IMG/VR virus record: IMGVR_UViG_3300029171_000010
Span: 1-53,919 of that record
DNA length: 53,919 bases
DNA from: a virus
Lineage: Duplodnaviria > Caudoviricetes
Direction: 5' to 3' (one strand)
In this document: piece after piece, positions 1 to 53,919 of the stretch
Layout: each line of letters starts with the position of its first letter
How positions within the stretch are numbered: the first letter of the stretch is position 1
Position numbers and translations under genes: made by a program
The notes under the pieces: model-generated
Told to the model about the DNA's origin: nothing
Seen by the model: the letters and a program-made list of their open reading frames with translations, nothing else
Databases searched by the model: none

Positions 1-18
1 AGTATGACAATACAATAA

Positions 19-47
19 TTGTATCTATGCAATATTTATGTTACAAT
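19..47 (+). promoter_or_regulatory. Early sigma70-type promoter P1
   Basis: TTGTAT-17bp-TACAAT with TG extension; AAGGAG RBS follows. Confidence 0.7.
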
Positions 48-73
48 GGATTACGTAACGATAAGGAGCAATC

Positions 74-328
74 ATGATGAACGTAGCAGATATTGCAAAG
101 GCGCTGAACCGACCGTACATGTCAATTTGGCGGCTACACAAAGCTGGTAAAATCGCCATCATTAATGGCGAACCAAAAATAAACTATGATCGGCGTGGGC
201 GCAAAGCAAAGCGTCGCGAAACCTACGCGATCATAGCTGAGCAGATTGGTGTCAGCGAGCAAACGGCGATTAACTATGATCGCCGTGGAAAACTGGTTGA
301 CACCGGCGATGGATGGATTGTCATATAA
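74..328 (+). CDS. Small DNA-binding protein with two HTH-like halves; candidate repressor/regulator
   Basis: NVADIAKALNRP and TYAIIAEQIGVSEQTAINY helices; INYDRRG occurs twice; AAGGAG RBS. Confidence 0.7.
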   Translation: MMNVADIAKALNRPYMSIWRLHKAGKIAIINGEPKINYDRRGRKAKRRETYAIIAEQIGVSEQTAINYDRRGKLVDTGDGWIVI

Positions 329-345
329 TATACACATATTACCTA

Positions 346-374
346 TTGCATCTATACACAATTCATGATATACT
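346..374 (+). promoter_or_regulatory. Early sigma70-type promoter P2
   Basis: TTGCAT-17bp-TATACT with TG extension. Confidence 0.75.
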
Positions 375-409
375 TGCAGTAGGTTTTATTGATTAGAGGA
401 ACCACCACC

Positions 410-658
410 ATGAGCGCAACCGCCAAAGCCGCAACCTATAGCACAATCCTCCACGATCACCCCGTCACACTTTCACCCCTGCCAGCGGCGATCACGCTGG
501 ATCAGTTGATCGCCATCAAAGGCGACGAACGCGGTATTACCTACCGGCAGTTGGCCGCACACCAAAAACGGGCGCTCGCGGTGGAACTGGCAATGCGACA
601 GGGCGCAACGAGTGACGTAGCGCAGGCTTACTTGGATCGACGATTTGGAGGCAAGTAG
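410..658 (+). CDS. Hypothetical protein
   Basis: ATG at 410 after GAGGA; conserved in second copy at 52776. Confidence 0.75.
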   Translation: MSATAKAATYSTILHDHPVTLSPLPAAITLDQLIAIKGDERGITYRQLAAHQKRALAVELAMRQGATSDVAQAYLDRRFGGK

Positions 659-816
659 TGAGCAATGTACCCATCCGCATCCTGGTTGCAATGCATGACG
701 CACAGCAACCAGGACATGAGAGCGATGAAGATCGGTTGATTCGTAGGATTGTTGAGTTTTTGGAAGCAATGAAAGAGGAAACGACATGCGAGCGTATCAC
801 GGCGAACCAGATTTGA
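658..816 (+). CDS. Small hypothetical protein (MSNVPIRILVAMHDAQQPGHES...), not in ORF track
   Basis: GTG coupled to upstream stop; homolog at 53290-53427 differs mostly by synonymous changes. Confidence 0.65.
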   Translation: MSNVPIRILVAMHDAQQPGHESDEDRLIRRIVEFLEAMKEETTCERITANQI

Positions 817-1481
817 AAGCCAAGTTCATCGAATTGATCGAATGGCATCGCACTAGTGACAAGTTGATACAAGGCCACGGGTATTGGTTGGGCGGGCGCG
901 GTTGCGCGGTTGGATGTAGCATCCGAAGCCTGAACCAAATCCAAGGCACAAAACACAATCCAGCCGATCACGGCGCGTATGAATCGTTGATCGGCGTGCC
1001 GCGCATATTGGCGTCCCTCGAAGATTCCATCTTCGAGGGACTTCCGCCACAAGAAGCGCAGATGTGGCCGACCCGGTTTGCTGATGCGATTCAAGAAGGT
1101 GCCGATCTGTCGCTGGTTTGGCCGAAGTTTGCTGTATGGCTGCTTGTTGATAGCGAACATGGCGTTATCCGTTTTGCGAAAAACGACACACAGCGAGCCG
1201 TCATTCGACATGTTGCCGATCTGTATCAACAAACGGTTGACGGCGAGACAATAACAATCAGCGATTGGCAGAGTGTCCGATCTGCTGCTGATGCTGCTTA
1301 TGCTGCTTATGCTGCTGCTGATGCTGATGCTGCTGCTTATGCTGCTGCTGCTGCTTATGCTGATGCTGCTACTGCTACTGCTTATGCTGCTGATGCTACT
1401 GCTTATGCTGCTGATGCTGCTCGTCAGCAAGCCCGAATCGCACAGGCTGACAAATTGATTGAGTTGCTGAAATCGGCATAA
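786..1481 (+). CDS. Phage hypothetical protein with C-terminal Ala-rich ADAA/AYAA tract
   Basis: GAGGA RBS; GYW..GRGCAVGC motif; absent from second copy. Confidence 0.8.
   Translation: MRAYHGEPDLKAKFIELIEWHRTSDKLIQGHGYWLGGRGCAVGCSIRSLNQIQGTKHNPADHGAYESLIGVPRILASLEDSIFEGLPPQEAQMWPTRFADAIQEGADLSLVWPKFAVWLLVDSEHGVIRFAKNDTQRAVIRHVADLYQQTVDGETITISDWQSVRSAADAAYAAYAAADADAAAYAAAAAYADAATATAYAADATAYAADAARQQARIAQADKLIELLKSA
1283..1421 (+). repeat. GCT-based coding microsatellite (GCT/GAT/TAT/ACT codons)
   Basis: Directly visible tgctgctgatgctgctta-type tandem array. Confidence 0.95.
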
Positions 1482-1529
1482 GAAAAGCGCCGCTGAGGAA
1501 TAGCGGCGCAAGAGAAAGGGAAACGACAG

Positions 1530-1931
1530 ATGCATTCTACCACAGAGTACGCCATCGCGTACAACCATCACGATCACATGTTTGATGTGTTCTATTGCGG
1601 TACGCGCATCGATTCGATGTTGCCATCGTACACGGACGGCGAACACAGTATTCAACTCCACCAAGCGATTGAGGCTGCACAGGAAGCATGTTGTACTGAG
1701 TCGCCGATGCATCGCGCATTTCGTTGTGTGTATGAGCGCTACCCACACGCCACTATCGGATCGTGGCGCGATTACATTCACAACCTTGCACCGATTACAA
1801 CCCAGCATGCCATCATCGCCATCGCCGGCTATGGCTATAGTGTGCATACGGTAAGCAATGGTTATTTGTCGAGTTGGATTGAAACCGTGTTTGCTCATGA
1901 ACACAGCCTACCACATGAGGCCGCAGAATGA
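1530..1931 (+). CDS. Hypothetical protein
   Basis: RBS; conserved in second copy 53454-53855. Confidence 0.8.
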   Translation: MHSTTEYAIAYNHHDHMFDVFYCGTRIDSMLPSYTDGEHSIQLHQAIEAAQEACCTESPMHRAFRCVYERYPHATIGSWRDYIHNLAPITTQHAIIAIAGYGYSVHTVSNGYLSSWIETVFAHEHSLPHEAAE

Positions 1932-2266
1932 AACGACGATACGGGGACGTTAGCACTACGCTCCTTGATGCAGCGCTCGTAGCCGCCACATGCGCCTATG
2001 CCGCATGGCTGGATGAGCACAAGGGGTTAGAACCTGATCATACGTGGGCAGAAGTGGTGTTCGGTGTGGTGTTATGTCTAGCGCAAGCAGAAGCGCAACA
2101 CCAAGTCGGTATGGGGTATCGGCGGGCGGTCTGGCGTTCGTTTGTCCTTGGTGGTACGCCGATCATTATTGGCGAACTCACACAGTGGGTACAACGGATC
2201 GCAGATCGTGAAGCATACGAAGTAATGCGGCGGACACGGGTACAGTATCGCGATTTACAGCAGTGA
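1928..2266 (+). CDS. Hypothetical membrane protein
   Basis: ATGA overlap; hydrophobic segments. Confidence 0.7.
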   Translation: MKRRYGDVSTTLLDAALVAATCAYAAWLDEHKGLEPDHTWAEVVFGVVLCLAQAEAQHQVGMGYRRAVWRSFVLGGTPIIIGELTQWVQRIADREAYEVMRRTRVQYRDLQQ

Positions 2267-2277
2267 GAGGATGAGCG

Positions 2278-2487
2278 ATGCGAAAGCGACGGCTCCCTGT
2301 ACAGAGCGCGCTACATCTTGACATCGCCGAAATACATCTTAAAGAAGCGCTTGAACTCGTGGCAGCAGCGCGGAAGAATGCCAAGATTAATCCCGATCTA
2401 TTAATCACGATCTTAGCCGATACCCGCGCCGAAATATTGGATGCCTTACGGAAACTCGATAAGGCGCGATGGAATGAGGAAGAGTGA
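2278..2487 (+). CDS. Hypothetical protein
   Basis: GAGG RBS, operon context. Confidence 0.65.
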   Translation: MRKRRLPVQSALHLDIAEIHLKEALELVAAARKNAKINPDLLITILADTRAEILDALRKLDKARWNEEE

Positions 2488-2562
2488 CTCGCCTGAGCGG
2501 CGTAACCGCTCACCAGTGCCGCCGGATGTCGGCGGCGAAACAAACACAGAGGAGCATCTACC

Positions 2563-3351
2563 ATGAGCAGCTTTAGTGAACAGGTAACCGATCTGGCCGT
2601 GATTGACAACATGCCAACCGTGGCGTTTGAGCCGCCGCGTATGTGGTGGCACAACGGGATCAAGCAAGCCAAAACCGCAGGCAGTTTCTACACCCGCGCA
2701 TCGGAGTTTCCGAACGGCCTACCCGAACCATGGGCCAGCGATGATCGCTTTGAAGGCGAGCAGGGCTACAGCACAAGCACACTGAAGATCGCCGCACTCG
2801 CCAAACGAACCCAAGCATTCATTAAGCCCGCCGAACAAGGGCAGCCGGTCGAATGGTTGACCAAGTGGAAGCAAGGGGCATCGGTGTACACCGAGGTGCT
2901 GTGCCTCGTTGAGGGCTACGACGGACCGGTCGTCTGGGCAAGTAAAGGGTTAACGGGCAAGGGTGTCAGTGATATTCTGCGCAGTTATGAGAATGGGCTG
3001 CTGAAGGAAGCAAGCCGCGTTGCCAAGCGTGCGCTTCCCCTCTGGGCATTCTGGCTGCCCATCAGCAGCAAGCGCCTTGCTGATGGCAAGATTGCTTATG
3101 AGGACACCGGCTACGGTAGCTGGGTCACACCACCTGCATTAGTGCTACCTGAACAGGCCATGGATGCGCTGTATGTTGGCAACGACGTAGTAGCACAGGC
3201 TGCCGCTATCTGGAACGAACACAGCGCATGGAGCAAGTTTCAGCGTTTACCGGAGAACACGGTTGAAGGCGAGATTGTCGAACCGAAACAACTGCCAGCG
3301 CCATCAGGGCGTAACGTTCCGCAATTGGTCGAAGAGGGCGATACGTATTAG
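2563..3351 (+). CDS. Replication-module protein, possibly ssDNA-binding
   Basis: GAGGAG RBS; aromatic-rich, acidic C-terminal tail; directly upstream of primase. Function is inference. Confidence 0.55.
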   Translation: MSSFSEQVTDLAVIDNMPTVAFEPPRMWWHNGIKQAKTAGSFYTRASEFPNGLPEPWASDDRFEGEQGYSTSTLKIAALAKRTQAFIKPAEQGQPVEWLTKWKQGASVYTEVLCLVEGYDGPVVWASKGLTGKGVSDILRSYENGLLKEASRVAKRALPLWAFWLPISSKRLADGKIAYEDTGYGSWVTPPALVLPEQAMDALYVGNDVVAQAAAIWNEHSAWSKFQRLPENTVEGEIVEPKQLPAPSGRNVPQLVEEGDTY

Positions 3352-3359
3352 GTGATCAC

Positions 3360-3390
3360 GCGGCGCGTAGTCTGACTACGCGCCGCCTTT
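3360..3390 (+). terminator. Hairpin / probable intrinsic terminator
   Basis: gcggcgcgtagtc-t-gactacgcgccgc followed by cttt. Confidence 0.55.
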
Positions 3391-3399
3391 GGATTCGCT

Positions 3400-4329
3400 A
3401 TGTTTTCTGAGTTTCAACAACATCTCCATCGTGGCGGATCGTTTGCCTACTACCACCTGTTGCCACAAAAGCGCAGTGTGTGGTATGCAGTGGGTGACGA
3501 CCCAGAGCTTAACCCAGCTAATGCAAAAGCTAATTTGTACTTTGGCGTGCATCCATCGCGCATTATCCCGCCGTGCAATGCAAGCGGCGAGATCAGGCTG
3601 GCAGAGTATGTACGCTCCCAACTACGAACAATTGCAGCGATCAATTGCTTGTTCGCTGAATACGATACAAAAGACTATGGCAACATCGGCGATATTGAGC
3701 GCCACATTGAAGCACTGCCAGTGCCAGAACCAAGCGTTATGGTGTTGAGTGGCGGTGGTGTGCATGCCTATTGGCTGCTCAAAGAAACGTACACCACCGA
3801 CAACGAAGATCGCCTGAAAGCCGCACAATTCCTGCAATCGCGCTGGGTTGACCTCGTAGGCGGCGATAAGGGCGCAAACGATTTGACCCGTATTTTGCGC
3901 GTACCAGGGTCGCGCAATTACAAGTACGACCCGCCGCGCTGGGTGCAGTGGCATAGCGCCAACCTTGACAAGCAATTCGATCTCACGCTGCTTGGCTCAT
4001 GCCTTCCGCCAATTACCACACCAACACCAAAGATAGCACAGGCGAAGGATGGCAGTATTGCCGCTTTTAACGATGCCAACAACATCGGAACCGTGTTGGA
4101 GCGGTTCGGCTATACCTGGCAGGGACGGCGCAAGATGCTGAGTCCATGGAGTAGTACCGGCCAAGCGGGCGTAACGATTGACATGGATACCAACCGCGCA
4201 TTCGTCCATCACGGCAGCGACCCGCTGAATGATGGCTACTGGAAACGACCGTTCGATGTGATCTGCATTCTTGACTATCACGGCGATTTCAGGCGCGCCC
4301 TGGCCGCTGTTCGTGAGGCGTTGGTATGA
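3400..4329 (+). CDS. RepB-type (AEP superfamily) DNA primase
   Basis: SGGGVHAYWLL and DLTRILRVPGSRNYK motifs. Confidence 0.8.
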   Translation: MFSEFQQHLHRGGSFAYYHLLPQKRSVWYAVGDDPELNPANAKANLYFGVHPSRIIPPCNASGEIRLAEYVRSQLRTIAAINCLFAEYDTKDYGNIGDIERHIEALPVPEPSVMVLSGGGVHAYWLLKETYTTDNEDRLKAAQFLQSRWVDLVGGDKGANDLTRILRVPGSRNYKYDPPRWVQWHSANLDKQFDLTLLGSCLPPITTPTPKIAQAKDGSIAAFNDANNIGTVLERFGYTWQGRRKMLSPWSSTGQAGVTIDMDTNRAFVHHGSDPLNDGYWKRPFDVICILDYHGDFRRALAAVREALV

Positions 4330-5531
4330 GCGTAGCAGATGAACTCAGTAAAATGGGCGTGCCCGTACAGCCCGAAATCCTGCAAAGCCAGATTTGGATC
4401 GAATCGCTCAAAGCGCTTGGATACCATTTTCGGCTCAATCTGAGTGATGACAGTATTGAGATTAACCAATACGGAACCAAATTGAGTGATGTTGAAATGG
4501 CAGAAATCAGAACCAAGATGCGTGACCGTGGAGTGAAGCGCGATCTTAAAGCGGTTGAAGACGCTTATATGACTGAAGCAAAACGAAACGCATACCACCC
4601 GGTCAAAGATTGGTTGAATAACCTGGCTGGTAAGTGGGATGGGCAAGATCGGTTGCTGGAGTTAGCCCGCAAGATCAAGAGCGACAGCGGGGCAGTAACG
4701 TATAAAGACGGACGCACCACGCCGATTCACGCGGTTTACATTGGCCGGTGGATGATTGGTACAGTTGCAAAAGCACTTGATGGTGTACAAAACCCTGCAT
4801 TAACGTTCGATGGCAATCAAGGCATTGGCAAAAGTTTGCTCGCTCGCTGGTTATGCCCAGATTTGCAATGGTTTTTTGAGGGGCCGATCAATCCACAGGA
4901 TAAGGATTGCGAAATACGACTAATGACAAAGTTGGTCTGGGAAGTGAGCGAGCTTGATGCTACAACTCGCAGGGCAGATGTAAGCGCGCTCAAGAGCTTT
5001 CTCACCAAAGGGCAAGTGACCGTTCGCAAAGCATACGGACGAACCGATATTACCAAGCCCGCCATGTGCTCATTTATCGGCACAGTAAACAACACAAGCA
5101 GCGGGTTTTTGGTTGACGAAACTGGTAGCCGTCGCTTTCTGATTGTGCGACTGACGGCGATTGATTGGAGCTACCAGCATATTGACAAAGAACAGCTTTG
5201 GGCACAGGTCTACCACCTATATCGCGAAGACGGGCAAACGCCAGATTTAACACCCGAAGAAAAACAAGCCCAACAAAAAATTAACAAGACATACAACCAA
5301 GATAGTCCAATTGATGACTATATACGCATGTACTTTACGCTCACTGGACTAGAAAGCGACACACTCAGCATGGGCGACATCCTAACGCACCTTGCAGAAA
5401 AAGGGCATCGACTGCACGGCAGTGAACGACTTCAGGGCATGGAGGTTGCACGTAGCTTGGCATTACTTGGATGCATCAAGATTCATACTCGCTACGGCAA
5501 TCAGTGGGCTGGTATTGCAATCAAGCATTAG
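4326..5531 (+). CDS. VapE/virulence-associated E family P-loop ATPase (SF3-like helicase)
   Basis: Walker A GNQGIGKS, WEVSELD, RKAYGR, FIGTVN, DETGSRRF. Confidence 0.88.
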   Translation: MSVADELSKMGVPVQPEILQSQIWIESLKALGYHFRLNLSDDSIEINQYGTKLSDVEMAEIRTKMRDRGVKRDLKAVEDAYMTEAKRNAYHPVKDWLNNLAGKWDGQDRLLELARKIKSDSGAVTYKDGRTTPIHAVYIGRWMIGTVAKALDGVQNPALTFDGNQGIGKSLLARWLCPDLQWFFEGPINPQDKDCEIRLMTKLVWEVSELDATTRRADVSALKSFLTKGQVTVRKAYGRTDITKPAMCSFIGTVNNTSSGFLVDETGSRRFLIVRLTAIDWSYQHIDKEQLWAQVYHLYREDGQTPDLTPEEKQAQQKINKTYNQDSPIDDYIRMYFTLTGLESDTLSMGDILTHLAEKGHRLHGSERLQGMEVARSLALLGCIKIHTRYGNQWAGIAIKH

Positions 5532-5532
5532 C

Positions 5533-5780
5533 GTGAATACCTCCGAGGTATTCACGGGGTATTCACAGGTATTCATTTGGCTTCCTAATGCGCTGGTGAA
5601 TACCGTGAATACCTCCGATATAACAATCATCTTAGATCATCTTATATAAGAGACACAGGGAGTGCACCGTTTTCAATAAAGTTTTCCAGTAGGTATTCAC
5701 GTATTCACGGTATTCACACTCCGCATCAGGACGCGCTAAAACACGTGAACACCTAGGTATTCACAAAATGAGGTATTCAC
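5533..5780. repeat. Probable replication origin with about 12 GTATTCAC iterons
   Basis: GTATTCAC/GTGAATAC copies in direct and inverted orientation around an AT-rich spacer, directly after the helicase. Confidence 0.8.
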
Positions 5781-5794
5781 AGAGGAGCAACGAT

Positions 5795-6421
5795 ATGCAA
5801 CCGCCGTTAACCACACTCGAAGAACACGAACTTGACGCATTCTGGGCGCGCCCAGCGCGCAAGCAAACACCGATTAACCCAGCCCATACACCCGGGGCCG
5901 TGGCAATAACAACAACGTGTCGAGTCTGCGGCAAACGCAGCCAGCAAGCTATTCATGAACCCGGGCTACTCTGCAACGTCTGCCGCCACGATCTTGATGG
6001 TGCAGAAAACAAACTCAACAAACAGCTTGCCGATCTTAATGTCGCTGAGGCCACCGCTAGTGAAACGTGGATACAACGACAAGCAGATTTGCCCGATGAA
6101 CTTGCGGAGCGCTGGTATCGGCTCAGTCAAGACAAGCAGCGGATTGATGCACAACTGCAACGCGCCGAAACCGAGAAGAAATTTGAAAACGCCGGAACCC
6201 TCACCGACATTGTGCGGCGTGTTGCAGACTTACAAGCAGAGCGAGATACGATTTATGCACGGATTGAACGAACCCGCGCCAAAGGCGGCGAACTAGCAAC
6301 ACTGATTGAGCAAGAACAAAACTGGCAACGCACACGGACAGACTTTCAGCAAAAACGCATTGCTATTCAGCAGGGCCTACAAGAAGTTACCGCCGCCCGC
6401 GATGGCAATGCACCATTCTAA
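5795..6421 (+). CDS. Zn-ribbon plus coiled-coil protein
   Basis: CRVC...CNVC then heptad-rich helix; GAGGAG RBS before ATG 5795. Confidence 0.7.
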   Translation: MQPPLTTLEEHELDAFWARPARKQTPINPAHTPGAVAITTTCRVCGKRSQQAIHEPGLLCNVCRHDLDGAENKLNKQLADLNVAEATASETWIQRQADLPDELAERWYRLSQDKQRIDAQLQRAETEKKFENAGTLTDIVRRVADLQAERDTIYARIERTRAKGGELATLIEQEQNWQRTRTDFQQKRIAIQQGLQEVTAARDGNAPF

Positions 6422-6433
6422 CGAGGAGCCGCT

Positions 6434-6529
6434 ATGAACGACCACAACGAACACATGGTTATCTATCTGATTGGCATCGCCGTTATTTTAGTGGCGTTGA
6501 TCTTGGTAGGAACGGGGGTACTGGGGTGA
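6434..6529 (+). CDS. 31-aa single-TM peptide
   Basis: GAGGAG RBS; VIYLIGIAVILVALILVG; GTGA overlap with next gene. Confidence 0.6.
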   Translation: MNDHNEHMVIYLIGIAVILVALILVGTGVLG

Positions 6530-7167
6530 AATACCAGATCATCTTGCTTGATCCGCCGTGGCATTACAACAACCGTGCCAACCATAAAACACGGTTCCGT
6601 GGCGGGGTGCATGGTCACTATCCAACGATGACGATGCAGCAGATCGCCGCGTTGCCGGTTCCGCAACTGGCTGCCAACGATTGCGCCGTGTTGCTGTGGT
6701 GTACGTTTCCATACCTTGATGTACAGATCAAACTATTCCAGCATTGGGGTTTCAAGTTTCGCACACAACTGTTGACATGGATTAAGCTCAATCCGGTTGG
6801 TTACGATATTCCACATGATGATCCGAACTATAGCGCCAGTAAAGAGTACGTGCGCTATAGCGGCGATGGTTTGTACCATAGCGTCTTTTTCGGCGTTGGT
6901 CACTACGCAAAAAGCAATGCCGAAGTGTTGCTCCTAGGTATGCGTGGCAAGGTTAAGGTACAAAGCGATTGCGTATCGAGCGTTGTACTCGCACCACGCC
7001 GCAGGCATAGTCAGAAGCCAGAGGAAAGCTACACGCGCATCGAAACATTGTTCGGCGATGTGCCACGGATCGAACTGTTTGCTCGCCAGCGCCGCGTCGG
7101 ATGGGATACGCACGGCAACGATCTTGATGGTCGCGATATCTACGAAAGCCTAGAGGTGCAGGTATGA
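6526..7167 (+). CDS. MT-A70 family N6-adenine methyltransferase
   Basis: DPPW, HYPTM, HSQKPEE, RIELFAR, GWDTHGN motifs. Confidence 0.92.
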   Translation: MKYQIILLDPPWHYNNRANHKTRFRGGVHGHYPTMTMQQIAALPVPQLAANDCAVLLWCTFPYLDVQIKLFQHWGFKFRTQLLTWIKLNPVGYDIPHDDPNYSASKEYVRYSGDGLYHSVFFGVGHYAKSNAEVLLLGMRGKVKVQSDCVSSVVLAPRRRHSQKPEESYTRIETLFGDVPRIELFARQRRVGWDTHGNDLDGRDIYESLEVQV

Positions 7168-7716
7168 ATAAAGCATTTAAAACACACTTGCGTGAGCAAA
7201 CAAAGCACCACATCGTGGCCAGCAAGAAAAAGAAGCGAGACATACCACCGACAGTAGAAGCGGAGGAAGCGGCGATCAGTGCGCAGATCGACAAAGTAAC
7301 GGCAGTATTTAGCGCAACGCATATTGAGCTTAGCAGTGCAACCATCCCTCTTGGCTCCATCGCCGCATTTAATATACAGATGGATGCCATTAATCGCCAT
7401 AGTGTAATCACGTTACCATCCTCCAACCCAACGCATTGGCATGACTCAATCCAAGTACAGTACACCGAGGGTAAGCGACTGCTGCGGTGGGGGGGGGAAT
7501 TGGGTCACTACCCATGCATTCCTGAAGGAGAACTATTACAGCGTTGAACATCAGCGCATCTTGTACCGCTATGCAATGACGATCCCACCGTACCAGCTCC
7601 ATGATCGCGTGGTGTCGATTGGTCTGACACTTTGTGATGAATATGGCGAGCCGGTTGCACAATGTGCGCCGTTTCCGGTAACAAACATACACACTATCAG
7701 GATGGTAGAGCTATGA
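7164..7716 (+). pseudogene. Hypothetical gene split by a frameshift in a G9 tract (7489-7497)
   Basis: ORFs 7164-7547 and 7441-7716 join into one 183-aa frame if the tract is G8; joined gene has ATGA overlaps at both ends. Confidence 0.6.
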
Positions 7717-7928
7717 CAAATTGTACGAGTTGTGGCGTGGCAATAACGCCAATTGAAACATACGGTGAGCACGATTGTCCTATGTGCTGGACATGTGAGC
7801 TTGCATGGCAAAACGATCCATGGCACTTGGAGATTTTTATCCACGAAACAACGTCAGATGGTGTTGTTCATATTAAAAAAGGCCGCGACTACAATCTGTT
7901 TTTTGATATAGAGGAAGAAGCGCCATGA
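7713..7928 (+). CDS. Small Zn-ribbon protein
   Basis: CTSCG...CPMCWTC; ATGA overlap. Confidence 0.65.
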   Translation: MTNCTSCGVAITPIETYGEHDCPMCWTCELAWQNDPWHLEIFIHETTSDGVVHIKKGRDYNLFFDIEEEAP

Positions 7929-8041
7929 GACGCGCCGCACGCATTGACACGAACCACAACGACATCGCCGCTGTGCGTCCCTACGCCGTGCGGTGTGCCG
8001 TCGATATGTTACCAGTAAAGGAAATAAGCAATGAGAGTTAA
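7925..8041 (+). pseudogene. Probable truncated remnant of a small phage nuclease gene (MRRAARIDTNHNDI...)
   Basis: N-terminus resembles the MRRAA[K/R]xDxN start of small phage restriction-fold nucleases but stops after 38 aa. Confidence 0.45.
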
Positions 8042-8798
8042 TCGTGGTGATATTGGTATGTGCGCACTGTGCGGTACTGAAATTTTACGCCATTCAAAAG
8101 CACACATTTACTGTACCACTTGTTCAGCAGAACGAGATAAGCAGCGTAAAGCTAAATGGCAGAAGAACAACCCTGAGCCATCACATAAATCTGTCGCTCG
8201 CCAAAACACGCGGACATCAAAAGCACTGGAATATGGAATTCAGGTTAACGAAAGAATGAAATCGAATGGGAACTGGTCGGCGTCTGACGAGGTTAACCTT
8301 CTTTGGATGGTTCGAGTTAGTGTTCCATTTTCATATGCACTTTCAAAAAACCATATCTATTCAATGACAAGTAAAGGCCATATTGCAATGCGAGGCGACT
8401 CGCGGACTGCGCGCGACGAACTCACCATATTGCTTCGATCTGCCATTATACGCGGCGGACATACTCCAGTAACCGGAAAGGTTTGGATTGATTTGCTTGT
8501 GCAAAAATCAGATCATCGCGGTGACGCTGTGAATGTTATTGATTTGGTGTGCGACGCGGCTAAGGATGCGCTCGGAGTGGATGATCGTTGGTTTGCTATT
8601 CGGAGACTTGATTGGGAGATCGTCAAGTCTGATCCTCGATTGTTTGTTGGTGTCGGACAATCACATCACGAACCCCGCCTCGTTTGTTCGTATTGCGGAC
8701 AGATCAAACCAGAAACTGCATTTAACAATCATCGCTCTACACCATCGGGAAAGTCAAAAGTGTGCCGATCTTGTTTGGCAAGAAGAGAAGAAGAATGA
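8031..8798 (+). CDS. RusA-like Holliday junction resolvase flanked by Cys4 Zn motifs
   Basis: RGDAVNVIDLVCDA...GVDDRW resembles RusA DxDN..K...D...DD; CxxC pairs at both ends. Confidence 0.65.
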   Translation: MRVNRGDIGMCALCGTEILRHSKAHIYCTTCSAERDKQRKAKWQKNNPEPSHKSVARQNTRTSKALEYGIQVNERMKSNGNWSASDEVNLLWMVRVSVPFSYALSKNHIYSMTSKGHIAMRGDSRTARDELTILLRSAIIRGGHTPVTGKVWIDLLVQKSDHRGDAVNVIDLVCDAAKDALGVDDRWFAIRRLDWEIVKSDPRLFVGVGQSHHEPRLVCSYCGQIKPETAFNNHRSTPSGKSKVCRSCLARREEE

Positions 8799-8871
8799 TT
8801 ATCGAGTGGCATGTGTATGTTGTGTTTGGCAAGGTCGCGCACTGCGAGGCGTTGCTGGAGGAGGTAAGCCG

Positions 8872-9234
8872 ATGACTCGTCTACAACCAACGTGCGCCCG
8901 CTGCATCATCGGCGTGCCACGTAATCGACGCTATAAACTCTGCGATGCGTGCAAAGCGAACGGATATTACTGGTGTGTCCTTGGCCAGCACGTCACCCGC
9001 ACCAAGCGCCGCCAGCGCAATCAATGCAGAGTATGCAAAAACCAGTACCAACGCCAGTGGCGCGAACGATCCGCTATTGCGCCGCCGGATGGATATGTAT
9101 CGCTGAGTGTGGCGGCACGCGCTACGCACTATACCGCCGAAGCGCTCCGACAACGTGTGTGCCGCGGTGTGCTACCGGCATGGAGACATCCGGTAAAACG
9201 TGGATGGTTTGTCAGGATTGAGGAGATACAGTAA
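8872..9234 (+). CDS. Zn-binding plus HTH DNA-binding protein
   Basis: GGAGG RBS; several CxxC; C-terminal YVSLSVAARATHYTAEALRQRV MerR-like HTH. Confidence 0.65.
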   Translation: MTRLQPTCARCIIGVPRNRRYKLCDACKANGYYWCVLGQHVTRTKRRQRNQCRVCKNQYQRQWRERSAIAPPDGYVSLSVAARATHYTAEALRQRVCRGVLPAWRHPVKRGWFVRIEEIQ

Positions 9235-9434
9235 TGACCCACCGCCGCCATGGCTATACCACCATCCACCCCATCGCGCCGTACAGCATCAGCGAATTAG
9301 CGCGGCGGTTACATCTGAGCAGGCCAGCCGTGTATCTGGCGCTCAAGCAAAGACGGATTGCGGTGACAGGCGGAATGATTACATATACACCGGCCACTGT
9401 TGGCAGGCCGGGGAAGGAAAGGGAACGAGGATGA
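9234..9434 (+). CDS. Small HTH protein
   Basis: SISELARRLHLSRPAVYLAL. Confidence 0.75.
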   Translation: MTHRRHGYTTIHPIAPYSISELARRLHLSRPAVYLALKQRRIAVTGGMITYTPATVGRPGKERERG

Positions 9435-9589
9435 CACAAGGAGTAATAATGATGCGGTTGGTACTCGGATCAATGATGCTTATCACTGGCATTATTTCAC
9501 TCTTCGATCCGGCGTTCCATCCTCATCCGGTTAGTGTGGTATGCACAGCGGCTTTGTTGCTGTTGTCATGTTTGGATGGCAAGCAATGA
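9431..9589 (+). CDS. Small two-TM protein
   Basis: ATGA overlaps; hydrophobic. Confidence 0.55.
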   Translation: MTQGVIMMRLVLGSMMLITGIISLFDPAFHPHPVSVVCTAALLLLSCLDGKQ

Positions 9590-9711
9590 CTAAGAAGCCA
9601 CTCCGCCGCGTCTGTGTGCTCTGTGGGTTGCGACGGATCAAGAACTGCAACGGCTGTTATTGGTCGGCAAGGTGTTGCCGAGAGGATAAGAAGAAAGAGG
9701 GGAAGCGATGA
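9586..9711 (+). CDS. 41-aa Cys-rich peptide
   Basis: CVLC...CNGC...CC; ATGA overlaps both ends. Confidence 0.5.
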   Translation: MTKKPLRRVCVLCGLRRIKNCNGCYWSARCCREDKKKEGKR

Positions 9712-10082
9712 AAACACACGATGAACTGAATCGGCTGATAGCTGAGCGGGTGCTCCAAGAGCCACTACAGCCACCATGTGGGTATTACCACAATACTGAT
9801 GACGCGACATTCGAGGATGGTATATGGTATGGCTGGTGCTATACGTGTGGTAAATCAATCGACGAGGTTGCACCAGAACCACGTCGCTACTGCACCGACC
9901 CAGCCGCATGGGGTGCGTTGTTGGTGTGGTTAAAGGAACAAGGCAAACGAGTGAGTATAGAAGGAAACATCTTAAAAGACGACTGGTTTGCAACCGTTGG
10001 TACACATGGCAAAACCGATATGCTCCCCGGCGCAGCGTTGGTACTGGCCACGCTCGCCGCGTATGGCGTGGAGGTAGAGTGA
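9708..10082 (+). CDS. Phage ABA-sandwich-like protein
   Basis: ELNRLIAERV...RYCTDPAAW...PGAALVLATL pattern. Confidence 0.6.
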   Translation: MKTHDELNRLIAERVLQEPLQPPCGYYHNTDDATFEDGIWYGWCYTCGKSIDEVAPEPRRYCTDPAAWGALLVWLKEQGKRVSIEGNILKDDWFATVGTHGKTDMLPGAALVLATLAAYGVEVE

Positions 10083-10429
10083 TGGAATTTGACACCATAC
10101 ACCAAGCTGCACAGTACGGGCGATTATTGATCGCGCTAAGGGCTATTGATTACACTGACAATCAGCCAGTTGTTGACTATAAGCGGCGATGGTTTCAGGT
10201 AATGGATGCCATGCTCCATGCGCGCCAATGCGGAATAGAATCAGGCATTCGCATTGATCCAGATCAACCAGAATGGCCGGTTGTGTTTATTGAGCTACCC
10301 ACCGGCCAGGTATCTTGGCATATCGCACAGCATGGCCGTGAATGGGATGGGCATACTACTGAAGAAAAGTACAGCCGTATTCGCAAACTGTTACAGCAAG
10401 AAGGTGAACGAGATAAGGAGATAGATTAA
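10082..10429 (+). CDS. WDGH-motif phage protein
   Basis: IELPTGQVSWHI...WDGHTTEEKY; GGAGG RBS. Confidence 0.75.
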   Translation: MEFDTIHQAAQYGRLLIALRAIDYTDNQPVVDYKRRWFQVMDAMLHARQCGIESGIRIDPDQPEWPVVFIELPTGQVSWHIAQHGREWDGHTTEEKYSRIRKLLQQEGERDKEID

Positions 10430-10659
10430 TGCACTGGACACCCTGCCAATCGCCCGCTGATCTCCGCATTCGCCGCGCCTACCTCACGGGCGAGCATGGA
10501 TCGGTGGCATACATCGCACGGCTATCGAGCGGCGCATGGCATTGGAGTGTGCTGCGCTATAGCGGGGCGTGGGGGATTGAGCCAACCAAAGCAATGGCCA
10601 TGGAAGCCGCTGAACGGGCGTGGGAGCAGCAAAGCGAGTGGGTGAAAGGGATGAGGTAA
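10429..10659 (+). CDS. Trp-rich hypothetical protein
   Basis: AAGGAG RBS; paralog of next gene. Confidence 0.7.
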   Translation: MHWTPCQSPADLRIRRAYLTGEHGSVAYIARLSSGAWHWSVLRYSGAWGIEPTKAMAMEAAERAWEQQSEWVKGMR

Positions 10660-10862
10660 TGTACTGGACTTACTACCAAGACATGGCGGATTATCACGAC
10701 CAAGAGGGTGAGATGATTGGGCGCATTCATCGCCAGCCAGACGGCTCATGGAGTTGGTGGGTGTGGATATGGTGGTTGTGGTACGGCAGTCACCAAGGCG
10801 AACAACCAACACAGGCGGAAGCCCGACAGGCGCTGGAATTGGCATGGAAAGAAATGAATTGA
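10659..10862 (+). CDS. Trp-rich hypothetical protein
   Basis: TAATG coupling; paralog of previous gene. Confidence 0.65.
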   Translation: MYWTYYQDMADYHDQEGEMIGRIHRQPDGSWSWWVWIWWLWYGSHQGEQPTQAEARQALELAWKEMN

Positions 10863-11209
10863 TCTACACCGTCGCTGAACTTGCCGCACGTTGGCGCGTA
10901 TCTGATGCTACAATCATCAGGATGTGTCAGCGTGGCGAGTTGGCGGCGTTTCGCGTCGGGAAGTGTTGGCGCATTCCAAGCGTTGCCATTGCCGCACATG
11001 AGGAGGGAGCGACATGGCAAAGAAGCCAAAACCCCGCCGCGCACGAGGAAGCGGCTACGTTACCTACAATAAAAAGCGAGGCACCTATAAAGCGGTCTAC
11101 GCTGGAAAAAGCAAGAGCTTTAGTACAGCAAGCGACGCTGAGTCATGGCGAGCCGAGCAACACCGCATCGCCAGCGCCCCGCCGCCGCGCTTTGCCGATC
11201 AAACCCTAA
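10844..11209 (+). CDS. xis: Excisionase-like HTH protein
   Basis: YTVAELAARWRVSDATIIRMCQRGELAAFRVGKCWRIP; overlaps integrase start; exact start uncertain (10844 or TTG 10859). Confidence 0.8.
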   Translation: MERNELIYTVAELAARWRVSDATIIRMCQRGELAAFRVGKCWRIPSVAIAAHEEGATWQRSQNPAAHEEAATLPTIKSEAPIKRSTLEKARALVQQATLSHGEPSNTASPAPRRRALPIKP

Positions 11210-12123
11210 GTATTGCACTCGCTGAACTCCTCGAAGCCAAAGCGTATACCAGAGACGGTACCCAAGAGCAGTATGAACACCGCGCCAAAGTAGCGCTCCG
11301 CACGATTGGTAATATCCCCATTACCAGCATCACCAGCGCAACCATTGCCGCCATGGATCAAACCAACCGCAAAACGTTGGCCGCCGAAACGTGCGAGCAT
11401 GTGTTGACGTTGCTCTACACGATGTTTGATCGCCTGATTGCGCTTGACGTGCTCACCAAGAATCCCGTCGCCGTGTATCGTAAGCTCATCCCCAGCCGCG
11501 CACGCGGTGGCAGGGCTGCCCGCGAGCCCGTGGTACTCACGCCTGCCCAAGTACGCACTTTGTTGCGTGCCATTGACGGCGAATACCTCGCGCCGTTCTT
11601 GACCTGGCTGTGCGTGTTGCCGCTGCGCGTCTCGGAATTACGCGGACTGACGCGTGACAACGTGCATGTCACCAAGCGCATGATTACGATCAGCGAGCAA
11701 CGCACGCACCGCGATCCGCACCAGCCAGCCCCGCCCAAGAGCAAGGAAAGCATGCGCGATCTGCCGATTACCCACGATCTTATTCGTTGTATGCCGAATC
11801 AGCGCTCGCATCTCAACCTGGTGTTTCCCAACACGGTTGGTAATCCCGTCTATGATGAGTCATTGCGCGATTGTTTGCGACGGGCCCATCTTGTTGCCGA
11901 TCTGCCAGTATTCCGCATCCACGATTTGCGGCATACGGCAGCAAGCAATATTGTGAATCTCGGCTGTCCGAAGGAGTATATCCGTGCGTTGCTTGGCCAT
12001 GCGCCGCGTGATGTGACGGATCGTTATGTGACGGTAGACATGGAGGTGCTCAGGCCGTATGTTGAGGCGTGGAGCGCGGTGGTATTTGGGAGTGGTGCGA
12101 ATGTTATCAAGATGCAGGCTTGA
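11014..12123 (+). CDS. int: Tyrosine integrase
   Basis: LRVSELRGL, PKS, HDLRHT, LLGH, DRY catalytic motifs; RARGSG N-terminus. Confidence 0.95.
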   Translation: MAKKPKPRRARGSGYVTYNKKRGTYKAVYAGKSKSFSTASDAESWRAEQHRIASAPPPRFADQTLSIALAELLEAKAYTRDGTQEQYEHRAKVALRTIGNIPITSITSATIAAMDQTNRKTLAAETCEHVLTLLYTMFDRLIALDVLTKNPVAVYRKLIPSRARGGRAAREPVVLTPAQVRTLLRAIDGEYLAPFLTWLCVLPLRVSELRGLTRDNVHVTKRMITISEQRTHRDPHQPAPPKSKESMRDLPITHDLIRCMPNQRSHLNLVFPNTVGNPVYDESLRDCLRRAHLVADLPVFRIHDLRHTAASNIVNLGCPKEYIRALLGHAPRDVTDRYVTVDMEVLRPYVEAWSAVVFGSGANVIKMQA

Positions 12124-12138
12124 CAGGTATGATATACT
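12120..12138 (+). promoter_or_regulatory. Short-spacer promoter-like site
   Basis: TTGACA-ggtatga-TATACT (7-bp spacer). Confidence 0.6.
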
Positions 12139-12169
12139 ATGTATGTCGATATGACTATCAAGGTGGTAT

Positions 12170-12409
12170 ATGCCTAAACCAGAATTAACAGAAGCTAAGG
12201 TGCATCAATTGTTTCTTTCGGCGATTACCAACGCTGGCAGTCAACGGAAGTTTGCAAAGATTCACGGGTTAACGGTTTCGTACATTAACGACATGGCGAA
12301 CAAGCGCAGGCAGTTGTCGGATCGGATTTTGCAATCGTTTGGCGTTGTGCGCGAGGTAACGGTGACGTATCGATTTGTCGATACGTTACAACCCGACTCC
12401 GACGAATAG
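12170..12409 (+). CDS. Cro/XRE-like HTH protein
   Basis: GSQRKFAKIHGLTVSYINDMANKRR. Confidence 0.7.
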   Translation: MPKPELTEAKVHQLFLSAITNAGSQRKFAKIHGLTVSYINDMANKRRQLSDRILQSFGVVREVTVTYRFVDTLQPDSDE

Positions 12410-12419
12410 GGAGACTTAA

Positions 12420-12908
12420 ATGCAATTAGAAGTTGAGGCAGCAGCACAATGGTGGACTGATCGACTGCGTAAGGCACCGGGATTTCAAAATGCTGGTGTG
12501 CGTACGCGAGACGAAATTGAATTATCACTTGCACGCACGATAATACAGAACGAATCATATACGCCACTAAGCGATCAATCCCTCCAAGTGTTCCACGAAA
12601 CACTGGCGCAGGTTATTACGCAACATATTGGATCGAATTGGTATCCCGACGATCCACTGCGCGGCGGCATGTTGTACGGTCGGATACTTTCAGTTGATTA
12701 TGGTGTGTCACCTGAAAGTATTCTTGGTATTGCATTGTCTGTGGCTAATATCAATAATAATCGATTGCCAACAAAGACAGTTATGTGGATCGATCCAGGT
12801 TGTGTATCGGTGCGACAAGGATACGGTGCTGGATTGGTGATAATTTTTAGCAATACCAAGTGTACCAGCACCGATAACAGCAACAAGGTGCCGGATAGTG
12901 CGTCCTAG
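12420..12908 (+). CDS. Hypothetical protein
   Basis: GGAG RBS; AAAQWW...LSVDY...LPTKTVMWI...V.QGYGA. Confidence 0.75.
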   Translation: MQLEVEAAAQWWTDRLRKAPGFQNAGVRTRDEIELSLARTIIQNESYTPLSDQSLQVFHETLAQVITQHIGSNWYPDDPLRGGMLYGRILSVDYGVSPESILGIALSVANINNNRLPTKTVMWIDPGCVSVRQGYGAGLVIIFSNTKCTSTDNSNKVPDSAS

Positions 12909-13040
12909 TGCGCAGCCATCACATTGTGCACAAATGTAGCGGCTCGTGCAGCGCTACGCCAGTATGCGGCATACGGTACCTGCACTAGCTTCAAATAAAC
13001 GATTTCGCGACAGTGTAGCAGCACCGTAACAGCAACGAGG
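12859..13040. repeat. Imperfect ~30-bp direct repeat pair; candidate attP region
   Basis: AGTGTACCAGCACCGATAACAGCAACAAGG (12859) and AGTGTAGCAGCACCG-TAACAGCAACGAGG (13012). Confidence 0.55.
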
Positions 13041-13050
13041 AGGAAACGAT

Positions 13051-13365
13051 ATGGAGCTAGACAATCTTAAACCAGGTGACCATGTGTATTTAATTTACGC
13101 CGAACGGATCGCTACAATTGATCGCATCACGCGGCATGGCCGATTTATTATAGGCAACGAAACGTATAACCCCGATGGTTGGCTGTGTGGGTCGATGTTG
13201 GACAGGATTGTTCCGGCAACTGATCGACACCGTGAAGAGATTGAAAAGCGCCAGATTGCAGCGTACCTTGACAACATGAATTGGCGACAGGTGCATATTG
13301 GTCAGTTACGGCAGATTCAAGGTTTTCTTCATGGTGTGGCAATAAACGAGAAAGAATCGACATGA
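13051..13365 (+). CDS. Hypothetical protein (SH3/KOW-like N-terminus)
   Basis: GAGGAGG RBS; LKPGDHV. Confidence 0.75.
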   Translation: MELDNLKPGDHVYLIYAERIATIDRITRHGRFIIGNETYNPDGWLCGSMLDRIVPATDRHREEIEKRQIAAYLDNMNWRQVHIGQLRQIQGFLHGVAINEKEST

Positions 13366-13646
13366 AACCACGTACCATCCTGATCACCCTAGTCGTTGCC
13401 CTCATCCTGATCGTGCTGGCCGTAAGTACCGCACACGCCAAGACCCCACGCGCAACCGTGGAGATCACCGCGGTCACGGCGATGGATGAGGGTTTGTACC
13501 GCGTCTCGTTGGCAGACGGCGTAGAGCTGCTGGTGTTGCCAACCAGTGTTCGTCGAACACAGCCGCCGGTGGCAGGAATAGCACAACTCAGTCCGCGCAC
13601 GTTGTGGCAGGGGCGGGCATCGTGGAAGGTTAAGGTGATACGATGA
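13362..13646 (+). CDS. Secreted or membrane-anchored hypothetical protein
   Basis: MKPRTILITLVVALILIVLAVSTAHA signal-like N-terminus; ATGA overlaps. Confidence 0.65.
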   Translation: MKPRTILITLVVALILIVLAVSTAHAKTPRATVEITAVTAMDEGLYRVSLADGVELLVLPTSVRRTQPPVAGIAQLSPRTLWQGRASWKVKVIR

Positions 13647-13873
13647 ACACTGAACGCCAACTCAAACAATGGCTATCGCTGAATCAACAAGTAACTAACA
13701 TTCGCCAACACAGCAAACCAGTTGATAAGCGCTCCTATGCACGACGGAAACATGTAATAAATTGCGCGATTCACCAAGAGAAACGCCTCTGGCGTAATCT
13801 GCGCGCGGTGTACAGCGTTGCCGAGTTAGATGCGCTGTACACAGCAGCAACGGGGAGGAAGGTGATGCGATGA
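13643..13873 (+). CDS. Hypothetical protein
   Basis: AAGGTG RBS; ATGA coupling. Confidence 0.65.
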   Translation: MNTERQLKQWLSLNQQVTNIRQHSKPVDKRSYARRKHVINCAIHQEKRLWRNLRAVYSVAELDALYTAATGRKVMR

Positions 13874-14112
13874 AGGAACCAGACTACGGCGAACAATCCT
13901 ATGAAATGTACAAAGCTGTATTTCAAGATAAGCCAACGCGGGAACAGTATGCATTGACATTGCTTGATGCCATCGAAACATTAGACGCGCACGGCGAATT
14001 GTTGACACTCACCAAGTTGCTTGATAGCTGGCATAGCGCCACGCCAGGTGATAGAACACAACCGACATTAGCGGCGATGTTAATCGCCAAAGCAGAGAAA
14101 GTGAGAAAGTAA
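13870..14112 (+). CDS. Hypothetical protein
   Basis: ATGA coupling. Confidence 0.65.
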   Translation: MKEPDYGEQSYEMYKAVFQDKPTREQYALTLLDAIETLDAHGELLTLTKLLDSWHSATPGDRTQPTLAAMLIAKAEKVRK

Positions 14113-14514
14113 ATGGGAACACGGGCAGATTTTTATATTGGACGCGGCGAAAGTGCGGAATGGCTAGGATCGATTGCATGGGATGGCTATCCTAGCGGGA
14201 TTGACAATACTATCAAACAAGCAACCACTGAAGACGAGTATCGCCACGCGGTATCGGCGTTTTTAGCATCTCGCGATGATGCGACCCTGCCGGAGCGTGG
14301 CTGGCCATGGCCGTGGGATGACAGCAACACAACAGATTATAGTTATGCATTTGACGACATGGTGTATGGTACGTGTTTTGGTTATGGTTGGTGGCCCGTC
14401 AACGAAAAGCCAGATGATCGACCTCAAGAACAGAAGGTAATATTTCCGGACATGGCAGATCGAAAAAAAGTTCGTTGGGATCAGGGATCAGGGCTAATAT
14501 TACTACGTGGATAA
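14113..14514 (+). CDS. Hypothetical phage protein
   Basis: MGTRADFYIG...WDGYP...GWPWPW...DYSYAF. Confidence 0.75.
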   Translation: MGTRADFYIGRGESAEWLGSIAWDGYPSGIDNTIKQATTEDEYRHAVSAFLASRDDATLPERGWPWPWDDSNTTDYSYAFDDMVYGTCFGYGWWPVNEKPDDRPQEQKVIFPDMADRKKVRWDQGSGLILLRG

Positions 14515-14605
14515 AATAACACCGGGCGCGATCTGATCATCGCCCCGGCACGGCTCCGAGGAATAGTTCAGAGCGTGCCAATTGTAGCACGCGGAAGGAG
14601 ATCAT

Positions 14606-14785
14606 ATGTTGTCACTAGGAACCGTCGTCACTACGCCAACCGGCGCGAGTGGCGAGATCATCGACGCGTTCACCAACTGGCGAGATCGCGGTGCGTGTGT
14701 CGAGGTGTGGATGGCAGAGATCAGGACAAGTGTCATCTGGCGTGCAGAGGATGTGACGGTAGCAGAGGAGGAAAGCGGCGAATGA
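14606..14785 (+). CDS. 59-aa hypothetical protein, not in ORF track
   Basis: AAGGAG RBS; MLSLGTVVTTPTG...; ATGA overlap with next gene. Confidence 0.65.
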   Translation: MLSLGTVVTTPTGASGEIIDAFTNWRDRGACVEVWMAEIRTSVIWRAEDVTVAEEESGE

Positions 14786-15375
14786 CTCACCACAAACTCC
14801 TCAGTATCATCGCCGTGCCATTACTGGCCGCCCCAAGTGCGTATGGCGTGTATATGTATCTTGAGCCTGAGAGCGGTATCGCAGCAGCGGTGAGCGCGGC
14901 TATCGGCTTCGAGCTTGCTTATATCGGCGTGAACGTGCTGGCACTCCACACGCCAGAGCAACGCCAGTATGCGCAGCGCGTGGCGCTGGCAGCAGTAGCA
15001 ACAGCGGTCATCTTCAACACACTGGCACACTATCAACTGAAAGTACCTGGTGCGTTCACTGGCGCATCACTGTCATGGCTTGCGTTATCACTCTCACTTT
15101 TGACAGCGCTTCCACTGGCAGGACTGGCGTATGCGCTATCAGTGCTGTTGCATCGACTATCAGAGCATGAGAGCAGTATGACACAACGCCAGCGCGATGA
15201 CAGCACCGCACTATCAACCATGCTGTCATCGCCGCCAGTGCAGAACACGGTCAATATCCTGGTTGAGAGTGATAGCAAGAGTAACCGCGTCAAGCAACTG
15301 GCAGCGCAGCACGGCGTGAGCGAGTCAACGATGTGGCGGCGCGTCAAGCGCCAGCCCGAACTACTGGAGGAGTAA
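14782..15375 (+). CDS. Four-TM membrane protein with C-terminal HTH
   Basis: Hydrophobic helices, GFELAYIG; VKQLAAQHGVSESTMWRRV; GAGGAGG RBS. Confidence 0.75.
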   Translation: MTHHKLLSIIAVPLLAAPSAYGVYMYLEPESGIAAAVSAAIGFELAYIGVNVLALHTPEQRQYAQRVALAAVATAVIFNTLAHYQLKVPGAFTGASLSWLALSLSLLTALPLAGLAYALSVLLHRLSEHESSMTQRQRDDSTALSTMLSSPPVQNTVNILVESDSKSNRVKQLAAQHGVSESTMWRRVKRQPELLEE

Positions 15376-15378
15376 ACA

Positions 15379-15603
15379 ATGAACGCAATACAAATGGTTC
15401 ATTCGGTCGTTGTTGTTATATGCGATCAACTGACTGACGATGAGTTGATAGCTTTGAATCTGGTGGCACAACTCGAATCATCGCCTCACGGTCGGATATT
15501 TGATTTTAAAAAAGTAAGCGCTTTGTTCGACGGTAACCATAAAATGCATGACATTACAAGAGATGCATTGAACGAGTATTTTATCAAACGAATGAAGGTT
15601 TAA
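15379..15603 (+). CDS. Hypothetical protein
   Basis: GGAGGAG RBS. Confidence 0.65.
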   Translation: MNAIQMVHSVVVVICDQLTDDELIALNLVAQLESSPHGRIFDFKKVSALFDGNHKMHDITRDALNEYFIKRMKV

Positions 15604-15619
15604 TAAGCGGAGGAGTAAC

Positions 15620-15973
15620 ATGGGAATATTCGAGCAATGGGAAGCGGGCGATGTTACCGATATTGAAGCCGCACGCGTAATCTGGGGTGACCTCTCGGAG
15701 ATCTCCGACCGGTTGAAATCAATCGAGGAAGCCAAAGAGGAAAAGCGCTATCAACTCGGTTGTATCGTGGCAAGAACGGGAACCTTGAAACTGGCAGGCT
15801 TAGGCAAGGCCAGTATCACCAGCCCAAGCGTCACCATTGGCTACGACAAGAAAAAGATCGAATCACTGATCACCGATTTAGCAAGCAGCCATCCTGATAT
15901 TGCCGCGCAATTGTTGCAATGTCGCACCGAAAGCGTACGTAATGGCTCGCTACGTATTGAGAAAGAGAACTAG
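15620..15973 (+). CDS. Hypothetical protein
   Basis: GGAGGAG RBS. Confidence 0.75.
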   Translation: MGIFEQWEAGDVTDIEAARVIWGDLSEISDRLKSIEEAKEEKRYQLGCIVARTGTLKLAGLGKASITSPSVTIGYDKKKIESLITDLASSHPDIAAQLLQCRTESVRNGSLRIEKEN

Positions 15974-15975
15974 CC

Positions 15976-16179
15976 ATGCAACCAAAATCAAAAATCGATT
16001 GCGTGATCGATGGTATTGCCATCATCCGAAAATACCAGCCTAACCCCGATATATCCGCCCAAAACGAAGTCATCTACTGCGGCAAGTACAACAGGGATGA
16101 TATGGAGGAGGGAGATCGTAATCTCATGTATGTCTGGGGCTGGAGAGAAGAACGCGAAAGCTGGCGAATCTATGTATAG
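15976..16179 (+). CDS. Hypothetical protein
   Basis: Operon context. Confidence 0.6.
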   Translation: MQPKSKIDCVIDGIAIIRKYQPNPDISAQNEVIYCGKYNRDDMEEGDRNLMYVWGWREERESWRIYV

Positions 16180-16180
16180 C

Positions 16181-16339
16181 ATGCGGTACCGCGTCTGTTG
16201 GCGAGATGCGTCGGGCGAAGTAAAGCACGGTTTGCCGATGTCGAAAGATGCCGCCGTTGCTCACGCTGCGGCGTTAAATCGAAAATACCCGACTATTTTT
16301 CATTGGATTGAGGAGGTGTCAGATGGGCGTACAGAGTAG
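16181..16339 (+). CDS. Hypothetical protein
   Basis: Fills gap; MRYRVCW... Confidence 0.5.
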   Translation: MRYRVCWRDASGEVKHGLPMSKDAAVAHAAALNRKYPTIFHWIEEVSDGRTE

Positions 16340-16784
16340 TGATCTTGTGAATGGTGTTCCGGTTTCGCCGTGGATGAAGCGGATTAAGGCGATCAAGCGC
16401 AACCAGATAGCATCAATCATCGCGTGGTTTGGGGCGGCCTACACCACGTACCTGTGTGTACTGGCGCTCGAACCAAAAACAGAATGGTTAACGGCACTCG
16501 GCATTGGCATGGTGTTTCAGTTTGTGTTCACGGTTGCGGAGCGCCCGTTTCTCCAGCGCAAGGCCAGTATTTTCACCTATCTCGTGTTGGCGGTTGACGC
16601 AATTATCAATGCAGGCGGTATCTACCCAGCGCTTGCGAACCTCTCCGATACGCCGCCTGTTGAGATGATTGCGTCGGTTGGCATTGATTCAACCGTATCA
16701 AGCGCCGCTCGACTGTTGATAGCACTGGTACTTGGTGTTATCATAGCCCTAGCACCGGAAGCGCTTTGGCGAATGGAGGAATGA
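16323..16784 (+). CDS. Multi-TM membrane protein
   Basis: GGAGGTG RBS; four hydrophobic segments. Confidence 0.75.
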   Translation: MGVQSSDLVNGVPVSPWMKRIKAIKRNQIASIIAWFGAAYTTYLCVLALEPKTEWLTALGIGMVFQFVFTVAERPFLQRKASIFTYLVLAVDAIINAGGIYPALANLSDTPPVEMIASVGIDSTVSSAARLLIALVLGVIIALAPEALWRMEE

Positions 16785-16785
16785 C

Positions 16786-17319
16786 ATGAATTTAGGCGAT
16801 ATGATTACCCTGGCCCTGCTGGCTGGTGGAACCTATGCTCTAGTATGGCCGTGGCTGAAACGGCATGGGTTGATCATGCCGCCAATCTTCAGTAACCTCG
16901 CTACATGGATTGCGAATACGTGGAACCGACTACTCCCTCATCCACCTGAATATTATCGTCAAGTACGCGAGCCAGTTGCATCAAAAAACGAAGCCAATGA
17001 GTCGCCATTTTCCGCGCCTTTGGAAATGGAAACAAAGCCGTTTCCAGCGCTTTCCCAAGCCGTGGAAACGCTCGGAAACAGTAACTTTCATTTCCAGAGC
17101 CTAGAAGCTGCTAACGCGCATGCGGAAACACTATTAGTTGAGCGCCTTGCTGAACTGGTACTCGCTGATAAACTTGACAAGTCGATTGCTATCAAGGTCG
17201 GGTTACGAGCGCCAACTGGACGCGCCTATCAAACAGCCAAAGAACGACTCGAAGCTGCCATGCAAAAACAACAGTATCCGACATTGGTGGCGAGTCGGAC
17301 AAAGGCCGCAACCCGCTAA
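16786..17319 (+). CDS. N-terminally anchored hypothetical protein
   Basis: GGAGG RBS; single TM. Confidence 0.7.
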   Translation: MNLGDMITLALLAGGTYALVWPWLKRHGLIMPPIFSNLATWIANTWNRLLPHPPEYYRQVREPVASKNEANESPFSAPLEMETKPFPALSQAVETLGNSNFHFQSLEAANAHAETLLVERLAELVLADKLDKSIAIKVGLRAPTGRAYQTAKERLEAAMQKQQYPTLVASRTKAATR

Positions 17320-17338
17320 CTAACTCACCCCACCCACC

Positions 17339-17366
17339 ACCCCGATCTATCACGGATCGGGGTTTT
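17339..17366 (+). terminator. Terminator at the convergence of early and late arms
   Basis: accccgatc-tatcacg-gatcggggt followed by ttt. Confidence 0.7.
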
Positions 17367-17367
17367 G

Positions 17368-18213
17368 CTATCCACCGTTGAGTAATATCGGCATCGCCAG
17401 CGTATACCGCGCTGGTACTGCCGTCTCCGCCAACACCTCGCCGCTCGTACTCAGCAGGACGATGCGCCGCCCCATGCGTGCGGTGTAACCCACATCGCCT
17501 GCTAGTGGCATGATAGCCTCGCCTGACGCTGCACACGGTGTATCACTCAGATACGTCCATGCTGCGCCGTCGACGGCGTACAGACATGCCGACTCTGGCG
17601 CGCTCCACGTGACATGGAGGCCGTCGGGCTGCCACTGCGTGGTGAGGGTGGGGGCAAGGATAGCCGCTGCAATCGCCGCATGCCCTGCATTATCGGGGTG
17701 CACCAGATCGTTCGTTGTGCTGGGCGGTATGCCCTGAAGATCGACAAATGGCGCAAGATCGCGCACGCTCTCGGCATAGCGGGCTACTTGCGCATCGCTG
17801 CCATGATTCCATTGTGGTGCATAGGCTGCGTAGCCAGCAGGGGACATACGCAATCCTGACACAAGCACGACCTGCGCGCCGCGTTGCTGCATCTGTGTCA
17901 CGCCTTGTGCCACGGTCGCACGAAATTCGGTAATCGGTGTACCTGCACGCATGTCATTGTAGCCAACCAGCCAAATAACGGTATCACCCCTAGTGACCGC
18001 GGGGATCGGCTGCTCTGCAACCCGTGAGCCACTGATGGCAACGTTCGTCAGTGGCATGCCCAGATCGCGCGCGACGATGGCCGCCCAACTGCGATCCGGT
18101 GTTGACGCGCCGCGTCCCACCGTGATGCTATCGCCCATGACGACAAGGCGCGGCGTAGGCACGGCAGGAGGAAGAATCAGTAAAAACAAAAAACAGCAAC
18201 AAAGTTTAAGCAA
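17368..18213 (-). CDS. Secreted SGNH/GDSL esterase
   Basis: GDSIT, AISGS, GYND, DLVHP; hydrophobic N-terminus; start probably TTG 18213. Confidence 0.88.
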   Translation of the reverse strand: MLKLCCCFLFLLILPPAVPTPRLVVMGDSITVGRGASTPDRSWAAIVARDLGMPLTNVAISGSRVAEQPIPAVTRGDTVIWLVGYNDMRAGTPITEFRATVAQGVTQMQQRGAQVVLVSGLRMSPAGYAAYAPQWNHGSDAQVARYAESVRDLAPFVDLQGIPPSTTNDLVHPDNAGHAAIAAAILAPTLTTQWQPDGLHVTWSAPESACLYAVDGAAWTYLSDTPCAASGEAIMPLAGDVGYTARMGRRIVLLSTSGEVLAETAVPARYTLAMPILLNGG

Positions 18214-18685
18214 CAAGGTAGTGTCCAAAGAATTGCAAGTCAATCGCCGCCCCAATTTCGCCACCTTGCACCAGTGCCGCCGCCACGGCGTCACCACTGC
18301 GCACGAGATTAATAACCGATGTGCCATCAAGAATGCTGCCGCTCAGATCGGTATATCCCGCTGCAACATTGATGTTACTCCATGCAATGAACGTCACACC
18401 GCCAGCAACAACTGATGCCGTCGCCACTGGCGTAAACGGCAATCCGTTAATCGTTACATTTCCCGTTGGCGCAACGGCGGTTGCGGTAATATTAACACGT
18501 CCCGAAATAAAAACACAATTGCCGATACGGGTATAGTGTGCGCCCGTTCCGGCATACGTAAACTCACCGGTGGTACCGCTTCCGACGAGGGTCAGTGTAA
18601 AGGTGCCTGTAGTTGCAATTTCTGAGCGCTCCACGTCACGTAAACGGCGCTCCAACTCTTCAATTTTCCGAACAAGTTCAATCAT
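18206..18685 (-). CDS. Minor tail / receptor-binding-like protein
   Basis: Short coiled coil then YTRIGNCV...INGLPF fibre-head pattern; follows Tal. Confidence 0.65.
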   Translation of the reverse strand: MIELVRKIEELERRLRDVERSEIATTGTFTLTLVGSGTTGEFTYAGTGAHYTRIGNCVFISGRVNITATAVAPTGNVTINGLPFTPVATASVVAGGVTFIAWSNINVAAGYTDLSGSILDGTSVINLVRSGDAVAAALVQGGEIGAAIDLQFFGHYLVA

Positions 18686-19802
18686 CGCTGCGTACCTGTG
18701 CGGTTATCGTTTCTTTGCCACCTTCAACCTTGACTGACACCACGTCAATTCGGGCATCCTGATTGATAAAATCCACTTGCGTGGTAATCCGATCTCCCCA
18801 TGCCCAATGCATGCCGTAGCGCATCCCTGGCGTGTCCTGAATCGTCCCACTGACGGTACGCACAGGCCGCGAGGCGCGCAGTTTCGCATTAGCCAATGCG
18901 CCTAGCTGTGTGGTACTCCCCGGATCGTCGCTGGTGGTACTACCGTATGCAAATACCTCTATGTGTCCGAATGGCGATGCACCGCGGCGCGTGGTGTCGG
19001 TGGCAGTTGCGATACTACGATCCGCTCCTACCCCCTGGCCACCCGCAATTGCCACGGTCTTTTCATCAAGATACGATTCGTCAATATCGACATTTACCAT
19101 GTTGCCAAAATCCGGCCCAATGATGACTGGATTAAGGCCACTCGGAAACCGGTGATCGACTCCGCGTTGGCCGATATACGTACGTAGTTCAAACGTGACA
19201 CTATTCCAAATCACATCGAATGCCATGTACACGCCGCCGGTTGCGCTGGCTTCTGCGAGTTTCTTGCAGGTGTCAAGCACATTGTCACGTGCCGCTGATG
19301 CGGTAACGCTTATGCCTTGGCTGATGTTGCTTTGGATACTGAAAAGATTGCTGATATTGGCGGTGCCCGCCACGTCCCGCGATGCGTCTAGCGCCGTCAT
19401 ATTGTCACGTGCGAACTGCTTGATAAGGTCGTCAGTGGTGCCTGTTTTGGTGCTAAAACTTGACCCCGCATCATATGCAACAATACGGCGATTTAGGAGG
19501 TCATTCGGGCAGACTGCTTGTAGCTGAATGGTTCGTGCGCCTTGATCGCGAATCTGAATCACCCAGCGCCGCAATAACCAGCGCTTGTCGGCTTCGAGGT
19601 ATTCCGCGCCGCCATCCACAGATCGCCACACCTCAATCTGACAATCACGGCGTAACAGCGTGGTATCAAACGATTCAGGAAGTGACACTGTGAGTGAGCC
19701 AATGGTATTGACGGCCAGTGTATACGACAAACTAAGAAACGGCAGCGCCGCAAGGCGGTTGCCAAACGGATCGTTGTAATAGATGGAGTAGGTGCTAGCC
19801 AT
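18678..19802 (-). CDS. Tal-like tail hub protein (Gp37-like)
   Basis: Position after Dit; AGGQGVGADR, YGMHWAWGDRIT. Confidence 0.75.
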   Translation of the reverse strand: MASTYSIYYNDPFGNRLAALPFLSLSYTLAVNTIGSLTVSLPESFDTTLLRRDCQIEVWRSVDGGAEYLEADKRWLLRRWVIQIRDQGARTIQLQAVCPNDLLNRRIVAYDAGSSFSTKTGTTDDLIKQFARDNMTALDASRDVAGTANISNLFSIQSNISQGISVTASAARDNVLDTCKKLAEASATGGVYMAFDVIWNSVTFELRTYIGQRGVDHRFPSGLNPVIIGPDFGNMVNVDIDESYLDEKTVAIAGGQGVGADRSIATATDTTRRGASPFGHIEVFAYGSTTSDDPGSTTQLGALANAKLRASRPVRTVSGTIQDTPGMRYGMHWAWGDRITTQVDFINQDARIDVVSVKVEGGKETITAQVRSDD

Positions 19803-20118
19803 TAGCGATCACCGCCGGGAGAGCGACCGTAAAACACTCATCAGATCGCCCACCTGTGTAGATGCGACCTCCTGCATGGATTGTTACACGATAGCATGCG
19901 CGCCCGTATTCATTAGTAAATACCAGCACCCCGCCGCGTTCGGTAATGTCGGTTTGTGTGATTGTTCCGCCTGTGAGTTCAACCGTAACATTTGCTGGAT
20001 CGACAGTATACCCGCGTGGGTATTGCCAAATATAGACAAACGTTACCGAGTCGGCACGAACCGGCACAAGGAGCGCCAGCCAGAGCAGAAAAGCAATAAA
20101 CCATTTATGACGTACCAT
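19795..20118 (-). CDS. Small secreted protein
   Basis: Signal peptide WFIAFLLWLALLVPVRA; C-terminal FTVALPAVI. Confidence 0.6.
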   Translation of the reverse strand: MVRHKWFIAFLLWLALLVPVRADSVTFVYIWQYPRGYTVDPANVTVELTGGTITQTDITERGGVLVFTNEYGRACYRVTIHAGGRIYTGGRSDECFTVALPAVIANG

Positions 20119-22564
20119 CGTTGCTCCAGAAACGAGGCCGATAGGTAATATCGGTGCGTAAATTGGCGTTGTCTGCAAAAAAAGAAACGTAGTTTGTCCC
20201 CGGCTGTAATTGCCACCTCGCGAGATTCGATCCCGCAATAATTGCGCTAAGAATATTGCCGCGAAACGAGCTTGTTACCCCTGCACTACCGGGTGCAAGA
20301 TTTACTATTGCCGATTCATTTGCCTGTAATACGAGATTGAAATACAATTCCGATTGTGTTGCGGTGTTAAGTAGTTGATAGATGCGAGTCGTGCCACTTG
20401 TCGGTGCCCGAAAGATAATTTTTGGCGCGACCGCTGCTCCGTTGGTAATTGTTAATGGAATAACCGAAGCAGATCGGGCGGTTCCAGTGAACGATCCTGC
20501 AATATATGCACCGCCATCTGGCGTGAAAGCTATCCCAAATACGCGCCCTGGTGGCGGAATGTCAATGTCACCCGGAACCCATGCAGCTCCCGTCCAGCGA
20601 GCAATCCCATCAGGAAATGGCAAAACGGTGCCACTACTAAAAAACTGGCCACCAGCCCAAATTTGTCCTGCTGGCGAGACAACTAGCGTGTCTACTGCGT
20701 CATTTGTACCCGATCCAATACCGAGCGCCATTCTGGTGAATCCAGAAAGATTGCTTTGTGCAACATTGGGTGCAGACCCGCTATTCACTGCTTCAAATTT
20801 GCCGCCGACGACAAAATTTTGCGACGGCAGTGCAGCAACCGTGTACATCCCTGCTAATGGAACACCAGAGATGATCCCCGGCACGCTTCCAAATGCGCCG
20901 TTTTTCCAAATACCAAGCCGTTGATTTGAGATTGTCGTACCACCTGCCGCTCCACCGTCGGTGGTAAAAACAAGCGTGTCGCCAACCATGGTGAGCGCAT
21001 AACACGTATTGTTGACGGTTCCTCCACCAAGTGAACCCCATGCGGTTGGAGTGAAGAGTGCAAGATAGTTGTTGATGCCAGCACTCGCAGGCCCCGCGAA
21101 TGTAAAATTCCCCGCAACAAACACCGTACCGCCATATGGATACAGATCGTAAACACCACGTATACCCGAAGACGCATCAACCGTTCCGTTTGCGCACGAT
21201 CCCCATGTATTATTTGAAAATTGAGTTAATCCTTGGAATCTGCCATCAACCGAAATGAAAAAACCGCCCGCGTACAGGGTGCCCGATGCGTCGTACTTCA
21301 CTACATTAACTACATTGGTAATACCGCTACTTGGGAACGTTCCAAAAGTGCCACCAGCATAGAAGCCAATATAAGCACTATTGGCGGTTCCTGCGATACT
21401 GCCAAAATTCCCGCCAAACACCAATGTTCCGGTTGGACTAATTGTGATTGATTGCACTCGCCGTGTTGTTGGGGCACCACTAGTAATGGTTGTTCCGTTT
21501 TGTCCTAATGTTCCCCATCGTCCATACGAATCGCGATAGGCAAATTCGTTGGTACTGCCAAGATTGGTGAATGCTGCTAAACTTGTCCCGCGCTCCGTGA
21601 TCGTTTGCCAATACGGATCGGGCGCAATTAACCGTACTGCCGCTTGTTCGGCAAACCCGTTCCATCCGCCATAACTCAGGCCGCTATCGTAGACTGCATC
21701 AATCTGTACACTGCCACCCGCGCCGGTGTAGAGGATACGAAACGGTGATGGGTTGGGGGTGAGATCGGGTTTAATGACGTTGATCACTTGCTGTCGTAAC
21801 GCATGCATATGTTGCCACGTCGTGCCATTAACTAACCCCGTGAGCACAAAGCTGCGCACATTGGCGCGAGTGCGTTGGTAGAAGCCGCCGTCTAAGTAGC
21901 CGTAGTCCTGTGTAACCACGTTCACATCCGGCATGCCCACGCCTTGCGCATCAAGGATGGTGAACCCCATGTCTGACAGATTGTAGACACTGCCACCCGT
22001 GCGCACGGACGCGCTACGAAGGCTGGTGCTGGCATGGGGTTGCCCATCCCAGGTGTAGCCCACACCTTGATCGCCGTCGATATAGGTGGTAACACTGCCT
22101 GCCTCATACTGCACCGCGTCGATATAAAATGCAGTAGTGACGGCGCTGTTGTTTTTGCGAATAGCCAAACGTCGCGTTGCGCCGGTTGATTCGGTGTAGC
22201 TGCCGTGGTAGCGATGCCACGATCCGCCGCCTGTGCCAACCAGTGTGCCGGTTTGGTAGCCATTGCCACTGCTGTCCCCGATGCCCGCGATGAAGGTACT
22301 GCCCACGGGAAACGAGCCGTAGAAGCTCCAGCTATACGCGGTGCCGTTGCCAGCGGCGAAGGTTGGTGCAAGCACCCCTGCTGTGCCGTTACTGGTTGGC
22401 GCAACGCTACCGCTCCACGCACCGAACGCCTGTACACCGCTGGTGGTGCCAAGCGTGCCCGCGAACAACGTCCCCCAGCCAGTGGTACCGGTTTCAAATG
22501 AGGGATTGGTGCTAAGGTTGCGGCGGTCGCCAACGGGCACGATCACACTGTAAAATCCTGGCAT
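20105..22564 (-). CDS. Evolved distal tail protein (Dit) with N-terminal CBM-like domain and inserted beta-propeller
   Basis: Follows TMP; NPSFETGTTGW; APDPYW and LQPGTN Dit motifs; repeated xGGxF blades. Confidence 0.8.
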   Translation of the reverse strand: MPGFYSVIVPVGDRRNLSTNPSFETGTTGWGTLFAGTLGTTSGVQAFGAWSGSVAPTSNGTAGVLAPTFAAGNGTAYSWSFYGSFPVGSTFIAGIGDSSGNGYQTGTLVGTGGGSWHRYHGSYTESTGATRRLAIRKNNSAVTTAFYIDAVQYEAGSVTTYIDGDQGVGYTWDGQPHASTSLRSASVRTGGSVYNLSDMGFTILDAQGVGMPDVNVVTQDYGYLDGGFYQRTRANVRSFVLTGLVNGTTWQHMHALRQQVINVIKPDLTPNPSPFRILYTGAGGSVQIDAVYDSGLSYGGWNGFAEQAAVRLIAPDPYWQTITERGTSLAAFTNLGSTNEFAYRDSYGRWGTLGQNGTTITSGAPTTRRVQSITISPTGTLVFGGNFGSIAGTANSAYIGFYAGGTFGTFPSSGITNVVNVVKYDASGTLYAGGFFISVDGRFQGLTQFSNNTWGSCANGTVDASSGIRGVYDLYPYGGTVFVAGNFTFAGPASAGINNYLALFTPTAWGSLGGGTVNNTCYALTMVGDTLVFTTDGGAAGGTTISNQRLGIWKNGAFGSVPGIISGVPLAGMYTVAALPSQNFVVGGKFEAVNSGSAPNVAQSNLSGFTRMALGIGSGTNDAVDTLVVSPAGQIWAGGQFFSSGTVLPFPDGIARWTGAAWVPGDIDIPPPGRVFGIAFTPDGGAYIAGSFTGTARSASVIPLTITNGAAVAPKIIFRAPTSGTTRIYQLLNTATQSELYFNLVLQANESAIVNLAPGSAGVTSSFRGNILSAIIAGSNLARWQLQPGTNYVSFFADNANLRTDITYRPRFWSNDGTS

Positions 22565-22567
22565 ACG

Positions 22568-24682
22568 TTATGTTCCTGCAGTTGCTAAACTGCGCATCAT
22601 GGCGAAATCAGCGCTTGGGCGGCTTGGGGTTGCGCTGTAGGTTGGCGAATAGTTGTAGTTGTTGGTAACGGTTTTGGCACCCGCGACCGCTGCGCCAGCG
22701 GTATTCTGGGCGGATTGTGCGACTAATGGCGCGCCTTGCTGTAATCCGACGGCCATGCCTTGCGCCATGGGTAAGCCAATTTGCGCAGCGAACACGGCGG
22801 ACGGTGACGAAATACCAAGTGCCTTTTTTGCGGCATTTAGGGCGGCAGTGGCAGCATTGGTCACTGCGCTTACGAGCGCGCCGACACCACTTTGCACGCC
22901 GCGAATGAGGCCGTCAATGATGTTGCGCCCGATGTTGACAGCAGGCGCAATAGCAGTCATGAGCGCTGCCAGCGTATCGGCGACCGCTTGTGTCGTGATG
23001 GTTGCGAGTTTTGAGATATTCGATGCCCAGAGCGTGATAATGCCGTCCACGCTGGTGCCAAAGAAGGCGGCAATTGCATTCAGCGCGCCAAAGAGGAAGG
23101 TACGAATGCCATTCCAGATTGTTTCGTTCGATTGCGCTAGTGTCTTGAATGCCGTATCCCAATCACCAGTAATCGTGGCCAGTACAATGGCAAGGATGCC
23201 CTGAATAACCCCCATGACAATTTGGATCGTGCCTTGGATCATGGTAAATGCCGATTGCACGACTTGCATGACGGTCGCGCCGTGTTGTTGCCAGAGGCCA
23301 GTGATAATAGTGAGTGTATTTTGTATGATGCTCATCATTGCGGGCATCATCGATTGTATGAATGCGTATATCGTATTAAATGACGCAGTCGCAGTCGCAA
23401 TCGCTTGGCTCAGTAGTGGAAATTGCGCCGATAGTTGTGCAATCGGGTCATCGGCGGACAGCGTGGCGCTCGCGAATTCAATTACCGCATTCACCCCCGC
23501 CGTAAACTGCTCAATCAATGGTGTCAACACAGGAAGGAGCTTCGATCCAATGGTAATCTGCAAGGCTTCAATTGAGCCTTGCAGGTTTTGGATGGCAAAA
23601 TTAAAGCCCTGTTGTGTTGCGGTAGCCTGCCCCTGAATACCGTTAGCATTAGCCATGCTTGCAGCAAACGCATCATAACCCTCTGCGCCTGCACTGAGGA
23701 GCGCCATAGCCGCACCCTTGGCATCGTTTCCAAAGATTGTCGCTAGCGCCTCGTTGCGCTGCGCGTCGGTTAATCCGGTAAAGGCATTTTGTAGCAGCTC
23801 GGCGGCATTTCGCATACCAATAAACTGCCCGTTGGCATCATAGAATGCGCTACCCGTTTCTTCAGTGTACAACCCTAGTGCTTCCATCGCATCTTTGGCG
23901 TTTTGTGTTGAGGGAATCATGCGCACAAGGAAGTTGTTAAACGACGTACCCGCCGTAGCTGCGCTGGGGAATGCGCCAGAGATTGCGCCCATGGTGGTAA
24001 CAAAATCTTCGTAGGACACCCCCGCCGCTTTCGCCGAGCCGCCAGCCATCAGCATCGCTTCGCCTAACTGCTCTACATCCACGGTTGACGCATTGGCGGC
24101 TTTCACCAAGAGTTCTTGTGACATGGCCATAAACGCGGTTTTTTCGGCAGCACTGGCGGTTTGATCGACAAACGTTGCAAGTTGCTTGGCAGTGAGGTTC
24201 GCAGCAGATTCTAGCCCCATCGCAGCCGCCGCCGCGAATTGGAGTGTATCGCGCAACCCACCCGCCGCAACCACCGCCGGATCGATACCACCCTTGACCA
24301 TGGCGGTGGCGGCATCCTGGACTTCTTGCGTTGATACCGGCAGTTCTTTGCCAAGATCGATGAACAAGTTCTTGAATGTCTCTAGCTCTTCGCCTGCGGT
24401 GCCACTGGCGGCGGCGAACGTGTTCATCCCCGCTTCAAACGATCCCGCCGCGCCAATACTGTCTTTGACAAAGCCTGCAATGGCGGTACCTGCGACCATC
24501 AGAGATTGCGTGGCAATTGCGCCCACTTCGCGCAGTGCGCCAATCACCACTTGCCCGAACGAGGACACGCCCGATCCAGACGAACGCGCCGCGCTATCGA
24601 GATCGCGCAACCCCTTGGCAGTATCGTCAATCCCGCGTCCGCCGCTGGTGCTATTGATTTCAATCCGGATCGTTGCGGCCAT
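22568..24682 (-). CDS. Tape measure protein
   Basis: Ala-rich helical, TP901-type core (AGTSF...ATIFGNDA), LGISSPS. Confidence 0.93.
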   Translation of the reverse strand: MAATIRIEINSTSGGRGIDDTAKGLRDLDSAARSSGSGVSSFGQVVIGALREVGAIATQSLMVAGTAIAGFVKDSIGAAGSFEAGMNTFAAASGTAGEELETFKNLFIDLGKELPVSTQEVQDAATAMVKGGIDPAVVAAGGLRDTLQFAAAAAMGLESAANLTAKQLATFVDQTASAAEKTAFMAMSQELLVKAANASTVDVEQLGEAMLMAGGSAKAAGVSYEDFVTTMGAISGAFPSAATAGTSFNNFLVRMIPSTQNAKDAMEALGLYTEETGSAFYDANGQFIGMRNAAELLQNAFTGLTDAQRNEALATIFGNDAKGAAMALLSAGAEGYDAFAASMANANGIQGQATATQQGFNFAIQNLQGSIEALQITIGSKLLPVLTPLIEQFTAGVNAVIEFASATLSADDPIAQLSAQFPLLSQAIATATASFNTIYAFIQSMMPAMMSIIQNTLTIITGLWQQHGATVMQVVQSAFTMIQGTIQIVMGVIQGILAIVLATITGDWDTAFKTLAQSNETIWNGIRTFLFGALNAIAAFFGTSVDGIITLWASNISKLATITTQAVADTLAALMTAIAPAVNIGRNIIDGLIRGVQSGVGALVSAVTNAATAALNAAKKALGISSPSAVFAAQIGLPMAQGMAVGLQQGAPLVAQSAQNTAGAAVAGAKTVTNNYNYSPTYSATPSRPSADFAMMRSLATAGT

Positions 24683-24876
24683 TATTTCTCTTGTGCCTTG
24701 TGCAGTTCGTCTTTATAGACAAAGTAGCGTGCTGCCCAATATGCGCCGTCCTCGTGCTCCATGATCTCCCATGGCGGCACGCCCCATGCCTCAGCCATCT
24801 TCAGTGCCGCCATGTCGTATGGAATCGCGCCGCCATGCCGGATGGCTACTCGGTAGTCGGCGCGCTCTCGTTTGGG
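24682..24876 (-). CDS. Tail chaperone -1 frameshift extension (gpGT-like)
   Basis: C CCA AAC slippery site at 24870-24876; -1 frame reads ERADYRV...AEAWGVPPWE...AQEK* and ends at the TMP start. Confidence 0.8.
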   Translation of the reverse strand, partial: PKRERADYRVAIRHGGAIPYDMAALKMAEAWGVPPWEIMEHEDGAYWAARYFVYKDELHKAQEK

Positions 24877-25154
24877 ACGGCTGCGGCTTGTTTCATGTAC
24901 TCACCCATTTCCTGCCACTGCCACAACTCAATTTCTTCCGCTTCTTCGGGCGTGATTTTGAGCGCGGCAGCGATAACCGGAATGAGATCATCCCATTCGT
25001 TTGTTTTCTGGGCTTTGTCAAGCATCTTTAAAACTTTGAGCTTAACGCGCCCTTGGGTGATGGATGCCTGTTTGGTTCGACCGTCGTCAAACTCAATCGT
25101 GAAGGTGTACGTTTTGCGGCCTTCAATGACTGCTGTTCCCGCTTGTTCGCTCAT
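24846..25154 (-). CDS. Tail assembly chaperone (gpG-like)
   Basis: Between tail tube and TMP; slippery site near 3' end. Confidence 0.8.
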   Translation of the reverse strand: MSEQAGTAVIEGRKTYTFTIEFDDGRTKQASITQGRVKLKVLKMLDKAQKTNEWDDLIPVIAAALKITPEEAEEIELWQWQEMGEYMKQAAAVPNESAPTTE

Positions 25155-26236
25155 TAGTTAATCATCTCCTGTTGCCCGCGTCGTACCACCAAAACGGTGC
25201 CACGCCCCGCTGCGGGCACGCTTTCGTTATATTTACTAAACCAATTGGCGGTTACAATACTGTTACCTTCCTGATCGTCTAGCGCGTCAAACTTGGTGTA
25301 CTTGATGGGCAAGTCGATCTGAAGGAGGTTCTGCGTAAAGCCGGTGCCGAGTGGAATGGTGCCACCCACCCAGCTCATGCGGGCAAGCATTGCCTGTTGA
25401 TCGCGCCAGGCTTGTTTTTGTCCAGCGGTGCCGCCTGCGGATTGCGATCCGGTCGCTTGGTGCTCAAACGTGAATTGGCCGTCGATCTCGTAGCCAGTAA
25501 ACACGGCAGTGTGGAAGTAGATCGATCCGCTGTCGATACTGAACTTCGGCTCGAACATCTCTTTGATGTTAACTTCAAAACCAAGAATATTGCCCGATGG
25601 GACGCGGGTTGCACCATACGTTGCACCGCTGACTGCCGGATCAAGATAGATTGATCCCCGCCCCGCCACGATGGTTTCGACCGGCGTAACAATGGTGCCG
25701 ATATTACTGAACGATCCACTAGCATTGGTACGTTCGACACTACGGAATATCCACTGGCTTTCGACTTTGATCGCTTCCCCGCCTGCACCGCTGAGCTTAA
25801 TCTCATTCACCAGGCCATACGAGCCGACTTCCGCTTCACCGCCTAATCCTTGCGCGGGTTCGCCTGCCTCAACCGTGAATGACTGTTGTGGCCAGACAGT
25901 AGACGCTGGCAAGGGAAAATAAAACGATACTGCCGATCCTGACGCGCCGTGGGCGCTGCCGCCCGCGCTGCCAAAGCCAGCGGCAGCAAAGATAACAGGT
26001 AACTGCTCAAAGGTAGCTTCGGTTTCACCGAGGGTAATCGCGCCCATCAGTTTGGCAATGTAGCTACGGTCAGTACCACCGAAAACACCGACTAACTCTT
26101 CAACATTCGTTACTTCACGTCGATCGTCGAACATCTTCGCCATGCCGCGCCAGATAAAACGCGGGGCAACTTGTGTGCCGGGGGTAGCTTCGAGGCGGAG
26201 TCGCACACTACGCAACTCCTTACGGCCTTGGGACAT
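25154..26236 (-). CDS. Major tail tube protein
   Basis: Size, position, AAGGAG RBS. Confidence 0.78.
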   Translation of the reverse strand: MSQGRKELRSVRLRLEATPGTQVAPRFIWRGMAKMFDDRREVTNVEELVGVFGGTDRSYIAKLMGAITLGETEATFEQLPVIFAAAGFGSAGGSAHGASGSAVSFYFPLPASTVWPQQSFTVEAGEPAQGLGGEAEVGSYGLVNEIKLSGAGGEAIKVESQWIFRSVERTNASGSFSNIGTIVTPVETIVAGRGSIYLDPAVSGATYGATRVPSGNILGFEVNIKEMFEPKFSIDSGSIYFHTAVFTGYEIDGQFTFEHQATGSQSAGGTAGQKQAWRDQQAMLARMSWVGGTIPLGTGFTQNLLQIDLPIKYTKFDALDDQEGNSIVTANWFSKYNESVPAAGRGTVLVVRRGQQEMIN

Positions 26237-26256
26237 GGTGCAACTCCTTGCGAATC

Positions 26257-26380
26257 AAAAAGGGCGGTGCTCGTGATGAGCACCGCCCTAAACGGGTAGC
26301 GTGAATTGTCAGTATTCCATTGTGATGCTGGCAAGTTCCCGCTACCAGTAATCTACGAGTAGTATAGCACACCTATGCAA
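26257..26380 (-). promoter_or_regulatory. Short-spacer promoter, leader and terminator before the tail operon
   Basis: TTGCAT-8-TATACT; CTGACAATTCACGCTACCC; 12-bp stem plus T-run. Confidence 0.75.
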
Positions 26381-26383
26381 GTG

Positions 26384-26857
26384 CTACCAGAGTTCGCGAA
26401 TGGGTAGCGTAATCCGAAACCCACTATACGGCGTCGCACCCACCGCCAGATCGGTCACAATCCCGCTATCGCTTGGCTTGCGTTCGCCCCATTCCACGGT
26501 AACTTGATTTTGTGTCGCGGTTGGGTTCGCAAGCGCCGTGGGGTAGCCGTTTTGATCAAGGCTAAACCATTTGTCGATAAACGCATCAAGGAGTGTTACT
26601 GCCAGCGTGGATCGGCCTGGCATAGTGTTCTGCCCAAGCGCCTCGACAAATACGAGGATCGTGTACGTACGATCCGTGCGTTTCTTGCTGCCAAAGTGTT
26701 CGCGACTCCAATCGCCCGCTTCTGGCCATGTGAGCGCCATGGGGAGGCGCACACTATCGGCGGTCTGCGGGTATTTGCTGAACTCTGGGGCATACCTTAG
26801 TCCAGAAATTGAACGGTTTACATTCTGAATTAAGTCAATCGTTGTGCTGAGTGTCAT
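26384..26857 (-). CDS. Probable tail terminator / neck protein
   Basis: Size and position before tail tube. Confidence 0.55.
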   Translation of the reverse strand: MTLSTTIDLIQNVNRSISGLRYAPEFSKYPQTADSVRLPMALTWPEAGDWSREHFGSKKRTDRTYTILVFVEALGQNTMPGRSTLAVTLLDAFIDKWFSLDQNGYPTALANPTATQNQVTVEWGERKPSDSGIVTDLAVGATPYSGFRITLPIRELW

Positions 26858-28196
26858 TTAGTTTCCTCCACCACCAGAGCCGTCCGTTTGTCATCACGTC
26901 GGGCAGGTGTCGTTGTACGGCGGCCTGTACCCCTGGTGCATAATAGTCATCGCCGCATACAATGCCGCCATCCACCAGACGCGGCAAGAACGTTATGAGT
27001 TGATCGCTGACGCTCTGTTCATCGTGGGCGGCATCAAGGTGGATAAACGCGAGCGGATCGGTGTTGCGTTCTGCCCAGACCCGCCAGTCGCAGCGCTTTG
27101 GTTCGATATAGAGCAGTCCGAACGATTCGATATTGCGCAAGAACTGCCGAAACACGTCACGCTGCTGCGCAGCCTCAATGGTAGGATGATCAGGCGATTC
27201 GTCGCTGTTGCCTTGCCACGTATCCACCGCGTACAACGTGCGTTCACCAAGGCCATGTGCAATGGCAATCGTTGACACACCCTCCCAGCTTCCAATCTCA
27301 ACACATGCGCCCGTTGGCGGCGCATAGCTGGCAATCTTGGCAAGGATGGTACTGTGTGCGGCGTTCGTCCATCCTTCGTGAAATGTCGGTGCATAGTCGC
27401 TATAGAAATGCCGCACCCATGTCATCGGCTGCTCATAGACGGCATGCGGAAGATCGGTTGCCCAATCAATCGCAAAGTTCTGCCATGCGCGCCCGTATAC
27501 ATCCGATCCGTTCGCAATGCGTTCGGCAATCGTTGCCTCATCGCGGTGTTCAGGGTGATTGAGTTCCTGGTGCAGAAATGATTCAATCTTGGTTTTGACA
27601 TACTCTGGGCCACCAAAGTACGAAAAGTGCCAGCCCGCGTTATGGGCATGCATGATACGCGGAAACCCGCCGCGTTCCTGCCCCGCATAGCGCACCCCAT
27701 CCGCCCCAAGTGCCTGTACATTGGCGTACTGCGTGGCTCGTGTACCAAACCACTGGGCATCGCGGGCAGTGTGGTTGAATGTGTAGTAATGCAAGCGTTG
27801 CACTGCTACGACGATAGCATCGGATGGTAACTGATAGAGTGCTTGCACGAACGCCCGGCGCGGGATTTCGTCGCAATCACTAATCAGAATCATGTCGTCG
27901 TGACTGAGGTGCAGGCTGGCTAACGCATCGGCGATGGCATTGCGCTGCGCAATTTCACGCCGCCATGTCCAGAGCAACCCATCGCCATCAGGAAGATCGG
28001 CATTCCAGATTACCAACTTATGCGCATACGGCTGGAAGCGATCAAAGTTGGCGCGCAAGTGGCTATCCTTCGGCGCGCCTGCATGCGTGCGATTGCCTTC
28101 TACGATAACAAACAGATCGACAATTGGATCAAGATCGGCCATGCGAAGTGCCAGTAGATCGCTTTCTTGGAAGTAGGTTACACAATCAATGATCAC
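26835..28196 (-). CDS. GT17-like glycosyltransferase fused to class I SAM methyltransferase
   Basis: MIIDC..E.DLL.LR, REIAQRN, SDCDEIP, GWHFSYFGG; C-terminal EIGSWEG, IHLDAAH, GGIVCGDDY. Confidence 0.9.
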   Translation of the reverse strand: MIIDCVTYFQESDLLALRMADLDPIVDLFVIVEGNRTHAGAPKDSHLRANFDRFQPYAHKLVIWNADLPDGDGLLWTWRREIAQRNAIADALASLHLSHDDMILISDCDEIPRRAFVQALYQLPSDAIVVAVQRLHYYTFNHTARDAQWFGTRATQYANVQALGADGVRYAGQERGGFPRIMHAHNAGWHFSYFGGPEYVKTKIESFLHQELNHPEHRDEATIAERIANGSDVYGRAWQNFAIDWATDLPHAVYEQPMTWVRHFYSDYAPTFHEGWTNAAHSTILAKIASYAPPTGACVEIGSWEGVSTIAIAHGLGERTLYAVDTWQGNSDESPDHPTIEAAQQRDVFRQFLRNIESFGLLYIEPKRCDWRVWAERNTDPLAFIHLDAAHDEQSVSDQLITFLPRLVDGGIVCGDDYYAPGVQAAVQRHLPDVMTNGRLWWWRKLNDTQHND

Positions 28197-28467
28197 CTGC
28201 TACCTCCAGCGTATAGCTCTGACTTGCACTGTCGCCACTAAAATCGTAATCAGTACATGCAGCACCACTAGAAACCGCATGCGAATATCCGTCTGGCCAG
28301 TAATCTAAACGCACCCCAACCGGCATCGGCTTTTTGCAAAAAATGCAGCACGGATCGTATGCTCTCCATCCGCCTGTGTGTTTGCTGGCGTACTTCAACC
28401 AACGGCCATTATAACGATAGATTTGTTCAGCTAGCGGATCATCAGGGAGTTGATCGCTTTTTTTCAT
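28186..28467 (-). CDS. Hypothetical protein
   Basis: Overlaps neighbours; CIFC. Confidence 0.55.
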   Translation of the reverse strand: MKKSDQLPDDPLAEQIYRYNGRWLKYASKHTGGWRAYDPCCIFCKKPMPVGVRLDYWPDGYSHAVSSGAACTDYDFSGDSASQSYTLEVAGDH

Positions 28468-29660
28468 CCTGGCACCTCGATCACCGCCATGCCATTACAC
28501 GGTCTGACAAATGTTACCACCCAGTCGCGTTCAGCGCAATAGCGCTCCGTCGCCACCCGTACACCGGGGAAGGTTTCGGTATCGTGAATGCAGATCGTAC
28601 CACCTGGCTTTACCAGATGCCCCCAGATTGAGAGTTCAGCGGCGACATGATCTTCGGTATGGATCGTGTCAATCAAGAGCAGGTCGCACGGTAGCGCTTT
28701 CTTTAACACCTTAGTGGTTTGCATATCCGTACTACTGGCCTGTACGAACATCCAAAGCGGATGCCCCGCCGCAACCTGTGCCGATTGCGGATCAATATCC
28801 ACACTCCACACCCGCCCGCCATGACGCTCTACACCTGCGAGGAGTGCCATGGTAGACACACCGGATCGGGTGCCAAGTTCGATAACGTTGCCCGCCGCCT
28901 TGGCAAACAATAGCGGCAAGTGATGCTGAATGTCGCTTTGTGTAGCACATTGCTGCATATAGCGGCGGTAGGTTTCCGTTTCGGGTTGCTTTGCGACGAC
29001 ACGCGCCACACTGCGAATAAACGTTTCGCGATTCTGCTCAAATGATGCGCCGTGATTACGCAGCGCCCCTGCGGTTTGCCCGCCTTTATGCTGCACTGGC
29101 CACGCCGTCTGTACCAGTTTAATCCCTGACTGCAACGCACGCAGACAAAGGTCGTTATCTTCCCAATAGGGATGAGGGTAGTTAACGCTGTCCCATGGGC
29201 CGTAAGGTTGAATGAGTTGATTGTTGCCTTGGATGCCTAGTTGTTCCCACGTTGCCCGCGTCGCCGCAAGGCACCAACCCTCCAAGTACGGCCAATGATC
29301 GCCAAACAGGAATTGCGCGGCAAGGGCAGGGCCATACAGCGCCCCATCCCGCACGTCATGTGCGACGGATTGTAGCCACTTCGGATCGCCTGCAATGTCG
29401 CTGTTCATAAAGATAACAATTTCACCCGTAGCCACGGCATAGCCTTGGTTATTGGCGGCAGCAAATCCGGCGTTGACATCGTTACGCAGATAGATACCGC
29501 TGCGCTCTTCAGTGAACGCTTTGAGCGCTGTAGCGTTCGTGTCGTCACTAGCGTTGTCAATCGTGACAATTTGGATGTCCTGCGGAATAGCGGCAGCGTA
29601 ATCACGAAGTAAAGTATCGGCACCGTTTTTCCATGGGGTAATGATACTAATGGTTGTCAT
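28464..29660 (-). CDS. GT2 glycosyltransferase fused to class I SAM methyltransferase
   Basis: IDNASDD, GFAAANNQG, FMNSD, WEDNDLC; ELGTRSG, LIDTIH, GGTICIHD. Confidence 0.9.
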   Translation of the reverse strand: MTTISIITPWKNGADTLLRDYAAAIPQDIQIVTIDNASDDTNATALKAFTEERSGIYLRNDVNAGFAAANNQGYAVATGEIVIFMNSDIAGDPKWLQSVAHDVRDGALYGPALAAQFLFGDHWPYLEGWCLAATRATWEQLGIQGNNQLIQPYGPWDSVNYPHPYWEDNDLCLRALQSGIKLVQTAWPVQHKGGQTAGALRNHGASFEQNRETFIRSVARVVAKQPETETYRRYMQQCATQSDIQHHLPLLFAKAAGNVIELGTRSGVSTMALLAGVERHGGRVWSVDIDPQSAQVAAGHPLWMFVQASSTDMQTTKVLKKALPCDLLLIDTIHTEDHVAAELSIWGHLVKPGGTICIHDTETFPGVRVATERYCAERDWVVTFVRPCNGMAVIEVPG

Positions 29661-29881
29661 GCTTGCGCCTCCGTTCTCCGCCGTAATTCGTTTTCGAGCG
29701 CGTTTTGTTCGTCAACCCAACGAATGCACAACTCAGTAATAATGTCGTCCGGTAATCCATGTTCAATTGCAAGATTGCGATATTGTTTACACGCGAGCAC
29801 ACGAAACAACATGCCAGGCATAATAGAGGTAAGATCGTTTGTGATCATGTCAGTGTATTGTTGTTTTTGTTCGGCGTTCAC
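29657..29881 (-). CDS. Hypothetical protein
   Basis: GTGA/ATGA coupling. Confidence 0.55.
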   Translation of the reverse strand: MNAEQKQQYTDMITNDLTSIMPGMLFRVLACKQYRNLAIEHGLPDDIITELCIRWVDEQNALENELRRRTEAQA

Positions 29882-31095
29882 TTCGTCACCTCCAGCACGC
29901 TACGCGGTTCTACAATGCGCAGCACGCCGCGCTGGTGCTCTCGTTCAAGTTTGTCGGTAATCGCCGCAAGCGTTGGCTTCCAGTGCGCTTCTTTGACGGC
30001 TTCGATCATGTAGGCGCTGGCACCGGCGAGCGCTTTGGCGCGGAGTGATTCGCGCTCACCCGCTACCCGCAAACGTTTCTCCATCGTATCGAAGGCAAAC
30101 GCAATGGCATCAGGTTGCGGGAGAAACACATAGCTCATCTGTTTATCGTAGTAGTGGAATGCGTCGGCTTTGTCAATCGCGCATCCGGCAAACAGCAGTT
30201 CAGCGCTAGCCGTCCAATCGCCCACAATCACCGGCGTACCGCATGCTTGCGCTTCCAGTGTGGGAATACCAAACCCTTCGCCAATCGAAACGGTGTTCAC
30301 CACATCCATGGCACTATAGAACGTGCGCATATATTCGATAGGCAATCCGCGATCATAGGCATCTTGATCGATGAAATGGACATACGGAGTAATGCCGAGC
30401 TGTGCGAGTTGGCCGGGGAGATTGATTGCACCCTCGCGGCCTTGCTCGCCCGCATGAGTGTGCAGGTACAGGCGCGCATGCGGGTTTACTCGAAGATAGC
30501 GCGCAAACGCTTCGATATTCTGTGGCCACGCTTTACGGCTGGGATCGCTGCCACGATTGACGGCCACCATGCCAATCGCGAATGTCTCTGGCGCAATGCC
30601 GAGCTTTTCGCGCGCATCGGGTACATGGTAGTAGTCATTAGGATTGATCGTGTGTGGCGTGTAGCCAGGGCTGAACCCGACATTGCGTAACTGCTCCCAG
30701 CCAAAGCGCGCATAGGCAATCTGATGATAGCTATGTTGACGAAGCATGGACACAATTGGCTCAGGGATCGGATCGTGATCCACGGGGATCATGGGCACCC
30801 AGCGCACAGGGATGCGCCACGATTGCGGCTGATACACCCATAAATCTTTCAGGGTGACGACAATATCGGGGTTGAATTGTTGCACGGCTGGCTTGATCGC
30901 GTCGTTCCCAAAGCCGTCCATGCCGCCGGGGAACACGGTAAAGCCGTTCCATTGTTGACTGGCACCATGCAGCCCGAACGCCGCCACGTAGGCCACGTCA
31001 TGTCCCAGATCGCGCAAGATCGGGCCGATCATCGCCGCTTGCACTGCATATCCAGAGGTCGCCCATGGAGCATCGGAAACTAAAAGGATTCGCAT
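29878..31095 (-). CDS. GT4 (GT-B) glycosyltransferase
   Basis: SGYAVQ, RK, GEGFGIPTLEAQACGTPVI. Confidence 0.92.
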   Translation of the reverse strand: MRILLVSDAPWATSGYAVQAAMIGPILRDLGHDVAYVAAFGLHGASQQWNGFTVFPGGMDGFGNDAIKPAVQQFNPDIVVTLKDLWVYQPQSWRIPVRWVPMIPVDHDPIPEPIVSMLRQHSYHQIAYARFGWEQLRNVGFSPGYTPHTINPNDYYHVPDAREKLGIAPETFAIGMVAVNRGSDPSRKAWPQNIEAFARYLRVNPHARLYLHTHAGEQGREGAINLPGQLAQLGITPYVHFIDQDAYDRGLPIEYMRTFYSAMDVVNTVSIGEGFGIPTLEAQACGTPVIVGDWTASAELLFAGCAIDKADAFHYYDKQMSYVFLPQPDAIAFAFDTMEKRLRVAGERESLRAKALAGASAYMIEAVKEAHWKPTLAAITDKLEREHQRGVLRIVEPRSVLEVTK

Positions 31096-31275
31096 CTACC
31101 CTCCCGCCCAGGTAATCCCGCGTCGTTGCGTACCACAGCAGCGCGGGTAGCTGCCTGTCCCCCGTCGGGTAAGTGGTACGCAGAAGAAACAAAAAAAGCG
31201 GCGGCAAACCCCGAAGGGCGTACCACCGCTCGATTGAGCAGCGCTCATTACGGATAGTATAGCATAGGATTGCAA
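31096..31275 (-). promoter_or_regulatory. Short-spacer promoter, terminator and structured leader of the GT cassette
   Basis: TTGCAA-8-TATACT; TTCG-loop hairpin plus T7; second 10-bp stem tgcgtaccac/gtggtacgca. Confidence 0.7.
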
Positions 31276-31290
31276 GAGGGGAATACGAGG

Positions 31291-31872
31291 CTAGATCGCA
31301 CCGCCAGAGCGTGAGCGATACGGCGCGAGCATGTAGCGCACATCATCCGGCATGCCGCGCCCCATGGGCTGCACGCCTGCTTCTTGGAAGCCGATCTGAT
31401 CGTTCGGCGTAATATCTTTTTGGCGGAAAAGAAACGTCGCGTACCGCTCGGTTGCGCGTTGAATATCCGCTGGTGCAACCGTGCCATACCCCCATGTGCC
31501 ACTGACGATCATATCCTGATCGGTATTCCAAGTATAGGTATAACTGCTCTTCAGTCGCATAATACGGTACGGTGGCCCTTCACGCGGCTCTAGCCACACA
31601 CTACCCACGGGCACCACGCGCCCATCACCAAGCGTGAGCGCCGTTAGGGTGTGTAAATCTTCTTGCAACCAAAAGGCGTTCTCACGTACCCGATCTTGCT
31701 CGTACCGATTGACATAGACAGTCCCCGGTGTGCCAACGAAGTTGCGGCGCGTATAGCTCGTGATTGCCATTTCTGCATCGTCAATACAATCTTGCAGCAC
31801 ATTATCGGCATCCGTTTCGGTGCCAAGCCCCATATACGATTTTAATCGCGCCAGTGTAATATAGCGACTCAT
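31291..31872 (-). CDS. Head-tail connector (gp6/gp15-like)
   Basis: YITLARLKSYMG...AITSYTRRNF...WGY..PADI...MLAPYR. Confidence 0.85.
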   Translation of the reverse strand: MSRYITLARLKSYMGLGTETDADNVLQDCIDDAEMAITSYTRRNFVGTPGTVYVNRYEQDRVRENAFWLQEDLHTLTALTLGDGRVVPVGSVWLEPREGPPYRIMRLKSSYTYTWNTDQDMIVSGTWGYGTVAPADIQRATERYATFLFRQKDITPNDQIGFQEAGVQPMGRGMPDDVRYMLAPYRSRSGGAI

Positions 31873-33824
31873 ACTGCCCTCACATCCCATGCATCAAACA
31901 CACAGCCATCATCAACATCTTCACGATAGAGTCCCCAACGTGTACCCGTGAGTGTCACACTGATTGGGTAGCTCATCACATTCACGCCGTTTAGAAACAC
32001 GTGGCATAAATCTGCGCCGCCGTTTGGATCACCGGCAATCTCAAGCGCCAGTGTATAGGTGGTACTCACGGCGTAATACGCGCCGACGTTAATTTTATGG
32101 CAAATAGCCAAACTGCCTGCGCCTTCGAGGAGTTCTATTTCATCATTACTTGGTTGACTCGTATCCTTGAACAACCGCACCACAAGCGCCGTGTTGTCAT
32201 CCGTGTAGCGTGCCACAACACCAGCACGAATCGTGTTGGTTGGGAATGACGACGGCGTAATGACGTTCACAGATGCGCGAGCGCTTGTGGTACTGAGTTG
32301 CTGAGTAACGAAGTTATTGCCAACGGCAGCACTGACGGTTGCTTGATTGCTTTGGATTGTCCATGTACCCGCGTGCTCTGTCCACGCCCCGCCCGCTTCA
32401 GCGGTATGTGCATTCAGGCGTGTGCCGTTGGTGTCGGTGAAGGTATCAGTAGCCAGTGTTGCGCCAAGTGTGCGCTGTGCGGGTAATGCGCCAGTAATCA
32501 GGCCAGTAAGCGAAAAGGTAAGCGGGTAGACATACAGGTTGTCCCAGCGTGCGCCGTTGCCGCTGGTGGTGGAAAACAACCCCACACCCCGCGCGGTTAA
32601 AAAATTATTACCACTATCAGTAACCCATGTTGTACCGAGTGCCGTGATAACCCCGGTGCTTAAGCGCTCTGAGAAAAAACGATAGCGATTGTCTTTGCGG
32701 CCAATATACCAACGAACAGTTTCACCGGCGGTAAAACTGAACGTCCCCGCACTCGCAATGGTGCTGTCAAAGCCACCTGCTTTCCATACCTGAATGGTAA
32801 CAGTTGTAGCGCTGCCGTTATTCCAGATACGAATATAGTTGCTTGAATCTTGCACCGCAATCAGCACGCCAACACCGTTTGTTGCGGGCGTTGGCCATGT
32901 AATATCGCACACCATCCACCCGTCACCGTTGCTTGGCAGTGCATCGGGGTAGGTGACATTCATAAACCCGCTGCCGCTTGGGTTGTAGGCTTGGTTGCTG
33001 CTTATCCCCCATGTGCCGACATTTGACACCCACGGCGTACCAACACTACTGCCGCTATCGGCACGGGTGAAAGTGTCGCTTGTCACATACTGCGTGGCAA
33101 GGGCAGGGGCATCAATAATGCGCACGTCCTGCAATTGATTGCCGTTGGGATACGGGATTGTGGCCAGCGCTTGCATGCTTGGATAGAGTGGGGTGGTCGT
33201 TCCGGTATGCGACGGCCACACGATGCGCGCATTCGGGTACGCGGGCACTCCGATTGGATCGTTGCTATTGAAGAGGTTGCCCGCGTCATCTGCAATGGCG
33301 CTCATCCACACCAGTGCGCCAGTCGTGTACAGTGTGACACCAACGAGGTATTGTACAGGGCGAAAGGCGCGGCTATCGCTGATGACAATCTTCTGGCCAA
33401 TGGCAGCAGCGGCCATGGTTGCGCCTTCGGTGACAAGCTGGTGCCCAACCGTGCGCGGATCGGTCGTGTTGGTCGCAATGTCCCAGCCGAACACGGCGGC
33501 CAGTGTCGATCCGCTGGTGTCTTCGGCAATGAACAGCCCCACCAGTGTGCGCCCGGCGACACGATCAAACCCAGCCCCGCCGGATTGTGTCCAGATGACT
33601 TTGCTATTGCCCCATGTCGGTGATGAGGATTGACCACCCCCGCGTAAGGCTTTTTGGTTCGCAAGGATTTTCCACAGCGAACCGGTGGCATCGCGTGCGC
33701 CTGCACCCGGCTCGGCGGCTGCGTCAACAACCGGATTGATCGCCGTACTGAACCAATCACGCAAGAGCGCATACGCGCTACTGAGGTGCGAGCGGCGAAA
33801 GAGGGTGAGCAGCGAATGCCCCAC
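31869..33824 (-). CDS. Beta-rich putative virion protein with tandem lectin-like domains
   Basis: Repeated DTFT...GTW.I.SNQA...[W/F]D units; lies in head module. Confidence 0.6.
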   Translation of the reverse strand: MGHSLLTLFRRSHLSSAYALLRDWFSTAINPVVDAAAEPGAGARDATGSLWKILANQKALRGGGQSSSPTWGNSKVIWTQSGGAGFDRVAGRTLVGLFIAEDTSGSTLAAVFGWDIATNTTDPRTVGHQLVTEGATMAAAAIGQKIVISDSRAFRPVQYLVGVTLYTTGALVWMSAIADDAGNLFNSNDPIGVPAYPNARIVWPSHTGTTTPLYPSMQALATIPYPNGNQLQDVRIIDAPALATQYVTSDTFTRADSGSSVGTPWVSNVGTWGISSNQAYNPSGSGFMNVTYPDALPSNGDGWMVCDITWPTPATNGVGVLIAVQDSSNYIRIWNNGSATTVTIQVWKAGGFDSTIASAGTFSFTAGETVRWYIGRKDNRYRFFSERLSTGVITALGTTWVTDSGNNFLTARGVGLFSTTSGNGARWDNLYVYPLTFSLTGLITGALPAQRTLGATLATDTFTDTNGTRLNAHTAEAGGAWTEHAGTWTIQSNQATVSAAVGNNFVTQQLSTTSARASVNVITPSSFPTNTIRAGVVARYTDDNTALVVRLFKDTSQPSNDEIELLEGAGSLAICHKINVGAYYAVSTTYTLALEIAGDPNGGADLCHVFLNGVNVMSYPISVTLTGTRWGLYREDVDDGCVFDAWDVRAV

Positions 33825-33825
33825 A

Positions 33826-34200
33826 TCACACCGGCCTGGTAATTAAGACAAATGTCCCCGCCGCGCTTTGCACCGTGCCGCCCGTCGAAAGCCCGGTGCG
33901 TAATCGCAACCAGTGAATTGATGGCATGTCTGATGGCGACGGCAAATACAACATGGCCGTGCCATACAACGTGCCAATGTTGTATTCCGTGGTACCACTA
34001 TAGAAATTGAGCCACGTTCCCCCGTTGTGAGGCGGCGTAGGATCGGACGTGACTTGAAATGATAAAGGAGCGGTGGTGAACGTACCTGGAATGGCGACCC
34101 CGATCAGGGCTTCTCCATTCAGATACGCTGATCCGCTAAATGAACCGCTTGCAGGAATAACAACCTGCTGTGCGCCCATGAGATTCTGGAAGTTTGGCAT
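33826..34200 (-). CDS. Putative capsid decoration / minor virion protein
   Basis: Position after MCP; G/T/S-rich beta protein. Confidence 0.6.
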   Translation of the reverse strand: MPNFQNLMGAQQVVIPASGSFSGSAYLNGEALIGVAIPGTFTTAPLSFQVTSDPTPPHNGGTWLNFYSGTTEYNIGTLYGTAMLYLPSPSDMPSIHWLRLRTGLSTGGTVQSAAGTFVLITRPV

Positions 34201-34249
34201 CGTTGTTACTCTTTCGTTGGAGCGGGGACAGCACCCGCTCCAATTCGCA

Positions 34250-34564
34250 TTATCCACCAAAGGCGAAAATACCAATGGTTCCGCCGCCTGCTGCAGCTGC
34301 GGTGCCAAGGAGGCCACGCACAATCACCGATCCGCTTGCGAAGAGCGATGGATCGATTTGCGCGCCACTCACCGTGCCTGCGCCAATATTCGCGCCGTAT
34401 GCAAATTGACCGGCAAACGCCACCGGAAACCCAATTCCCACGGTTGACACACCTGACGCAAGGCTGGTGGTTCCCCACCAGACTCGCGCCGCTGTCTGTA
34501 CCCCGTTGATCGTGGTAAACGGGGTGCCGCCCTGCAAGAACCCGCTTGGAGTGTTATAAGACAT
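34250..34564 (-). CDS. Putative minor virion protein
   Basis: AGGAGGT RBS; Gly-rich. Confidence 0.65.
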   Translation of the reverse strand: MSYNTPSGFLQGGTPFTTINGVQTAARVWWGTTSLASGVSTVGIGFPVAFAGQFAYGANIGAGTVSGAQIDPSLFASGSVIVRGLLGTAAAAGGGTIGIFAFGG

Positions 34565-34574
34565 GATCTACCTC

Positions 34575-35021
34575 CTAGCTGAGTGCAGTTCCGTAGGCAA
34601 CCAGATTCAACGCACCGGATGTGGTTCCGGCAGTACGTGGCCAGGTACTCAGGATTTCAAGCGCCCCGCGCCATGTGCCACCCGATTCCACAGTACCAGC
34701 AGCGGCAATATACGGATAGTTGGTTCCCGATGCGGCGAATGTACCGAGCACATCGCTCTTGATGTCAATCACTGCACCTGCACCGTTGCCAGAGCCGACC
34801 GGCAGACTAGCGATCAAGCGTGGCGATGAACCGGCGGTGTTGGTTACGCCATATACGTTAATCGTGCCGTGGTTGGCAATGGTGCCAATAAACCGCACGG
34901 AATGGTATTCGTACTCACCTGCTGGTGCAACCCCGGCAGCGGTGCCGCCAAAGCTGGCACCAATAAATGTGCCAGATGCCAACAGGGTTGAGAGTGCATT
35001 TTCAAACAGATTGTGTGCCAT
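34575..35021 (-). CDS. Putative head decoration / cement protein
   Basis: Immediately after MCP. Confidence 0.65.
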   Translation of the reverse strand: MAHNLFENALSTLLASGTFIGASFGGTAAGVAPAGEYEYHSVRFIGTIANHGTINVYGVTNTAGSSPRLIASLPVGSGNGAGAVIDIKSDVLGTFAASGTNYPYIAAAGTVESGGTWRGALEILSTWPRTAGTTSGALNLVAYGTALS

Positions 35022-35022
35022 G

Positions 35023-36417
35023 TTATGCGCTCACTTTCATAGCCGCGATCCCCCACGGGTTGATCACTTGGCCGCCGCCGCGCTTGCGGGCGACGAGGAC
35101 AATATTATTGGTTTTTGCAGTAGTGCTATCGTCATAGCGCATAATGTCCATGCCGATGCGCTCCACAATCAAATACGCGCCCTTTGTGACGAACAGCACC
35201 GGGTAGACGTTCTGAGTATAAGTGGTACCACTTGCGGTTGTGGGCGATGCCAACACTTCGCTTTCGAGGATGTTGTATCCTTCGAGTTGACGGGGCTGTC
35301 CGGCTACTAGTTGATATTGTCGATCCCCCCAAAGATACGCGCCGCTACCGTCTTTGAGTGTTTTGGTAGTACGAACAGTGCCACGACTCATGACCCACGA
35401 TCCGCCCGCGCTGCGATACTGTGATGCGATGGCATACGGCAGATTACGGAACGCATCGCCGGTGAGTGCGGTATTGTTGCCGCTGTTCTGCGATGTAATA
35501 CTGCCATAGGCAAAGGTGTATGGGCCGCCCGTGGTTGCGTCTTTCAGGATGCCTTGTGGCCCGGCAACGCCGTTACCTACCAAGTATTGTTCATCATCAA
35601 ACACCGCAAATGCGCTGGCAAATTGATTTTGCAGATAGTTCAGGATAGCAAGCGATCCTTGGCTATCTTCGATCAAATTCTTACTAACGGCCACATGGCC
35701 CATCATGACATGTACGGGGATGGTGACCTGTCCAAACGTGGCGTTGGTTTCGGCTTGGGTTGCGGTTGGGCTTTCGTCCACCTTGTACACGCGAACCGCG
35801 CCAGTGTAGCGGTCATCGCCGCCGGTGGCGACGGGCATGGTTACGCGATCCCGCGTGGTCGTCATGATCTCGGCAACTTGGCGGACAGCAGTCATGCCCT
35901 GCAAGCGAGTGACAAGGCGGTCGCGAAAGTCTTCTGGCACCAGATAGCCACCGAGGGTATCTTGGCTTTCAATTTGCGTGGCCTTCATTTCGCTAATACT
36001 CATGCCAAGCTGCAAGAATGATTCAACCTGAGATGGGCTGTACACCATAGCACGATGCAGTTGCGGATCGTACTGGCCGGTGCGGATATAGCGCACAAAG
36101 TCAGCACTCTTTGCCCATGCAAACTTGCGATGATCTTGACCGTACAATTCACTCATTACCTGATCCATTGCATCGCCGGTGTCGCCATACTGGCGCATAT
36201 ACCATGACTTGGTCGCAATGTCGGTTGCGGATTGCACGGGGGTTTCGTCCTGCTTCATATCGGGCAGGGGTGGTCGGTTGGCTTCCACTTGGATAGCAGT
36301 CATTGCATCAAGTTCTTTGAGTGCTTTGGCGGCTTCCATTTTTGCGCGAGCCTCATCCAGTTTATTATCAAGGATGAGCTGGCGCGCCTCATTCGTGAGG
36401 GCTTGAAACGTGCTCAT
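35023..36417 (-). CDS. HK97-fold major capsid protein with delta domain
   Basis: GGYLVPEDF, GNGVAGPQGIL, LKDGSGAYLW, LEGY. Confidence 0.95.
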   Translation of the reverse strand: MSTFQALTNEARQLILDNKLDEARAKMEAAKALKELDAMTAIQVEANRPPLPDMKQDETPVQSATDIATKSWYMRQYGDTGDAMDQVMSELYGQDHRKFAWAKSADFVRYIRTGQYDPQLHRAMVYSPSQVESFLQLGMSISEMKATQIESQDTLGGYLVPEDFRDRLVTRLQGMTAVRQVAEIMTTTRDRVTMPVATGGDDRYTGAVRVYKVDESPTATQAETNATFGQVTIPVHVMMGHVAVSKNLIEDSQGSLAILNYLQNQFASAFAVFDDEQYLVGNGVAGPQGILKDATTGGPYTFAYGSITSQNSGNNTALTGDAFRNLPYAIASQYRSAGGSWVMSRGTVRTTKTLKDGSGAYLWGDRQYQLVAGQPRQLEGYNILESEVLASPTTASGTTYTQNVYPVLFVTKGAYLIVERIGMDIMRYDDSTTAKTNNIVLVARKRGGGQVINPWGIAAMKVSA

Positions 36418-38966
36418 GCGTACTCCAATTCTAAGAGGTCGAGTTCTATCATCAGCCGCTCACGCTCCATCTTCATGGCATCAGCCATCTCTATGGAGTC
36501 TGTCTCTGGGCTGTCTATATAAGCGGGCGGAAACTCCGCCGCGTAGATAGCTTTAAGGGCGCTCACGGGCAGTAAGCGTGGTTCTGCGGGGGTTGGGGTA
36601 AGGCTGGCGGCCATCAGTGGCCAGCGGGTTACTTCGTTCGTGTCACCGCGCCGGGTGCGCTTCACCAGATGCGGGGCGCTATCGCTACTCAGTTTCAAAG
36701 CGCCTTGTTTTACCATTTCGTTGATGGCGCTATAGTATTTGTGCGCTTTGTCGAGTTGCCCCTCTAACCAGATGCCCACATCATCACGCATAGCCTTTGT
36801 CCAGGTGCCAATAATCGGCACATCGGCGGTAGCTTCATCCTGTGCGTGGTGGTAGAGCATCGGGCGCTGCGTCCAAGCATCAAGCCAGAAATCAGTAGCT
36901 TTCGTGAAGTAATCACGCATTTGTGAGAGATCGGGGTTATCCGCATCACCAAAGCGCACGGCGTAGGCTCCGATCTTGCCTTCATCCAGCATCTTGACGG
37001 CATCGCCGATCACCACCCGTGGGGTGTCGTCATCATCTGCTTCGTAGCCGTCTTCGGCTCCGTCAAGCTCACTGATCTCCCACTCTACCCGCGCCCATTC
37101 GCTTTTGTCGGAAAGCTGTACGTCGCCGCTGTCAATCGTGTAGTTAATTTGGTAGGTTTCGCCGTCAATGTCCAGTACGGCGTACTCTGCGTAGACGGTA
37201 ATATCGCAATCTTCTTGCGCGGCTTTTTCGTCGCCGATCACCTCACAAATGGCATCACACACCAGATCGCATTGCGTTTGCAGATCAAGCGCCTTGATTT
37301 CAATTGTCAGGGGTTCATTGGCATCTATCGGCTTATCGTCATTCATGGGCGCGCCTGCATCCCTGAGCGCTCCTAATGTGCCGACTGCAAAACTAACGGC
37401 GCGCTTGAGGTGTTGCTCATCACTGGCACTATGGCGACGGCTGTATTTGATTTCATCCATGTCGGCATCCTTTGTGGCGCGTGGGGTTACGGTTTGACCT
37501 TTATTGAGTCGGGCACGCTCTTGCTGGCTTTCTTTGATGAGCGCTCGTGATTCGGCAAGCAGCGCAGCACGCAGTGTCGGATTGCCACGCGCTGCTTGCA
37601 GTTCAGTGTCAATCTGGCGTTGCCGCGCTTGGCGCTGTGCGTGGTTTTGTTCGGCAATGGCGATAGATTGTTGCCGTCGTTCGGTACTGCTTAACTTTTT
37701 TTCAATCGCCGCTTTACGCTTTTCAAGTTTGGCAACTTGTGGGCTGGCGGGTGGCTTTGTTGGTTTTGTTGGCGTTCGGGCGCTTGGTTTGTCAGGCGCG
37801 CTTGGCGGCGCACCCTTTTCCAGTCCCGCCTCTGGGCTGCGCTTGCCCGTCTTAGGATCGACCTTCCAGAGTCCGCCAATACCGCCGGATGGCTTCTTGC
37901 CTGCCCCACCTCCACCACCAGAACCACGCCCGCCGCCCATATTGGCAAACATCGCCCGATCTTGGGCGGATTGCTTAATTTCGTCCATCTTGGTTTCCCT
38001 TGTGGTAATCTCAATCCCGTTGCGCAATTCGCGGGTACGGCGGGTCGTGCGTGGCTTGTTCGTTTCGGCTTCGCGTTCGGCGTCCTTGATCATCTTGTCA
38101 ATGGCGCGCTGACGGGCTTGCGCTTCGCGTTCGAGGCGGGCACTCGCGTCTTGCAGGGCTGCCCGAAAGCCGCCCACGTTGCCCAACTCCAGCGCTGCCA
38201 GGGCGCGCCGTCCTTGATCAGTGGTATCGCCGTTGGCATCCAGTAAACCCAGATCGCGCATGCGCTCGTTCTCGGCTCCACCATTATCGCGACCTTGCTG
38301 TAAGGCGCTTACGTCATCCGGTTCCAGCCCAACACGGCGAGCGGTTTCGCTTGCGCGCTTGGCACGCTCCTCTAGCTTGGCTTGCTGCTTTTCGTCGGGT
38401 GTCGGTTTGTCTTTACCACTCCCACCCCCACCGCCGCCCTTGGGTTTTTCTTCCTCTGGCTTGGCTTCGGCGGGTGTCATCGCGTCCTTGGCACGGGCGG
38501 TAAGTTCCGCTACTCTGCCTGCATCGCCACCACTGGCCGCGTTGTAGGCTTGTCGTCCTGCGGTGTTCAGTACAATCGTGCCGTCTTTGAGCTTATCGGC
38601 CAGCCCTGCGGCAACCAATGCCTCACCTTGCGCCGCGTCGGGCTGCTGCCCCATTGCTAAGGTGTCCATGGCGGCGGCGTTCTCACCTAAGAGCTTGGCG
38701 CGGTTGGCTTGCGCTTCCTGACGGGCGACAGCTTCCTTTTCTTCCGCTGTTGGCTTGGCGCTCTTTGCGCGGCCTTTGCCTTTTTGTTTACCTTTGGCTT
38801 TGTACTTGCCCCAACGTGCCAGCGATGCGAGGCGGGCTACTTCAGAGCGCGTACGCTTGCCAGGGGTGCCGGTATTGGCGGGCGCACTGCCACCGGCAGT
38901 TTGCTTGGCGCGCTCCGCTTCGGCCATGTCGCCATCAGATTTTAGGAAGTGCATATGCATTGGCAA
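36414..38966 (-). CDS. Prohead protease with ~650-aa N-terminal extension
   Basis: C-terminal GAYAVRFG, LYHH, DDVGIWLEG, SSDS, ASLTPTPAEPR; start uncertain. Confidence 0.85.
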   Translation of the reverse strand: MPMHMHFLKSDGDMAEAERAKQTAGGSAPANTGTPGKRTRSEVARLASLARWGKYKAKGKQKGKGRAKSAKPTAEEKEAVARQEAQANRAKLLGENAAAMDTLAMGQQPDAAQGEALVAAGLADKLKDGTIVLNTAGRQAYNAASGGDAGRVAELTARAKDAMTPAEAKPEEEKPKGGGGGGSGKDKPTPDEKQQAKLEERAKRASETARRVGLEPDDVSALQQGRDNGGAENERMRDLGLLDANGDTTDQGRRALAALELGNVGGFRAALQDASARLEREAQARQRAIDKMIKDAEREAETNKPRTTRRTRELRNGIEITTRETKMDEIKQSAQDRAMFANMGGGRGSGGGGGAGKKPSGGIGGLWKVDPKTGKRSPEAGLEKGAPPSAPDKPSARTPTKPTKPPASPQVAKLEKRKAAIEKKLSSTERRQQSIAIAEQNHAQRQARQRQIDTELQAARGNPTLRAALLAESRALIKESQQERARLNKGQTVTPRATKDADMDEIKYSRRHSASDEQHLKRAVSFAVGTLGALRDAGAPMNDDKPIDANEPLTIEIKALDLQTQCDLVCDAICEVIGDEKAAQEDCDITVYAEYAVLDIDGETYQINYTIDSGDVQLSDKSEWARVEWEISELDGAEDGYEADDDDTPRVVIGDAVKMLDEGKIGAYAVRFGDADNPDLSQMRDYFTKATDFWLDAWTQRPMLYHHAQDEATADVPIIGTWTKAMRDDVGIWLEGQLDKAHKYYSAINEMVKQGALKLSSDSAPHLVKRTRRGDTNEVTRWPLMAASLTPTPAEPRLLPVSALKAIYAAEFPPAYIDSPETDSIEMADAMKMERERLMIELDLLELEYA

Positions 38967-39067
38967 AACAAAAGGGCGGTGATCCAGTGGATCACCGCCC
39001 GTAATAGGGTAGCGTAGGTTGTCAGACGGGGCTATCCCCGTTGCGTGTATTCTAGCATATCTGTCAA
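38967..39067 (-). promoter_or_regulatory. Short-spacer promoter, leader and terminator before the protease/capsid operon
   Basis: TTGACA-7-TAGAAT; CTGACAACCTACGCTACCC; 13-bp inverted repeat plus TTTTGTTTT. Confidence 0.75.
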
Positions 39068-39068
39068 C

Positions 39069-39233
39069 TTAACGCGCCTGTGTCGTATCCTTCAGTGGCA
39101 CGCAACTGATACCGCTCTGGTACGTCCAGCACACCACGCCGTAGTCCTGATCGATGTAGCGGCTTACGGTATCGGACGGCGGCACGCTACACCCCGCGAG
39201 AAGCAACAGAATCACTAGTAATAGTCTGATCAT
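39069..39233 (-). CDS. Small lipoprotein
   Basis: MIRLLLVILLLLAG-C lipobox. Confidence 0.7.
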   Translation of the reverse strand: MIRLLLVILLLLAGCSVPPSDTVSRYIDQDYGVVCWTYQSGISCVPLKDTTQAR

Positions 39234-39444
39234 ATACCCGCTCCCTTCGTCGTTCGTCGCGCCGTGGGTACGTTCGTTCGTAGCCGAGCGCATCTTCCAC
39301 CGCTCCCAACATCTGGATTGCTCCGGCCCTCACTTGATGGCGGTACGGCTCATCAATCAATGACAGACTCAATAATATCATACGCAACTGCTCGCGCTGG
39401 GTTACAAGGATGGCAATCGTTAGTGGATTGGTGGATTCGCTCAT
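39187..39444 (-). CDS. Hypothetical protein
   Basis: Coupled to upstream gene. Confidence 0.55.
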   Translation of the reverse strand: MSESTNPLTIAILVTQREQLRMILLSLSLIDEPYRHQVRAGAIQMLGAVEDALGYERTYPRRDERRRERVYDQTITSDSVASRGV

Positions 39445-39902
39445 AACCCCGCCTTCGTAATCGCTGCCTGTACCACTTCTTCGGCAATGTCGGCTGCTTT
39501 GCCACTGCTTTCTAACTGTTCGGCGACACTTTGATCGGTTGGCCAGTTGCCGCTATGGTAGGCTGCCTGCTGTTGCTTGCTCTGCACCAAGGCTGCATAC
39601 GGCGTGCTGTTACTCACCAGCGCCCCATTCGCCATCGGGTTCACTGTCCAATTACGGATCAGTTGCCCCGTGCGCCGATACGGCACGCTGATCTGGCCAC
39701 GTTTCAACGCGGCGAAGAAGAAGCGCCTACTCTGCGGGCTTTTGAATGGCTGCTTCTTGCGGCTGGCACTGGGCGCGGTGGCGAGCAAATTACGCGCTTC
39801 CTCACCCACCGCCACGCCAATCACTTGTGCAAGGTGTTGCGGGTTGACGGCTTCCAGGGCTGTCAGAGCTTCATCAAGGCCGGTTGTAGTGATGGTGATC
39901 AT
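39441..39902 (-). CDS. HK97 gp10 / Mu gpG-like morphogenesis protein
   Basis: ITITTTGLDE, YRRTGQL..NW, NSTPYAALV. Confidence 0.7.
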   Translation of the reverse strand: MITITTTGLDEALTALEAVNPQHLAQVIGVAVGEEARNLLATAPSASRKKQPFKSPQSRRFFFAALKRGQISVPYRRTGQLIRNWTVNPMANGALVSNSTPYAALVQSKQQQAAYHSGNWPTDQSVAEQLESSGKAADIAEEVVQAAITKAGL

Positions 39903-39905
39903 TGG

Positions 39906-42119
39906 TTATACCCTCGTTAGCGTTACCGCACATCTGCACCGTGGATGGGCTGGCGGTGGCTCGTCCCAGCCTTCGCCTTGTCGTGCGCCGTTGCGTGGTA
40001 CGCAGATAGCACATGTGATTTCGTCTGCATTGGTGCGCCAGATCATTACCGTGTTGATACCATTGGCGCGTAGGTAGTTCTGGCTGGCAACCGTAGCTTG
40101 CGCACGCGCCCGTGTCAATTCCGTTGTGGCGATCATTTCGGCACGCGCCCGCCCGAACGCTGGGGCTAATCGTTCTGCTGCTTGTGCAAGTGTCAGCGGC
40201 GTGGTACGTACTTCGGTGATTACCTGCTGCACCATCTCACGGGTGGTATCGGTAAGCCCGCTAATCAGTTCTGGCGTGTACTGGTTTGCCCATGTCGTCG
40301 CGTCGGTACGTACTTGGGTTGCATCAAACGTGACATTCATCTCACCTGCAATCGCCAGCGCCCGCTGGGTGTAATGATCAACAATCGCCCGACGAAGTAC
40401 GGTTTCCAGATCGGCTTCGAGGGCAGCAAGGTTGGGTGTGTTCCCTGCGGCAACGCTTGCTTCAATCGCGTCAGCGTGTCGCGCAAACACACGGCCAAGC
40501 TCAACCATCAACCGCATTTCGTCGGGCGTTAGATTCTCTTTTTTTTTAAACGCATCGCGCACCGCCTCAATCGTCGTCGCTTCGTCAAGGAGTATCTTGA
40601 TCGCGGCGTACTCATCAGCGGGGATAGCGTCACTGACAAACGCCACGCTTGCCCGCTTGCCGCGCTTGAGGGCGTTGACGGCTTTGGCTTGCCAGCGTGC
40701 AAGATCGAGCGCCTTCGCTTCATCCGGTGCGTCCAGTGCGTCGGGATCGGGTGCCAGTTGATCCGCGTCGGTTGGGTTCGATCCATCCTCTGGCAGCGTG
40801 GCCGGTGGTAGACTACTCGGATCGGTAGGCGGCTCTTCTTCCATACCACCACCCTTGCCCACTTCGGCGATCAGCAGTTTGCCGCGTTCGTCACCAATCG
40901 GCTCCATCTTCCAATACTTCTTGCGGATTTCGTCAACCGTCAACGTGGCCTGGGCAGCACTTAGTTCTTGCAATTCTAACTGGCGATTGCGCGGGCGAAT
41001 ATCACTAAACTGGGCGCGGTACTGCTTGCCGTACCATACGGGGATGGTTTGTGCGTTCAAATCTTCTGCCAGCATGACCAGATGCGGCCACACCGCATTC
41101 TCAATCATGCGCGCAGCGGCCCCCTCCGCATTGGCACGGCTGGCCTTGTCGCTCCAGTAACCTTCCGGGAATCCGAATGCCCGATCAATCTCTTCCCGAC
41201 TGAATCGCCGCCCCTCCAGGAATTCCATGTCCTTTTGGCTGCGATCAAACGGCTTCCAGTCCATGTCCCCCGCGCGCGCCACACCCACGCGGCGATTATT
41301 GGCACCGCCAAAGAACTCCATAATCTCCATACGCACCCGCGCTAAGTCGGGATCAAGCATATCCTTTGGTACGAGGATCAGCCCGGTCGGGGCGGCATTC
41401 TCTTTCGCGAAAAACTGTTTATTCCATCGTCGCATGGCTAAGTCGGCCTCAATTGCATCGAAGATCGCCGCTAACGGTGAGAGTCCATCGCGCAAATCGA
41501 ACGGATGCACAAGGCGCGAATAGGTAACATACTTGTTTTCAATGCGAATCGGCTTGGTGGTTGGCGTTGGCCGAAACTCATAGCCGTCAATGAACTTGGT
41601 CGGATGAGGAATGGGCGTGAGCATCCAACTCGGCAGCGGCCAGCACTCCGCAATACCGTCACCACCTGGCACCCAAAACAGCGCCGCTTTGCCACTGAGT
41701 AGTAGATTGAATATCCAGAACTTCATCAGATACGAACGCCCCATGAACGGGTTGGGCGCTTCCCAGAGCACTTCAAGCGGGTGATTCACCACTTCCCGAT
41801 CTTCTTCTTTGCCCGCGCTGCGCTCCATGACTTCGAGCATGCTGACACTGGCCTCATTCGCAACGGCGTTGATGTCGGCAAACACCCACGAGCTTGTCAG
41901 CGCTGTCTTGGCACGCTCCTGATCTTTAGCGTTCTGGTTGTTGCCGCCATTGCCGTACTGCTGCTGCCACTGCTCGTACCCAGGAAACACAATTGGGCCA
42001 CTACTGTAGCTCTGTTGTGGTGGCGGGTACAGGCTGGCAGGGTTGGGCGCGGCCTTCCATGTGGCGCGTGTTTCTGCGAAGCCGTGCGATATGCGTTGTA
42101 TCCACGAGGTTCCGTTCAT
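39906..42119 (-). CDS. Portal protein fused to MuF (SPP1 gp7-like) minor head domain
   Basis: PNPFM, GLSPL, DMEFLE, TVDEIR; C-terminal RAEMIATTE, CAIC, PPAHPRCRC. Confidence 0.92.
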   Translation of the reverse strand: MNGTSWIQRISHGFAETRATWKAAPNPASLYPPPQQSYSSGPIVFPGYEQWQQQYGNGGNNQNAKDQERAKTALTSSWVFADINAVANEASVSMLEVMERSAGKEEDREVVNHPLEVLWEAPNPFMGRSYLMKFWIFNLLLSGKAALFWVPGGDGIAECWPLPSWMLTPIPHPTKFIDGYEFRPTPTTKPIRIENKYVTYSRLVHPFDLRDGLSPLAAIFDAIEADLAMRRWNKQFFAKENAAPTGLILVPKDMLDPDLARVRMEIMEFFGGANNRRVGVARAGDMDWKPFDRSQKDMEFLEGRRFSREEIDRAFGFPEGYWSDKASRANAEGAAARMIENAVWPHLVMLAEDLNAQTIPVWYGKQYRAQFSDIRPRNRQLELQELSAAQATLTVDEIRKKYWKMEPIGDERGKLLIAEVGKGGGMEEEPPTDPSSLPPATLPEDGSNPTDADQLAPDPDALDAPDEAKALDLARWQAKAVNALKRGKRASVAFVSDAIPADEYAAIKILLDEATTIEAVRDAFKKKENLTPDEMRLMVELGRVFARHADAIEASVAAGNTPNLAALEADLETVLRRAIVDHYTQRALAIAGEMNVTFDATQVRTDATTWANQYTPELISGLTDTTREMVQQVITEVRTTPLTLAQAAERLAPAFGRARAEMIATTELTRARAQATVASQNYLRANGINTVMIWRTNADEITCAICVPRNGARQGEGWDEPPPAHPRCRCAVTLTRV

Positions 42120-42238
42120 AGTCCTGCCTTATACCCTTCCAAGAATGCCGCCCAGAGCCAGAGCACCATTGCGGCGGCCTTGCCTGCCAGATAGCCCACA
42201 GCGTACAGCATGGCGGCGATAACGTAGGCAACATACAT
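42116..42238 (-). CDS. 40-aa hydrophobic peptide between TerL and portal
   Basis: TGATG and ATGA coupling; MYVAYVIAAMLYAVGYLAG... Confidence 0.55.
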   Translation of the reverse strand: MYVAYVIAAMLYAVGYLAGKAAAMVLWLWAAFLEGYKAGL

Positions 42239-43524
42239 CATCCAAATGCTCCTACGGCGCTGCTGGCGCGTCCCATGCCACTCCATGCCAGTGCTAAACT
42301 CATCACACAGTCGTCATGCATGCCGTCAGGTGCGCTGTAGCGGGTTAGCCCTGATGGCAATATCTGACTTTCGTAGGCTTCTAACTCACTAATCAATACC
42401 GCGTTATCAGGTATCGTGATCTGGCGTCGCTCGAATGCCAGTGATAACGCCTCAATAATGGCTGCCTTCGTGGCATTGGTTGTAGCAAATGGACGCACCC
42501 GCAACCCTTCTCGCGCTAACTGCTCAATAATTGGCTGCCCCATGCTGTTACTTTCGGCGATGATTGCGCCCTGCCCCCAGCGCTCCCAGAGCGCCCGCAA
42601 GCGATTGCGTTGTACGGTATAGTCAACAAGGTTGCTGCGATCAACAGCCACAACCCGCCCCGTTAGGGCATCAATCACGGTAAAGACGGTATAGTCCTGT
42701 GAGCGCCCCCAATCTGCGCCAATGATGTACTGTCCGTGTTCTGGCATACTGTATGGCTCGGTCGTCACACACGCCCGCACTCCGCGAAACACCCCGCCAC
42801 CATCCTCGACAAACTCGGCTAAGATTTCTTGGCGAAACACCCGATCCGGCATGGTTTGCCACAGGTGTTCAACCTCGGCAAATGGAATATGCGGGTTTTC
42901 CAATGGATGAGCGCAGCGTTCAATGCCATCTATCGTTATCTTGACACCCAATGTTGGTGCCTGAAATGCAATACTATCGGGCGCATCGCCGTCGTTGGCA
43001 CGTTTCCATTCCTGCCAGTACCAATTGCGTCCTTTGGGGCTGCCAATCGCCAGAAGCCAGCCGTTCGTATCCATCAGCATAGGTCGTAGCACTTCGCTCC
43101 AAGCGACTGCACTAATGTCGGCGGCTTCGTCTAACACAATGCCGTTAGCAGTTTTAGATCGCACATTATCCGGATCATCTAGCGAACGAAACAATACCGA
43201 TCCACGCCCTAAGCTCATCGTCATGCGACTTTGGTTAAATGTCGCAATGCGTCGGGCGGCGCGCTGGTATTCCTCCCACGCGGTGAATACCTGATCGTAC
43301 GTCGGCGCGCCCCATACTACGGTGCCACCCGCAAACACCGATTCAAACACCGGATGTAGCGCCATCGTGGTTTTACGCCAACGCCGCCCCGCTGCAAGCC
43401 ACGTAAAGCGTTTGCGGTGGTTCAGGACGTGTTGCTGGCCGCGATGTGGCCATGGCAACTTAATCGTTGGCTTGTTCGCGCCAGTTGTTGACGAACTCGA
43501 CGGCAATGCTACCCCGATGCTCAT
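42238..43524 (-). CDS. terL: Terminase large subunit
   Basis: GRRWRKT, VLDEAA, GSPKG, IGADWG, HDDCVMSLA. Confidence 0.95.
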   Translation of the reverse strand: MSIGVALPSSSSTTGANKPTIKLPWPHRGQQHVLNHRKRFTWLAAGRRWRKTTMALHPVFESVFAGGTVVWGAPTYDQVFTAWEEYQRAARRIATFNQSRMTMSLGRGSVLFRSLDDPDNVRSKTANGIVLDEAADISAVAWSEVLRPMLMDTNGWLLAIGSPKGRNWYWQEWKRANDGDAPDSIAFQAPTLGVKITIDGIERCAHPLENPHIPFAEVEHLWQTMPDRVFRQEILAEFVEDGGGVFRGVRACVTTEPYSMPEHGQYIIGADWGRSQDYTVFTVIDALTGRVVAVDRSNLVDYTVQRNRLRALWERWGQGAIIAESNSMGQPIIEQLAREGLRVRPFATTNATKAAIIEALSLAFERRQITIPDNAVLISELEAYESQILPSGLTRYSAPDGMHDDCVMSLALAWSGMGRASSAVGAFG

Positions 43525-43912
43525 GATCTACCTTTTCACGATACTTTTCTGGTTTATGTGCTTTCAGTAACGTAACAAGAAGCGTGTCACTGTATCGCTT
43601 GACGTATGTGATAATTCCGTCTTTGTCTCGCTCTTTTCGCCCAATGATTGGCTCTTTCGTTCCTTCGACTGCCCGCCGCCATGCTTCGGCTTCAAGTGTT
43701 TCGATTGCTTGTTCAATTGCCTGATCCCACTTAGCGGCAAACTCAGAATCTTGCTCTCGCCAACCATATGGCGTGGTACGATCAATGGCGGCTGCTCGTG
43801 CTGCCATGGATATGTTGGCGGTTTGCGATAACACTTCCAAAAATCGCGCACGCGCATGTTCGGGTGTTGTTTTTGTTGATGCTCTTGGCATGTTAACTAC
43901 CTTTGGTTTCAT
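43460..43912 (-). CDS. terS: Terminase small subunit
   Basis: ANISMAARAAAIDRTTPY HTH, LEAEAWRRA, YSDTLL..LLKAHKPEKY; start may be 43891. Confidence 0.88.
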   Translation of the reverse strand: MKPKVVNMPRASTKTTPEHARARFLEVLSQTANISMAARAAAIDRTTPYGWREQDSEFAAKWDQAIEQAIETLEAEAWRRAVEGTKEPIIGRKERDKDGIITYVKRYSDTLLVTLLKAHKPEKYREKVDHEHRGSIAVEFVNNWREQAND

Positions 43913-44226
43913 CCCCCCGGCATTTGCCGAACCATAAACTGGCCAACAAATGCCGCATTCAATGCGCCGGTTCCGTTATAGCCGTATGTCCATACCCCAT
44001 ACGTTCCTACAGGAATGGGGTTCAGATCGAAGTAGTAACTACCTGCCACTGCTCGCGTTAGTGAACCACTGGCATAATCGTAGCGCACAGTGCCAGGCAC
44101 CACCGCGCCGAACTGTGCAGGCGGCACGATGTGCAGAAAAATGCTGGTAGGATCGGTCATTGCGCCTGCGACATTGACGAACGTGCCAATCAGGCGGATT
44201 GGATCGCCCGCGTCATAACTATTCAT
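43909..44226 (-). CDS. Small Ig-like putative virion protein
   Basis: DPT, GSYY, G.WTY pattern; GGAGG RBS. Confidence 0.55.
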   Translation of the reverse strand: MNSYDAGDPIRLIGTFVNVAGAMTDPTSIFLHIVPPAQFGAVVPGTVRYDYASGSLTRAVAGSYYFDLNPIPVGTYGVWTYGYNGTGALNAAFVGQFMVRQMPGG

Positions 44227-44452
44227 CGCTACTCCCTCCACCGCTTAGGGCGCTGTCCCCGATCCCGCCACTGGATAACCCACTCTCGCCACTGCCACCA
44301 CCAGACAAGCTGCTGTCACCGATACCGCCCGCACTAAGGAGATAATCGCTGATGCCACCCTGCGACAAAGCCAGCGTGTAGCCGCCCGCCCGCCCGCGAG
44401 TGTCCACGGTCGGCGGGGCAGCAATACCATAGCCTTGTAACAGTAAGAGCAT
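44219..44452 (-). CDS. Small Gly/Ser-repeat protein
   Basis: Five LSxGG[I/S]x[D/E] units. Confidence 0.55.
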   Translation of the reverse strand: MLLLLQGYGIAAPPTVDTRGRAGGYTLALSQGGISDYLLSAGGIGDSSLSGGGSGESGLSSGGIGDSALSGGGSSDE

Positions 44453-44453
44453 C

Positions 44454-44654
44454 CTAGTTCCCTAGTCGATCAGCGTACAACACGGGTACACCCTGATCGG
44501 GATACGTGCAAATAAACAATGTCTGCGTAGATCGGCAGGCAGGACACGACGCAGCCGTGTCAAGCGTAGAATAGGTCGGCTGCGTCGCATCAACGATGGC
44601 TCGGTAACGATACCCGCATTGCCCGCACGCAATCACAATCTCATTTTCTAACAT
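44454..44654 (-). CDS. Small Zn-ribbon protein
   Basis: CGQC...CPAC. Confidence 0.55.
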   Translation of the reverse strand: MLENEIVIACGQCGYRYRAIVDATQPTYSTLDTAASCPACRSTQTLFICTYPDQGVPVLYADRLGN

Positions 44655-45199
44655 GATTGCCCCCGCTTAATCAGTGTCGCCTGCACGTCGTTAATCACAT
44701 TGATGTAATGGCGCATCATCATTTGGCGGTATTCCTCATTGCGCGTCGTAAGTTGCGCCTCAATTGCATAGCCAAAGGTAGTATCAAAGTCGCACGTTAC
44801 CGCATAGTGATCGAGTTGGTTGGCATCGCGCCATGCTTTGTTCAGATATAAGAAACTCACATCGCTAATCGCCCGGCGGTGCGTTGGGTCTTGCCATGCG
44901 CGGGTACTGGCGTGCCACGGCGCAATAATCGTGATCTGCCCGCCGGGTGCGAGGATGCGATACACTTCATCAAAGAACGCAAAGAATGCTTCTTTGTTTC
45001 GCCCGTCGTGCGTAATAAACTGCATGGGAATATGCTCGATATAATGCGAGCAAAACGCCACTTCCACGCTTCCGGTTTCAATCGGCCATGGATAGACATT
45101 GAGATCATGCACGATGTCCACGCCGGGCACGTCTGCCCAGTCGATCCCGGTATAGCCGTCCTGCTTCCTTTGCCCACAGGCAATGTCGAGTTTCACCAC
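44648..45199 (-). CDS. Class I SAM methyltransferase
   Basis: LDIACG, HYIEH, EVYRILAPGG, DPTH. Confidence 0.88.
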   Translation of the reverse strand: MVKLDIACGQRKQDGYTGIDWADVPGVDIVHDLNVYPWPIETGSVEVAFCSHYIEHIPMQFITHDGRNKEAFFAFFDEVYRILAPGGQITIIAPWHASTRAWQDPTHRRAISDVSFLYLNKAWRDANQLDHYAVTCDFDTTFGYAIEAQLTTRNEEYRQMMMRHYINVINDVQATLIKRGQSC

Positions 45200-45912
45200 G
45201 TCACCCCGCTATTCAAATCATAATGGCCAACTAACACCCGCGTATCACAGGCAAAGGTATGCCCCCACTTACCTGCGTCCTCGAAGAAATACAAATCCTG
45301 GGTAAACGCCCGCGCCCCCACGCCGGGGGTATACGATTGTTCCGTCTTAAACCACGGTGTGCGCAAGCGCTGATCCTTAAACATGTCCATCCGGAACAAG
45401 GTGAACCCCATACCCAGCCCGTTGCAGCGCTGCACGCTCTCTGGAATCGGCAGTTGCGGGCGGAAGTTGAGCGGTAGCTCGTTCGGGTTGCCGTAGATCA
45501 TCGGCTGCCCACCCTCACCCTTCGTCCAGTACAACCCACCAACGGCGCTGTATTTGTTGCCGTCAACCTTGCCTTCGATAGCCTCAAACAACTTCAGCAA
45601 CCCATCAGGCGGCGGGGTGTTATCTTCCTCAAGCGTCAAAATGTACTTCCAGGTGGAAAGCTCCGCACTGGCGAGAATCTGACTAATCGCGGTACTATAC
45701 GCTTCGCCTACTTCCATCCCTTCCACGATCACCCGCGTAAACTTTTGGTTCATCGGTGACATTAACCCAAACCAGCTATTCAGCACATGCGCGCACACCG
45801 TGCCGCGTGTCGGGATGATGCACACGGTGGATAAGTCCTGATACGTGCGGCTCTTGATGAGCCGTGAGCGGCTTACGTCTAAGCGCTCGTTATGCCGTCC
45901 TACTGCTGACAC
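45193..45912 (-). CDS. GT-A fold glycosyltransferase-like protein
   Basis: IIPTRG, LEED, GMGFTL, QDLYF, CDTRVLVGH. Confidence 0.8.
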   Translation of the reverse strand: MSAVGRHNERLDVSRSRLIKSRTYQDLSTVCIIPTRGTVCAHVLNSWFGLMSPMNQKFTRVIVEGMEVGEAYSTAISQILASAELSTWKYILTLEEDNTPPPDGLLKLFEAIEGKVDGNKYSAVGGLYWTKGEGGQPMIYGNPNELPLNFRPQLPIPESVQRCNGLGMGFTLFRMDMFKDQRLRTPWFKTEQSYTPGVGARAFTQDLYFFEDAGKWGHTFACDTRVLVGHYDLNSGVTW

Positions 45913-45925
45913 AAACCCGCTCCTT

Positions 45926-48601
45926 TTAGATAATCCCGTAGATATTACTCGCGTTACTGGCGATCAATCGCACATCCGGCATGAGTGCTGCCCATGCCGA
46001 ACCGGTATACGCCATCTCGCTTTGTGCAATCGATCCGGGCATTGCCGTGGTAAACGTTGCACTATACAGCCCGTGGAATGGATAGTATTTGACGTAGCTA
46101 CTGGCGGTACTGCTCGCCGCGAACGCAAACCCGCTACGTTCGACGCTGTTGCCCATACGGGCCGCCATTATGCCATGAGATGCCGTAGCAATACTGTCGT
46201 TTGATGAGCGAAACCACAGCAAGCCCCAATAGCTATTGTTACTCAAGGTAAGGGAGGTATTGAACAAACTGCTATGAAGCGTCAGCCAGCGCATGCCGTT
46301 ATACAAGCTGCTGATAGAGTTGTTCGCCGCGCCGGTTCCCCATGACGTGCTACCACTTACCACCAGCGTAAGTTGGGTGCGGTTGGTAAGCTGGTAAATA
46401 CCGAACGAAATGGTACTACTGTGTGACGCGGTGGATGCCGTGCTGTTGCTATGGCTGAATGACATGTTCAGCAGCACCGTGCCAACCGTCATGTTTCCAG
46501 GAAAAATATCATCGGGCGGCGTAAGTGGGAATACCCATGCGCGGTTGAATGACATGCTGGCATGCGTTGCTGCGCCCGTGCCGGTATTCCATGCCCATGG
46601 GATATTGGCATACGCGCTAATCGTCGGGGCCACGGCTTGCGCTGCTCCGCTGACGGTAATGGTTGCCCCACCGGCGGCGGTGGATTGCGAGAGGGTAATG
46701 TTATTGCCGCCAGCAAAGATTACTTGGTTTGATACCGTGCCCGTGTTGCCGGATGTGTTGCCGCCCGTAGACACCCCTGCACTAAATGCCGCCCCGCCGC
46801 CGCCGCCACTAATGGTGATGGTCATCGATCCGCCATTGGTTGATCCACTGAGCGTGATTGCGTTGCCGCCAGCCAGTACCAGTTGATTGCCTGCCAGTCC
46901 CGTGTTACCGCTCGTATTGCCAATGTTTGACAAGCCCGCGCTATACGCACCTGCACCTGGTGTGGGAACTGACAACCACACCGTATGCACGCCGCCTGCG
47001 CCCGTCGATCCCGATACCGTGATATTATTCGTGCCCGCAATCACCCATGTGCCGTACTGTGTGGCGGTATTACCTGCGGTGTTGCCCGTGTTCGATCCGG
47101 CAGCCATTGCCGCAATCCCCGCGTGCTGGTGGCCTTCCAGCGCAAAGCGCCCCGCGTTCGCGCCAATGGCGTTGGCATTCGATACTTGGCTAATCGTCGT
47201 AGCCGTGCTCCAACTATTGATCAGACTGAGTGTCCCCGACGCGCCATTGATCGATTGACTGCCGATCATGCCATCACTGGCTACAATCACATAGCGCACT
47301 TGTGCGCCGCTGGCGACACCGGATGTCCCGCTGGTATTGCCAAGGTTGGACGCGCCAATGCTTTGTGATTCGGCGGATTGCGCCGATGCGCTAATACTAA
47401 TCGTTTGCCCGTTCGTGGTGACGGTAAGGTTGACCCCGGTATACAGCACCGTCCCGCTGGTGTAGGTGTTGCCAGCGGCAGCGGGAACCACAATGTTTTG
47501 CGTCTGGGCGGATTGATTGAACGCACTCACGGTGATGGACATCGATCCAGCATTCGTCGATCCGCTTAGAGTGATGTTATTGCCACCGATCAACGCTAGC
47601 CGTCCGGTGACAAATGCGGTATCACCAGCGGTATTGCCATTGGTGGACATCCCGCCACTGAATTGTGCGGGGACGGTTGGCACCGTATAGGATGCGGTGA
47701 CGGTCTGGCCGTTCAGGCCAAACGATACGCCGTTGCTATTCGAGAAGATCACCGTACCGCTCGTCGCTGTTGCCCCGCCTGCTGCGATACCACCAACAAA
47801 CGTCTGCGCTGATTGATTAAACGCGCTAATCGTGACGGCGTTCCCGGCCTGACTCAGTGTGATATTATTGCCGCCCGCCAGCGTCAGCGTGCCGCTACTG
47901 ATCTGCGCCATGGCACCAGCGGTATTCCCAGAGAGGGTCACATTGTGCAGGTTTTGCGTTTGTACGGTTTGGTTCGCGCCGCTTACACTTACGGTAATGC
48001 TGCCGCCGTTAGTTGAGCCGCTAAGGGTAATGTTATTGCCACCAGCCAGTACCATGCGCGCCGTAACCAACCCCGTATCGCCAGCGGTGTTGCCGTTGGT
48101 GGATATGCCGCCCGTAAACTGAGCGGGCACCGTGGGCACGGTGTAACTGCCCGTCATCGTCTGCCCGTTCATGCCGAACGCTAGGCCATTGCTATTACTG
48201 AAAATGACGGTACCACTGGTGGCGGTGGCTGCTCCTGCGCCGATACCACTGATACCCGTTTGTGCGCCACCTGCGTTGGCACCACTGATGGTAATCGTTG
48301 CGCCTGCGGCATTCGTCGATTGACTGACGGTAATATTATTGCCACCAGCAAACACCACGCGGTTACTCACGGTACCCGTATCACCGGCGGTGTTGCCGAG
48401 ATTGGATGCGCCCGCGCTGAACGCACCACCAGCGCCGCCGCTAATCCAAATGGTATTCACACCATTGGCGGCGGTCGATTGGCTAATGGTGATATTGTTG
48501 GTGCCTGCAATGACATTCGTAGCAAACGACGTGCCGGTATTCCCAGCCGTGTTGCCGGTATTTGAGACACCGATTGGGGTTGGCGGATAGTAGATCGGCA
48601 T
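45926..48601 (-). CDS. 891-aa G/S/T/N-rich repetitive fibre-like protein
   Basis: Repeated GNTAG[N/D]TG and AGGNNITLS units; distinct aromatic C-terminal head. Confidence 0.75.
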   Translation of the reverse strand: MPIYYPPTPIGVSNTGNTAGNTGTSFATNVIAGTNNITISQSTAANGVNTIWISGGAGGAFSAGASNLGNTAGDTGTVSNRVVFAGGNNITVSQSTNAAGATITISGANAGGAQTGISGIGAGAATATSGTVIFSNSNGLAFGMNGQTMTGSYTVPTVPAQFTGGISTNGNTAGDTGLVTARMVLAGGNNITLSGSTNGGSITVSVSGANQTVQTQNLHNVTLSGNTAGAMAQISSGTLTLAGGNNITLSQAGNAVTISAFNQSAQTFVGGIAAGGATATSGTVIFSNSNGVSFGLNGQTVTASYTVPTVPAQFSGGMSTNGNTAGDTAFVTGRLALIGGNNITLSGSTNAGSMSITVSAFNQSAQTQNIVVPAAAGNTYTSGTVLYTGVNLTVTTNGQTISISASAQSAESQSIGASNLGNTSGTSGVASGAQVRYVIVASDGMIGSQSINGASGTLSLINSWSTATTISQVSNANAIGANAGRFALEGHQHAGIAAMAAGSNTGNTAGNTATQYGTWVIAGTNNITVSGSTGAGGVHTVWLSVPTPGAGAYSAGLSNIGNTSGNTGLAGNQLVLAGGNAITLSGSTNGGSMTITISGGGGGAAFSAGVSTGGNTSGNTGTVSNQVIFAGGNNITLSQSTAAGGATITVSGAAQAVAPTISAYANIPWAWNTGTGAATHASMSFNRAWVFPLTPPDDIFPGNMTVGTVLLNMSFSHSNSTASTASHSSTISFGIYQLTNRTQLTLVVSGSTSWGTGAANNSISSLYNGMRWLTLHSSLFNTSLTLSNNSYWGLLWFRSSNDSIATASHGIMAARMGNSVERSGFAFAASSTASSYVKYYPFHGLYSATFTTAMPGSIAQSEMAYTGSAWAALMPDVRLIASNASNIYGII

Positions 48602-49555
48602 TTACCACTCACTCAGTTGGGCAGTCCCGCCCGCAATATCCCAAATCCCGTTAATCGATCCGGTGTAGCGCATCGGGAGTTCGTAATACCCGTTCGGCGC
48701 AATCTTGACGTTATAAGTTGCTGTACCGGCCAGTGCAGGCGCAAGGCGTAGATACAGATTGCCACCAGCGCCCACGGGATCGTTAAACACGCTTGCCCCT
48801 TGCCGGGCGGTGTTTGGAGCCAACAATACGATATGGCCAACGGTGCCCGCGATGCGACTATCTGTCACCGCACTAATCGGCGGCTGGTGGAATGTACCAC
48901 CCCACACGCTACCGGCAACAGAAAGCGTACCGCCAGCAAGTGCGCTTGCAATGTGGACGCTGCCCGCCAATGGCTGCATCGTGCCAAGTGCAGATACGGT
49001 GCCTGCAATGGTGCCAATATCAGCGGTGCCGGGCAAGCGTGAAGCCAGATGCACGCTGCCTGCGAGTGGTTGCGTGGTGCCAAGAATTGACACCGTGCCG
49101 CTTGCTAAATGCACCGATCCGGCTAATGGCTGAAAGGTGCCAAGCGCCTGCACTGTTCCAGCGATAGTACCAATGTCTACCGTACCCGGAAGCCGTGAAG
49201 CGAGATGTACCGATCCGGCAAGTGGCTGATATGTTCCGAGTTGCTGTCCTGTGCCATGCAACTGCACCGTGCCACTAATCGTATTCGCGAGATGGACGCT
49301 GCCCGCCAACGGCTGTACCGTACCCGCTACGGATACATCGTTATTGGCACCCAGATTCACCAGTAACCCATCGGCAAGCGTGGCCGGAAGATCAATCGCT
49401 TCCCCGTTGGCCGTGCGCACGGCAGCAGCCACCCGCTGTACCTGCTGTGCGGTGACAACCCCACCATTGAGTGTGGTTACTTCCTCAGTGCTTACCACCG
49501 TCAGATCGGGCGGGGTTGCTGGGGTGCCTGATTGGTAAATGACGTTATCGGCCAT
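48602..49555 (-). CDS. Repeat-containing fibre-like protein
   Basis: GTxQPLAGSVH[L/I]A five times. Confidence 0.7.
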   Translation of the reverse strand: MADNVIYQSGTPATPPDLTVVSTEEVTTLNGGVVTAQQVQRVAAAVRTANGEAIDLPATLADGLLVNLGANNDVSVAGTVQPLAGSVHLANTISGTVQLHGTGQQLGTYQPLAGSVHLASRLPGTVDIGTIAGTVQALGTFQPLAGSVHLASGTVSILGTTQPLAGSVHLASRLPGTADIGTIAGTVSALGTMQPLAGSVHIASALAGGTLSVAGSVWGGTFHQPPISAVTDSRIAGTVGHIVLLAPNTARQGASVFNDPVGAGGNLYLRLAPALAGTATYNVKIAPNGYYELPMRYTGSINGIWDIAGGTAQLSEW

Positions 49556-49562
49556 GCATCAC

Positions 49563-50252
49563 CTATATCGGGTGTCGAAGAATAATTTGTGTCGATCCAC
49601 TGGCGGGTGGTGTTGGATTAGCGCCGCCATCGGCAAACGATCCAGCGACAGTCAGATCGTAGTTGTTACTCCCACTGTCGTCGCCTGCCGTGGCGGCACT
49701 TGCAAGCCGGTAATCTGCCCATAAGTTGCTGGTACGCACCGGCGTGGTTGAGCGCCACTCCGCATCCATTTCGCTATCACTCAGGGCGACACCGCTCCAA
49801 ATACGCGCATACGTAAGCTCACCATTCAAAAATTCGCTATACGCGTTATTAAATAAGGCAATTTCGCCCGACGCACCGTAGGCAGTATTGCGGTTCTTGG
49901 TTTCACTATTCGATGTTTTTGTCAGCGACCCTCCCGCCTCGGTACCGATGTACACTGATCGGCTCGTGTTTGTACGGACATACCCGACGAAATACCATGT
50001 ATCTAGCGTGAGTGCGCCCAACACCACGTTGCTAGCGCTATCGGTTAATTCGAGTGTTACGCCGTCGGCTTGCGTAGAAAAGAAAACCTCACCATCTGCG
50101 TTGTTGCCGTTAAGATAAAACACGGTTGCGAAACTATTGGTATCAACCTTGATCTTGACCCACCCGCACACTGAATGCGTTGCAGCATTCGGAAGATTTG
50201 CCACCGTGCTATACGTGAGCTTATCGGCACTAGCATCACCGCGTACACTCAT
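49563..50252 (-). CDS. LamG / concanavalin A-like domain protein
   Basis: HSVCGWVK, TWYFVG, LNGELTYARIW..ALS. Confidence 0.8.
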   Translation of the reverse strand: MSVRGDASADKLTYSTVANLPNAATHSVCGWVKIKVDTNSFATVFYLNGNNADGEVFFSTQADGVTLELTDSASNVVLGALTLDTWYFVGYVRTNTSRSVYIGTEAGGSLTKTSNSETKNRNTAYGASGEIALFNNAYSEFLNGELTYARIWSGVALSDSEMDAEWRSTTPVRTSNLWADYRLASAATAGDDSGSNNYDLTVAGSFADGGANPTPPASGSTQIILRHPI

Positions 50253-50383
50253 AGCGCTCCCCGACTGGCCGCATACACCACCGCCAACCCTAACATCACT
50301 ATACATCCAGCAATCAGCAGCAGCCCAGCCACGCCGATAGCGAGCCAAAAGATATTGAGATCGGCGTGTTCGGGATGGTTCAT
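50249..50383 (-). CDS. 44-aa TM peptide, holin candidate
   Basis: IFWLAIGVAGLLLIAGCIVMLGLAVVYAA; near lysin; ATGA coupling. Confidence 0.5.
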   Translation of the reverse strand: MNHPEHADLNIFWLAIGVAGLLLIAGCIVMLGLAVVYAASRGAL

Positions 50384-50893
50384 CTATGCACTACCTCGCA
50401 GCGCTGCTACTTCACTGCGCAACCGCCGATTCTCGCGCTCACTCTCATCAAGTGCCAGTTGTAACGCGGTGCGCTTCTGATCGCTCTGTGCTCGCGCCTC
50501 ATTCGATGCAGCAAGCTGCACCTTGAGTTCAGCTACTTCAACTTGCAGGCTTTGGATTTGGGATGCCTGATAGTGTTTATCTTCAATCGCGGCGCGTAGT
50601 TGTTCTTGTGTTGCACTGAGCGCCGTAGACATGTTCACAAGTTCACTATCTTGGCGAGCAGTGATACTGTTGAGCATATCGGCATAGCGCTGCACGTTGC
50701 CAAGTTGCTCACGCGCCGCGCTCAAATCAGCGCGCAGTGTTTCGATAACGCCATCCATCCGCACCAGATTGCGCTGCATCTCCGAGAGCGTCGGCTCTTT
50801 TGGCGGGGGCGGCATATCAGAGCGCGTCAGCCACGGGAACCAATCGAGGATTGAATAAACGGCGGTGTTTTGTCCTGTGGTGTAGTGTGTCAT
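50384..50893 (-). CDS. Coiled-coil protein
   Basis: Heptad pattern; lysis module. Confidence 0.7.
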   Translation of the reverse strand: MTHYTTGQNTAVYSILDWFPWLTRSDMPPPPKEPTLSEMQRNLVRMDGVIETLRADLSAAREQLGNVQRYADMLNSITARQDSELVNMSTALSATQEQLRAAIEDKHYQASQIQSLQVEVAELKVQLAASNEARAQSDQKRTALQLALDESERENRRLRSEVAALRGSA

Positions 50894-51189
50894 GGCTGCG
50901 TACTATCCTCGATTTCTGATTCAAATGGCTGGCGGCGGTAAATGTGTCGTTCTTGCGCTTCCTGGCGCTCATGTAGTTGATCGAGCTGACGAACTAGTCC
51001 ACCAACCAGCGCCGTTAACTCAGTGACTTGGTTCTCTAGTTTATGGATACGTTCGCCAACCCGTTCGTCAATGTCCAGCACGGTTTGCTGCATCACATCG
51101 CGAACAGCAGCAGTAAGATCGGCAAGATGGTGATCGCTGGCAATCGCCCAGCTTTTCGCGATTTGTTCGAGGGTTGGCGCTTTGGTCAT
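50890..51189 (-). CDS. Coiled-coil protein
   Basis: ATGA coupling to lysin. Confidence 0.65.
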   Translation of the reverse strand: MTKAPTLEQIAKSWAIASDHHLADLTAAVRDVMQQTVLDIDERVGERIHKLENQVTELTALVGGLVRQLDQLHERQEAQERHIYRRQPFESEIEDSTQP

Positions 51190-52298
51190 GACACCTTCGC
51201 TATTCTATTTGCCCATGCGGCAATCTTGTCAGCATACATCGGCCCTGGTACTGCCCATGTTCCTTCAAGTCCTTTGAGCGTCGGCGCACTGCCATGCATC
51301 GCCAGTGGCAACGGTCGCCACGTCAGCGCATAATCCACCGCCGCCTGTTGCGCGTTCGTGCGCTCCTCTGGCAGCGTGGCATAGGCGAGGAGCCGCCCCA
51401 GATGCGCGGGGATCGCGTGATGTACCCACGTTGGGAATGATACGCCAAAGCGCCAGACACCCGACGCGGCATCGGGTTGCCAGTGCGTATAGGGCAGTGG
51501 GCGCGGATCGCTCAGTGGGCGGGTATCACCATTCACGCCAATACCTGCGGGGTTGCGCCGTGGGCGCGCTGCCCAGAAACTACTCAGGCCACCGGTTTCG
51601 TGGATCATCTGGGCAATCGCCAGGATCGGATTGAGGCCGAGTGGTACGCATAGTTTGGCATACGTGGTAATGATCAGGATTTTATCTGCGAACGTGTATT
51701 CGCTAGTCGGTAAGAGGTTGACGATGTGGCGAATGTTGATAGGCACTTCACCAAGGATTGGGCTGTCTTCGGTGTACGGGCGGTTCATTGCTTGCTGGAG
51801 CCACTGCTGAATAAGTGGCTTTTGTTTATACGCTACATCGCCGGGGCATGTGCGTCTGTCACAATCGCGGTGGGCATTAATATCCGCCCCGATGCCTGCC
51901 CATTGGTGCAACGCGGCAGCGCATTCAACCAACAGCGTGAGCTGTGCGTTCTGCATTGGGCGGGTGGCGAAATCGCCAACAACCTCGATACCAAACCGCA
52001 AACCGTTACAGCTTGGCGAGTGGGTGCCAGCAATGGACGGCGGGGTCATAACAAAGATACCGTCATGGTTGGTACCGACGGCGAGATACAAGTGTGGGCC
52101 GGTTGTCCATCCAAGCCCTTCATAGGTCGTTTGCATACTGCGCATACTGGCATGGCCACGCCATTGTGATTCGTTGGGTTTGTACGTATTATGGTACGTA
52201 CTCCCAATCACCGGCCACGTCGGGCGCAGCTGGGTTGCAAGCCATGCCCGAAAGGCGGCAACCGTGGGGAAGTGTAAATTGAGATTGACGAACCCCAT
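51186..52298 (-). CDS. Endolysin: amidase_2 plus GH73-like glucosaminidase domain
   Basis: HNT, GPHL, GIEVVG, HRD..TCPG; AQMIHETG, NPAGIG, WA...YA; GGAG RBS before 52298. Confidence 0.88.
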   Translation of the reverse strand: MGFVNLNLHFPTVAAFRAWLATQLRPTWPVIGSTYHNTYKPNESQWRGHASMRSMQTTYEGLGWTTGPHLYLAVGTNHDGIFVMTPPSIAGTHSPSCNGLRFGIEVVGDFATRPMQNAQLTLLVECAAALHQWAGIGADINAHRDCDRRTCPGDVAYKQKPLIQQWLQQAMNRPYTEDSPILGEVPINIRHIVNLLPTSEYTFADKILIITTYAKLCVPLGLNPILAIAQMIHETGGLSSFWAARPRRNPAGIGVNGDTRPLSDPRPLPYTHWQPDAASGVWRFGVSFPTWVHHAIPAHLGRLLAYATLPEERTNAQQAAVDYALTWRPLPLAMHGSAPTLKGLEGTWAVPGPMYADKIAAWANRIAKVS

Positions 52299-52324
52299 GC
52301 AGGCACTCCATAGGTAATGCACTC

Positions 52325-52344
52325 AGTATAGCACAGTGCGTCAA
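52325..52344 (-). promoter_or_regulatory. Short-spacer promoter heading the late arm
   Basis: TTGACG-8-TATACT; back-to-back with early promoter P1. Confidence 0.7.
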
Positions 52345-52441
52345 TATTTATGTACGAAGTCGCATAGCAGTATGACAATACAATAATTGTATCTATGCAA
52401 TATTTATGTTACAATGGATTACGTAACGATAAGGAGCAATC

Positions 52442-52696
52442 ATGATGAACGTAGCAGATATTGCAAAAGCACTGAACCGACCGTACATGTCAATTTGGCG
52501 GCTGCACAAAGCTGGTAAAATCGCCATCGTTGATGGTCAGCCAAAAATAAACTATGATCGGCGTGGGCGCAAAGCAAAGCGTCGCGAAACGTACGCGATC
52601 ATCGCTGAGCAGATTGGTGTCAGCGAGCAAACGGCGATTAACTATGATCGCCGTGGAAAGCTGGTTGACACCGGCGATGGATGGATTGTCATATAA
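52442..52696 (+). CDS. Double-HTH regulator, second allele
   Basis: Differs from 74-328 at 3 residues (INGE vs VDGQ). Confidence 0.75.
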   Translation: MMNVADIAKALNRPYMSIWRLHKAGKIAIVDGQPKINYDRRGRKAKRRETYAIIAEQIGVSEQTAINYDRRGKLVDTGDGWIVI

Positions 52697-52775
52697 TATA
52701 CACATATTACCTATTGCATCTATGCACAATTCGTGATATACTTGCAGTAGGTTTTATTGATTAGAGGGGCACACC

Positions 52776-53030
52776 ATGAGCGCAGCAACCGCCAAAGCCG
52801 CAGCCTATAGCACAATCCTCCACGATTACCCCGTCACACTCTCACCCCTACCAGCGGCGATCACGCTGGATGAACTGATCGCCATCAAAGGTGACCAGCG
52901 CGGTATCACCTACCGGCAGTTGGCCGCACACCAGAAGCGAGCGCTCGCGGTGGAACTGGCAATGCGACAGGGCGCAACGAGTGACGTAGCGCAGGCTTAC
53001 CTGGATCGACGATTCGGAGGATCGCACTAA
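52776..53030 (+). CDS. Hypothetical protein, second allele of 410-658
   Basis: Alignment by eye. Confidence 0.75.
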   Translation: MSAATAKAAAYSTILHDYPVTLSPLPAAITLDELIAIKGDQRGITYRQLAAHQKRALAVELAMRQGATSDVAQAYLDRRFGGSH

Positions 53031-53053
53031 TGGCAACACAAAGGAGAAACGAC

Positions 53054-53293
53054 ATGAACGACATTACAGTTATTGCACCAGAAAAAGCGATGCGCTTTCG
53101 CCACAACAGCCCATTCGGATTATACGGAGTCGAAGTAAAAATCATCAAGGTCACGCCCAAGCGCGTACTGTGTGAAGCCACCGAGCACGGTACCGGCCCA
53201 TCGGGTCGCGAAATGAACCCCGGTGATCGGTTTTATGCACCACTGAACCGCATTGTTGATACTGATACTGCTGGCCCACGGGTGCGACCATGA
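53054..53293 (+). CDS. Hypothetical protein unique to second copy
   Basis: AAGGAG RBS before ATG 53054; VKIIKVTPKRV. Confidence 0.7.
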   Translation: MNDITVIAPEKAMRFRHNSPFGLYGVEVKIIKVTPKRVLCEATEHGTGPSGREMNPGDRFYAPLNRIVDTDTAGPRVRP

Positions 53294-53427
53294 CGAACCC
53301 TGTACCCATCCGCATCCTGGTTGCGATGCATGACGCACAGCAACCAGGACATGAGAGCGATGAGGATCGTATTGTTCGACGGATTGTTGAGTTTTTGGAA
53401 GCAATGAAAAGCGCCGCTGAGGAATAG
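53290..53427 (+). CDS. 45-aa protein, allele of 658-816
   Basis: ATGA coupling; ends EAMKSAAEE*. Confidence 0.65.
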   Translation: MTNPVPIRILVAMHDAQQPGHESDEDRIVRRIVEFLEAMKSAAEE

Positions 53428-53453
53428 CGGCGCAAGGGAAAGGGAAACGACAG

Positions 53454-53855
53454 ATGCAGTATACCACAGAGTACGCCATCGCGTACAACCATCACGATCA
53501 CATGTTTGATGTGTTCTGGCAGGGGACGCGCATCGATTCGATGCTGCCATCCTATACGGACGGCGAACACAGTATCCAACTCCATCAAGCGATTGAGGCC
53601 GCACAGGAAGCATGTTGCACCGAATCGCCAATGCACCGCGCCTTTCGCTGCGTGTATGAGCGCTACCCCAGTGCCACTATCGGATCGTGGCGCGATTATA
53701 TCCATAACCTCTCGCCGATTACGACTGACTATGCCATCATCGCCATTACCGGCTATGGCTATAGCGTACATGCGGTAAGCGATGGTTATTTGTCGAGTTG
53801 GATTGAAACCGTGTTTGCTCATGAACACAGCCTACCACATGAGGCCGCAGAATGA
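53454..53855 (+). CDS. Hypothetical protein, allele of 1530-1931
   Basis: Same length, high identity. Confidence 0.8.
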   Translation: MQYTTEYAIAYNHHDHMFDVFWQGTRIDSMLPSYTDGEHSIQLHQAIEAAQEACCTESPMHRAFRCVYERYPSATIGSWRDYIHNLSPITTDYAIIAITGYGYSVHAVSDGYLSSWIETVFAHEHSLPHEAAE

Positions 53856-53902
53856 AACGACGATACGGGGACGTTAGCACTACGCTCCTTGATGCAGCGC
53901 CC

Positions 53903-53919
53903 GATCGTGACTGGGAAAC
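53903..53919 (-). other. Untrimmed random-amplification (Round A/B, SISPA) primer tag
   Basis: GATCGTGACTGGGAAAC is the exact reverse complement of GTTTCCCAGTCACGATC. Confidence 0.9.

Follow-up and report, generated by a model that had tools for sequence, protein, structure and literature searches.

Extended -10 promoters with a -35-like hexamer displaced by one helical turn in a temperate phage and its relatives

The closest described systems are ones in which the handling of sigma region 4, or of the promoter spacer, departs from the usual pattern. The Thermus phage P23-45 protein gp39 is described as moving sigma 4 by about 45 Å, such that the superposed domain collides with the DNA between -19 and about -26 (PMC3950348); it spares extended -10 phage promoters, antiterminates at intrinsic terminators, and is reported to lack similarity to known proteins (PMC3351154). 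In the loading complex of Q-lambda, sigma R4 has come off the flap-tip helix and occupies a -35-like site directly beside a -10-like element (PMC9388147). AlpA has its binding element at -25 to -20, and the terminators in that system start at +26 and +54 (PMC7969949). At T4 middle promoters, sigma appropriation by AsiA and MotA remodels region 4 (PMC6755090, PMC2988021). The Z-element, a spacer element at about -24 to -18 read by core polymerase, can replace the -35 if the -10 is strong (PMC3173786).

The window (the whole 53,919-nt stretch analysed, IMG/VR record IMGVR_UViG_3300029171_000010; Duplodnaviria; Caudoviricetes) comes from an uncultured phage whose integrase gene marks it as temperate. 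A scan of both strands for TTGN3-N7,8-TA[TG]A[CA]T yields exactly five matches, in a window with 33 TA[TG]A[CA]T hexamers in total, and these are the five sites listed in the initial annotation, each agreeing in position, strand and sequence (Table 1). All five carry TRTGn, as had been claimed, with TGn directly 5' of the TAnnnT -10 hexamer. A hexamer of the -35 consensus (TTGACA) lies at about -25 to -20, one helical turn closer, and there is no -35 in the normal place: at spacers of 15-19 bp the best match to TTGACA at any of the five sites is 3 of 6 positions, in line with the annotation, which had noted no consensus hexamer at the sites that it checked. Its description of the spacer as one helical turn short is exact, since the short and canonical spacings differ by 10 bp. 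The two 17-bp early promoters that it mentioned are likewise present, both with TGn, and canonical early and extended -10 late promoters co-occur in this one phage.

Table 1. Promoters and predicted leaders in the window.
Feature	Strand	Position	Elements	Predicted start	Second copy
Promoter 1	-	52325..52344	TTGACG, 8 bp including TGTGc, TATACT	A 52318	
Promoter 2	-	39049..39067	TTGACA, 7 bp including TATGc, TAGAAT	A 39042	
Promoter 3	-	31256..31275	TTGCAA, 8 bp including TATGc, TATACT	A 31249	
Promoter 4	-	26361..26380	TTGCAT, 8 bp including TGTGc, TATACT	A 26354	
Promoter 5	+	12120..12138	TTGACA, 7 bp including TATGa, TATACT	G 12145	
Early promoter	+	19..47	TTGTAT-17-TACAAT		52387-52415
Back-to-back overlapping promoter	-	46-18	TTGTAA-17-TACAAT		52414-52386
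Early promoter	+	346..374	TTGCAT-17-TGaTATACT		52714-52742
Leader 2	-	38964..39042	5' hairpin, then intrinsic terminator tA (stem 39000-38974, T-run)		
Leader 3	-	31191..31249	small hairpin, then terminator tB (31230-31197, T7)		
Leader 4	-	26253..26354	long 5' helix, then terminator tC (26289-26261, T-run)		

In a comparison with 1000 shuffles of window region 1-52368, the kind of background scan that the annotation had proposed, five sites with TGn stand against 0.15 expected, and 0 of 1000 shuffles reach five. If TGn is not required, the shuffle mean is 1.85 and 40 of 1000 shuffles reach at least five, an excess that is only suggestive. The pattern was picked after the sites had been seen, and the real test lies in the relatives.

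The operons headed by these sites encode endolysin, head proteins, a glycosyltransferase block, tail proteins and, on the plus strand, membrane or holin-like proteins. Promoter 1 lies in a divergent control region, and the endolysin gene downstream of it encodes Amidase_2 and glucosaminidase domains. Promoter 2 is found between the portal/neck genes and an 850-aa gene followed by the major capsid gene, promoter 3 after the head-tail adaptor gene and ahead of the glycosyltransferase genes, and promoter 4 ahead of the tail genes; these three (39067, 31275, 26380) begin 1, 15 and 3 nt past the stop codon of the preceding gene. The integrase stop codon falls inside the TTG box of promoter 5 (12120), which heads the operon at 12170-17319 (+), with a 79-aa HTH protein encoded first and several membrane, holin-like proteins among its products. 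At the site at 26380 a TAGATT 5 nt past the -10, a candidate for the -10-like, sigma-dependent pause element of Q/AlpA-type antitermination, is kept in the related locus L053; the other sites have no comparable element. The best explanation of the sequence is that all five are real extended -10 promoters of the sigma-A/sigma-70 type serving lysis, head, modification and tail genes, with transcription predicted to start 7 nt past the -10 hexamer.

The class is found in related phages. Among 111 related phage loci (919 kb, window excluded), we counted TTGACn boxes ahead of TGnTAnA[ACT]T at spacers of 4-23 bp. Spacers 7 and 8 give 13 boxes (10 + 3), all on the capsid-gene strand and 0 on the opposite one; spacers 17 and 18 give 20, on both strands (8 + 0 and 9 + 3); and at the other spacers boxes are nearly absent (2 and 4 on the capsid and opposite strands, respectively). 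This sharp second peak, displaced by 10 bp and confined to one strand, bears out the annotation's proposal of a distinct promoter class, putatively late as judged from gene content and strand alone. TGn is present in 10 of 10 spacer-7 sites, and TTGACA is the top box and TATACT the top -10 in the short and canonical classes alike. Of 23 sites, 19 have a pyrimidine at the 6th and a purine at the 7th nucleotide past the -10, compared with 2-8 for the other offsets, and this pyrimidine-purine step is a known start-site predictor (PMC7876045). Only the TTGAc box, the TG, the TATACT and the Y-R step are conserved, the spacers and flanks being variable, in phages whose capsid proteins are just 36-79% identical. 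Like a -35 element, the box itself is asymmetric, spans 6 bp and has a TTG that does not vary; this TTG, at -25 to -23, is its most conserved part.

All four minus-strand sites have counterparts at syntenic positions, while none was found in the relatives for promoter 5 (12120, +). Promoter 1 corresponds to TTGAAC-8-TATACT in L142, upstream of a 41%-identical endolysin. Promoter 2 recurs in L002, L004, L006-L009, L016 and G001:C3, at the matching syntenic position, with 2.8-3.1 kb between it and the capsid gene downstream. Promoter 3 is matched in L010/G002 (at 7665), L031 and L105, and in G003 by TAGACA-7-TATACT; promoter 4 in L053/G003 and G002 (at 15801). The complete 53-kb relative G001:C3 retains the promoter layout, but at its four orthologous places there is one good box, one degenerate box (TTCGAC, 6 bp), one place with none and one canonical 18-bp promoter; the extended -10 and terminator layout persists despite the loss of the box, which is therefore not indispensable.

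Each site heads its operon as annotated, with the addition that at 3 of 5 a strong intrinsic terminator separates the promoter from the first gene, a feature that the annotation overlooked. The tA stem has 12 pairs, 9 of them GC, and leaders 2, 3 and 4 fold at -35.6, -31.7 and -44.1 kcal/mol (z -5.4, -4.8 and -6.3). The 95 nt between the T-run of tB and the glycosyltransferase start codon contain no TAnnnT hexamer; 16 nt past tC come AAGGAG and the ATG at 26236, and the space between tC and the tail gene is too short for a further promoter. The layout of leader 2 recurs in L002, with a Shine-Dalgarno site and ATG immediately past the T-run, and that of leader 4 is shared with L053 and G001:C3. 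Ahead of the genes that follow tC and tB, and of those in L002, L053 and G001:C3, there is no other promoter, so in several cases read-through is required. Over the window and relatives together, a terminator ends at most 160 nt downstream of 12 of 36 short-spacer matches, whereas 0 of 36 are preceded by one; for the canonical class the counts are 6 of 52 downstream and 5 of 52 upstream, and the background density is 660 terminators per 1.94 Mb. No terminator is near two of the five sites in the window, nor near about two thirds of the matches in relatives. A fourth unit of extended -10 and terminator, lacking the box, is seen at 1542-1487 (-), antisense to early genes.

A displaced -35 box, often just ahead of a terminator, suggests that the phage re-shapes the host RNA polymerase, and the terminators directly after three promoters make antitermination part of the mechanism. 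Because the top box and top -10 are common to both classes, and the box has the form of a -35 element, the same sigma modules appear to be used. By analogy with known systems, we favor, at a probability of roughly 40%, a model of late extended -10 promoters in which sigma region 4 is relocated and it, or a look-alike, reads the displaced -35, with control by a flap-binding switch and antiterminator of the gp39, Q or AlpA kind. A small early-made factor (of the P23-45 gp39, T4 AsiA or lambda Q kind) would bind both sigma region 4 and the beta-flap of RNA polymerase and pull region 4 away from its normal position, a displacement that would silence the canonical early promoters with their 17-bp spacers. 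Region 4, or an HTH resembling it, would then be placed over -19 to -26, meeting the TTGACA of the late promoters. The same modification of polymerase would allow read-through of the intrinsic terminators, and whole late operons would be expressed only once the factor is present; in its absence the terminator-followed promoters would yield only leader RNAs of 60-100 nt. In a further-reaching and rather unlikely version, the promoters would have become adapted to the altered polymerase: one unrecognised small phage protein, or a host protein, would swing the flap tip together with region 4 toward the -10 by about one DNA turn, let region 4 read an ordinary -35 hexamer at -25 to -20, and confer terminator resistance as well. 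If true, one factor would turn off 17-bp promoters, turn on 7/8-bp promoters and open the terminator gate of every late operon, and the primary sigma factor would have a new geometry of two-element promoter recognition.

Both the existence of such a factor and the identity of the box reader are points that we infer. Pfam and PHROGs searches of the plus-strand ORFs find no homologue of gp39, AsiA, MotA, Q, AlpA or a sigma factor, and no Phage_AlpA or Q family match, only generic HTH_17-like domains. The HTH genes that the annotation had singled out (8872, 9234, 12170) encode generic HTH proteins, and no homologue was found for the ORF at 8872. Small excisionase/MerR-like HTH genes do occur early (74-328, 8872-9234, 9234-9434, 10748-11209), but PDB sequence searches with four HTH proteins came back blank, and no conservation of the early HTH genes was found in relatives. 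Since G001:C3 contains no homologue of any early gene of the window, a conserved phage factor is not evident. A missing family match to gp39 says little, given that gp39 itself is reported to resemble no known protein. The initial annotation's interpretation is thus partly supported: the distinct, conserved class tied to late functions stands, while its phage factor that binds the TTG box or repositions sigma region 4 stays a proposal, as no candidate can be linked to the class.

Relocation of sigma region 4 has points against it, namely the good box at only one of the four places in G001:C3, the many sites with no terminator nearby, the factor searches just described, the account in PMC3950348, which describes no -35-like box at gp39-dependent promoters, and the possibility of a host-native reading. 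A separate sequence-specific phage protein on the TTGACA box, either a MotA-like activator or a promoter-loading antiterminator like Q or AlpA, with region 4 not reading the box, is a rather unlikely alternative even though the box is precisely where AlpA has its binding element and the promoter-proximal terminators are as in alpB and PA0807 (PMC7969949). The several excisionase/MerR-like HTH proteins among the early genes would supply candidates, but these genes are not conserved in relatives and show no Phage_AlpA or Q family match. The box, moreover, is just 6 bp with no dyad or repeat, and its consensus and variation are those of the host -35 element across that whole range of capsid divergence. 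Phage-specific sites, such as Q binding elements, usually differ from phage to phage. We also hold it unlikely that host polymerase alone is enough, with very strong extended -10 promoters, a TTG box that is minor or auxiliary (such as a spacer contact of the beta-prime zipper or zinc domain), and timing set by the terminators or a general antiterminator. Extended -10 promoters do work without a -35 (PMC3950348), the Z-element at -22 to -18 can replace one given a strong -10 (PMC3173786), G001:C3 keeps extended -10 and terminator mostly without the box, and no conserved phage factor was found. The TTG core, however, falls outside the Z-element, whose AACCT and AACAT differ from TTGACA (PMC3173786), and the sharp one-strand peak 10 bp off the canonical spacing argues for a contact that depends on geometry and has been selected; a temperate phage would also find strong constitutive promoters on its structural genes awkward at the two terminator-less sites.

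That the promoter-terminator units at 39067, 31275 and 26380 are instead 60-100-nt small-RNA genes of the 3'-UTR type, sharing the terminator of the upstream operon rather than serving as entry points to the downstream one, would fit their short, strongly structured predicted transcripts, the location of each promoter within the 3' untranslated end of the preceding gene, and the box-less antisense unit among the early genes. This is improbable, as the leader sequences are unconserved between orthologous sites (window versus L010 and L031; window versus G001:C3), there is no Rfam match, and the G003 counterpart of site 3 is terminator-less and continues directly into a conserved leader, that of the glycosyltransferase gene; no further promoter serves the tail or glycosyltransferase operons, and sites 1 and 5 and many of those in relatives lead straight into genes. 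The notion that the TTG boxes are merely chance neighbours of extended -10 elements draws on the shuffles made without TGn and on the many exact consensus matches in random IMG/VR contigs, but it is refuted by the shuffles with TGn, by the independent peak and syntenic conservation in relatives, and by a control, and the chance of its being right is negligible. In that control, 80 unrelated IMG/VR loci seeded by exact consensus, no second-site peak appears (spacer 7, n = 7; spacer 8, n = 1; elsewhere 1-7; spacer 17, n = 20) and the Y-R step is present in only 31 of 80, so the enrichment is specific to this phage group.

Set beside known systems, the class is like the Z-element of Yuzenkova et al. 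2011 in having a spacer element able to stand in for a -35. The Z-element as described has its own loose consensus (AACCT, AACAT) at -22 to -18, whereas no AACCT-like core is found there in the window class, whose core is the invariant TTG at -25 to -23 and whose hexamer as a whole is the -35 consensus. MotA reads a box that has its own consensus, with its centre near -30 and a distance of 11-13 bp to the -10. T4 middle promoters resemble the window class in combining a sigma-70 -10 with a box upstream that departs from the canonical spacing, read at T4 after remodelling of region 4, as is proposed here; the box here is the -35 consensus TTGACA at 7-8 bp, not a MotA-type box at 11-13 bp, and there is no MotA or AsiA match. 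Lambda PR' with Q and the Pseudomonas AlpA system share the order of promoter, short leader, intrinsic terminator and genes, and have a cis element within the promoter spacer; that of AlpA occupies the same place as the conserved box here, a candidate for such an element. As described, however, the canonical -35 is retained in those systems and the factor site has a sequence of its own, R4 repositioning by Q-lambda takes place in a paused elongation complex rather than at initiation, and each system has one or two promoters, against at least five in the window phage, which has no Q or AlpA homologue among its plus-strand ORFs. The P23-45 promoters are not described with a -35-like hexamer at this position (PMC3950348), and the window phage is temperate and no gp39-like protein was recognised in it. 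Yet P23-45 is like it in having early and host promoters of the -10/-35 type and later phage promoters with an extended -10 and no normal -35, and gp39 is like the factor proposed here: one flap-binding protein that both spares extended -10 promoters and antiterminates, with region 4 moved to -19 to about -26.

The five promoter-like sites that the initial annotation had described, each with a -35-like TTG hexamer (the box) 7-8 bp from an extended -10 element (TGn plus TAnnnT), are all present as written when the window sequence is re-read, and the pattern has no further matches on either strand anywhere in the window. The normal -35 position, described as lacking a consensus hexamer where it had been checked, is empty at all five (spacers of 15-19 bp give at most 3 of 6 matching bases), and the two plus-strand early promoters, as claimed, both have a spacer of 17 bp. 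Against dinucleotide-preserving shuffles (n = 1000) of the non-redundant 52,368 bp, the pattern without TGn, as first proposed, gives 5 matches versus a mean of 1.85, a count reached in 40 of 1000 shuffles; with TGn, which all five sites have, it gives 5 versus 0.15, a count reached in none. A canonical promoter scan of the window shows no excess of promoters with 16-18-bp spacers. Two other readings of the box were rejected: by eye there is no alternative -10 placed 17 bp 3' of it at any of the five sites, and it has no dyad that would make it a dimeric-repressor operator.

Short-spacer promoters of the window, numbered 1-5, and intrinsic terminators tA, tB and tC that follow promoters 2, 3 and 4 (L-numbers, G002 and G003 are related phage loci; G001:C3 is a 53-kb relative)
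Feature	Position	Strand	Basis	Syntenic counterparts
Promoter 1	52344	-		L142, upstream of endolysin with 41% identity
Promoter 2	39067	-		L002, L004, L006-L009, L016, G001:C3; 2.8-3.1 kb 5' of capsid gene
Promoter 3	31275	-		L010/G002, L031, L105, 3' of head-tail adaptor gene; TAGACA variant in G003
Promoter 4	26380	-		L053/G003, G002
Promoter 5	12120	+		
tA	39000-38964	-	terminator scan	
tB	31230-31191	-	read from sequence and fold; no entry in scan	
tC	26289-26253	-	terminator scan	

The stop codon TGA of the integrase gene (12121-12123) sits within the TTGACA box of promoter 5, and that of the head-tail adaptor gene likewise lies within such a box in L010 (7666-7668), so these promoters are tightly packed against coding sequence. 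At 18-47 (copy at 52386-52415), two canonical promoters, TTGTAT-17-TACAAT (+) and TTGTAA-17-TACAAT (-), overlap back to back, the -35 of each being the reverse complement of the other's -10; the minus-strand member lies 42 nt upstream of promoter 1.

Related phages were found by capsid-protein alignment, and sequence flanking their capsid gene (up to 10 kb) was taken from IMG/VR, metagenomes and one genome; with portal-protein loci added and duplicates removed, the set comprises 111 loci (919 kb, window excluded). A stringent extended -10, TGnTAnA[ACT]T, occurs 143 times on the capsid strand and 107 times on the opposite strand. Upstream of these, TTGACn is found at spacers of 7 and 8 bp 10 and 3 times on the capsid strand and never on the other; at 17 and 18 bp, 8 and 0 times on the capsid strand and 9 and 3 times on the other; and at all remaining spacers within 4-23 bp, pooled, only 2 and 4 times. 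Identical site sequences in L007/L008 and in L031/L105 reduce the 13 short-spacer sites to about 11 distinct ones. The spacing that had been put at about one helical turn short thus appears in relatives as a 7/8-bp peak exactly 10 bp from the canonical peak. TGn is present at all TTGACn sites with a 7-bp spacer versus about half of the canonical ones, and the preferred box (TTGACA) and preferred -10 (TATACT) are common to both spacing classes. Across 22 aligned credible sites, the only conserved features are TTGAc, TG and TATACT, plus a pyrimidine-purine step. In 19 of the 23 sites this step, the known start-site motif (PMC7876045), occupies the sixth/seventh base 3' of the -10 hexamer; adjacent offsets have it in 2-8 of 23. 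As a negative control, 80 mostly unrelated IMG/VR loci with an exact consensus match, among the matches listed, have second sites without a peak at 7/8 bp, and the step in just 31 of 80. As an observation, the short-spacer promoter class is well supported.

All four minus-strand sites have syntenic counterparts (Table), with spacers and flanks that are not alike; a counterpart of promoter 5 was looked for in the relatives and not found. In G001:C3, just one of the four orthologous positions has a well-formed box. Since this relative nevertheless retains the extended -10 and terminator layout, the box would appear to be helpful, not indispensable. Promoter 3 heads a block at 26835-31095 (-), between the head-tail adaptor and tail genes, of two glycosyltransferase-like genes and one methyltransferase-like gene; G001:C3, G002 and G003 share the block at identities of 42-79%.

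A feature absent from the initial annotation is a strong intrinsic terminator lying before the next gene at three of the four minus-strand promoters. Of the terminator-like hairpins listed by the scans for the minus-strand block, tA and tC are the strongest two, and the predicted leaders (60-100 nt of RNA from start to terminator) are folded far more strongly than shuffles, with z of -4.8 to -6.3. In the window and relatives together, a terminator ends within 160 nt downstream of 12 of 36 short-spacer matches and upstream of none; for canonical matches the corresponding figures are 6 and 5 of 52, and terminators occur in the background about once every 2.9 kb of strand. The first tail gene has its Shine-Dalgarno sequence and start codon within 16 nt after tC, and the 95 nt from tB to the glycosyltransferase gene are free of any TAnnnT; the same tight layout of promoter, terminator and gene is found in L002, L053 and G001:C3. 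With no room for another promoter after the terminators, or none there, these operons could be transcribed only through terminator read-through. The hairpin sequences vary among counterparts (between tA and the L002 hairpin, by eye, an A-T pair of the stem is replaced by C-G, a compensatory change), and the leader sequences 5' of the hairpins show no conservation between orthologous sites. This argues against nut- or put-like RNA, making an RNA-based antiterminator of that kind unlikely. It also argues against a conserved small-RNA function; production of small RNAs at the three terminator-coupled sites is an improbable alternative. No RNA families or tRNAs were found in the window.

The minus-strand 9-mer ACGCTACCC occurs exactly three times in the window (26294-26302, 26402-26410 and 39007-39015), beside promoters 2 and 4, with two of the copies directly preceding tA and tC, which are paralogous. 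Allowing one mismatch gives 23 matches versus 10.5 expected, and variants are also present among the L002, L053 and G003 leaders.

The ends of the 53,919-bp record are diverged direct repeats (1 to about 1800 versus 52369-53919, 90-96% identity, with indels), so that the unit genome is about 52.4 kb; they look like two strain variants joined in assembly across a circular or permuted junction, and not like a true terminal repeat. The -10 at 1534-1539, for example, reads TAGAAT in one of the copies and TATACT in its partner. At 1542-1487 (-), copied at 53466-53411, a box-less extended -10, TGgTAGAAT, has a GC-rich hairpin and T-run about 25 nt further on; the unit lies antisense to where early ORF 786-1481 gives way to early ORF 1530-1931, and is a candidate small antisense RNA of about 50 nt. 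The former ORF also contains, at 1264-1452, 14 copies of a CTGCTGATG-like periodic repeat of 9/12 nt, encoding a low-complexity tail rich in Ala, Tyr and Asp.

Gene content of the plus strand (1-17319: primase-like, VapE-like helicase, MT-A70 methylase, several small HTH proteins, one excisionase-like protein, tyrosine integrase) indicates a temperate phage. The minus strand (52322-17368) encodes endolysin, fibre-like proteins, small and large terminase, portal, major capsid, head-tail adaptor, glycosyltransferases and tail proteins. No close cultured relative emerged when 20 kb were compared by megablast with GenBank phages, tblastn with the capsid protein gave a best identity of 32%, and the runs listed as containing the phage are four DNA runs from a single aquatic study, with no RNA run among them. 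The single genome match, G001:C3 (53,288 bp, 63.6% GC, complete-looking), was binned in a 700-kb 'Candidatus Saccharibacteria' MAG whose remaining pattern matches look AT-rich, and so probably represents a phage contig placed in the wrong bin; the pattern is not in excess in that MAG (22 matches versus 16 in the control). A Chloroflexota host is a lead only, drawn from Atlas structure neighbours of the endolysin that include mostly-Chloroflexota clusters.

The initial annotation had proposed a late-promoter class read by a phage factor that either binds the box or repositions sigma region 4. A separate DNA-binding factor reading the box is a doubtful alternative. The mechanism favoured below is weakened in that searches of the plus-strand ORFs produced no candidate factor: Pfam and PHROGs returned generic HTH, integrase, replication and methylase matches only, and four HTH proteins compared with PDB sequences gave nothing below E = 0.1. 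ORF 8872-9234 (zinc-ribbon-like plus HTH) has no homologue that we could find, P0122 has no relatives in IMG/VR, and the Atlas neighbours of P0121 are small MerR/HTH_17/Cox-like proteins at lead-level scores (up to 0.91). In the fetched loci the window's early genes lack homologues apart from one weak HTH match, and in the complete relative G001:C3 they lack them altogether. Somewhat less likely than a separate factor is a host-only reading, in which the box would be an auxiliary contact playing a part like that of the Z-element (PMC3173786); the retention by G001:C3 of extended -10 and terminator, with its box well formed at one position in four, speaks for it and weakens the favoured mechanism. 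One plus-strand ORF (12420-12908, 162 aa) has a match to Pfam BTG (E 4.6e-14, 52.5 bits versus a cut-off of 23) that is unexpected for a phage, BTG being an anti-proliferative domain known from eukaryotes; it also matches a PHROG without assigned function.

The promoter elements are most likely those of the host primary sigma factor. The box matches the -35 consensus, is short and asymmetric like a -35 element, and lies exactly 10 bp closer on the same helix face with the same +/-1 bp tolerance. With region 4 docked on the flap tip, holoenzyme geometry prevents it from reaching a box so displaced. Favoured here, by analogy, is a factor binding the flap or region 4 that would act as both switch and antiterminator for the late promoters: relocated region 4 would read the displaced box, and the same factor would overcome the late terminators. 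We prefer it because canonical early and extended -10 late promoters, a -35 hexamer at the position of relocated region 4, and terminators needing read-through are combined here. Three published cases bear out that region 4 is movable. Under gp39 of Thermus phage P23-45, the flap tip and sigma 4 are rotated by about 60 degrees and 45 A, which would make sigma 4 collide with DNA from -19 to about -26, and extended -10 phage promoters stay active (PMC3950348); gp39 also antiterminates at intrinsic terminators (PMC3351154). The Q-lambda loading complex, in the portion of PMC9388147 concerned with it, has sigma R4 off the flap-tip helix and on a -35-like site adjoining a -10-like pause element. 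For the antiterminator AlpA, an excerpt of PMC7969949 gives an element at -25 to -20, and promoters followed by terminators at +26 and +54.

In this phage group, one predicted temporal gene class has a second spacing, as sharp as the canonical one and shorter by exactly one turn. In the textbook promoter, the -35 and -10 elements are spaced 17 +/- 1 bp by a rigid holoenzyme. The displaced box would give a sequence-level handle on relocation of sigma region 4, which to our knowledge has so far been seen only in structures of the gp39 and Q complexes. It also supplies a simple rule by which late promoters and operon boundaries could be sought in uncultured phages (a 7/8-bp box, TGn and -10, often then a terminator). 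The reader of the box, if found, would be a new RNA-polymerase-remodelling factor and could act as a compact orthogonal switch in synthetic biology. A search of open-access full text found no description of such a promoter class. Functionally closest are the P23-45 gp39 switch, promoter-loaded antitermination by Q and AlpA, and T4 middle promoters, but none of these has a -35-consensus hexamer 7-8 bp from an extended -10, and no homologues of their proteins were found; the class is therefore not filed under those systems. By analogy, we rate it as belonging with those temporal promoter classes of phages for which sigma must be remodelled.

What the first reader, a model, noticed from the sequence alone, without database searches (positions are those of the whole stretch)
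20105..49555. Gly-Thr/Gly-Ser dipeptide strongly enriched in outer virion proteins: candidate O-glycosylation sequon
Approximate hand counts of G[T/S]: 12 in the 148-aa decoration protein (10 of about 16 Thr follow Gly, about 2.5 expected from composition), 9 in 124 aa (33826-34200), about 15 in the tail tube, about 27 in the 317-aa protein, about 45 in Dit, and 6 each in the connector and the 105-aa Ig-like protein. In contrast there are only 2-3 in GT4, TerL and integrase (370-430 aa each). Unrelated folds converging on one dipeptide in a GT-rich phage suggests selection for acceptor sites that coat the particle in sugar. I know of no described G-[ST] phage sequon.
Basis: partly seen in the sequence, partly recalled or inferred. 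Interest (0 to 1): 0.9.

Follow-up and report, generated by a model that had tools for sequence, protein, structure and literature searches.

The report
Gly-Thr motif excess in virion proteins
Seven particle proteins of an uncultured temperate phage carry far more Gly-Thr/Gly-Ser pairs than chance allows, and the trait is confined to the phage group that also keeps three sugar-transferase genes beside its tail-tube gene, so these pairs are good but unproven candidates for sugar attachment sites.

Summary
7 of 65 ORFs have a G-[ST] excess at p<0.01, and all seven are late proteins.

The excess is not an artefact of:
- composition or local composition;
- a DNA word.

It is directional: 121 G[ST] against 54 [ST]G. 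It extends to G-[ST]-hydrophobic, with 90 observed against 21.4 expected.

The trait is specific to one clade.
- Among 80 loci of tube-family relatives, 19 of 1174 ORFs reach z>=3, and 4 of these lie in the one close relative.
- In every clade contig that reaches far enough, homologues of the GT4 / GT2-methyltransferase / GT17-methyltransferase cassette are present (adaptor set 8 of 8, decoration set 6 of 6).
- The closest relative without the cassette (L002) has a tube with 5 sites against 5.0 expected.
- Inside the clade the sites are conserved about twice as well as other Ser/Thr. Outside it they are not.

Points against a sequon:
- all this is one lineage;
- the major capsid protein and other outer proteins show no excess;
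- p317's excess comes from a repeat family;
- 4 of 37 cassette-less tubes also reach z>=3.

Best reading: an O-glycosylation acceptor motif, confidence about 0.45.

The parts
48602..49555 (-). p317, a fibre-like protein. Residues 78-236 form 22 short units that each begin with G-[TS]. It has 27 G[ST] sites.
   Evidence: Its homologues that carry the same repeats have 7-12 G[ST] per 100 aa, with z up to 14. There were no Pfam or PHROG matches.
43909..44241 (-). p110, a small ORF upstream of TerS, with 6 G[ST] against 1.9 expected.
   Evidence: In L144, L145 and L146 its homologues lie directly upstream of the adaptor gene.
34575..35021 (-). 148-aa jelly-roll protein directly after the MCP, a likely decoration or cement protein, with 12 G[ST] sites.
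   Evidence: Across 85 homologues at 37-100% identity, 81 have z>=3 and about 10 sites are near-invariant. The AF2 model has pLDDT 90.4. Jelly-roll matches reach Z 9.8 (XepA), with phage capsid accessory chains at Z 6-7.5.
33826..34323 (-). 165-aa ORF (124 aa from the internal Met) with 9 G[ST] sites.
   Evidence: The syntenic 123-aa ORF of L001 is 34% identical and has 10 sites, of which only 3 are shared.
31291..31890 (-). Head-tail adaptor (Phage_connect_1), with 7 G[ST] sites (6 from Met7).
   Evidence: Clade adaptors have 5-9 sites and outgroup adaptors have 1-6.
29878..31095 (-). GT4-type glycosyltransferase.
   Evidence: Pfam Glyco_trans_1_4 and Glycos_transf_1 and PHROG glycosyltransferase. 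Distant PDB relatives are MshA and chlorovirus B736L.
28464..29660 (-). GT2 glycosyltransferase fused to a SAM O-methyltransferase (Methyltransf_24 / CmcI-like).
26835..28196 (-). GT17-like glycosyltransferase fused to a Methyltransf_24 / TylF-like sugar O-methyltransferase.
   Evidence: Homologues at 39-46% identity sit upstream of the tube gene in L090, L096, L137, L138, L140, L141, L144 and L145.
25154..26236 (-). Major tail tube protein with a tandem tube fold of the P74-26/T5 type, with 15 G[ST] sites.
   Evidence: The AF2 model has pLDDT 89.5. Foldseek matches 8ED0 at TMq 0.72, E 1.7e-16. 11-12 of the 15 sites are kept at 46-49% identity within the clade, against 3 in L002.
20105..22564 (-). 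Distal tail protein (Dit) with added domains, with 45 G[ST] sites.
   Evidence: L001 has 45 sites (36 shared) and L093 has 41 (23 shared). Outgroups have 16-33 sites, with 3-6 shared.
35023..36417 (-). Major capsid protein, an outer virion protein without the excess (6 against 5.8).
   Evidence: Clade MCPs have z between -1.1 and 0.5.

Best explanation
G-[ST]-hydrophobic is a short linear acceptor motif for O-glycosylation of a defined subset of virion proteins: tail tube, Dit, head-tail adaptor, the jelly-roll protein after the MCP, two small ORFs and the repeat fibre p317. The enzymes would be the phage's own cytoplasmic GT4, GT2-methyltransferase and GT17-methyltransferase, encoded between the adaptor and tail-tube genes. 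They would build a glycan that probably carries O-methylated sugars.

Shown here:
- the motif excess and its direction;
- its restriction to one clade;
- its extra conservation inside that clade only;
- its complete co-distribution with the cassette.

Inferred, not shown:
- that the GTs act on protein at all;
- which GT starts the chain;
- that the Ser/Thr after Gly is the modified residue;
- that the hydroxyl is exposed. This follows only from the hydrophobic residue that comes next, which in a strand points the opposite way.
For: 1. The excess is real and directional.
   - 121 G[ST] against 51.5 expected in the seven proteins.
   - 90 G[ST]-hydrophobic against 21.4 expected (Z 15.7).
   - Ratios are 0.87-1.08 in early genes (31 ORFs), in internal proteins and enzymes (10), and in the other virion-region proteins (10).
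   - [ST]G is not enriched, and local shuffles change nothing.
   - Codon pairs are diverse.

2. The residue after the Ser/Thr is hydrophobic or Ala in 66 of 94 sites (p317 left out). Composition gives 42%, and 88 of 225 (39%) after other Ser/Thr.

3. The trait is clade-specific.
   - 19 of 1174 ORFs in 80 tube-family loci reach z>=3, and 4 of these are in L001.
   - The pooled locus Z is 6.0 for L001; the next highest is 3.1.

4. Co-distribution with the cassette (rows >95% identical counted once).
   - A GT4 homologue lies downstream in 8 of 8 clade adaptor loci and 0 of 6 outgroup adaptor loci.
   - It lies downstream in 6 of 6 decoration-protein loci with at least 5 kb downstream; 3 further loci are too short to tell.
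   - Tubes with a cassette homologue have z 2.8-4.0 (n=5).
   - 37 tubes with at least 6 kb upstream and no homologue have a mean z of 1.54 (one-sided Mann-Whitney p=0.0009, not corrected for phylogeny).

5. Equal divergence, different outcome.
   - L138 and L141 tubes (42-43% identity, cassette present) have 13 sites against 6.4 expected.
   - The L002 tube (42%, no cassette) has 5 against 5.0.

6. Extra constraint inside the clade only.

   | Comparison | G-preceded Ser/Thr kept as Ser/Thr | Other Ser/Thr kept |
   |---|---|---|
   | Tube, 4 clade members | 50/60 | 75/160 |
   | Dit against L093 | 28/45 | 47/117 |
   | Decoration family | 914/1008 | 839/1512 |
   | Tube, 6 outgroups | 37/90 | 111/240 |

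   S and T interchange at conserved sites.

7. Site number is held while sites turn over.
   - Dit has 45, 45 and 41 sites with 36 and 23 shared.
   - The 124-aa ORF pair has 9 and 10 sites with 3 shared.

8. Sites sit in loops, strand starts, mid-strand and one helix. They are no closer to strand ends than average residues: tube 8 of 15 within 2 residues against 57% of all residues, decoration protein 4 of 12 against 52%. That does not fit one structural role.

9. Virion glycosylation by phage GTs is established for Che8, Corndog and Myrna (passages citing Freeman 2023 in PMC12363180, and PMC10877033). Three proteins end in -GS: the annotated MCP and major tail protein of Che8, and Corndog gp41, which I take to be its MCP. 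Corndog gp49, the presumed tube, ends in -GDS.
Against: 1. All cassette-bearing, motif-rich phages form one clade, so the co-distribution may be a single historical event. The Mann-Whitney p is not phylogenetically corrected.

2. 4 of 37 tubes without a cassette homologue reach z>=3 (maximum 4.1). L015, from a record rated 76% complete, has no GT2 or GT1_4 match.

3. GT genes are common in the wider tube family (GT2 in 20 of 50 records) without any excess. Tube z averages about 1.5 with and without GT2 by my own hand averaging. The loci L003, L004 and L006, with a Maf-like/GT2/methyltransferase cassette, have tube z of 1.4-2.3.

4. Four loci with stand-alone GT17 relatives (33-35% identity) show 1 of 52 ORFs at z>=3.

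5. The MCP, the most abundant outer protein, has no excess in the window or in any clade member. Neither do p891, Tal, p651 or the lectin-like protein.

6. In the decoration family about 10 sites are near-invariant and mostly strictly Thr. That looks like fold-level constraint as much as a sequon.

7. p317's excess is the defining feature of a repeat family. Part of Dit's comes from a recurring G-T-hydrophobic ... G-G-x-F motif that I read by eye as propeller-like blades.

8. The adaptor lies in the neck and is only partly exposed (general knowledge).

9. No GT here is shown to be a protein glycosyltransferase. PDB relatives are distant and generic.

10. The window's MCP and tube do not end in -GS.
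Confidence: 0.45

Rival explanations
1. The motif is purely structural and inherited, with no modification. G-[ST]-hydrophobic would be a turn or strand-start and repeat-rung element that became fixed in the ancestor of this clade. The GT cassette would serve something else, for example modifying host envelope glycans, another phage product, or a different set of sites.
For: - The tube family as a whole has a mild excess (77 homologues, mean z 1.34).
- Outgroups have their own conserved GT positions.
- About 10 sites in the decoration family are near-invariant and mostly Thr.
- p317's sites are the first residues of short repeat units in a large repeat family.
- Dit has recurring G-T-hydrophobic ... 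G-G-x-F stretches (reading them as propeller-like blades is mine).
- 4 of 37 cassette-less tubes reach z>=3.
Against: - Seven proteins with different folds gained the same directional dipeptide in one lineage.
- Adaptor homologues outside the clade have 1-6 sites against 5-9 inside it.
- L002's tube keeps the Gly at several positions but not the Ser/Thr.
- Sites lie in varied secondary-structure contexts and are no closer to strand ends than average.
- Sites turn over while their number is held.
Confidence: 0.3
2. The motif is recognised by another trans-acting factor or carries another modification. Candidates are a host glycosyltransferase, a kinase, or direct O-methylation by the methyltransferase domains or the 183-aa methyltransferase (44648-45199). 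The phage GTs would not be the readers of the motif.
For: - The clade-specific constraint across unrelated proteins argues for a trans factor but does not identify it.
- Three SAM methyltransferase domains are encoded in the late region.
- A 2026 paper reports host-dependent methylation together with a HexNAc on a mycobacteriophage tail protein (PMC13445384; passages read).
Against: - The methyltransferase domains are of the sugar O-methyltransferase type (TylF, CmcI and MycF relatives).
- The only factor seen to co-occur with the trait is the GT cassette.
- The host is unknown.
Confidence: 0.12
3. The excess is a statistical or compositional artefact caused by Gly/Ser/Thr-rich low-complexity loops, internal repeats, or post hoc choice of the dipeptide.
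For: - p317 and part of Dit are repetitive.
- The seven proteins are Gly-rich (9.5-15.5% Gly).
- The dipeptide was chosen after looking at the sequences.
Against: - Local shuffles and the reverse-dipeptide control hold, also without p317.
- GT ranks first of all 400 dipeptides.
- The pattern is reproduced in independent sequences: L001, the sister-clade tubes, the L093 Dit, and 81 of 85 decoration homologues.
- The background rate is 15 of 1154 ORFs outside L001.
Confidence: 0.04

Closest known systems
Virion O-glycosylation of mycobacteriophages Che8, Corndog and Myrna (Freeman et al. 2023, Cell Host Microbe 31:1216). The paper is not held. I saw only passages that cite it in PMC12363180, PMC10877033 and PMC13445384. 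Its abstract is recalled.
   Same: - Phage-encoded glycosyltransferases in a siphophage.
- Corndog's GT genes lie beside its structural genes.
- Capsid-associated and tail-tube proteins are the presumed targets.
- A Gly-Ser context occurs at the ends of Che8's annotated MCP and major tail protein and of Corndog gp41, which I presume is its MCP.
   Different: - By my recollection of the abstract, the glycans there sit at the C terminus of the capsid and tube subunits, roughly one site per subunit. Here the candidate sites are many and internal (6-45 per protein).
- The MCP here shows no excess, and MCP and tube do not end in -GS.
- Che8 and Corndog virion proteins show no G[ST] excess (z at most 2.1).
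- The GT17-methyltransferase has no actinobacteriophage relative among its 9 matching GenBank phage records.
Linear bacterial O-glycosylation sequons, for example the Bacteroidetes D-(S/T)-(A/I/L/V/M/T) motif (recalled, no call).
   Same: A three-residue motif with the acceptor Ser/Thr in the middle and a hydrophobic or small residue after it.
   Different: - That system acts on exported proteins through a lipid-linked glycan and an oligosaccharyltransferase.
- Here the enzymes look soluble and cytoplasmic, and Gly replaces Asp before the acceptor.
- Modification is untested here.
Heptosylation of the repeat beta-helix of AIDA-I/TibA autotransporters by Aah/TibC (recalled, no call).
   Same: A cytoplasmic transferase modifies Ser/Thr at a recurring position of short repeat rungs. 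This is a possible model for the 22 G-[TS] units of p317.
   Different: The enzyme family differs: no heptosyltransferase domain was found. The repeat length and protein type also differ.
Chlorovirus PBCV-1 capsid glycosylation by virus-encoded transferases. B736L appears as a distant PDB relative of the GT4 (E 2e-4). The rest is recalled.
   Same: A virus-encoded, host-independent glycosylation machinery for a structural protein, using atypical acceptor contexts.
   Different: PBCV-1 is a eukaryotic virus and its glycans are N-linked. The sequence similarity here is only generic for GT4.
Tandem-domain tail tube proteins of Thermus phage P74-26 and phage T5 (PDB 8ED0, 9INY, 5NGJ).
   Same: The fold of the 360-aa tube protein: TMq 0.72 to 8ED0 and 0.61 to T5.
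   Different: Sequence identity is 8-14%. No glycosylation of those tubes is known to me.

Membership tests
Phage-encoded virion O-glycosylation (Che8/Corndog/Myrna kind) | The phage genome encodes glycosyltransferases. | tested here: met
   GT4, GT2+Methyltransf_24 and GT17+Methyltransf_24 all score above Pfam cut-offs.
Phage-encoded virion O-glycosylation (Che8/Corndog/Myrna kind) | Glycans are chemically shown on virion subunits by glycostain or mass spectrometry. | not testable with these tools
   The contig is metagenomic. No GenBank phage record matches the tube protein.
Phage-encoded virion O-glycosylation (Che8/Corndog/Myrna kind) | The acceptor lies at the C terminus of the capsid and tail-tube subunits (recalled from the abstract of Freeman 2023). 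| tested here: not met
   The window MCP ends ...MKVSA and the tube ends ...QEMIN. Che8's annotated MCP and tube end -GS, and Corndog gp41 and gp49 (presumed MCP and tube) end -GS and -GDS.
Phage-encoded virion O-glycosylation (Che8/Corndog/Myrna kind) | The GTs are homologous to the mycobacteriophage enzymes. | tested here: inconclusive
   Only the GT17-methyltransferase was searched. Its 9 matching phage records are cyanophages or uncultured phages, none an actinobacteriophage. GT4 and GT2 were not compared with Che8 gp108-110.
Linear O-glycosylation sequon | A short Ser/Thr motif is over-represented in target proteins beyond composition and is directional. | tested here: met
   G[ST]-hydrophobic is 90 against 21.4 expected. 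Forward against reverse is 121 to 54.
Linear O-glycosylation sequon | The motif shows no excess in non-target proteins of the same genome. | tested here: met
   Ratios are 0.87-1.08 in three control groups totalling 51 ORFs. No depletion was seen either.
Linear O-glycosylation sequon | The motif Ser/Thr is the modified residue, and the modification depends on a dedicated transferase. | not testable with these tools
   This needs mass spectrometry and mutagenesis.
Linear O-glycosylation sequon | The acceptor is exposed on the folded or assembled protein. | tested here: inconclusive
Only DSSP strings could be used. Exposure is inferred from the hydrophobic residue that follows.
P74-26/T5-type tandem tail tube protein | Two fused tube domains and a gene position before the tape measure. 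| tested here: met
   Foldseek E 1.7e-16 and TMq 0.72 to 8ED0. The TMP gene follows.
Jelly-roll capsid decoration/cement protein | A small beta-sandwich protein encoded next to the MCP that binds the capsid exterior. | tested here: inconclusive
   The position after the MCP is conserved in 9 of 9 loci. Jelly-roll matches are at Z 9.8 to XepA, 7.5 to a chain of the phage 7-7-1 capsid entry, and 7.0 to a chain of the Bordetella-phage capsid entry 3J4U. These are in the range the tool calls common. Capsid binding is untested.

The most novel reading that the evidence does not exclude
G-[ST]-hydrophobic is a true linear sequon read by a phage-encoded cytoplasmic protein O-glycosyltransferase. An uncultured clade of temperate siphophages would then coat its tail tube, baseplate hub, neck, capsid decoration protein and a repeat fibre with methylated glycans at about 120 sites spread over seven proteins. 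Selection would hold site density while individual sites turn over. This would be the first sequon described for phage virion glycosylation, and a short portable tag for cytoplasmic glyco-engineering.
Probability: 0.4. Interest if true: 0.85.

Novelty: new variant of a known kind. Interest (0 to 1): 0.68.

Why it matters
Glycosylated phage particles have so far been shown only for a few mycobacteriophages, where the sugar shields virions from antibodies. No acceptor rule is known that would let glycosylated phages or their modified residues be predicted from sequence. I found none in five literature searches.

If this motif is an acceptor:
- It gives a sequence-only predictor of which virion proteins and residues are modified.
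- It points to a much denser glycan coat than in the known cases.
- It offers a three-residue tag and a three-gene enzyme set for making glycoproteins in the bacterial cytoplasm.

The wider tail-tube family also often carries sugar-modifying cassettes at the same genome position (GT2 in 20 of 50 records). Virion glycosylation may therefore be common in uncultured phages.

If the motif proves to be structural, it is still an unusual case of one directional dipeptide fixed in seven unrelated folds.

Tried and rejected
**Rejected explanations**
- DNA-level motif: 26 codon pairs encode the sites.
- Whole-protein or local composition.
- DNA tandem repeats in p317 and p891: TRF gives 0 rows.
- A uniform turn-to-strand structural role.
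- A general link between any GT gene and the motif.

**Searches that found nothing useful**
- Megablast of 20 kb against GenBank phages.
- The single-sequence decoration query in viral contigs; the profile query later worked.
- The GT4 profile in viral contigs found only L001 again.
- Both genome-contig scans, so there is no prophage relative and no host clue.
- The tube protein against GenBank phages.
- The 143-aa ORF after the capsid gene of L002 is not detectably related to the decoration family (hhalign probability 0.1).
- Foldseek gave no clear match for the decoration model.
- Stand-alone GT17 relatives have no motif-rich neighbours.

**Not possible**
- Mapping sites on model surfaces, because no coordinates are placed in /data.
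- Reading Freeman et al. 2023. Its site data and supplements may bear directly on the acceptor question.

Full report
**What the window is**

The window is a whole viral metagenomic record: linear and rated 88% complete. It is a temperate siphophage, with an integrase at 11014-12123.

Its late genes run on the minus strand in this order:
- endolysin (51186-52322)
- ConA-like lectin protein
- p317
- the 891-aa repeat protein
- a methyltransferase
- p110
- TerS, TerL and portal
- an 850-aa protein with a protease-like C-terminal part
- MCP (35023-36417)
- the 148-aa protein
- the 165-aa ORF
- a 651-aa protein
- head-tail adaptor
- GT4
- GT2 fused to an O-methyltransferase
- GT17-like fused to an O-methyltransferase
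- p157
- tail tube
- tape measure
- Dit
- a Sipho_Gp37-type Tal
- an SGNH esterase

No GenBank phage resembles it at the DNA level. None matches its tube protein.

| Protein | G[ST] observed | Expected |
|---|---|---|
| p317 | 27 | 7.5 |
| Dit | 45 | 24.4 |
| 148-aa protein | 12 | 4.6 |
| 165-aa ORF | 9 | 3.3 |
| tail tube | 15 | 7.0 |
| p110 | 6 | 1.9 |
| adaptor | 7 | 2.7 |

These seven are the only ORFs of 65 with p<0.01. Several controls support the excess:
- GT is the most enriched of all 400 dipeptides in them (80 against 28.1).
- The reverse dipeptide is not enriched. Counts are 121 forward against 54 reverse, and 94 against 49 without p317.
- Shuffling within 10- to 40-residue windows leaves the excess intact. 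Gly/Ser/Thr-rich loops therefore do not explain it.
- Twenty-six codon pairs encode the sites, so it is not a DNA word.

The next residue is hydrophobic or Ala in 66 of 94 sites, against 42% by composition. As a tripeptide the motif is 4.2-fold enriched (90 against 21.4). Early genes, internal proteins and enzymes, and the other virion-region proteins all sit at ratios of 0.87-1.08.

The MCP, the 891-aa fibre-like protein, Tal, the 651-aa protein and the lectin-like protein show no excess.

**Part of the excess comes from repeats**

Residues 78-236 of p317 are 22 short units that each start with G-[TS]. Among its 150 best representatives, those sharing the repeat region have 7-12 sites per 100 aa and z up to 14. 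Those sharing only the terminal domains do not. In the first 40 rows, 28 have z>=3; in the remaining 110 rows, 16 do. Dit contains recurring G-T-hydrophobic ... G-G-x-F stretches that I read by eye as propeller-like blades. These sites are therefore not independent events. The statistics hold without p317.

**The trait belongs to one clade**

Eighty viral loci with tube homologues gave 1174 ORFs. Nineteen reach z>=3, and four of those are in L001, the one close relative. The tube family has a mild baseline (77 homologues, mean z 1.34).

A metagenome scan and profile scans with the decoration and adaptor proteins then revealed a larger clade. Its MCP is 38-66% identical, its tube 42-57% identical, and its GC content is 54-71%. 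Across this clade the tube, Dit, adaptor, decoration protein, the small ORFs after it, and p317- and p110-like proteins are again motif-rich. The MCP never is.

**Co-distribution with the cassette**

Every clade contig that reaches far enough carries homologues of the same cassette (rows more than 95% identical counted once).
- Clade adaptor loci with a GT4 homologue downstream: 8 of 8.
- Outgroup adaptor loci: 0 of 6.
- Decoration loci with at least 5 kb downstream: 6 of 6. Three more are too short to tell.
- Five tubes with a cassette homologue: z 2.8-4.0.
- Thirty-seven tubes with at least 6 kb of upstream sequence and no homologue: mean z 1.54. Four of them reach z>=3.
- Forty tubes could not be classified.

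The most telling pair is L138/L141 against L002. All are 42-43% identical to the window's tube.
- L138 and L141 carry the cassette and have 13 sites against 6.4 expected.
- L002 has adaptor, p157 and tube side by side, with no cassette and no GT2 or GT1_4 match in its record. It has 5 sites against 5.0.
- At several positions L002 keeps the Gly but not the Ser/Thr.

**Constraint on the sites**

Inside the clade, Ser/Thr that follow Gly are conserved far better than other Ser/Thr.

| Comparison | G-preceded Ser/Thr kept | Other Ser/Thr kept |
|---|---|---|
| Tube against four clade members | 50/60 | 75/160 |
| Dit against L093 | 28/45 | 47/117 |
| Decoration family | 914/1008 | 839/1512 |
| Tube against six outgroups | 37/90 | 111/240 |

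The Gly residues behave the same way. Against outgroups the difference vanishes.
- Eleven or twelve of the window's 15 tube sites persist at 46-49% identity, often with S/T exchange. Only 3 persist in L002.
- Site numbers are held while sites turn over. Dit has 45, 45 and 41 sites with 36 and 23 shared, and outgroups have 16-33.
- The 124-aa ORF and its 34%-identical counterpart have 9 and 10 sites with 3 shared.
- In the decoration family, however, about ten sites are near-invariant and mostly Thr.

**Structure**

The tube model (pLDDT 89.5) is a tandem tube fold like that of P74-26 (TMq 0.72). The 148-aa protein (pLDDT 90.4) is a jelly roll, with phage capsid accessory chains among its matches.

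Motif sites lie in loops, at strand starts, in mid-strand and in one helix. They are no nearer to strand ends than average residues. A single structural role is therefore not supported.

**What speaks against the sequon reading**

- All positive cases are one lineage.
- GT genes as such do not predict the motif. GT2 occurs in 20 of 50 relatives' records, and tube z is about 1.5 either way by my own averaging.
- Loci with a Maf-like/GT2/methyltransferase cassette show little excess.
- Stand-alone GT17 relatives have ordinary neighbours.
- Some cassette-less tubes are motif-rich.
- The MCP is untouched.
- No enzyme here is shown to act on protein.

**Comparison with what is known**

Phage-encoded virion glycosylation is established for Che8, Corndog and Myrna. 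I read only passages that cite Freeman 2023. The paper itself is not held. Its statement that glycans sit at the C terminus of capsid and tube subunits is recalled.

In the sequences, three proteins end in -GS: the annotated MCP and major tail protein of Che8, and Corndog gp41, which I presume is its MCP. Corndog gp49, the presumed tube, ends in -GDS. This hints that Gly before the acceptor suits such enzymes. Those proteins show no general G[ST] excess, and the window's MCP and tube do not end that way.

Five literature searches found no described G-[ST] phage sequon.

**Verdict**

It is clade-specific, under extra constraint, and fully co-distributed with a GT4/GT2-MT/GT17-MT cassette. The glycosylation-sequon reading survived the one refutation test that could be run. 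It remains an inference from a single lineage.

| Reading | Weight |
|---|---|
| O-glycosylation acceptor motif | about 0.45 |
| Inherited structural motif | 0.30 |
| Another trans-acting factor or modification | 0.12 |
| Artefact | 0.04 |

The rest is unassigned.

Noticed in passing
L003:5929-9846, L004 and L006:2433-8717: Distant relatives of the tail-tube family carry a different sugar-modifying cassette directly upstream of the tube gene. It comprises an MptE/Maf-like protein, Methyltransf_24 and GT2, plus a B12-binding radical SAM protein in L006. Across the family, 20 of 50 records have a GT2 match. A glycosylation module beside the tube gene appears to be a recurring theme.
   Followed up: partly
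window 45926-48601 (-): This 891-aa protein is built of long degenerate repeats (recurring G-N-T-A-G-N/D-T and G-G-N-N-I-T-L/V-S stretches). It is 15% Gly and 27% Ser+Thr, has no family match, and has no G[ST] excess (28 against 35.4). It is probably a beta-helical fibre.
   Followed up: no
window 36414-38966 (-): This 850-aa ORF lies between the portal region and the MCP. Only its C-terminal part resembles a prohead protease (Peptidase_S78, E 0.003, below the cut-off). That region is conserved in many relatives. The stretch from 36 to 40 kb has a strong AT skew.
   Followed up: no
window 48602-49555 (-) and P0087-P0125: p317 is modular. Its N-terminal 90 aa, its G-[TS] repeat shaft of variable length (homologues of 300-1081 aa) and its C-terminal 90-aa domain occur separately in other proteins. 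In total 2957 proteins match at E<=0.001. In L144 and L145 the p317-like and p110-like genes lie between the decoration gene and the adaptor gene, not upstream of TerS.
   Followed up: partly
L131:6152-6772 and L132:10034-10651: The adaptor proteins of two clade members have an 11-13-residue insertion rich in Gly and Thr that adds further G-T pairs.
   Followed up: no
L138:9051-10928: A 625-aa ORF between the tube and tape-measure genes of one clade member has 30 G[ST] against 15.1 expected (z 4.6). The window has no counterpart at that position.
   Followed up: no
window 6526-7167 (+) and 4326-5531 (+): The early region encodes an MT-A70-type methyltransferase and a VapE-like primase/helicase-type protein.
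   Followed up: no
window 51186-52322 (-): This 378-aa late protein is an endolysin with Amidase_2 and a weak glucosaminidase match. The integrase is the plus-strand ORF at 11014-12123.
   Followed up: yes

Follow-up and report, generated by a model that had tools for sequence, protein, structure and literature searches.

The late region of this phage raises a question: how are structural genes expressed when a strong terminator stands almost against their start codons? The window (the whole 53,919-nt stretch of DNA that was analysed) comes from an uncultivated temperate tailed phage, in which family profile searches identified an integrase and an excisionase-family protein. A first-pass annotation had proposed that promoter-leader-terminator units gate the capsid and tail operons; the units and their placement were borne out, and the architecture is kept in relatives. 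A third unit (31275-31191) had been overlooked. It has the same build, lacks a 19-nt motif found in the other two, and lies ahead of glycosyltransferase genes. A strong promoter, a short leader and a strong terminator are therefore placed directly ahead of the capsid (module A), sugar-transferase (module C) and tail (module B) gene blocks. Judged from its sequence, the phage appears to use a lambda-style read-through layout three times, with no recognisable factor to unlock it. The genes concerned are listed here.

36414..38966, minus strand: 850-aa open reading frame, the first gene past module A, whose C-terminus weakly matches a prohead protease
35023..36417, minus strand: major head protein gene (phrog_10, E = 5e-47)
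29878..31095, minus strand: glycosyltransferase gene, the first after module C (phrog_2170, E = 2e-24)
25154..26236, minus strand: tail protein gene (product probably the major tail protein), with AAGGAG plus ATG, 25 nt past the stem of terminator B

Start codons lie 13-25 nt past the terminator stems in modules A and B and about 100 nt past that of module C, where the gap contains a conserved hairpin; counted from the U-tracts, the distances are 13-90 nt. The 13-25 nt gap cannot accommodate a promoter, and with start codons so close behind the terminators, the capsid, glycosyltransferase and tail genes can be expressed only by read-through. The 850-aa frame likely starts at an ATG at 38960, 13 nt past the stem and without a Shine-Dalgarno sequence; in relatives, the first gene begins 12-15 nt past the terminator. 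A sigma-70-like promoter past terminator A (TTGCCA-16-TAAAAT, 38966-38939) was taken as a chance match because it falls inside this likely coding start. A tiny reading frame in leader B (ATG-GAA-TAC-TGA) was also discarded; it is missing from a sister phage (L013/G001).

The promoters of the three modules belong to one class, of which the window holds five members.

39049..39067, minus strand: promoter PA (TTGACA, 7 nt, TAGAAT, with TGc before the -10 element); PWM score 25.6
31256..31275, minus strand: promoter PC (TTGCAA, 8 nt, TATACT, TGc); PWM score 28.2
26361..26380, minus strand: promoter PB (TTGCAT, 8 nt, TATACT, TGc); PWM score 26.0, kept in the sister phage
52325..52344, minus strand: promoter P1 (TTGACG, 8 nt, TATACT), heading the lysis-to-portal block, without a terminator
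12120..12138, plus strand: fifth promoter of the class (TTGACA, 7 nt, TATACT), preceding a 79-aa repressor-like reading frame

The three modules share the compact pattern TTGNNN-N7/8-TGn-TAnAnT. These are promoters of the extended -10 type in which just 7-8 bp separate the -10 element from a TTGNNN hexamer (near -26 to -20 in all five), unlike ordinary -35/-10 promoters; the TTGACA-like hexamer is one helical turn nearer the -10 element than normal, which poses the question of how host polymerase or a phage factor reads them. The five score 25.6-28.2 bits, and the best unrelated site reaches 12.8. Four lie on the late strand, and three of these lead into a terminator 26-72 nt downstream; the block behind P1, in which an endolysin was identified, is reached without one. 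Several leaders carry TA 5 nt after the -10 element, which is accounted for by start-site preference.

Between promoter and gene, the following leader elements were found or predicted.

39026..39041, minus strand: small leader hairpin of module A (ACGGGG-AUAG-CCCCGU), in the minimum-energy and centroid folds
39007..39025, minus strand: copy A of the 19-nt motif, unpaired in the predicted fold
38965..39000, minus strand: terminator A, with a 12-bp stem and 3-nt loop, then TTTTGTTTT; -23.8 kcal/mol, whole-leader z-score -5.3
31191..31247, minus strand: module C leader, with a 5-bp hairpin, a long terminator hairpin (GAGCGGUGG...CCGCCGC) and U7; -23.3 kcal/mol, z-score -5.5
31128..31181, minus strand: long hairpin past terminator C, in the 5'-UTR of the glycosyltransferase operon
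26292..26349, minus strand: long imperfect leader hairpin of module B (predicted fold), with the 19-nt motif (26312-26294) as its 3' strand
26256..26289, minus strand: terminator B, with a 12-bp stem and 5-nt loop, then TTTTT; -23.7 kcal/mol

The stems of terminators A (39000-38974) and B (26289-26261) each comprise 12 pairs, nine of them G-C, and are followed by TTTTGTTTT or TTTTTGATT. Both left arms begin with GGGCGGTG, as first described. The two hairpins rank at the top of 23 terminator-like sites between 20 and 40 kb, a region for which shuffling leads one to expect 22.5 such sites, and whole-leader z-scores are -5.3, -6.7 and -5.5 in the three modules. When the terminator stem is compared across A, B and the sister phage's tail module, 35 of 36 cells are paired (slid controls, 42-67%) and two pairs are changed on both sides, a covariation that carries no statistical power because one orthologue of one module is all that is available. 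At the level of sequence, then, these elements combine a GC-rich hairpin, an immediate U-tract and a compensatory stem change, as intrinsic terminators do. The terminated RNAs would measure about 77 nt (A) and 101 nt (B), and roughly 60-100 nt over the three modules, if transcription starts 7 nt after the -10 element and release occurs about 8 nt past the stem; these lengths agree with the small RNAs of 75-100 nt that the first-pass annotation expected in the absence of antitermination. The module B leader hairpin is also predicted in the sister phage, where A-U pairs have become G-U and one base is shifted. In the 5'-UTR hairpin behind terminator C, both strands of the outer stem differ between the window and the sister phage with complementarity kept (by eye).

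Modules A and B share the motif CTGACAAyyyACGCTACCC (39025-39007 and 26312-26294, minus strand), which has no other match in the window; at least two matches occurred in 0 of 100 dinucleotide shuffles of the window. The copies are identical at 16 of 19 positions and end 6 nt (A) and 5 nt (B) ahead of the terminator hairpin, precisely as the annotation had it. The likeness extends beyond the motif, with the two modules about 80% alike across the whole 65 nt. Module C has the same promoter and a terminator but not the motif, and so the motif cannot be a common key. Exact matches at eight loci in viral_contigs were set aside: all look like coding sequence, none has a terminator, and their number fits chance. 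Across 11 genomes, AATA recurs in seven, and ACTGA, GAATA, TACCC and TCAAT in four each, all within the maximum for k-mers of random sets (95th percentile 8 for 4-mers, 5 for 5-mers). CATCGG/CCATCG alone exceeds the random maximum (4 of 11 vs. 3), but the four phages carrying it are related.

How well is this layout conserved? Among GenBank phages, the window has no relatives at the DNA level, and matches to the capsid and portal proteins do not exceed 32% identity. Four DNA sequencing runs, all from one study, contain the phage, and no RNA run is listed for it. The terminase matches metagenome-assembled genomes of many phyla in genome_contigs (Steroidobacteraceae at 55%; Anaerolineae/Chloroflexota and Armatimonadota at 40-45%), and an alignment of the tail protein against the same collection found no match. 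The sister phage, whose tail protein is 88% identical (DNA, about 72%), retains promoter, leader hairpin, motif (16/19) and terminator in its tail module; terminator C is absent at the corresponding position. Together with the lack of the motif in module C, this absence indicates that gates are gained and lost easily. Module A has no orthologue for comparison, since viral_contigs contains no relatives of the 850-aa and 153-aa proteins and the sister contig ends inside the capsid gene; a search with the 157-aa protein upstream of module B returned only the sister phage again. Where the tail protein is at least 40% identical, a terminator lies directly 5' of its gene at 7 of 12 loci; inspection by eye adds L116 as an eighth, and in L112 the upstream sequence is just 32 nt long. 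Below 40% identity, such a terminator occurs at 0 of 38 loci. At L117 and L120, tRNA genes and not a promoter precede the terminator of the tail gene.

Two more distant phages carry two modules (G003) and three (G004). G004 shares only the terminase with the window, and G003 only a few structural proteins. The block before the terminator is constant within each of these genomes (17 nt in G003, about 20 nt in G004) and different between genomes, while loops vary and, in G004, one stem pair changes from A-T to G-C. On sequence grounds, this pattern fits a sequence-specific reader better than it fits recent duplication.

A dedicated reader was sought in several ways. The window yielded no gene for Q, N, NusG, ANTAR or a sigma factor, the same outcome for Q and N as at first pass. 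Antiterminator families were absent from scans against Pfam (50 ORFs), PHROGs (40 ORFs) and NCBIfam (55 small ORFs); Pfam and NCBIfam gave no CAT/PRD or ANTAR domain protein, and the profile scans gave no match to Phage_AlpA. An HTH_17/excisionase-family ORF (10748-11209), probably the excisionase, adjoins the integrase. Small CxxC...CxxC ORFs at 7662-7925 (plus strand), 9541-9708 (plus strand) and 44457-44654 (minus strand) have weak, generic zinc-ribbon matches only; the partial G003 and G004 contigs contain no credible zinc-ribbon ORF, and no factor common to these phages and the window is visible. At the RNA level, the Rfam search suggested by the annotation returned 0 matches at gathering score over the whole window (Rfam 15); over the three modules, the best sub-threshold matches (E up to 10) reached 10-22 bits vs. 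gathering scores of 33-95. The idea that CTGACAA is boxA-like was not upheld: neither boxA core quoted in PMC2724277, in the part of that paper available (rrn, UGCUCUUUA; lambda, CGCUCUUA), occurs in the leaders, which have only CGCU in common with boxA, and the hairpin 5' of the motif in module A is the reverse of the nut order (boxA, spacer, boxB hairpin). The same portion of that paper has the NusA KH domains binding spacers with AUA or AUU, such as the rrn spacer acaauuua; a candidate of this kind, ACAAUUCA, is present in module B and absent from module A.

The reading that we favour, with a probability of roughly 0.45 as judged from sequence comparison, is that the units may be gates like lambda PR'-tR', opened by an antiterminator with a genome-specific element. 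Host RNA polymerase would fire from the extended -10 promoter into the strong intrinsic terminator just before the ribosome site, and by default only RNAs of about 60-100 nt would be made; a phage-induced factor would then let polymerase pass, and the structural genes would be expressed. At the capsid and tail gates, the factor's specificity element is most likely formed by the motif and the invariant outer stem of the terminator (GGGCGGTG/CACCGCCC), the motif keeping a fixed 5-6 nt from the terminator. We infer that the hairpins terminate, that such a factor exists, and that it acts at the motif, read either as RNA or as DNA. Predicted hairpin strength (-23 to -24 kcal/mol) and the U-tracts are consistent with this reading, and by analogy with lambda, a temperate phage might be expected to keep a default-off lock on its late genes. 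Processive antitermination of a capsid operon has a precedent in BrrG, according to the available part of 10.1101/2024.11.20.624540, and AlpA (described below) is another precedent. Against the gate reading, module C lacks the motif, which is thus not needed for every gate, and P1, of the same promoter class, lacks a terminator. The motif is predicted to be buried in a hairpin in module B and free in module A, which would be awkward for a single RNA-binding reader. The profile scans that matched no antiterminator family, and the comparison with G003 and G004 that yielded no common factor, likewise tell against it.

What else could the units be? A self-contained RNA switch, with the motif pairing to the terminator's left arm or to upstream sequence and a ligand, tRNA, protein or transcription speed deciding, seems highly improbable. 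Transcripts cut at the terminator loop do pair GCUA.CCC with GGG.CGGU in the minimum-energy fold of both modules. Across A, B and the sister phage, 20 of 21 cells of this helix are standard pairs, one G-U becoming A-U and an A·C mismatch becoming A-U in the sister, with zero both-side changes in a three-sequence set that has no statistical power. However, the antiterminator pairing of motif and left arm that had been proposed gains no more energy than shuffled upstream sequence does (-8.5 and -8.3 vs. -8.7 and -7.7 kcal/mol in A and B; shuffles were at least as good in fractions of 0.46 and 0.39), and none of 18 module terminators in 11 genomes reached the 0.05 level. A helix of about -8 kcal/mol would moreover have to compete with a terminator of -24 kcal/mol. 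The proposed alternative pairing with upstream sequence stands for the tail module, where GGTAGCGGGAA and TTCACGCTACC pair within the minimum-energy hairpin, and falls for the capsid module, whose motif is unpaired and whose own transcript lacks the upstream partner; even in module B, a G-to-A change in the sister phage breaks a pair of that hairpin. An aptamer would not fit into the 20-45-nt leaders of A, C, G003 and G004, and Rfam offers no match even at E up to 10. A reader of DNA would tolerate the differing RNA contexts of a motif whose sequence is kept. The motif could be a degenerate promoter copy that pauses polymerase before the terminator (through re-captured sigma or a promoter-bound factor), or a site like the stoperators, at which repressor forms a roadblock. 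Its layout, CTGACA-N8-TACCCT, resembles the promoter's TTGACA-N8-TATACT, and the sister phage has a perfect TTGACA at that place; the five-promoter matrix ranks motif A 28th and motif B 642nd of 215,596 positions, in effect one observation from a five-sequence matrix since the copies are paralogues. In addition, the PB hexamer plus 2 nt is identical to the half-site of operator-like palindromes beside an HTH gene. But the last position of the -10-like part varies (T, G, A), there are just two sites and none in module C, and the operator 8-mer matches five times vs. 1.6 expected. We regard a DNA-level site as quite improbable.

Two further explanations, each unlikely in our estimation though appreciably less so than the switch or the DNA site, take the short RNAs or the terminators at face value. 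The units might mainly encode sibling small RNAs, each some 60-100 nt long and made up of an unpaired stretch (at the 5' end or in the middle) and a U-tailed terminator hairpin, the motif being a common seed or protein-binding site, and late genes being read by polymerases made terminator-resistant elsewhere, e.g. from P1. The geometry would yield discrete short RNAs; in G003 and G004, the invariant block starts at or near the predicted transcript start and spans nearly the whole 5' tail, the usual build of base-pairing small RNAs; and a further promoter/21-nt/terminator unit lies antisense to early genes (53450-53407 and 1526-1483). There is also a precedent in Stx phages, where, in the part of PMC7547250 available, the terminated PR' transcript is a regulatory small RNA. 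This explanation, however, leaves unexplained why each unit is followed, 13-25 nt further on, by a structural gene of the same orientation, with read-through still required; the motif of module B is paired within a hairpin, and nine-mer matches with one mismatch reveal no evident complementary target. Small RNAs would also be compatible with the gates as a by-product. Alternatively, partly efficient terminators and strong internal promoters could form constitutive leaky attenuators or insulators that set fixed transcript ratios with no dedicated regulator, the likeness of the motifs reflecting duplication of a terminator cassette. The lack of a regulator in the profile scans, gain and loss of modules between close relatives, the 80% likeness of A and B over 65 nt (as expected of paralogous copies) and the tRNA-preceded tail terminators are all in keeping with this. 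Yet placing a strong promoter ahead of a strong terminator, the reverse of the usual order, undoes insulation and makes for wasted transcription, and the compensatory stem change and within-genome invariant flanks argue for sequence-specific selection rather than passive copies.

Returning to antiterminator-opened gates, a wider claim can be framed, which we consider doubtful: that a clade of uncultivated siphoviruses distributes its gates, each sub-operon having its own promoter and start-abutting terminator, with a genome-specific, terminator-adjacent element read by a co-evolving antiterminator (protein or RNA) of no known family. If true, phages would have an alternative to the single Q/PR' switch that is specific to terminators and works at multiple sites. 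Late-gene antitermination is known almost only from lambdoid Q, N and a few newer cases (AlpA, BrrG). Here, the layout recurs in environmental phages, with two to three gates per genome and the terminator fused to the start codon, and a genome-specific sequence is tied to the terminator rather than the promoter, without a known antiterminator gene. Should the factor exist, it would be new, with a short and easily mapped target, and the three gates would be a ready reporter system; should the terminators merely be leaky, the units would be ordinary operon punctuation.

Among known systems, the lambdoid late switch (PR', tR' and Q in lambda, 21 and 82) comes first to mind. There, too, the phage is temperate, and transcription towards its late structural genes starts at a promoter and soon meets an intrinsic terminator; a short RNA is the default, and the genes are expressed through read-through, a parallel drawn here at the level of sequence. 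Lambdoids have one gate at the head of the late region, whereas the window has three within it and leaves its P1 block (lysis, terminase, portal) ungated. In lambdoids, a Q-family gene usually lies just upstream of the late promoter; none was found in the window with Pfam, PHROGs or NCBIfam. The lambdoid cassette further has a -10-like element for sigma-dependent pausing early in the transcript and a factor-binding element within the promoter; what the window shows in these places is the TTGNNN hexamer of its five promoters, the TA noted above and a motif that is weakly promoter-like. Also unlike the lambdoid arrangement, the window's conserved element adjoins the terminator and not the promoter, and its terminators abut start codons.

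RNA-based antitermination offers other parallels. The RNA-binding antiterminators of the BglG/LicT-RAT and ANTAR types recognise sites that overlap the 5' arm of a terminator. The conserved sequence of the window similarly lies directly 5' of the left arm at a fixed short distance and is partly complementary to it, but this complementarity is not above chance, and a dual-hexaloop or RAT-like fold is absent. The put elements of HK022, RNAs some 70 nt long that fold into two hairpins, affect many terminators from a distance. Like them, the window has paired similar RNA elements downstream of two promoters and no recognisable protein factor; its shared part, in contrast, is 19 nt, is folded differently in each copy and is fixed 5-6 nt from one terminator. 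Neither put nor any other cis-acting antiterminator RNA was matched in Rfam.

AlpA of Pseudomonas aeruginosa is, in the available part of PMC7969949, a small winged-helix protein of prophage origin that acts at two promoters, both of them followed by a terminator just before the target gene; it uses a DNA site between -35 and -10, within which bases -25 to -22 are needed. Several target promoters and an intrinsic terminator just before the first gene are features in common with the window, and these key bases coincide with the position of the TTGNNN hexamer. The AlpA site (GGGACG-N5-GGTA) is unrelated to TTGNNN, and AlpA, as far as that part of the paper goes, is independent of terminator sequence, whereas the window conserves a terminator-adjacent block. 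Finally, StxS, the regulatory small RNA that early termination of the PR' transcript yields in Stx phages, as the available part of PMC7547250 presents it, suggests that the short leader RNA ended at a late gate may have a function of its own; in place of one such RNA, the window is predicted to make three different ones, two of them with a common motif.

A 19-nt motif, CTGACAAyyyACGCTACCC, is common to the leaders of module A and module B, the promoter-leader-terminator units ahead of the capsid and tail genes. It occurs exactly twice in the window, at 39025-39007 and 26312-26294, both on the minus strand, and none of 100 dinucleotide shuffles yielded two matches to it. Each copy lies 6 nt (A) or 5 nt (B) before a 12-bp hairpin with nine G-C pairs, followed by a U-tract. 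At -23.8 and -23.7 kcal/mol, these hairpins are top-ranked among the terminator-like sites listed for 20-40 kb. A and B share the outer 8 bp of the stem exactly and differ in its apical part by compensatory changes. From motif through U-tract, the mean column identity of A, B and the orthologue in a sister phage is 80%. The shared motif before strong terminators, as described in the first-pass annotation, is thus confirmed.

Must transcripts of the capsid and tail genes cross these hairpins? The AAGGAG-ATG start of the tail gene is 25 nt downstream of terminator B. Behind terminator A, the first in-frame ATG comes 13 nt after the stem, without a preceding Shine-Dalgarno sequence; the genes behind the equivalent terminators of two distant phages, G003 and G004, have the same kind of start. 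Since no promoter fits between terminator and start codon, any mRNA of these genes has to come through the hairpin, and read-through is, as judged from the sequence, obligatory. A sigma-70-like match just past terminator A falls within the probable coding start and was taken as chance.

Upstream of both modules is a TGc-extended -10 (TAGAAT, TATACT), with TTGACA or TTGCAT just 7-8 bp further up. The class has five members in the window.

Compact promoters
52344-52325, minus strand: P1, heading the lysis-to-portal block, with no terminator
39067-39049, minus strand: PA, of module A
31275-31256, minus strand: PC, of module C
26380-26361, minus strand: PB, of module B
12120-12138, plus strand: preceding a repressor-like ORF

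A promoter matrix made from these same five sites scores them at 25.6-28.2 bits, and the best other independent site of the window at 12.8. The TTGACA-like hexamer sits about one helical turn nearer the extended -10 than a normal -35 does. The compact layout likewise appears in L013 (the sister phage) and in the further loci L108, L116, L113 and L053/L054.

One further unit had been overlooked in the first pass, as had P1 and the plus-strand promoter.

Additional gate
31275-31191, minus strand: module C, between the adaptor and glycosyltransferase genes, of the same build as A and B

Module C runs from a promoter (TTGCAA-8-TATACT) through a 5-bp hairpin to a long terminator hairpin (-23.3 kcal/mol) with U7; the 19-nt motif is absent from it. 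At this junction the sister phage has a promoter (TGGTATACT) and lacks a terminator. The 5'-UTR of the glycosyltransferase operon contains a long hairpin (31181-31128, minus strand) with two TACCCG loops, ending near a GGGAGGG ribosome site; it is kept in the sister phage, with the outer stem changed on both strands.

These gates are set in a temperate phage of the siphovirus type. The window, 53,919 b long, covers an entire IMG/VR virus record and has an estimated completeness of 88%. We found no DNA-level relatives of it among GenBank phages, and no tRNA genes or Rfam families in it.

Gene blocks
about 1-17,300, plus strand: early block, with VapE-type primase-helicase, MT-A70 methylase, excisionase-family HTH protein and tyrosine integrase
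from 52,344, minus strand: late block, with endolysin, small and large terminase, portal, 850-aa protein (a weak prohead-protease match), major head protein, head-tail adaptor, glycosyltransferases, methyltransferases, tail protein, tape measure, Dit and further tail proteins

Along the late strand, with tA, tB and tC for the three terminators, the order is P1, lysis/terminase/portal, PA-tA, protease/capsid/adaptor, PC-tC, sugar transferases, PB-tB, tail genes. The gated block between head and tail genes (26835-31095, minus strand) encodes a GT family 17 protein, a TylF-like methyltransferase, a GtrB-like protein and a further GT, which suggests sugar modification of the virion or host surface. 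Immediately upstream of module A, an 85-aa ORF (39187-39444, minus strand) has a lipoprotein-like N-terminal signal, read by eye as a hydrophobic stretch followed by AGC. Between the lysis and terminase genes, an 891-aa ORF without a family match (45926-48601, minus strand) contains internal repeats (47553-47793 vs. 48009-48249, 71%). A 162-aa ORF (12420-12908, plus strand) has a hit to BTG (PF07742, E = 5e-14, above cut-off), an animal anti-proliferative/deadenylase-adaptor domain and an oddity in a phage.

The record ends, 1-1979 and 52369-53903, are diverged direct repeats (1-651 vs. 52369-53020, 94%; 666-774 vs. 53301-53409, 93%; 1454-1979 vs. 53383-53903, 90%). Most probably the contig extends beyond one full turn of a circular or permuted genome and joins two strain variants, so that the genes at 74-328 and 52442-52696 would be one gene seen twice. 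Opposite the early genes, at 53450-53407 and 1526-1483 (minus strand), is an antisense promoter/short-leader/terminator unit, laid out as TGGTATACT (or TGGTAGAAT), about 21 nt, GCGCCGCT-loop-AGCGGCGC and T4. It would yield an oop- or sar-like antisense RNA of ~55 nt.

Are the gates conserved? The single sister phage (L013, the same contig as G001; 22.5 kb) has a tail protein 88% identical to that of the window and DNA 68-73% identical over window positions 31836-25656. It keeps module B, with the same promoter and leader hairpin, 3/19 changes in the motif and two G-U pairs in the terminator. The contig stops inside the capsid gene and so offers no module A orthologue for comparison; protein searches around module A likewise returned none. 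Excluding four loci with <60 nt upstream, a strong terminator was detected ahead of the tail gene, 27-53 nt from its aligned start, at 7 of the 12 loci whose tail protein is 40-88% identical and at 0/38 of those below 40%. The terminator of L116 has two mismatches and was seen by eye, and L112 offers just 32 nt of upstream sequence. In L013, L108 and L110 the terminator is preceded by an extended -10 of the window type (matrix scores of 15.4, 13.6 and 11.3; 0.5% of random 170-nt stretches reach 11), and inspection by eye shows one in L116 too. Two distant relatives have tRNA genes upstream of the terminator, where the window has its promoter (L117:724-801 and L120:282-356): a tRNA-Leu and an unusual tRNA whose anticodon was called as four bases.

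Modules also occur in G003 (two) and G004 (three), phages that have little beyond terminase in common with the window. They stand 10-25 nt ahead of the start codon, most with a -10 element upstream. The block before the terminator is identical among copies within a genome (17 nt in G003, about 20 nt in G004); the loops vary, and one stem pair changes from A-T to G-C.

How might the hairpins be passed? Of the explanations considered, a self-contained RNA switch, in which the motif pairs with the left arm of the terminator as an antiterminator, is the least supported. The minimum-energy fold of transcripts cut at the terminator loop does pair the two, but the energy gain (-8.5 and -8.3 kcal/mol) is no better than with shuffled upstream sequence (-8.7 and -7.7); the fraction of shuffles pairing at least as well was 0.46 and 0.39, and arm pairing reached 0.05 at 0 of 18 module terminators in 11 genomes. 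Covariation of this helix, with three sequences, has no statistical power. The proposed anti-antiterminator pairing is confined to the tail module: in module B a long imperfect hairpin takes in the entire motif as its 3' strand, and the sister phage retains this hairpin through A-U to G-U changes and a pair gained at the base, with one C-G pair lost. The copy in module A stays unpaired in the predicted fold, and its sole upstream complement precedes the transcription start.

The idea that CTGACAA is boxA-like found no support, the boxA cores quoted in PMC2724277 being absent. No known RNA family was detected in the modules, even at E up to 10, and a cross-genome consensus was not significant against the best k-mer of random sets, except for one hexamer common to four related phages. 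On the promoter matrix, the two motif copies rank 28 and 642 of 215,596 positions, and the sister phage has a perfect TTGACA at the motif's place. Because it resembles the phage's own compact promoter layout, the motif could be read on DNA; we offer this as a lead only.

Scans of the window's ORFs (50 with Pfam, 40 with PHROGs, 55 small ones with NCBIfam) detected no Q, N, NusG-like, ANTAR, CAT/PRD or sigma protein, in agreement with the earlier failure to recognize a Q- or N-like gene. Other candidates can be named.

Candidate factors
52442-52696 (copy at 74-328): 84-aa double-HTH protein beside operator-like palindromes
10748-11209: excisionase-family protein
three small zinc-ribbon ORFs

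The 14-bp palindromes flanking the small HTH gene (19-32, 52387-52400, 52714-52727) have the half-site TTGCAT or similar. Eight bases of PB, TTGCATAG, equal one operator half plus 2 nt, an 8-mer counted five times vs. 1.6 expected.

Regulated read-through by a putative factor is the most likely mechanism, to which we assign a probability of about 0.45. At the capsid and tail gates, the motif and the invariant outer stem would together form the factor's specificity element. The model is weakened by the motif-less module C, by the different RNA contexts in which the two copies of the motif stand, and by the lack of any candidate shared with G003 or G004. The short terminated RNAs may themselves have a function, as does StxS (PMC7547250). 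Alternatively, the terminators may be constitutive attenuators.

Promoter-leader-terminator units ahead of phage late genes are of an already known kind. Unusual in the window are the multiple gates within a single late region, terminators fused to start codons, a genome-specific block linked to the terminator, the compact promoters as a class and the absence of a known antiterminator; a limited literature search found no description of this combination. For BaGTA, a processive antiterminator of a capsid operon, BrrG, is described (10.1101/2024.11.20.624540). The lambda late gate has the same layout as the window modules, and AlpA-type control comes closer still: according to PMC7969949, AlpA acts at several promoters, each with a terminator immediately before the target gene, from a site centred near -25.
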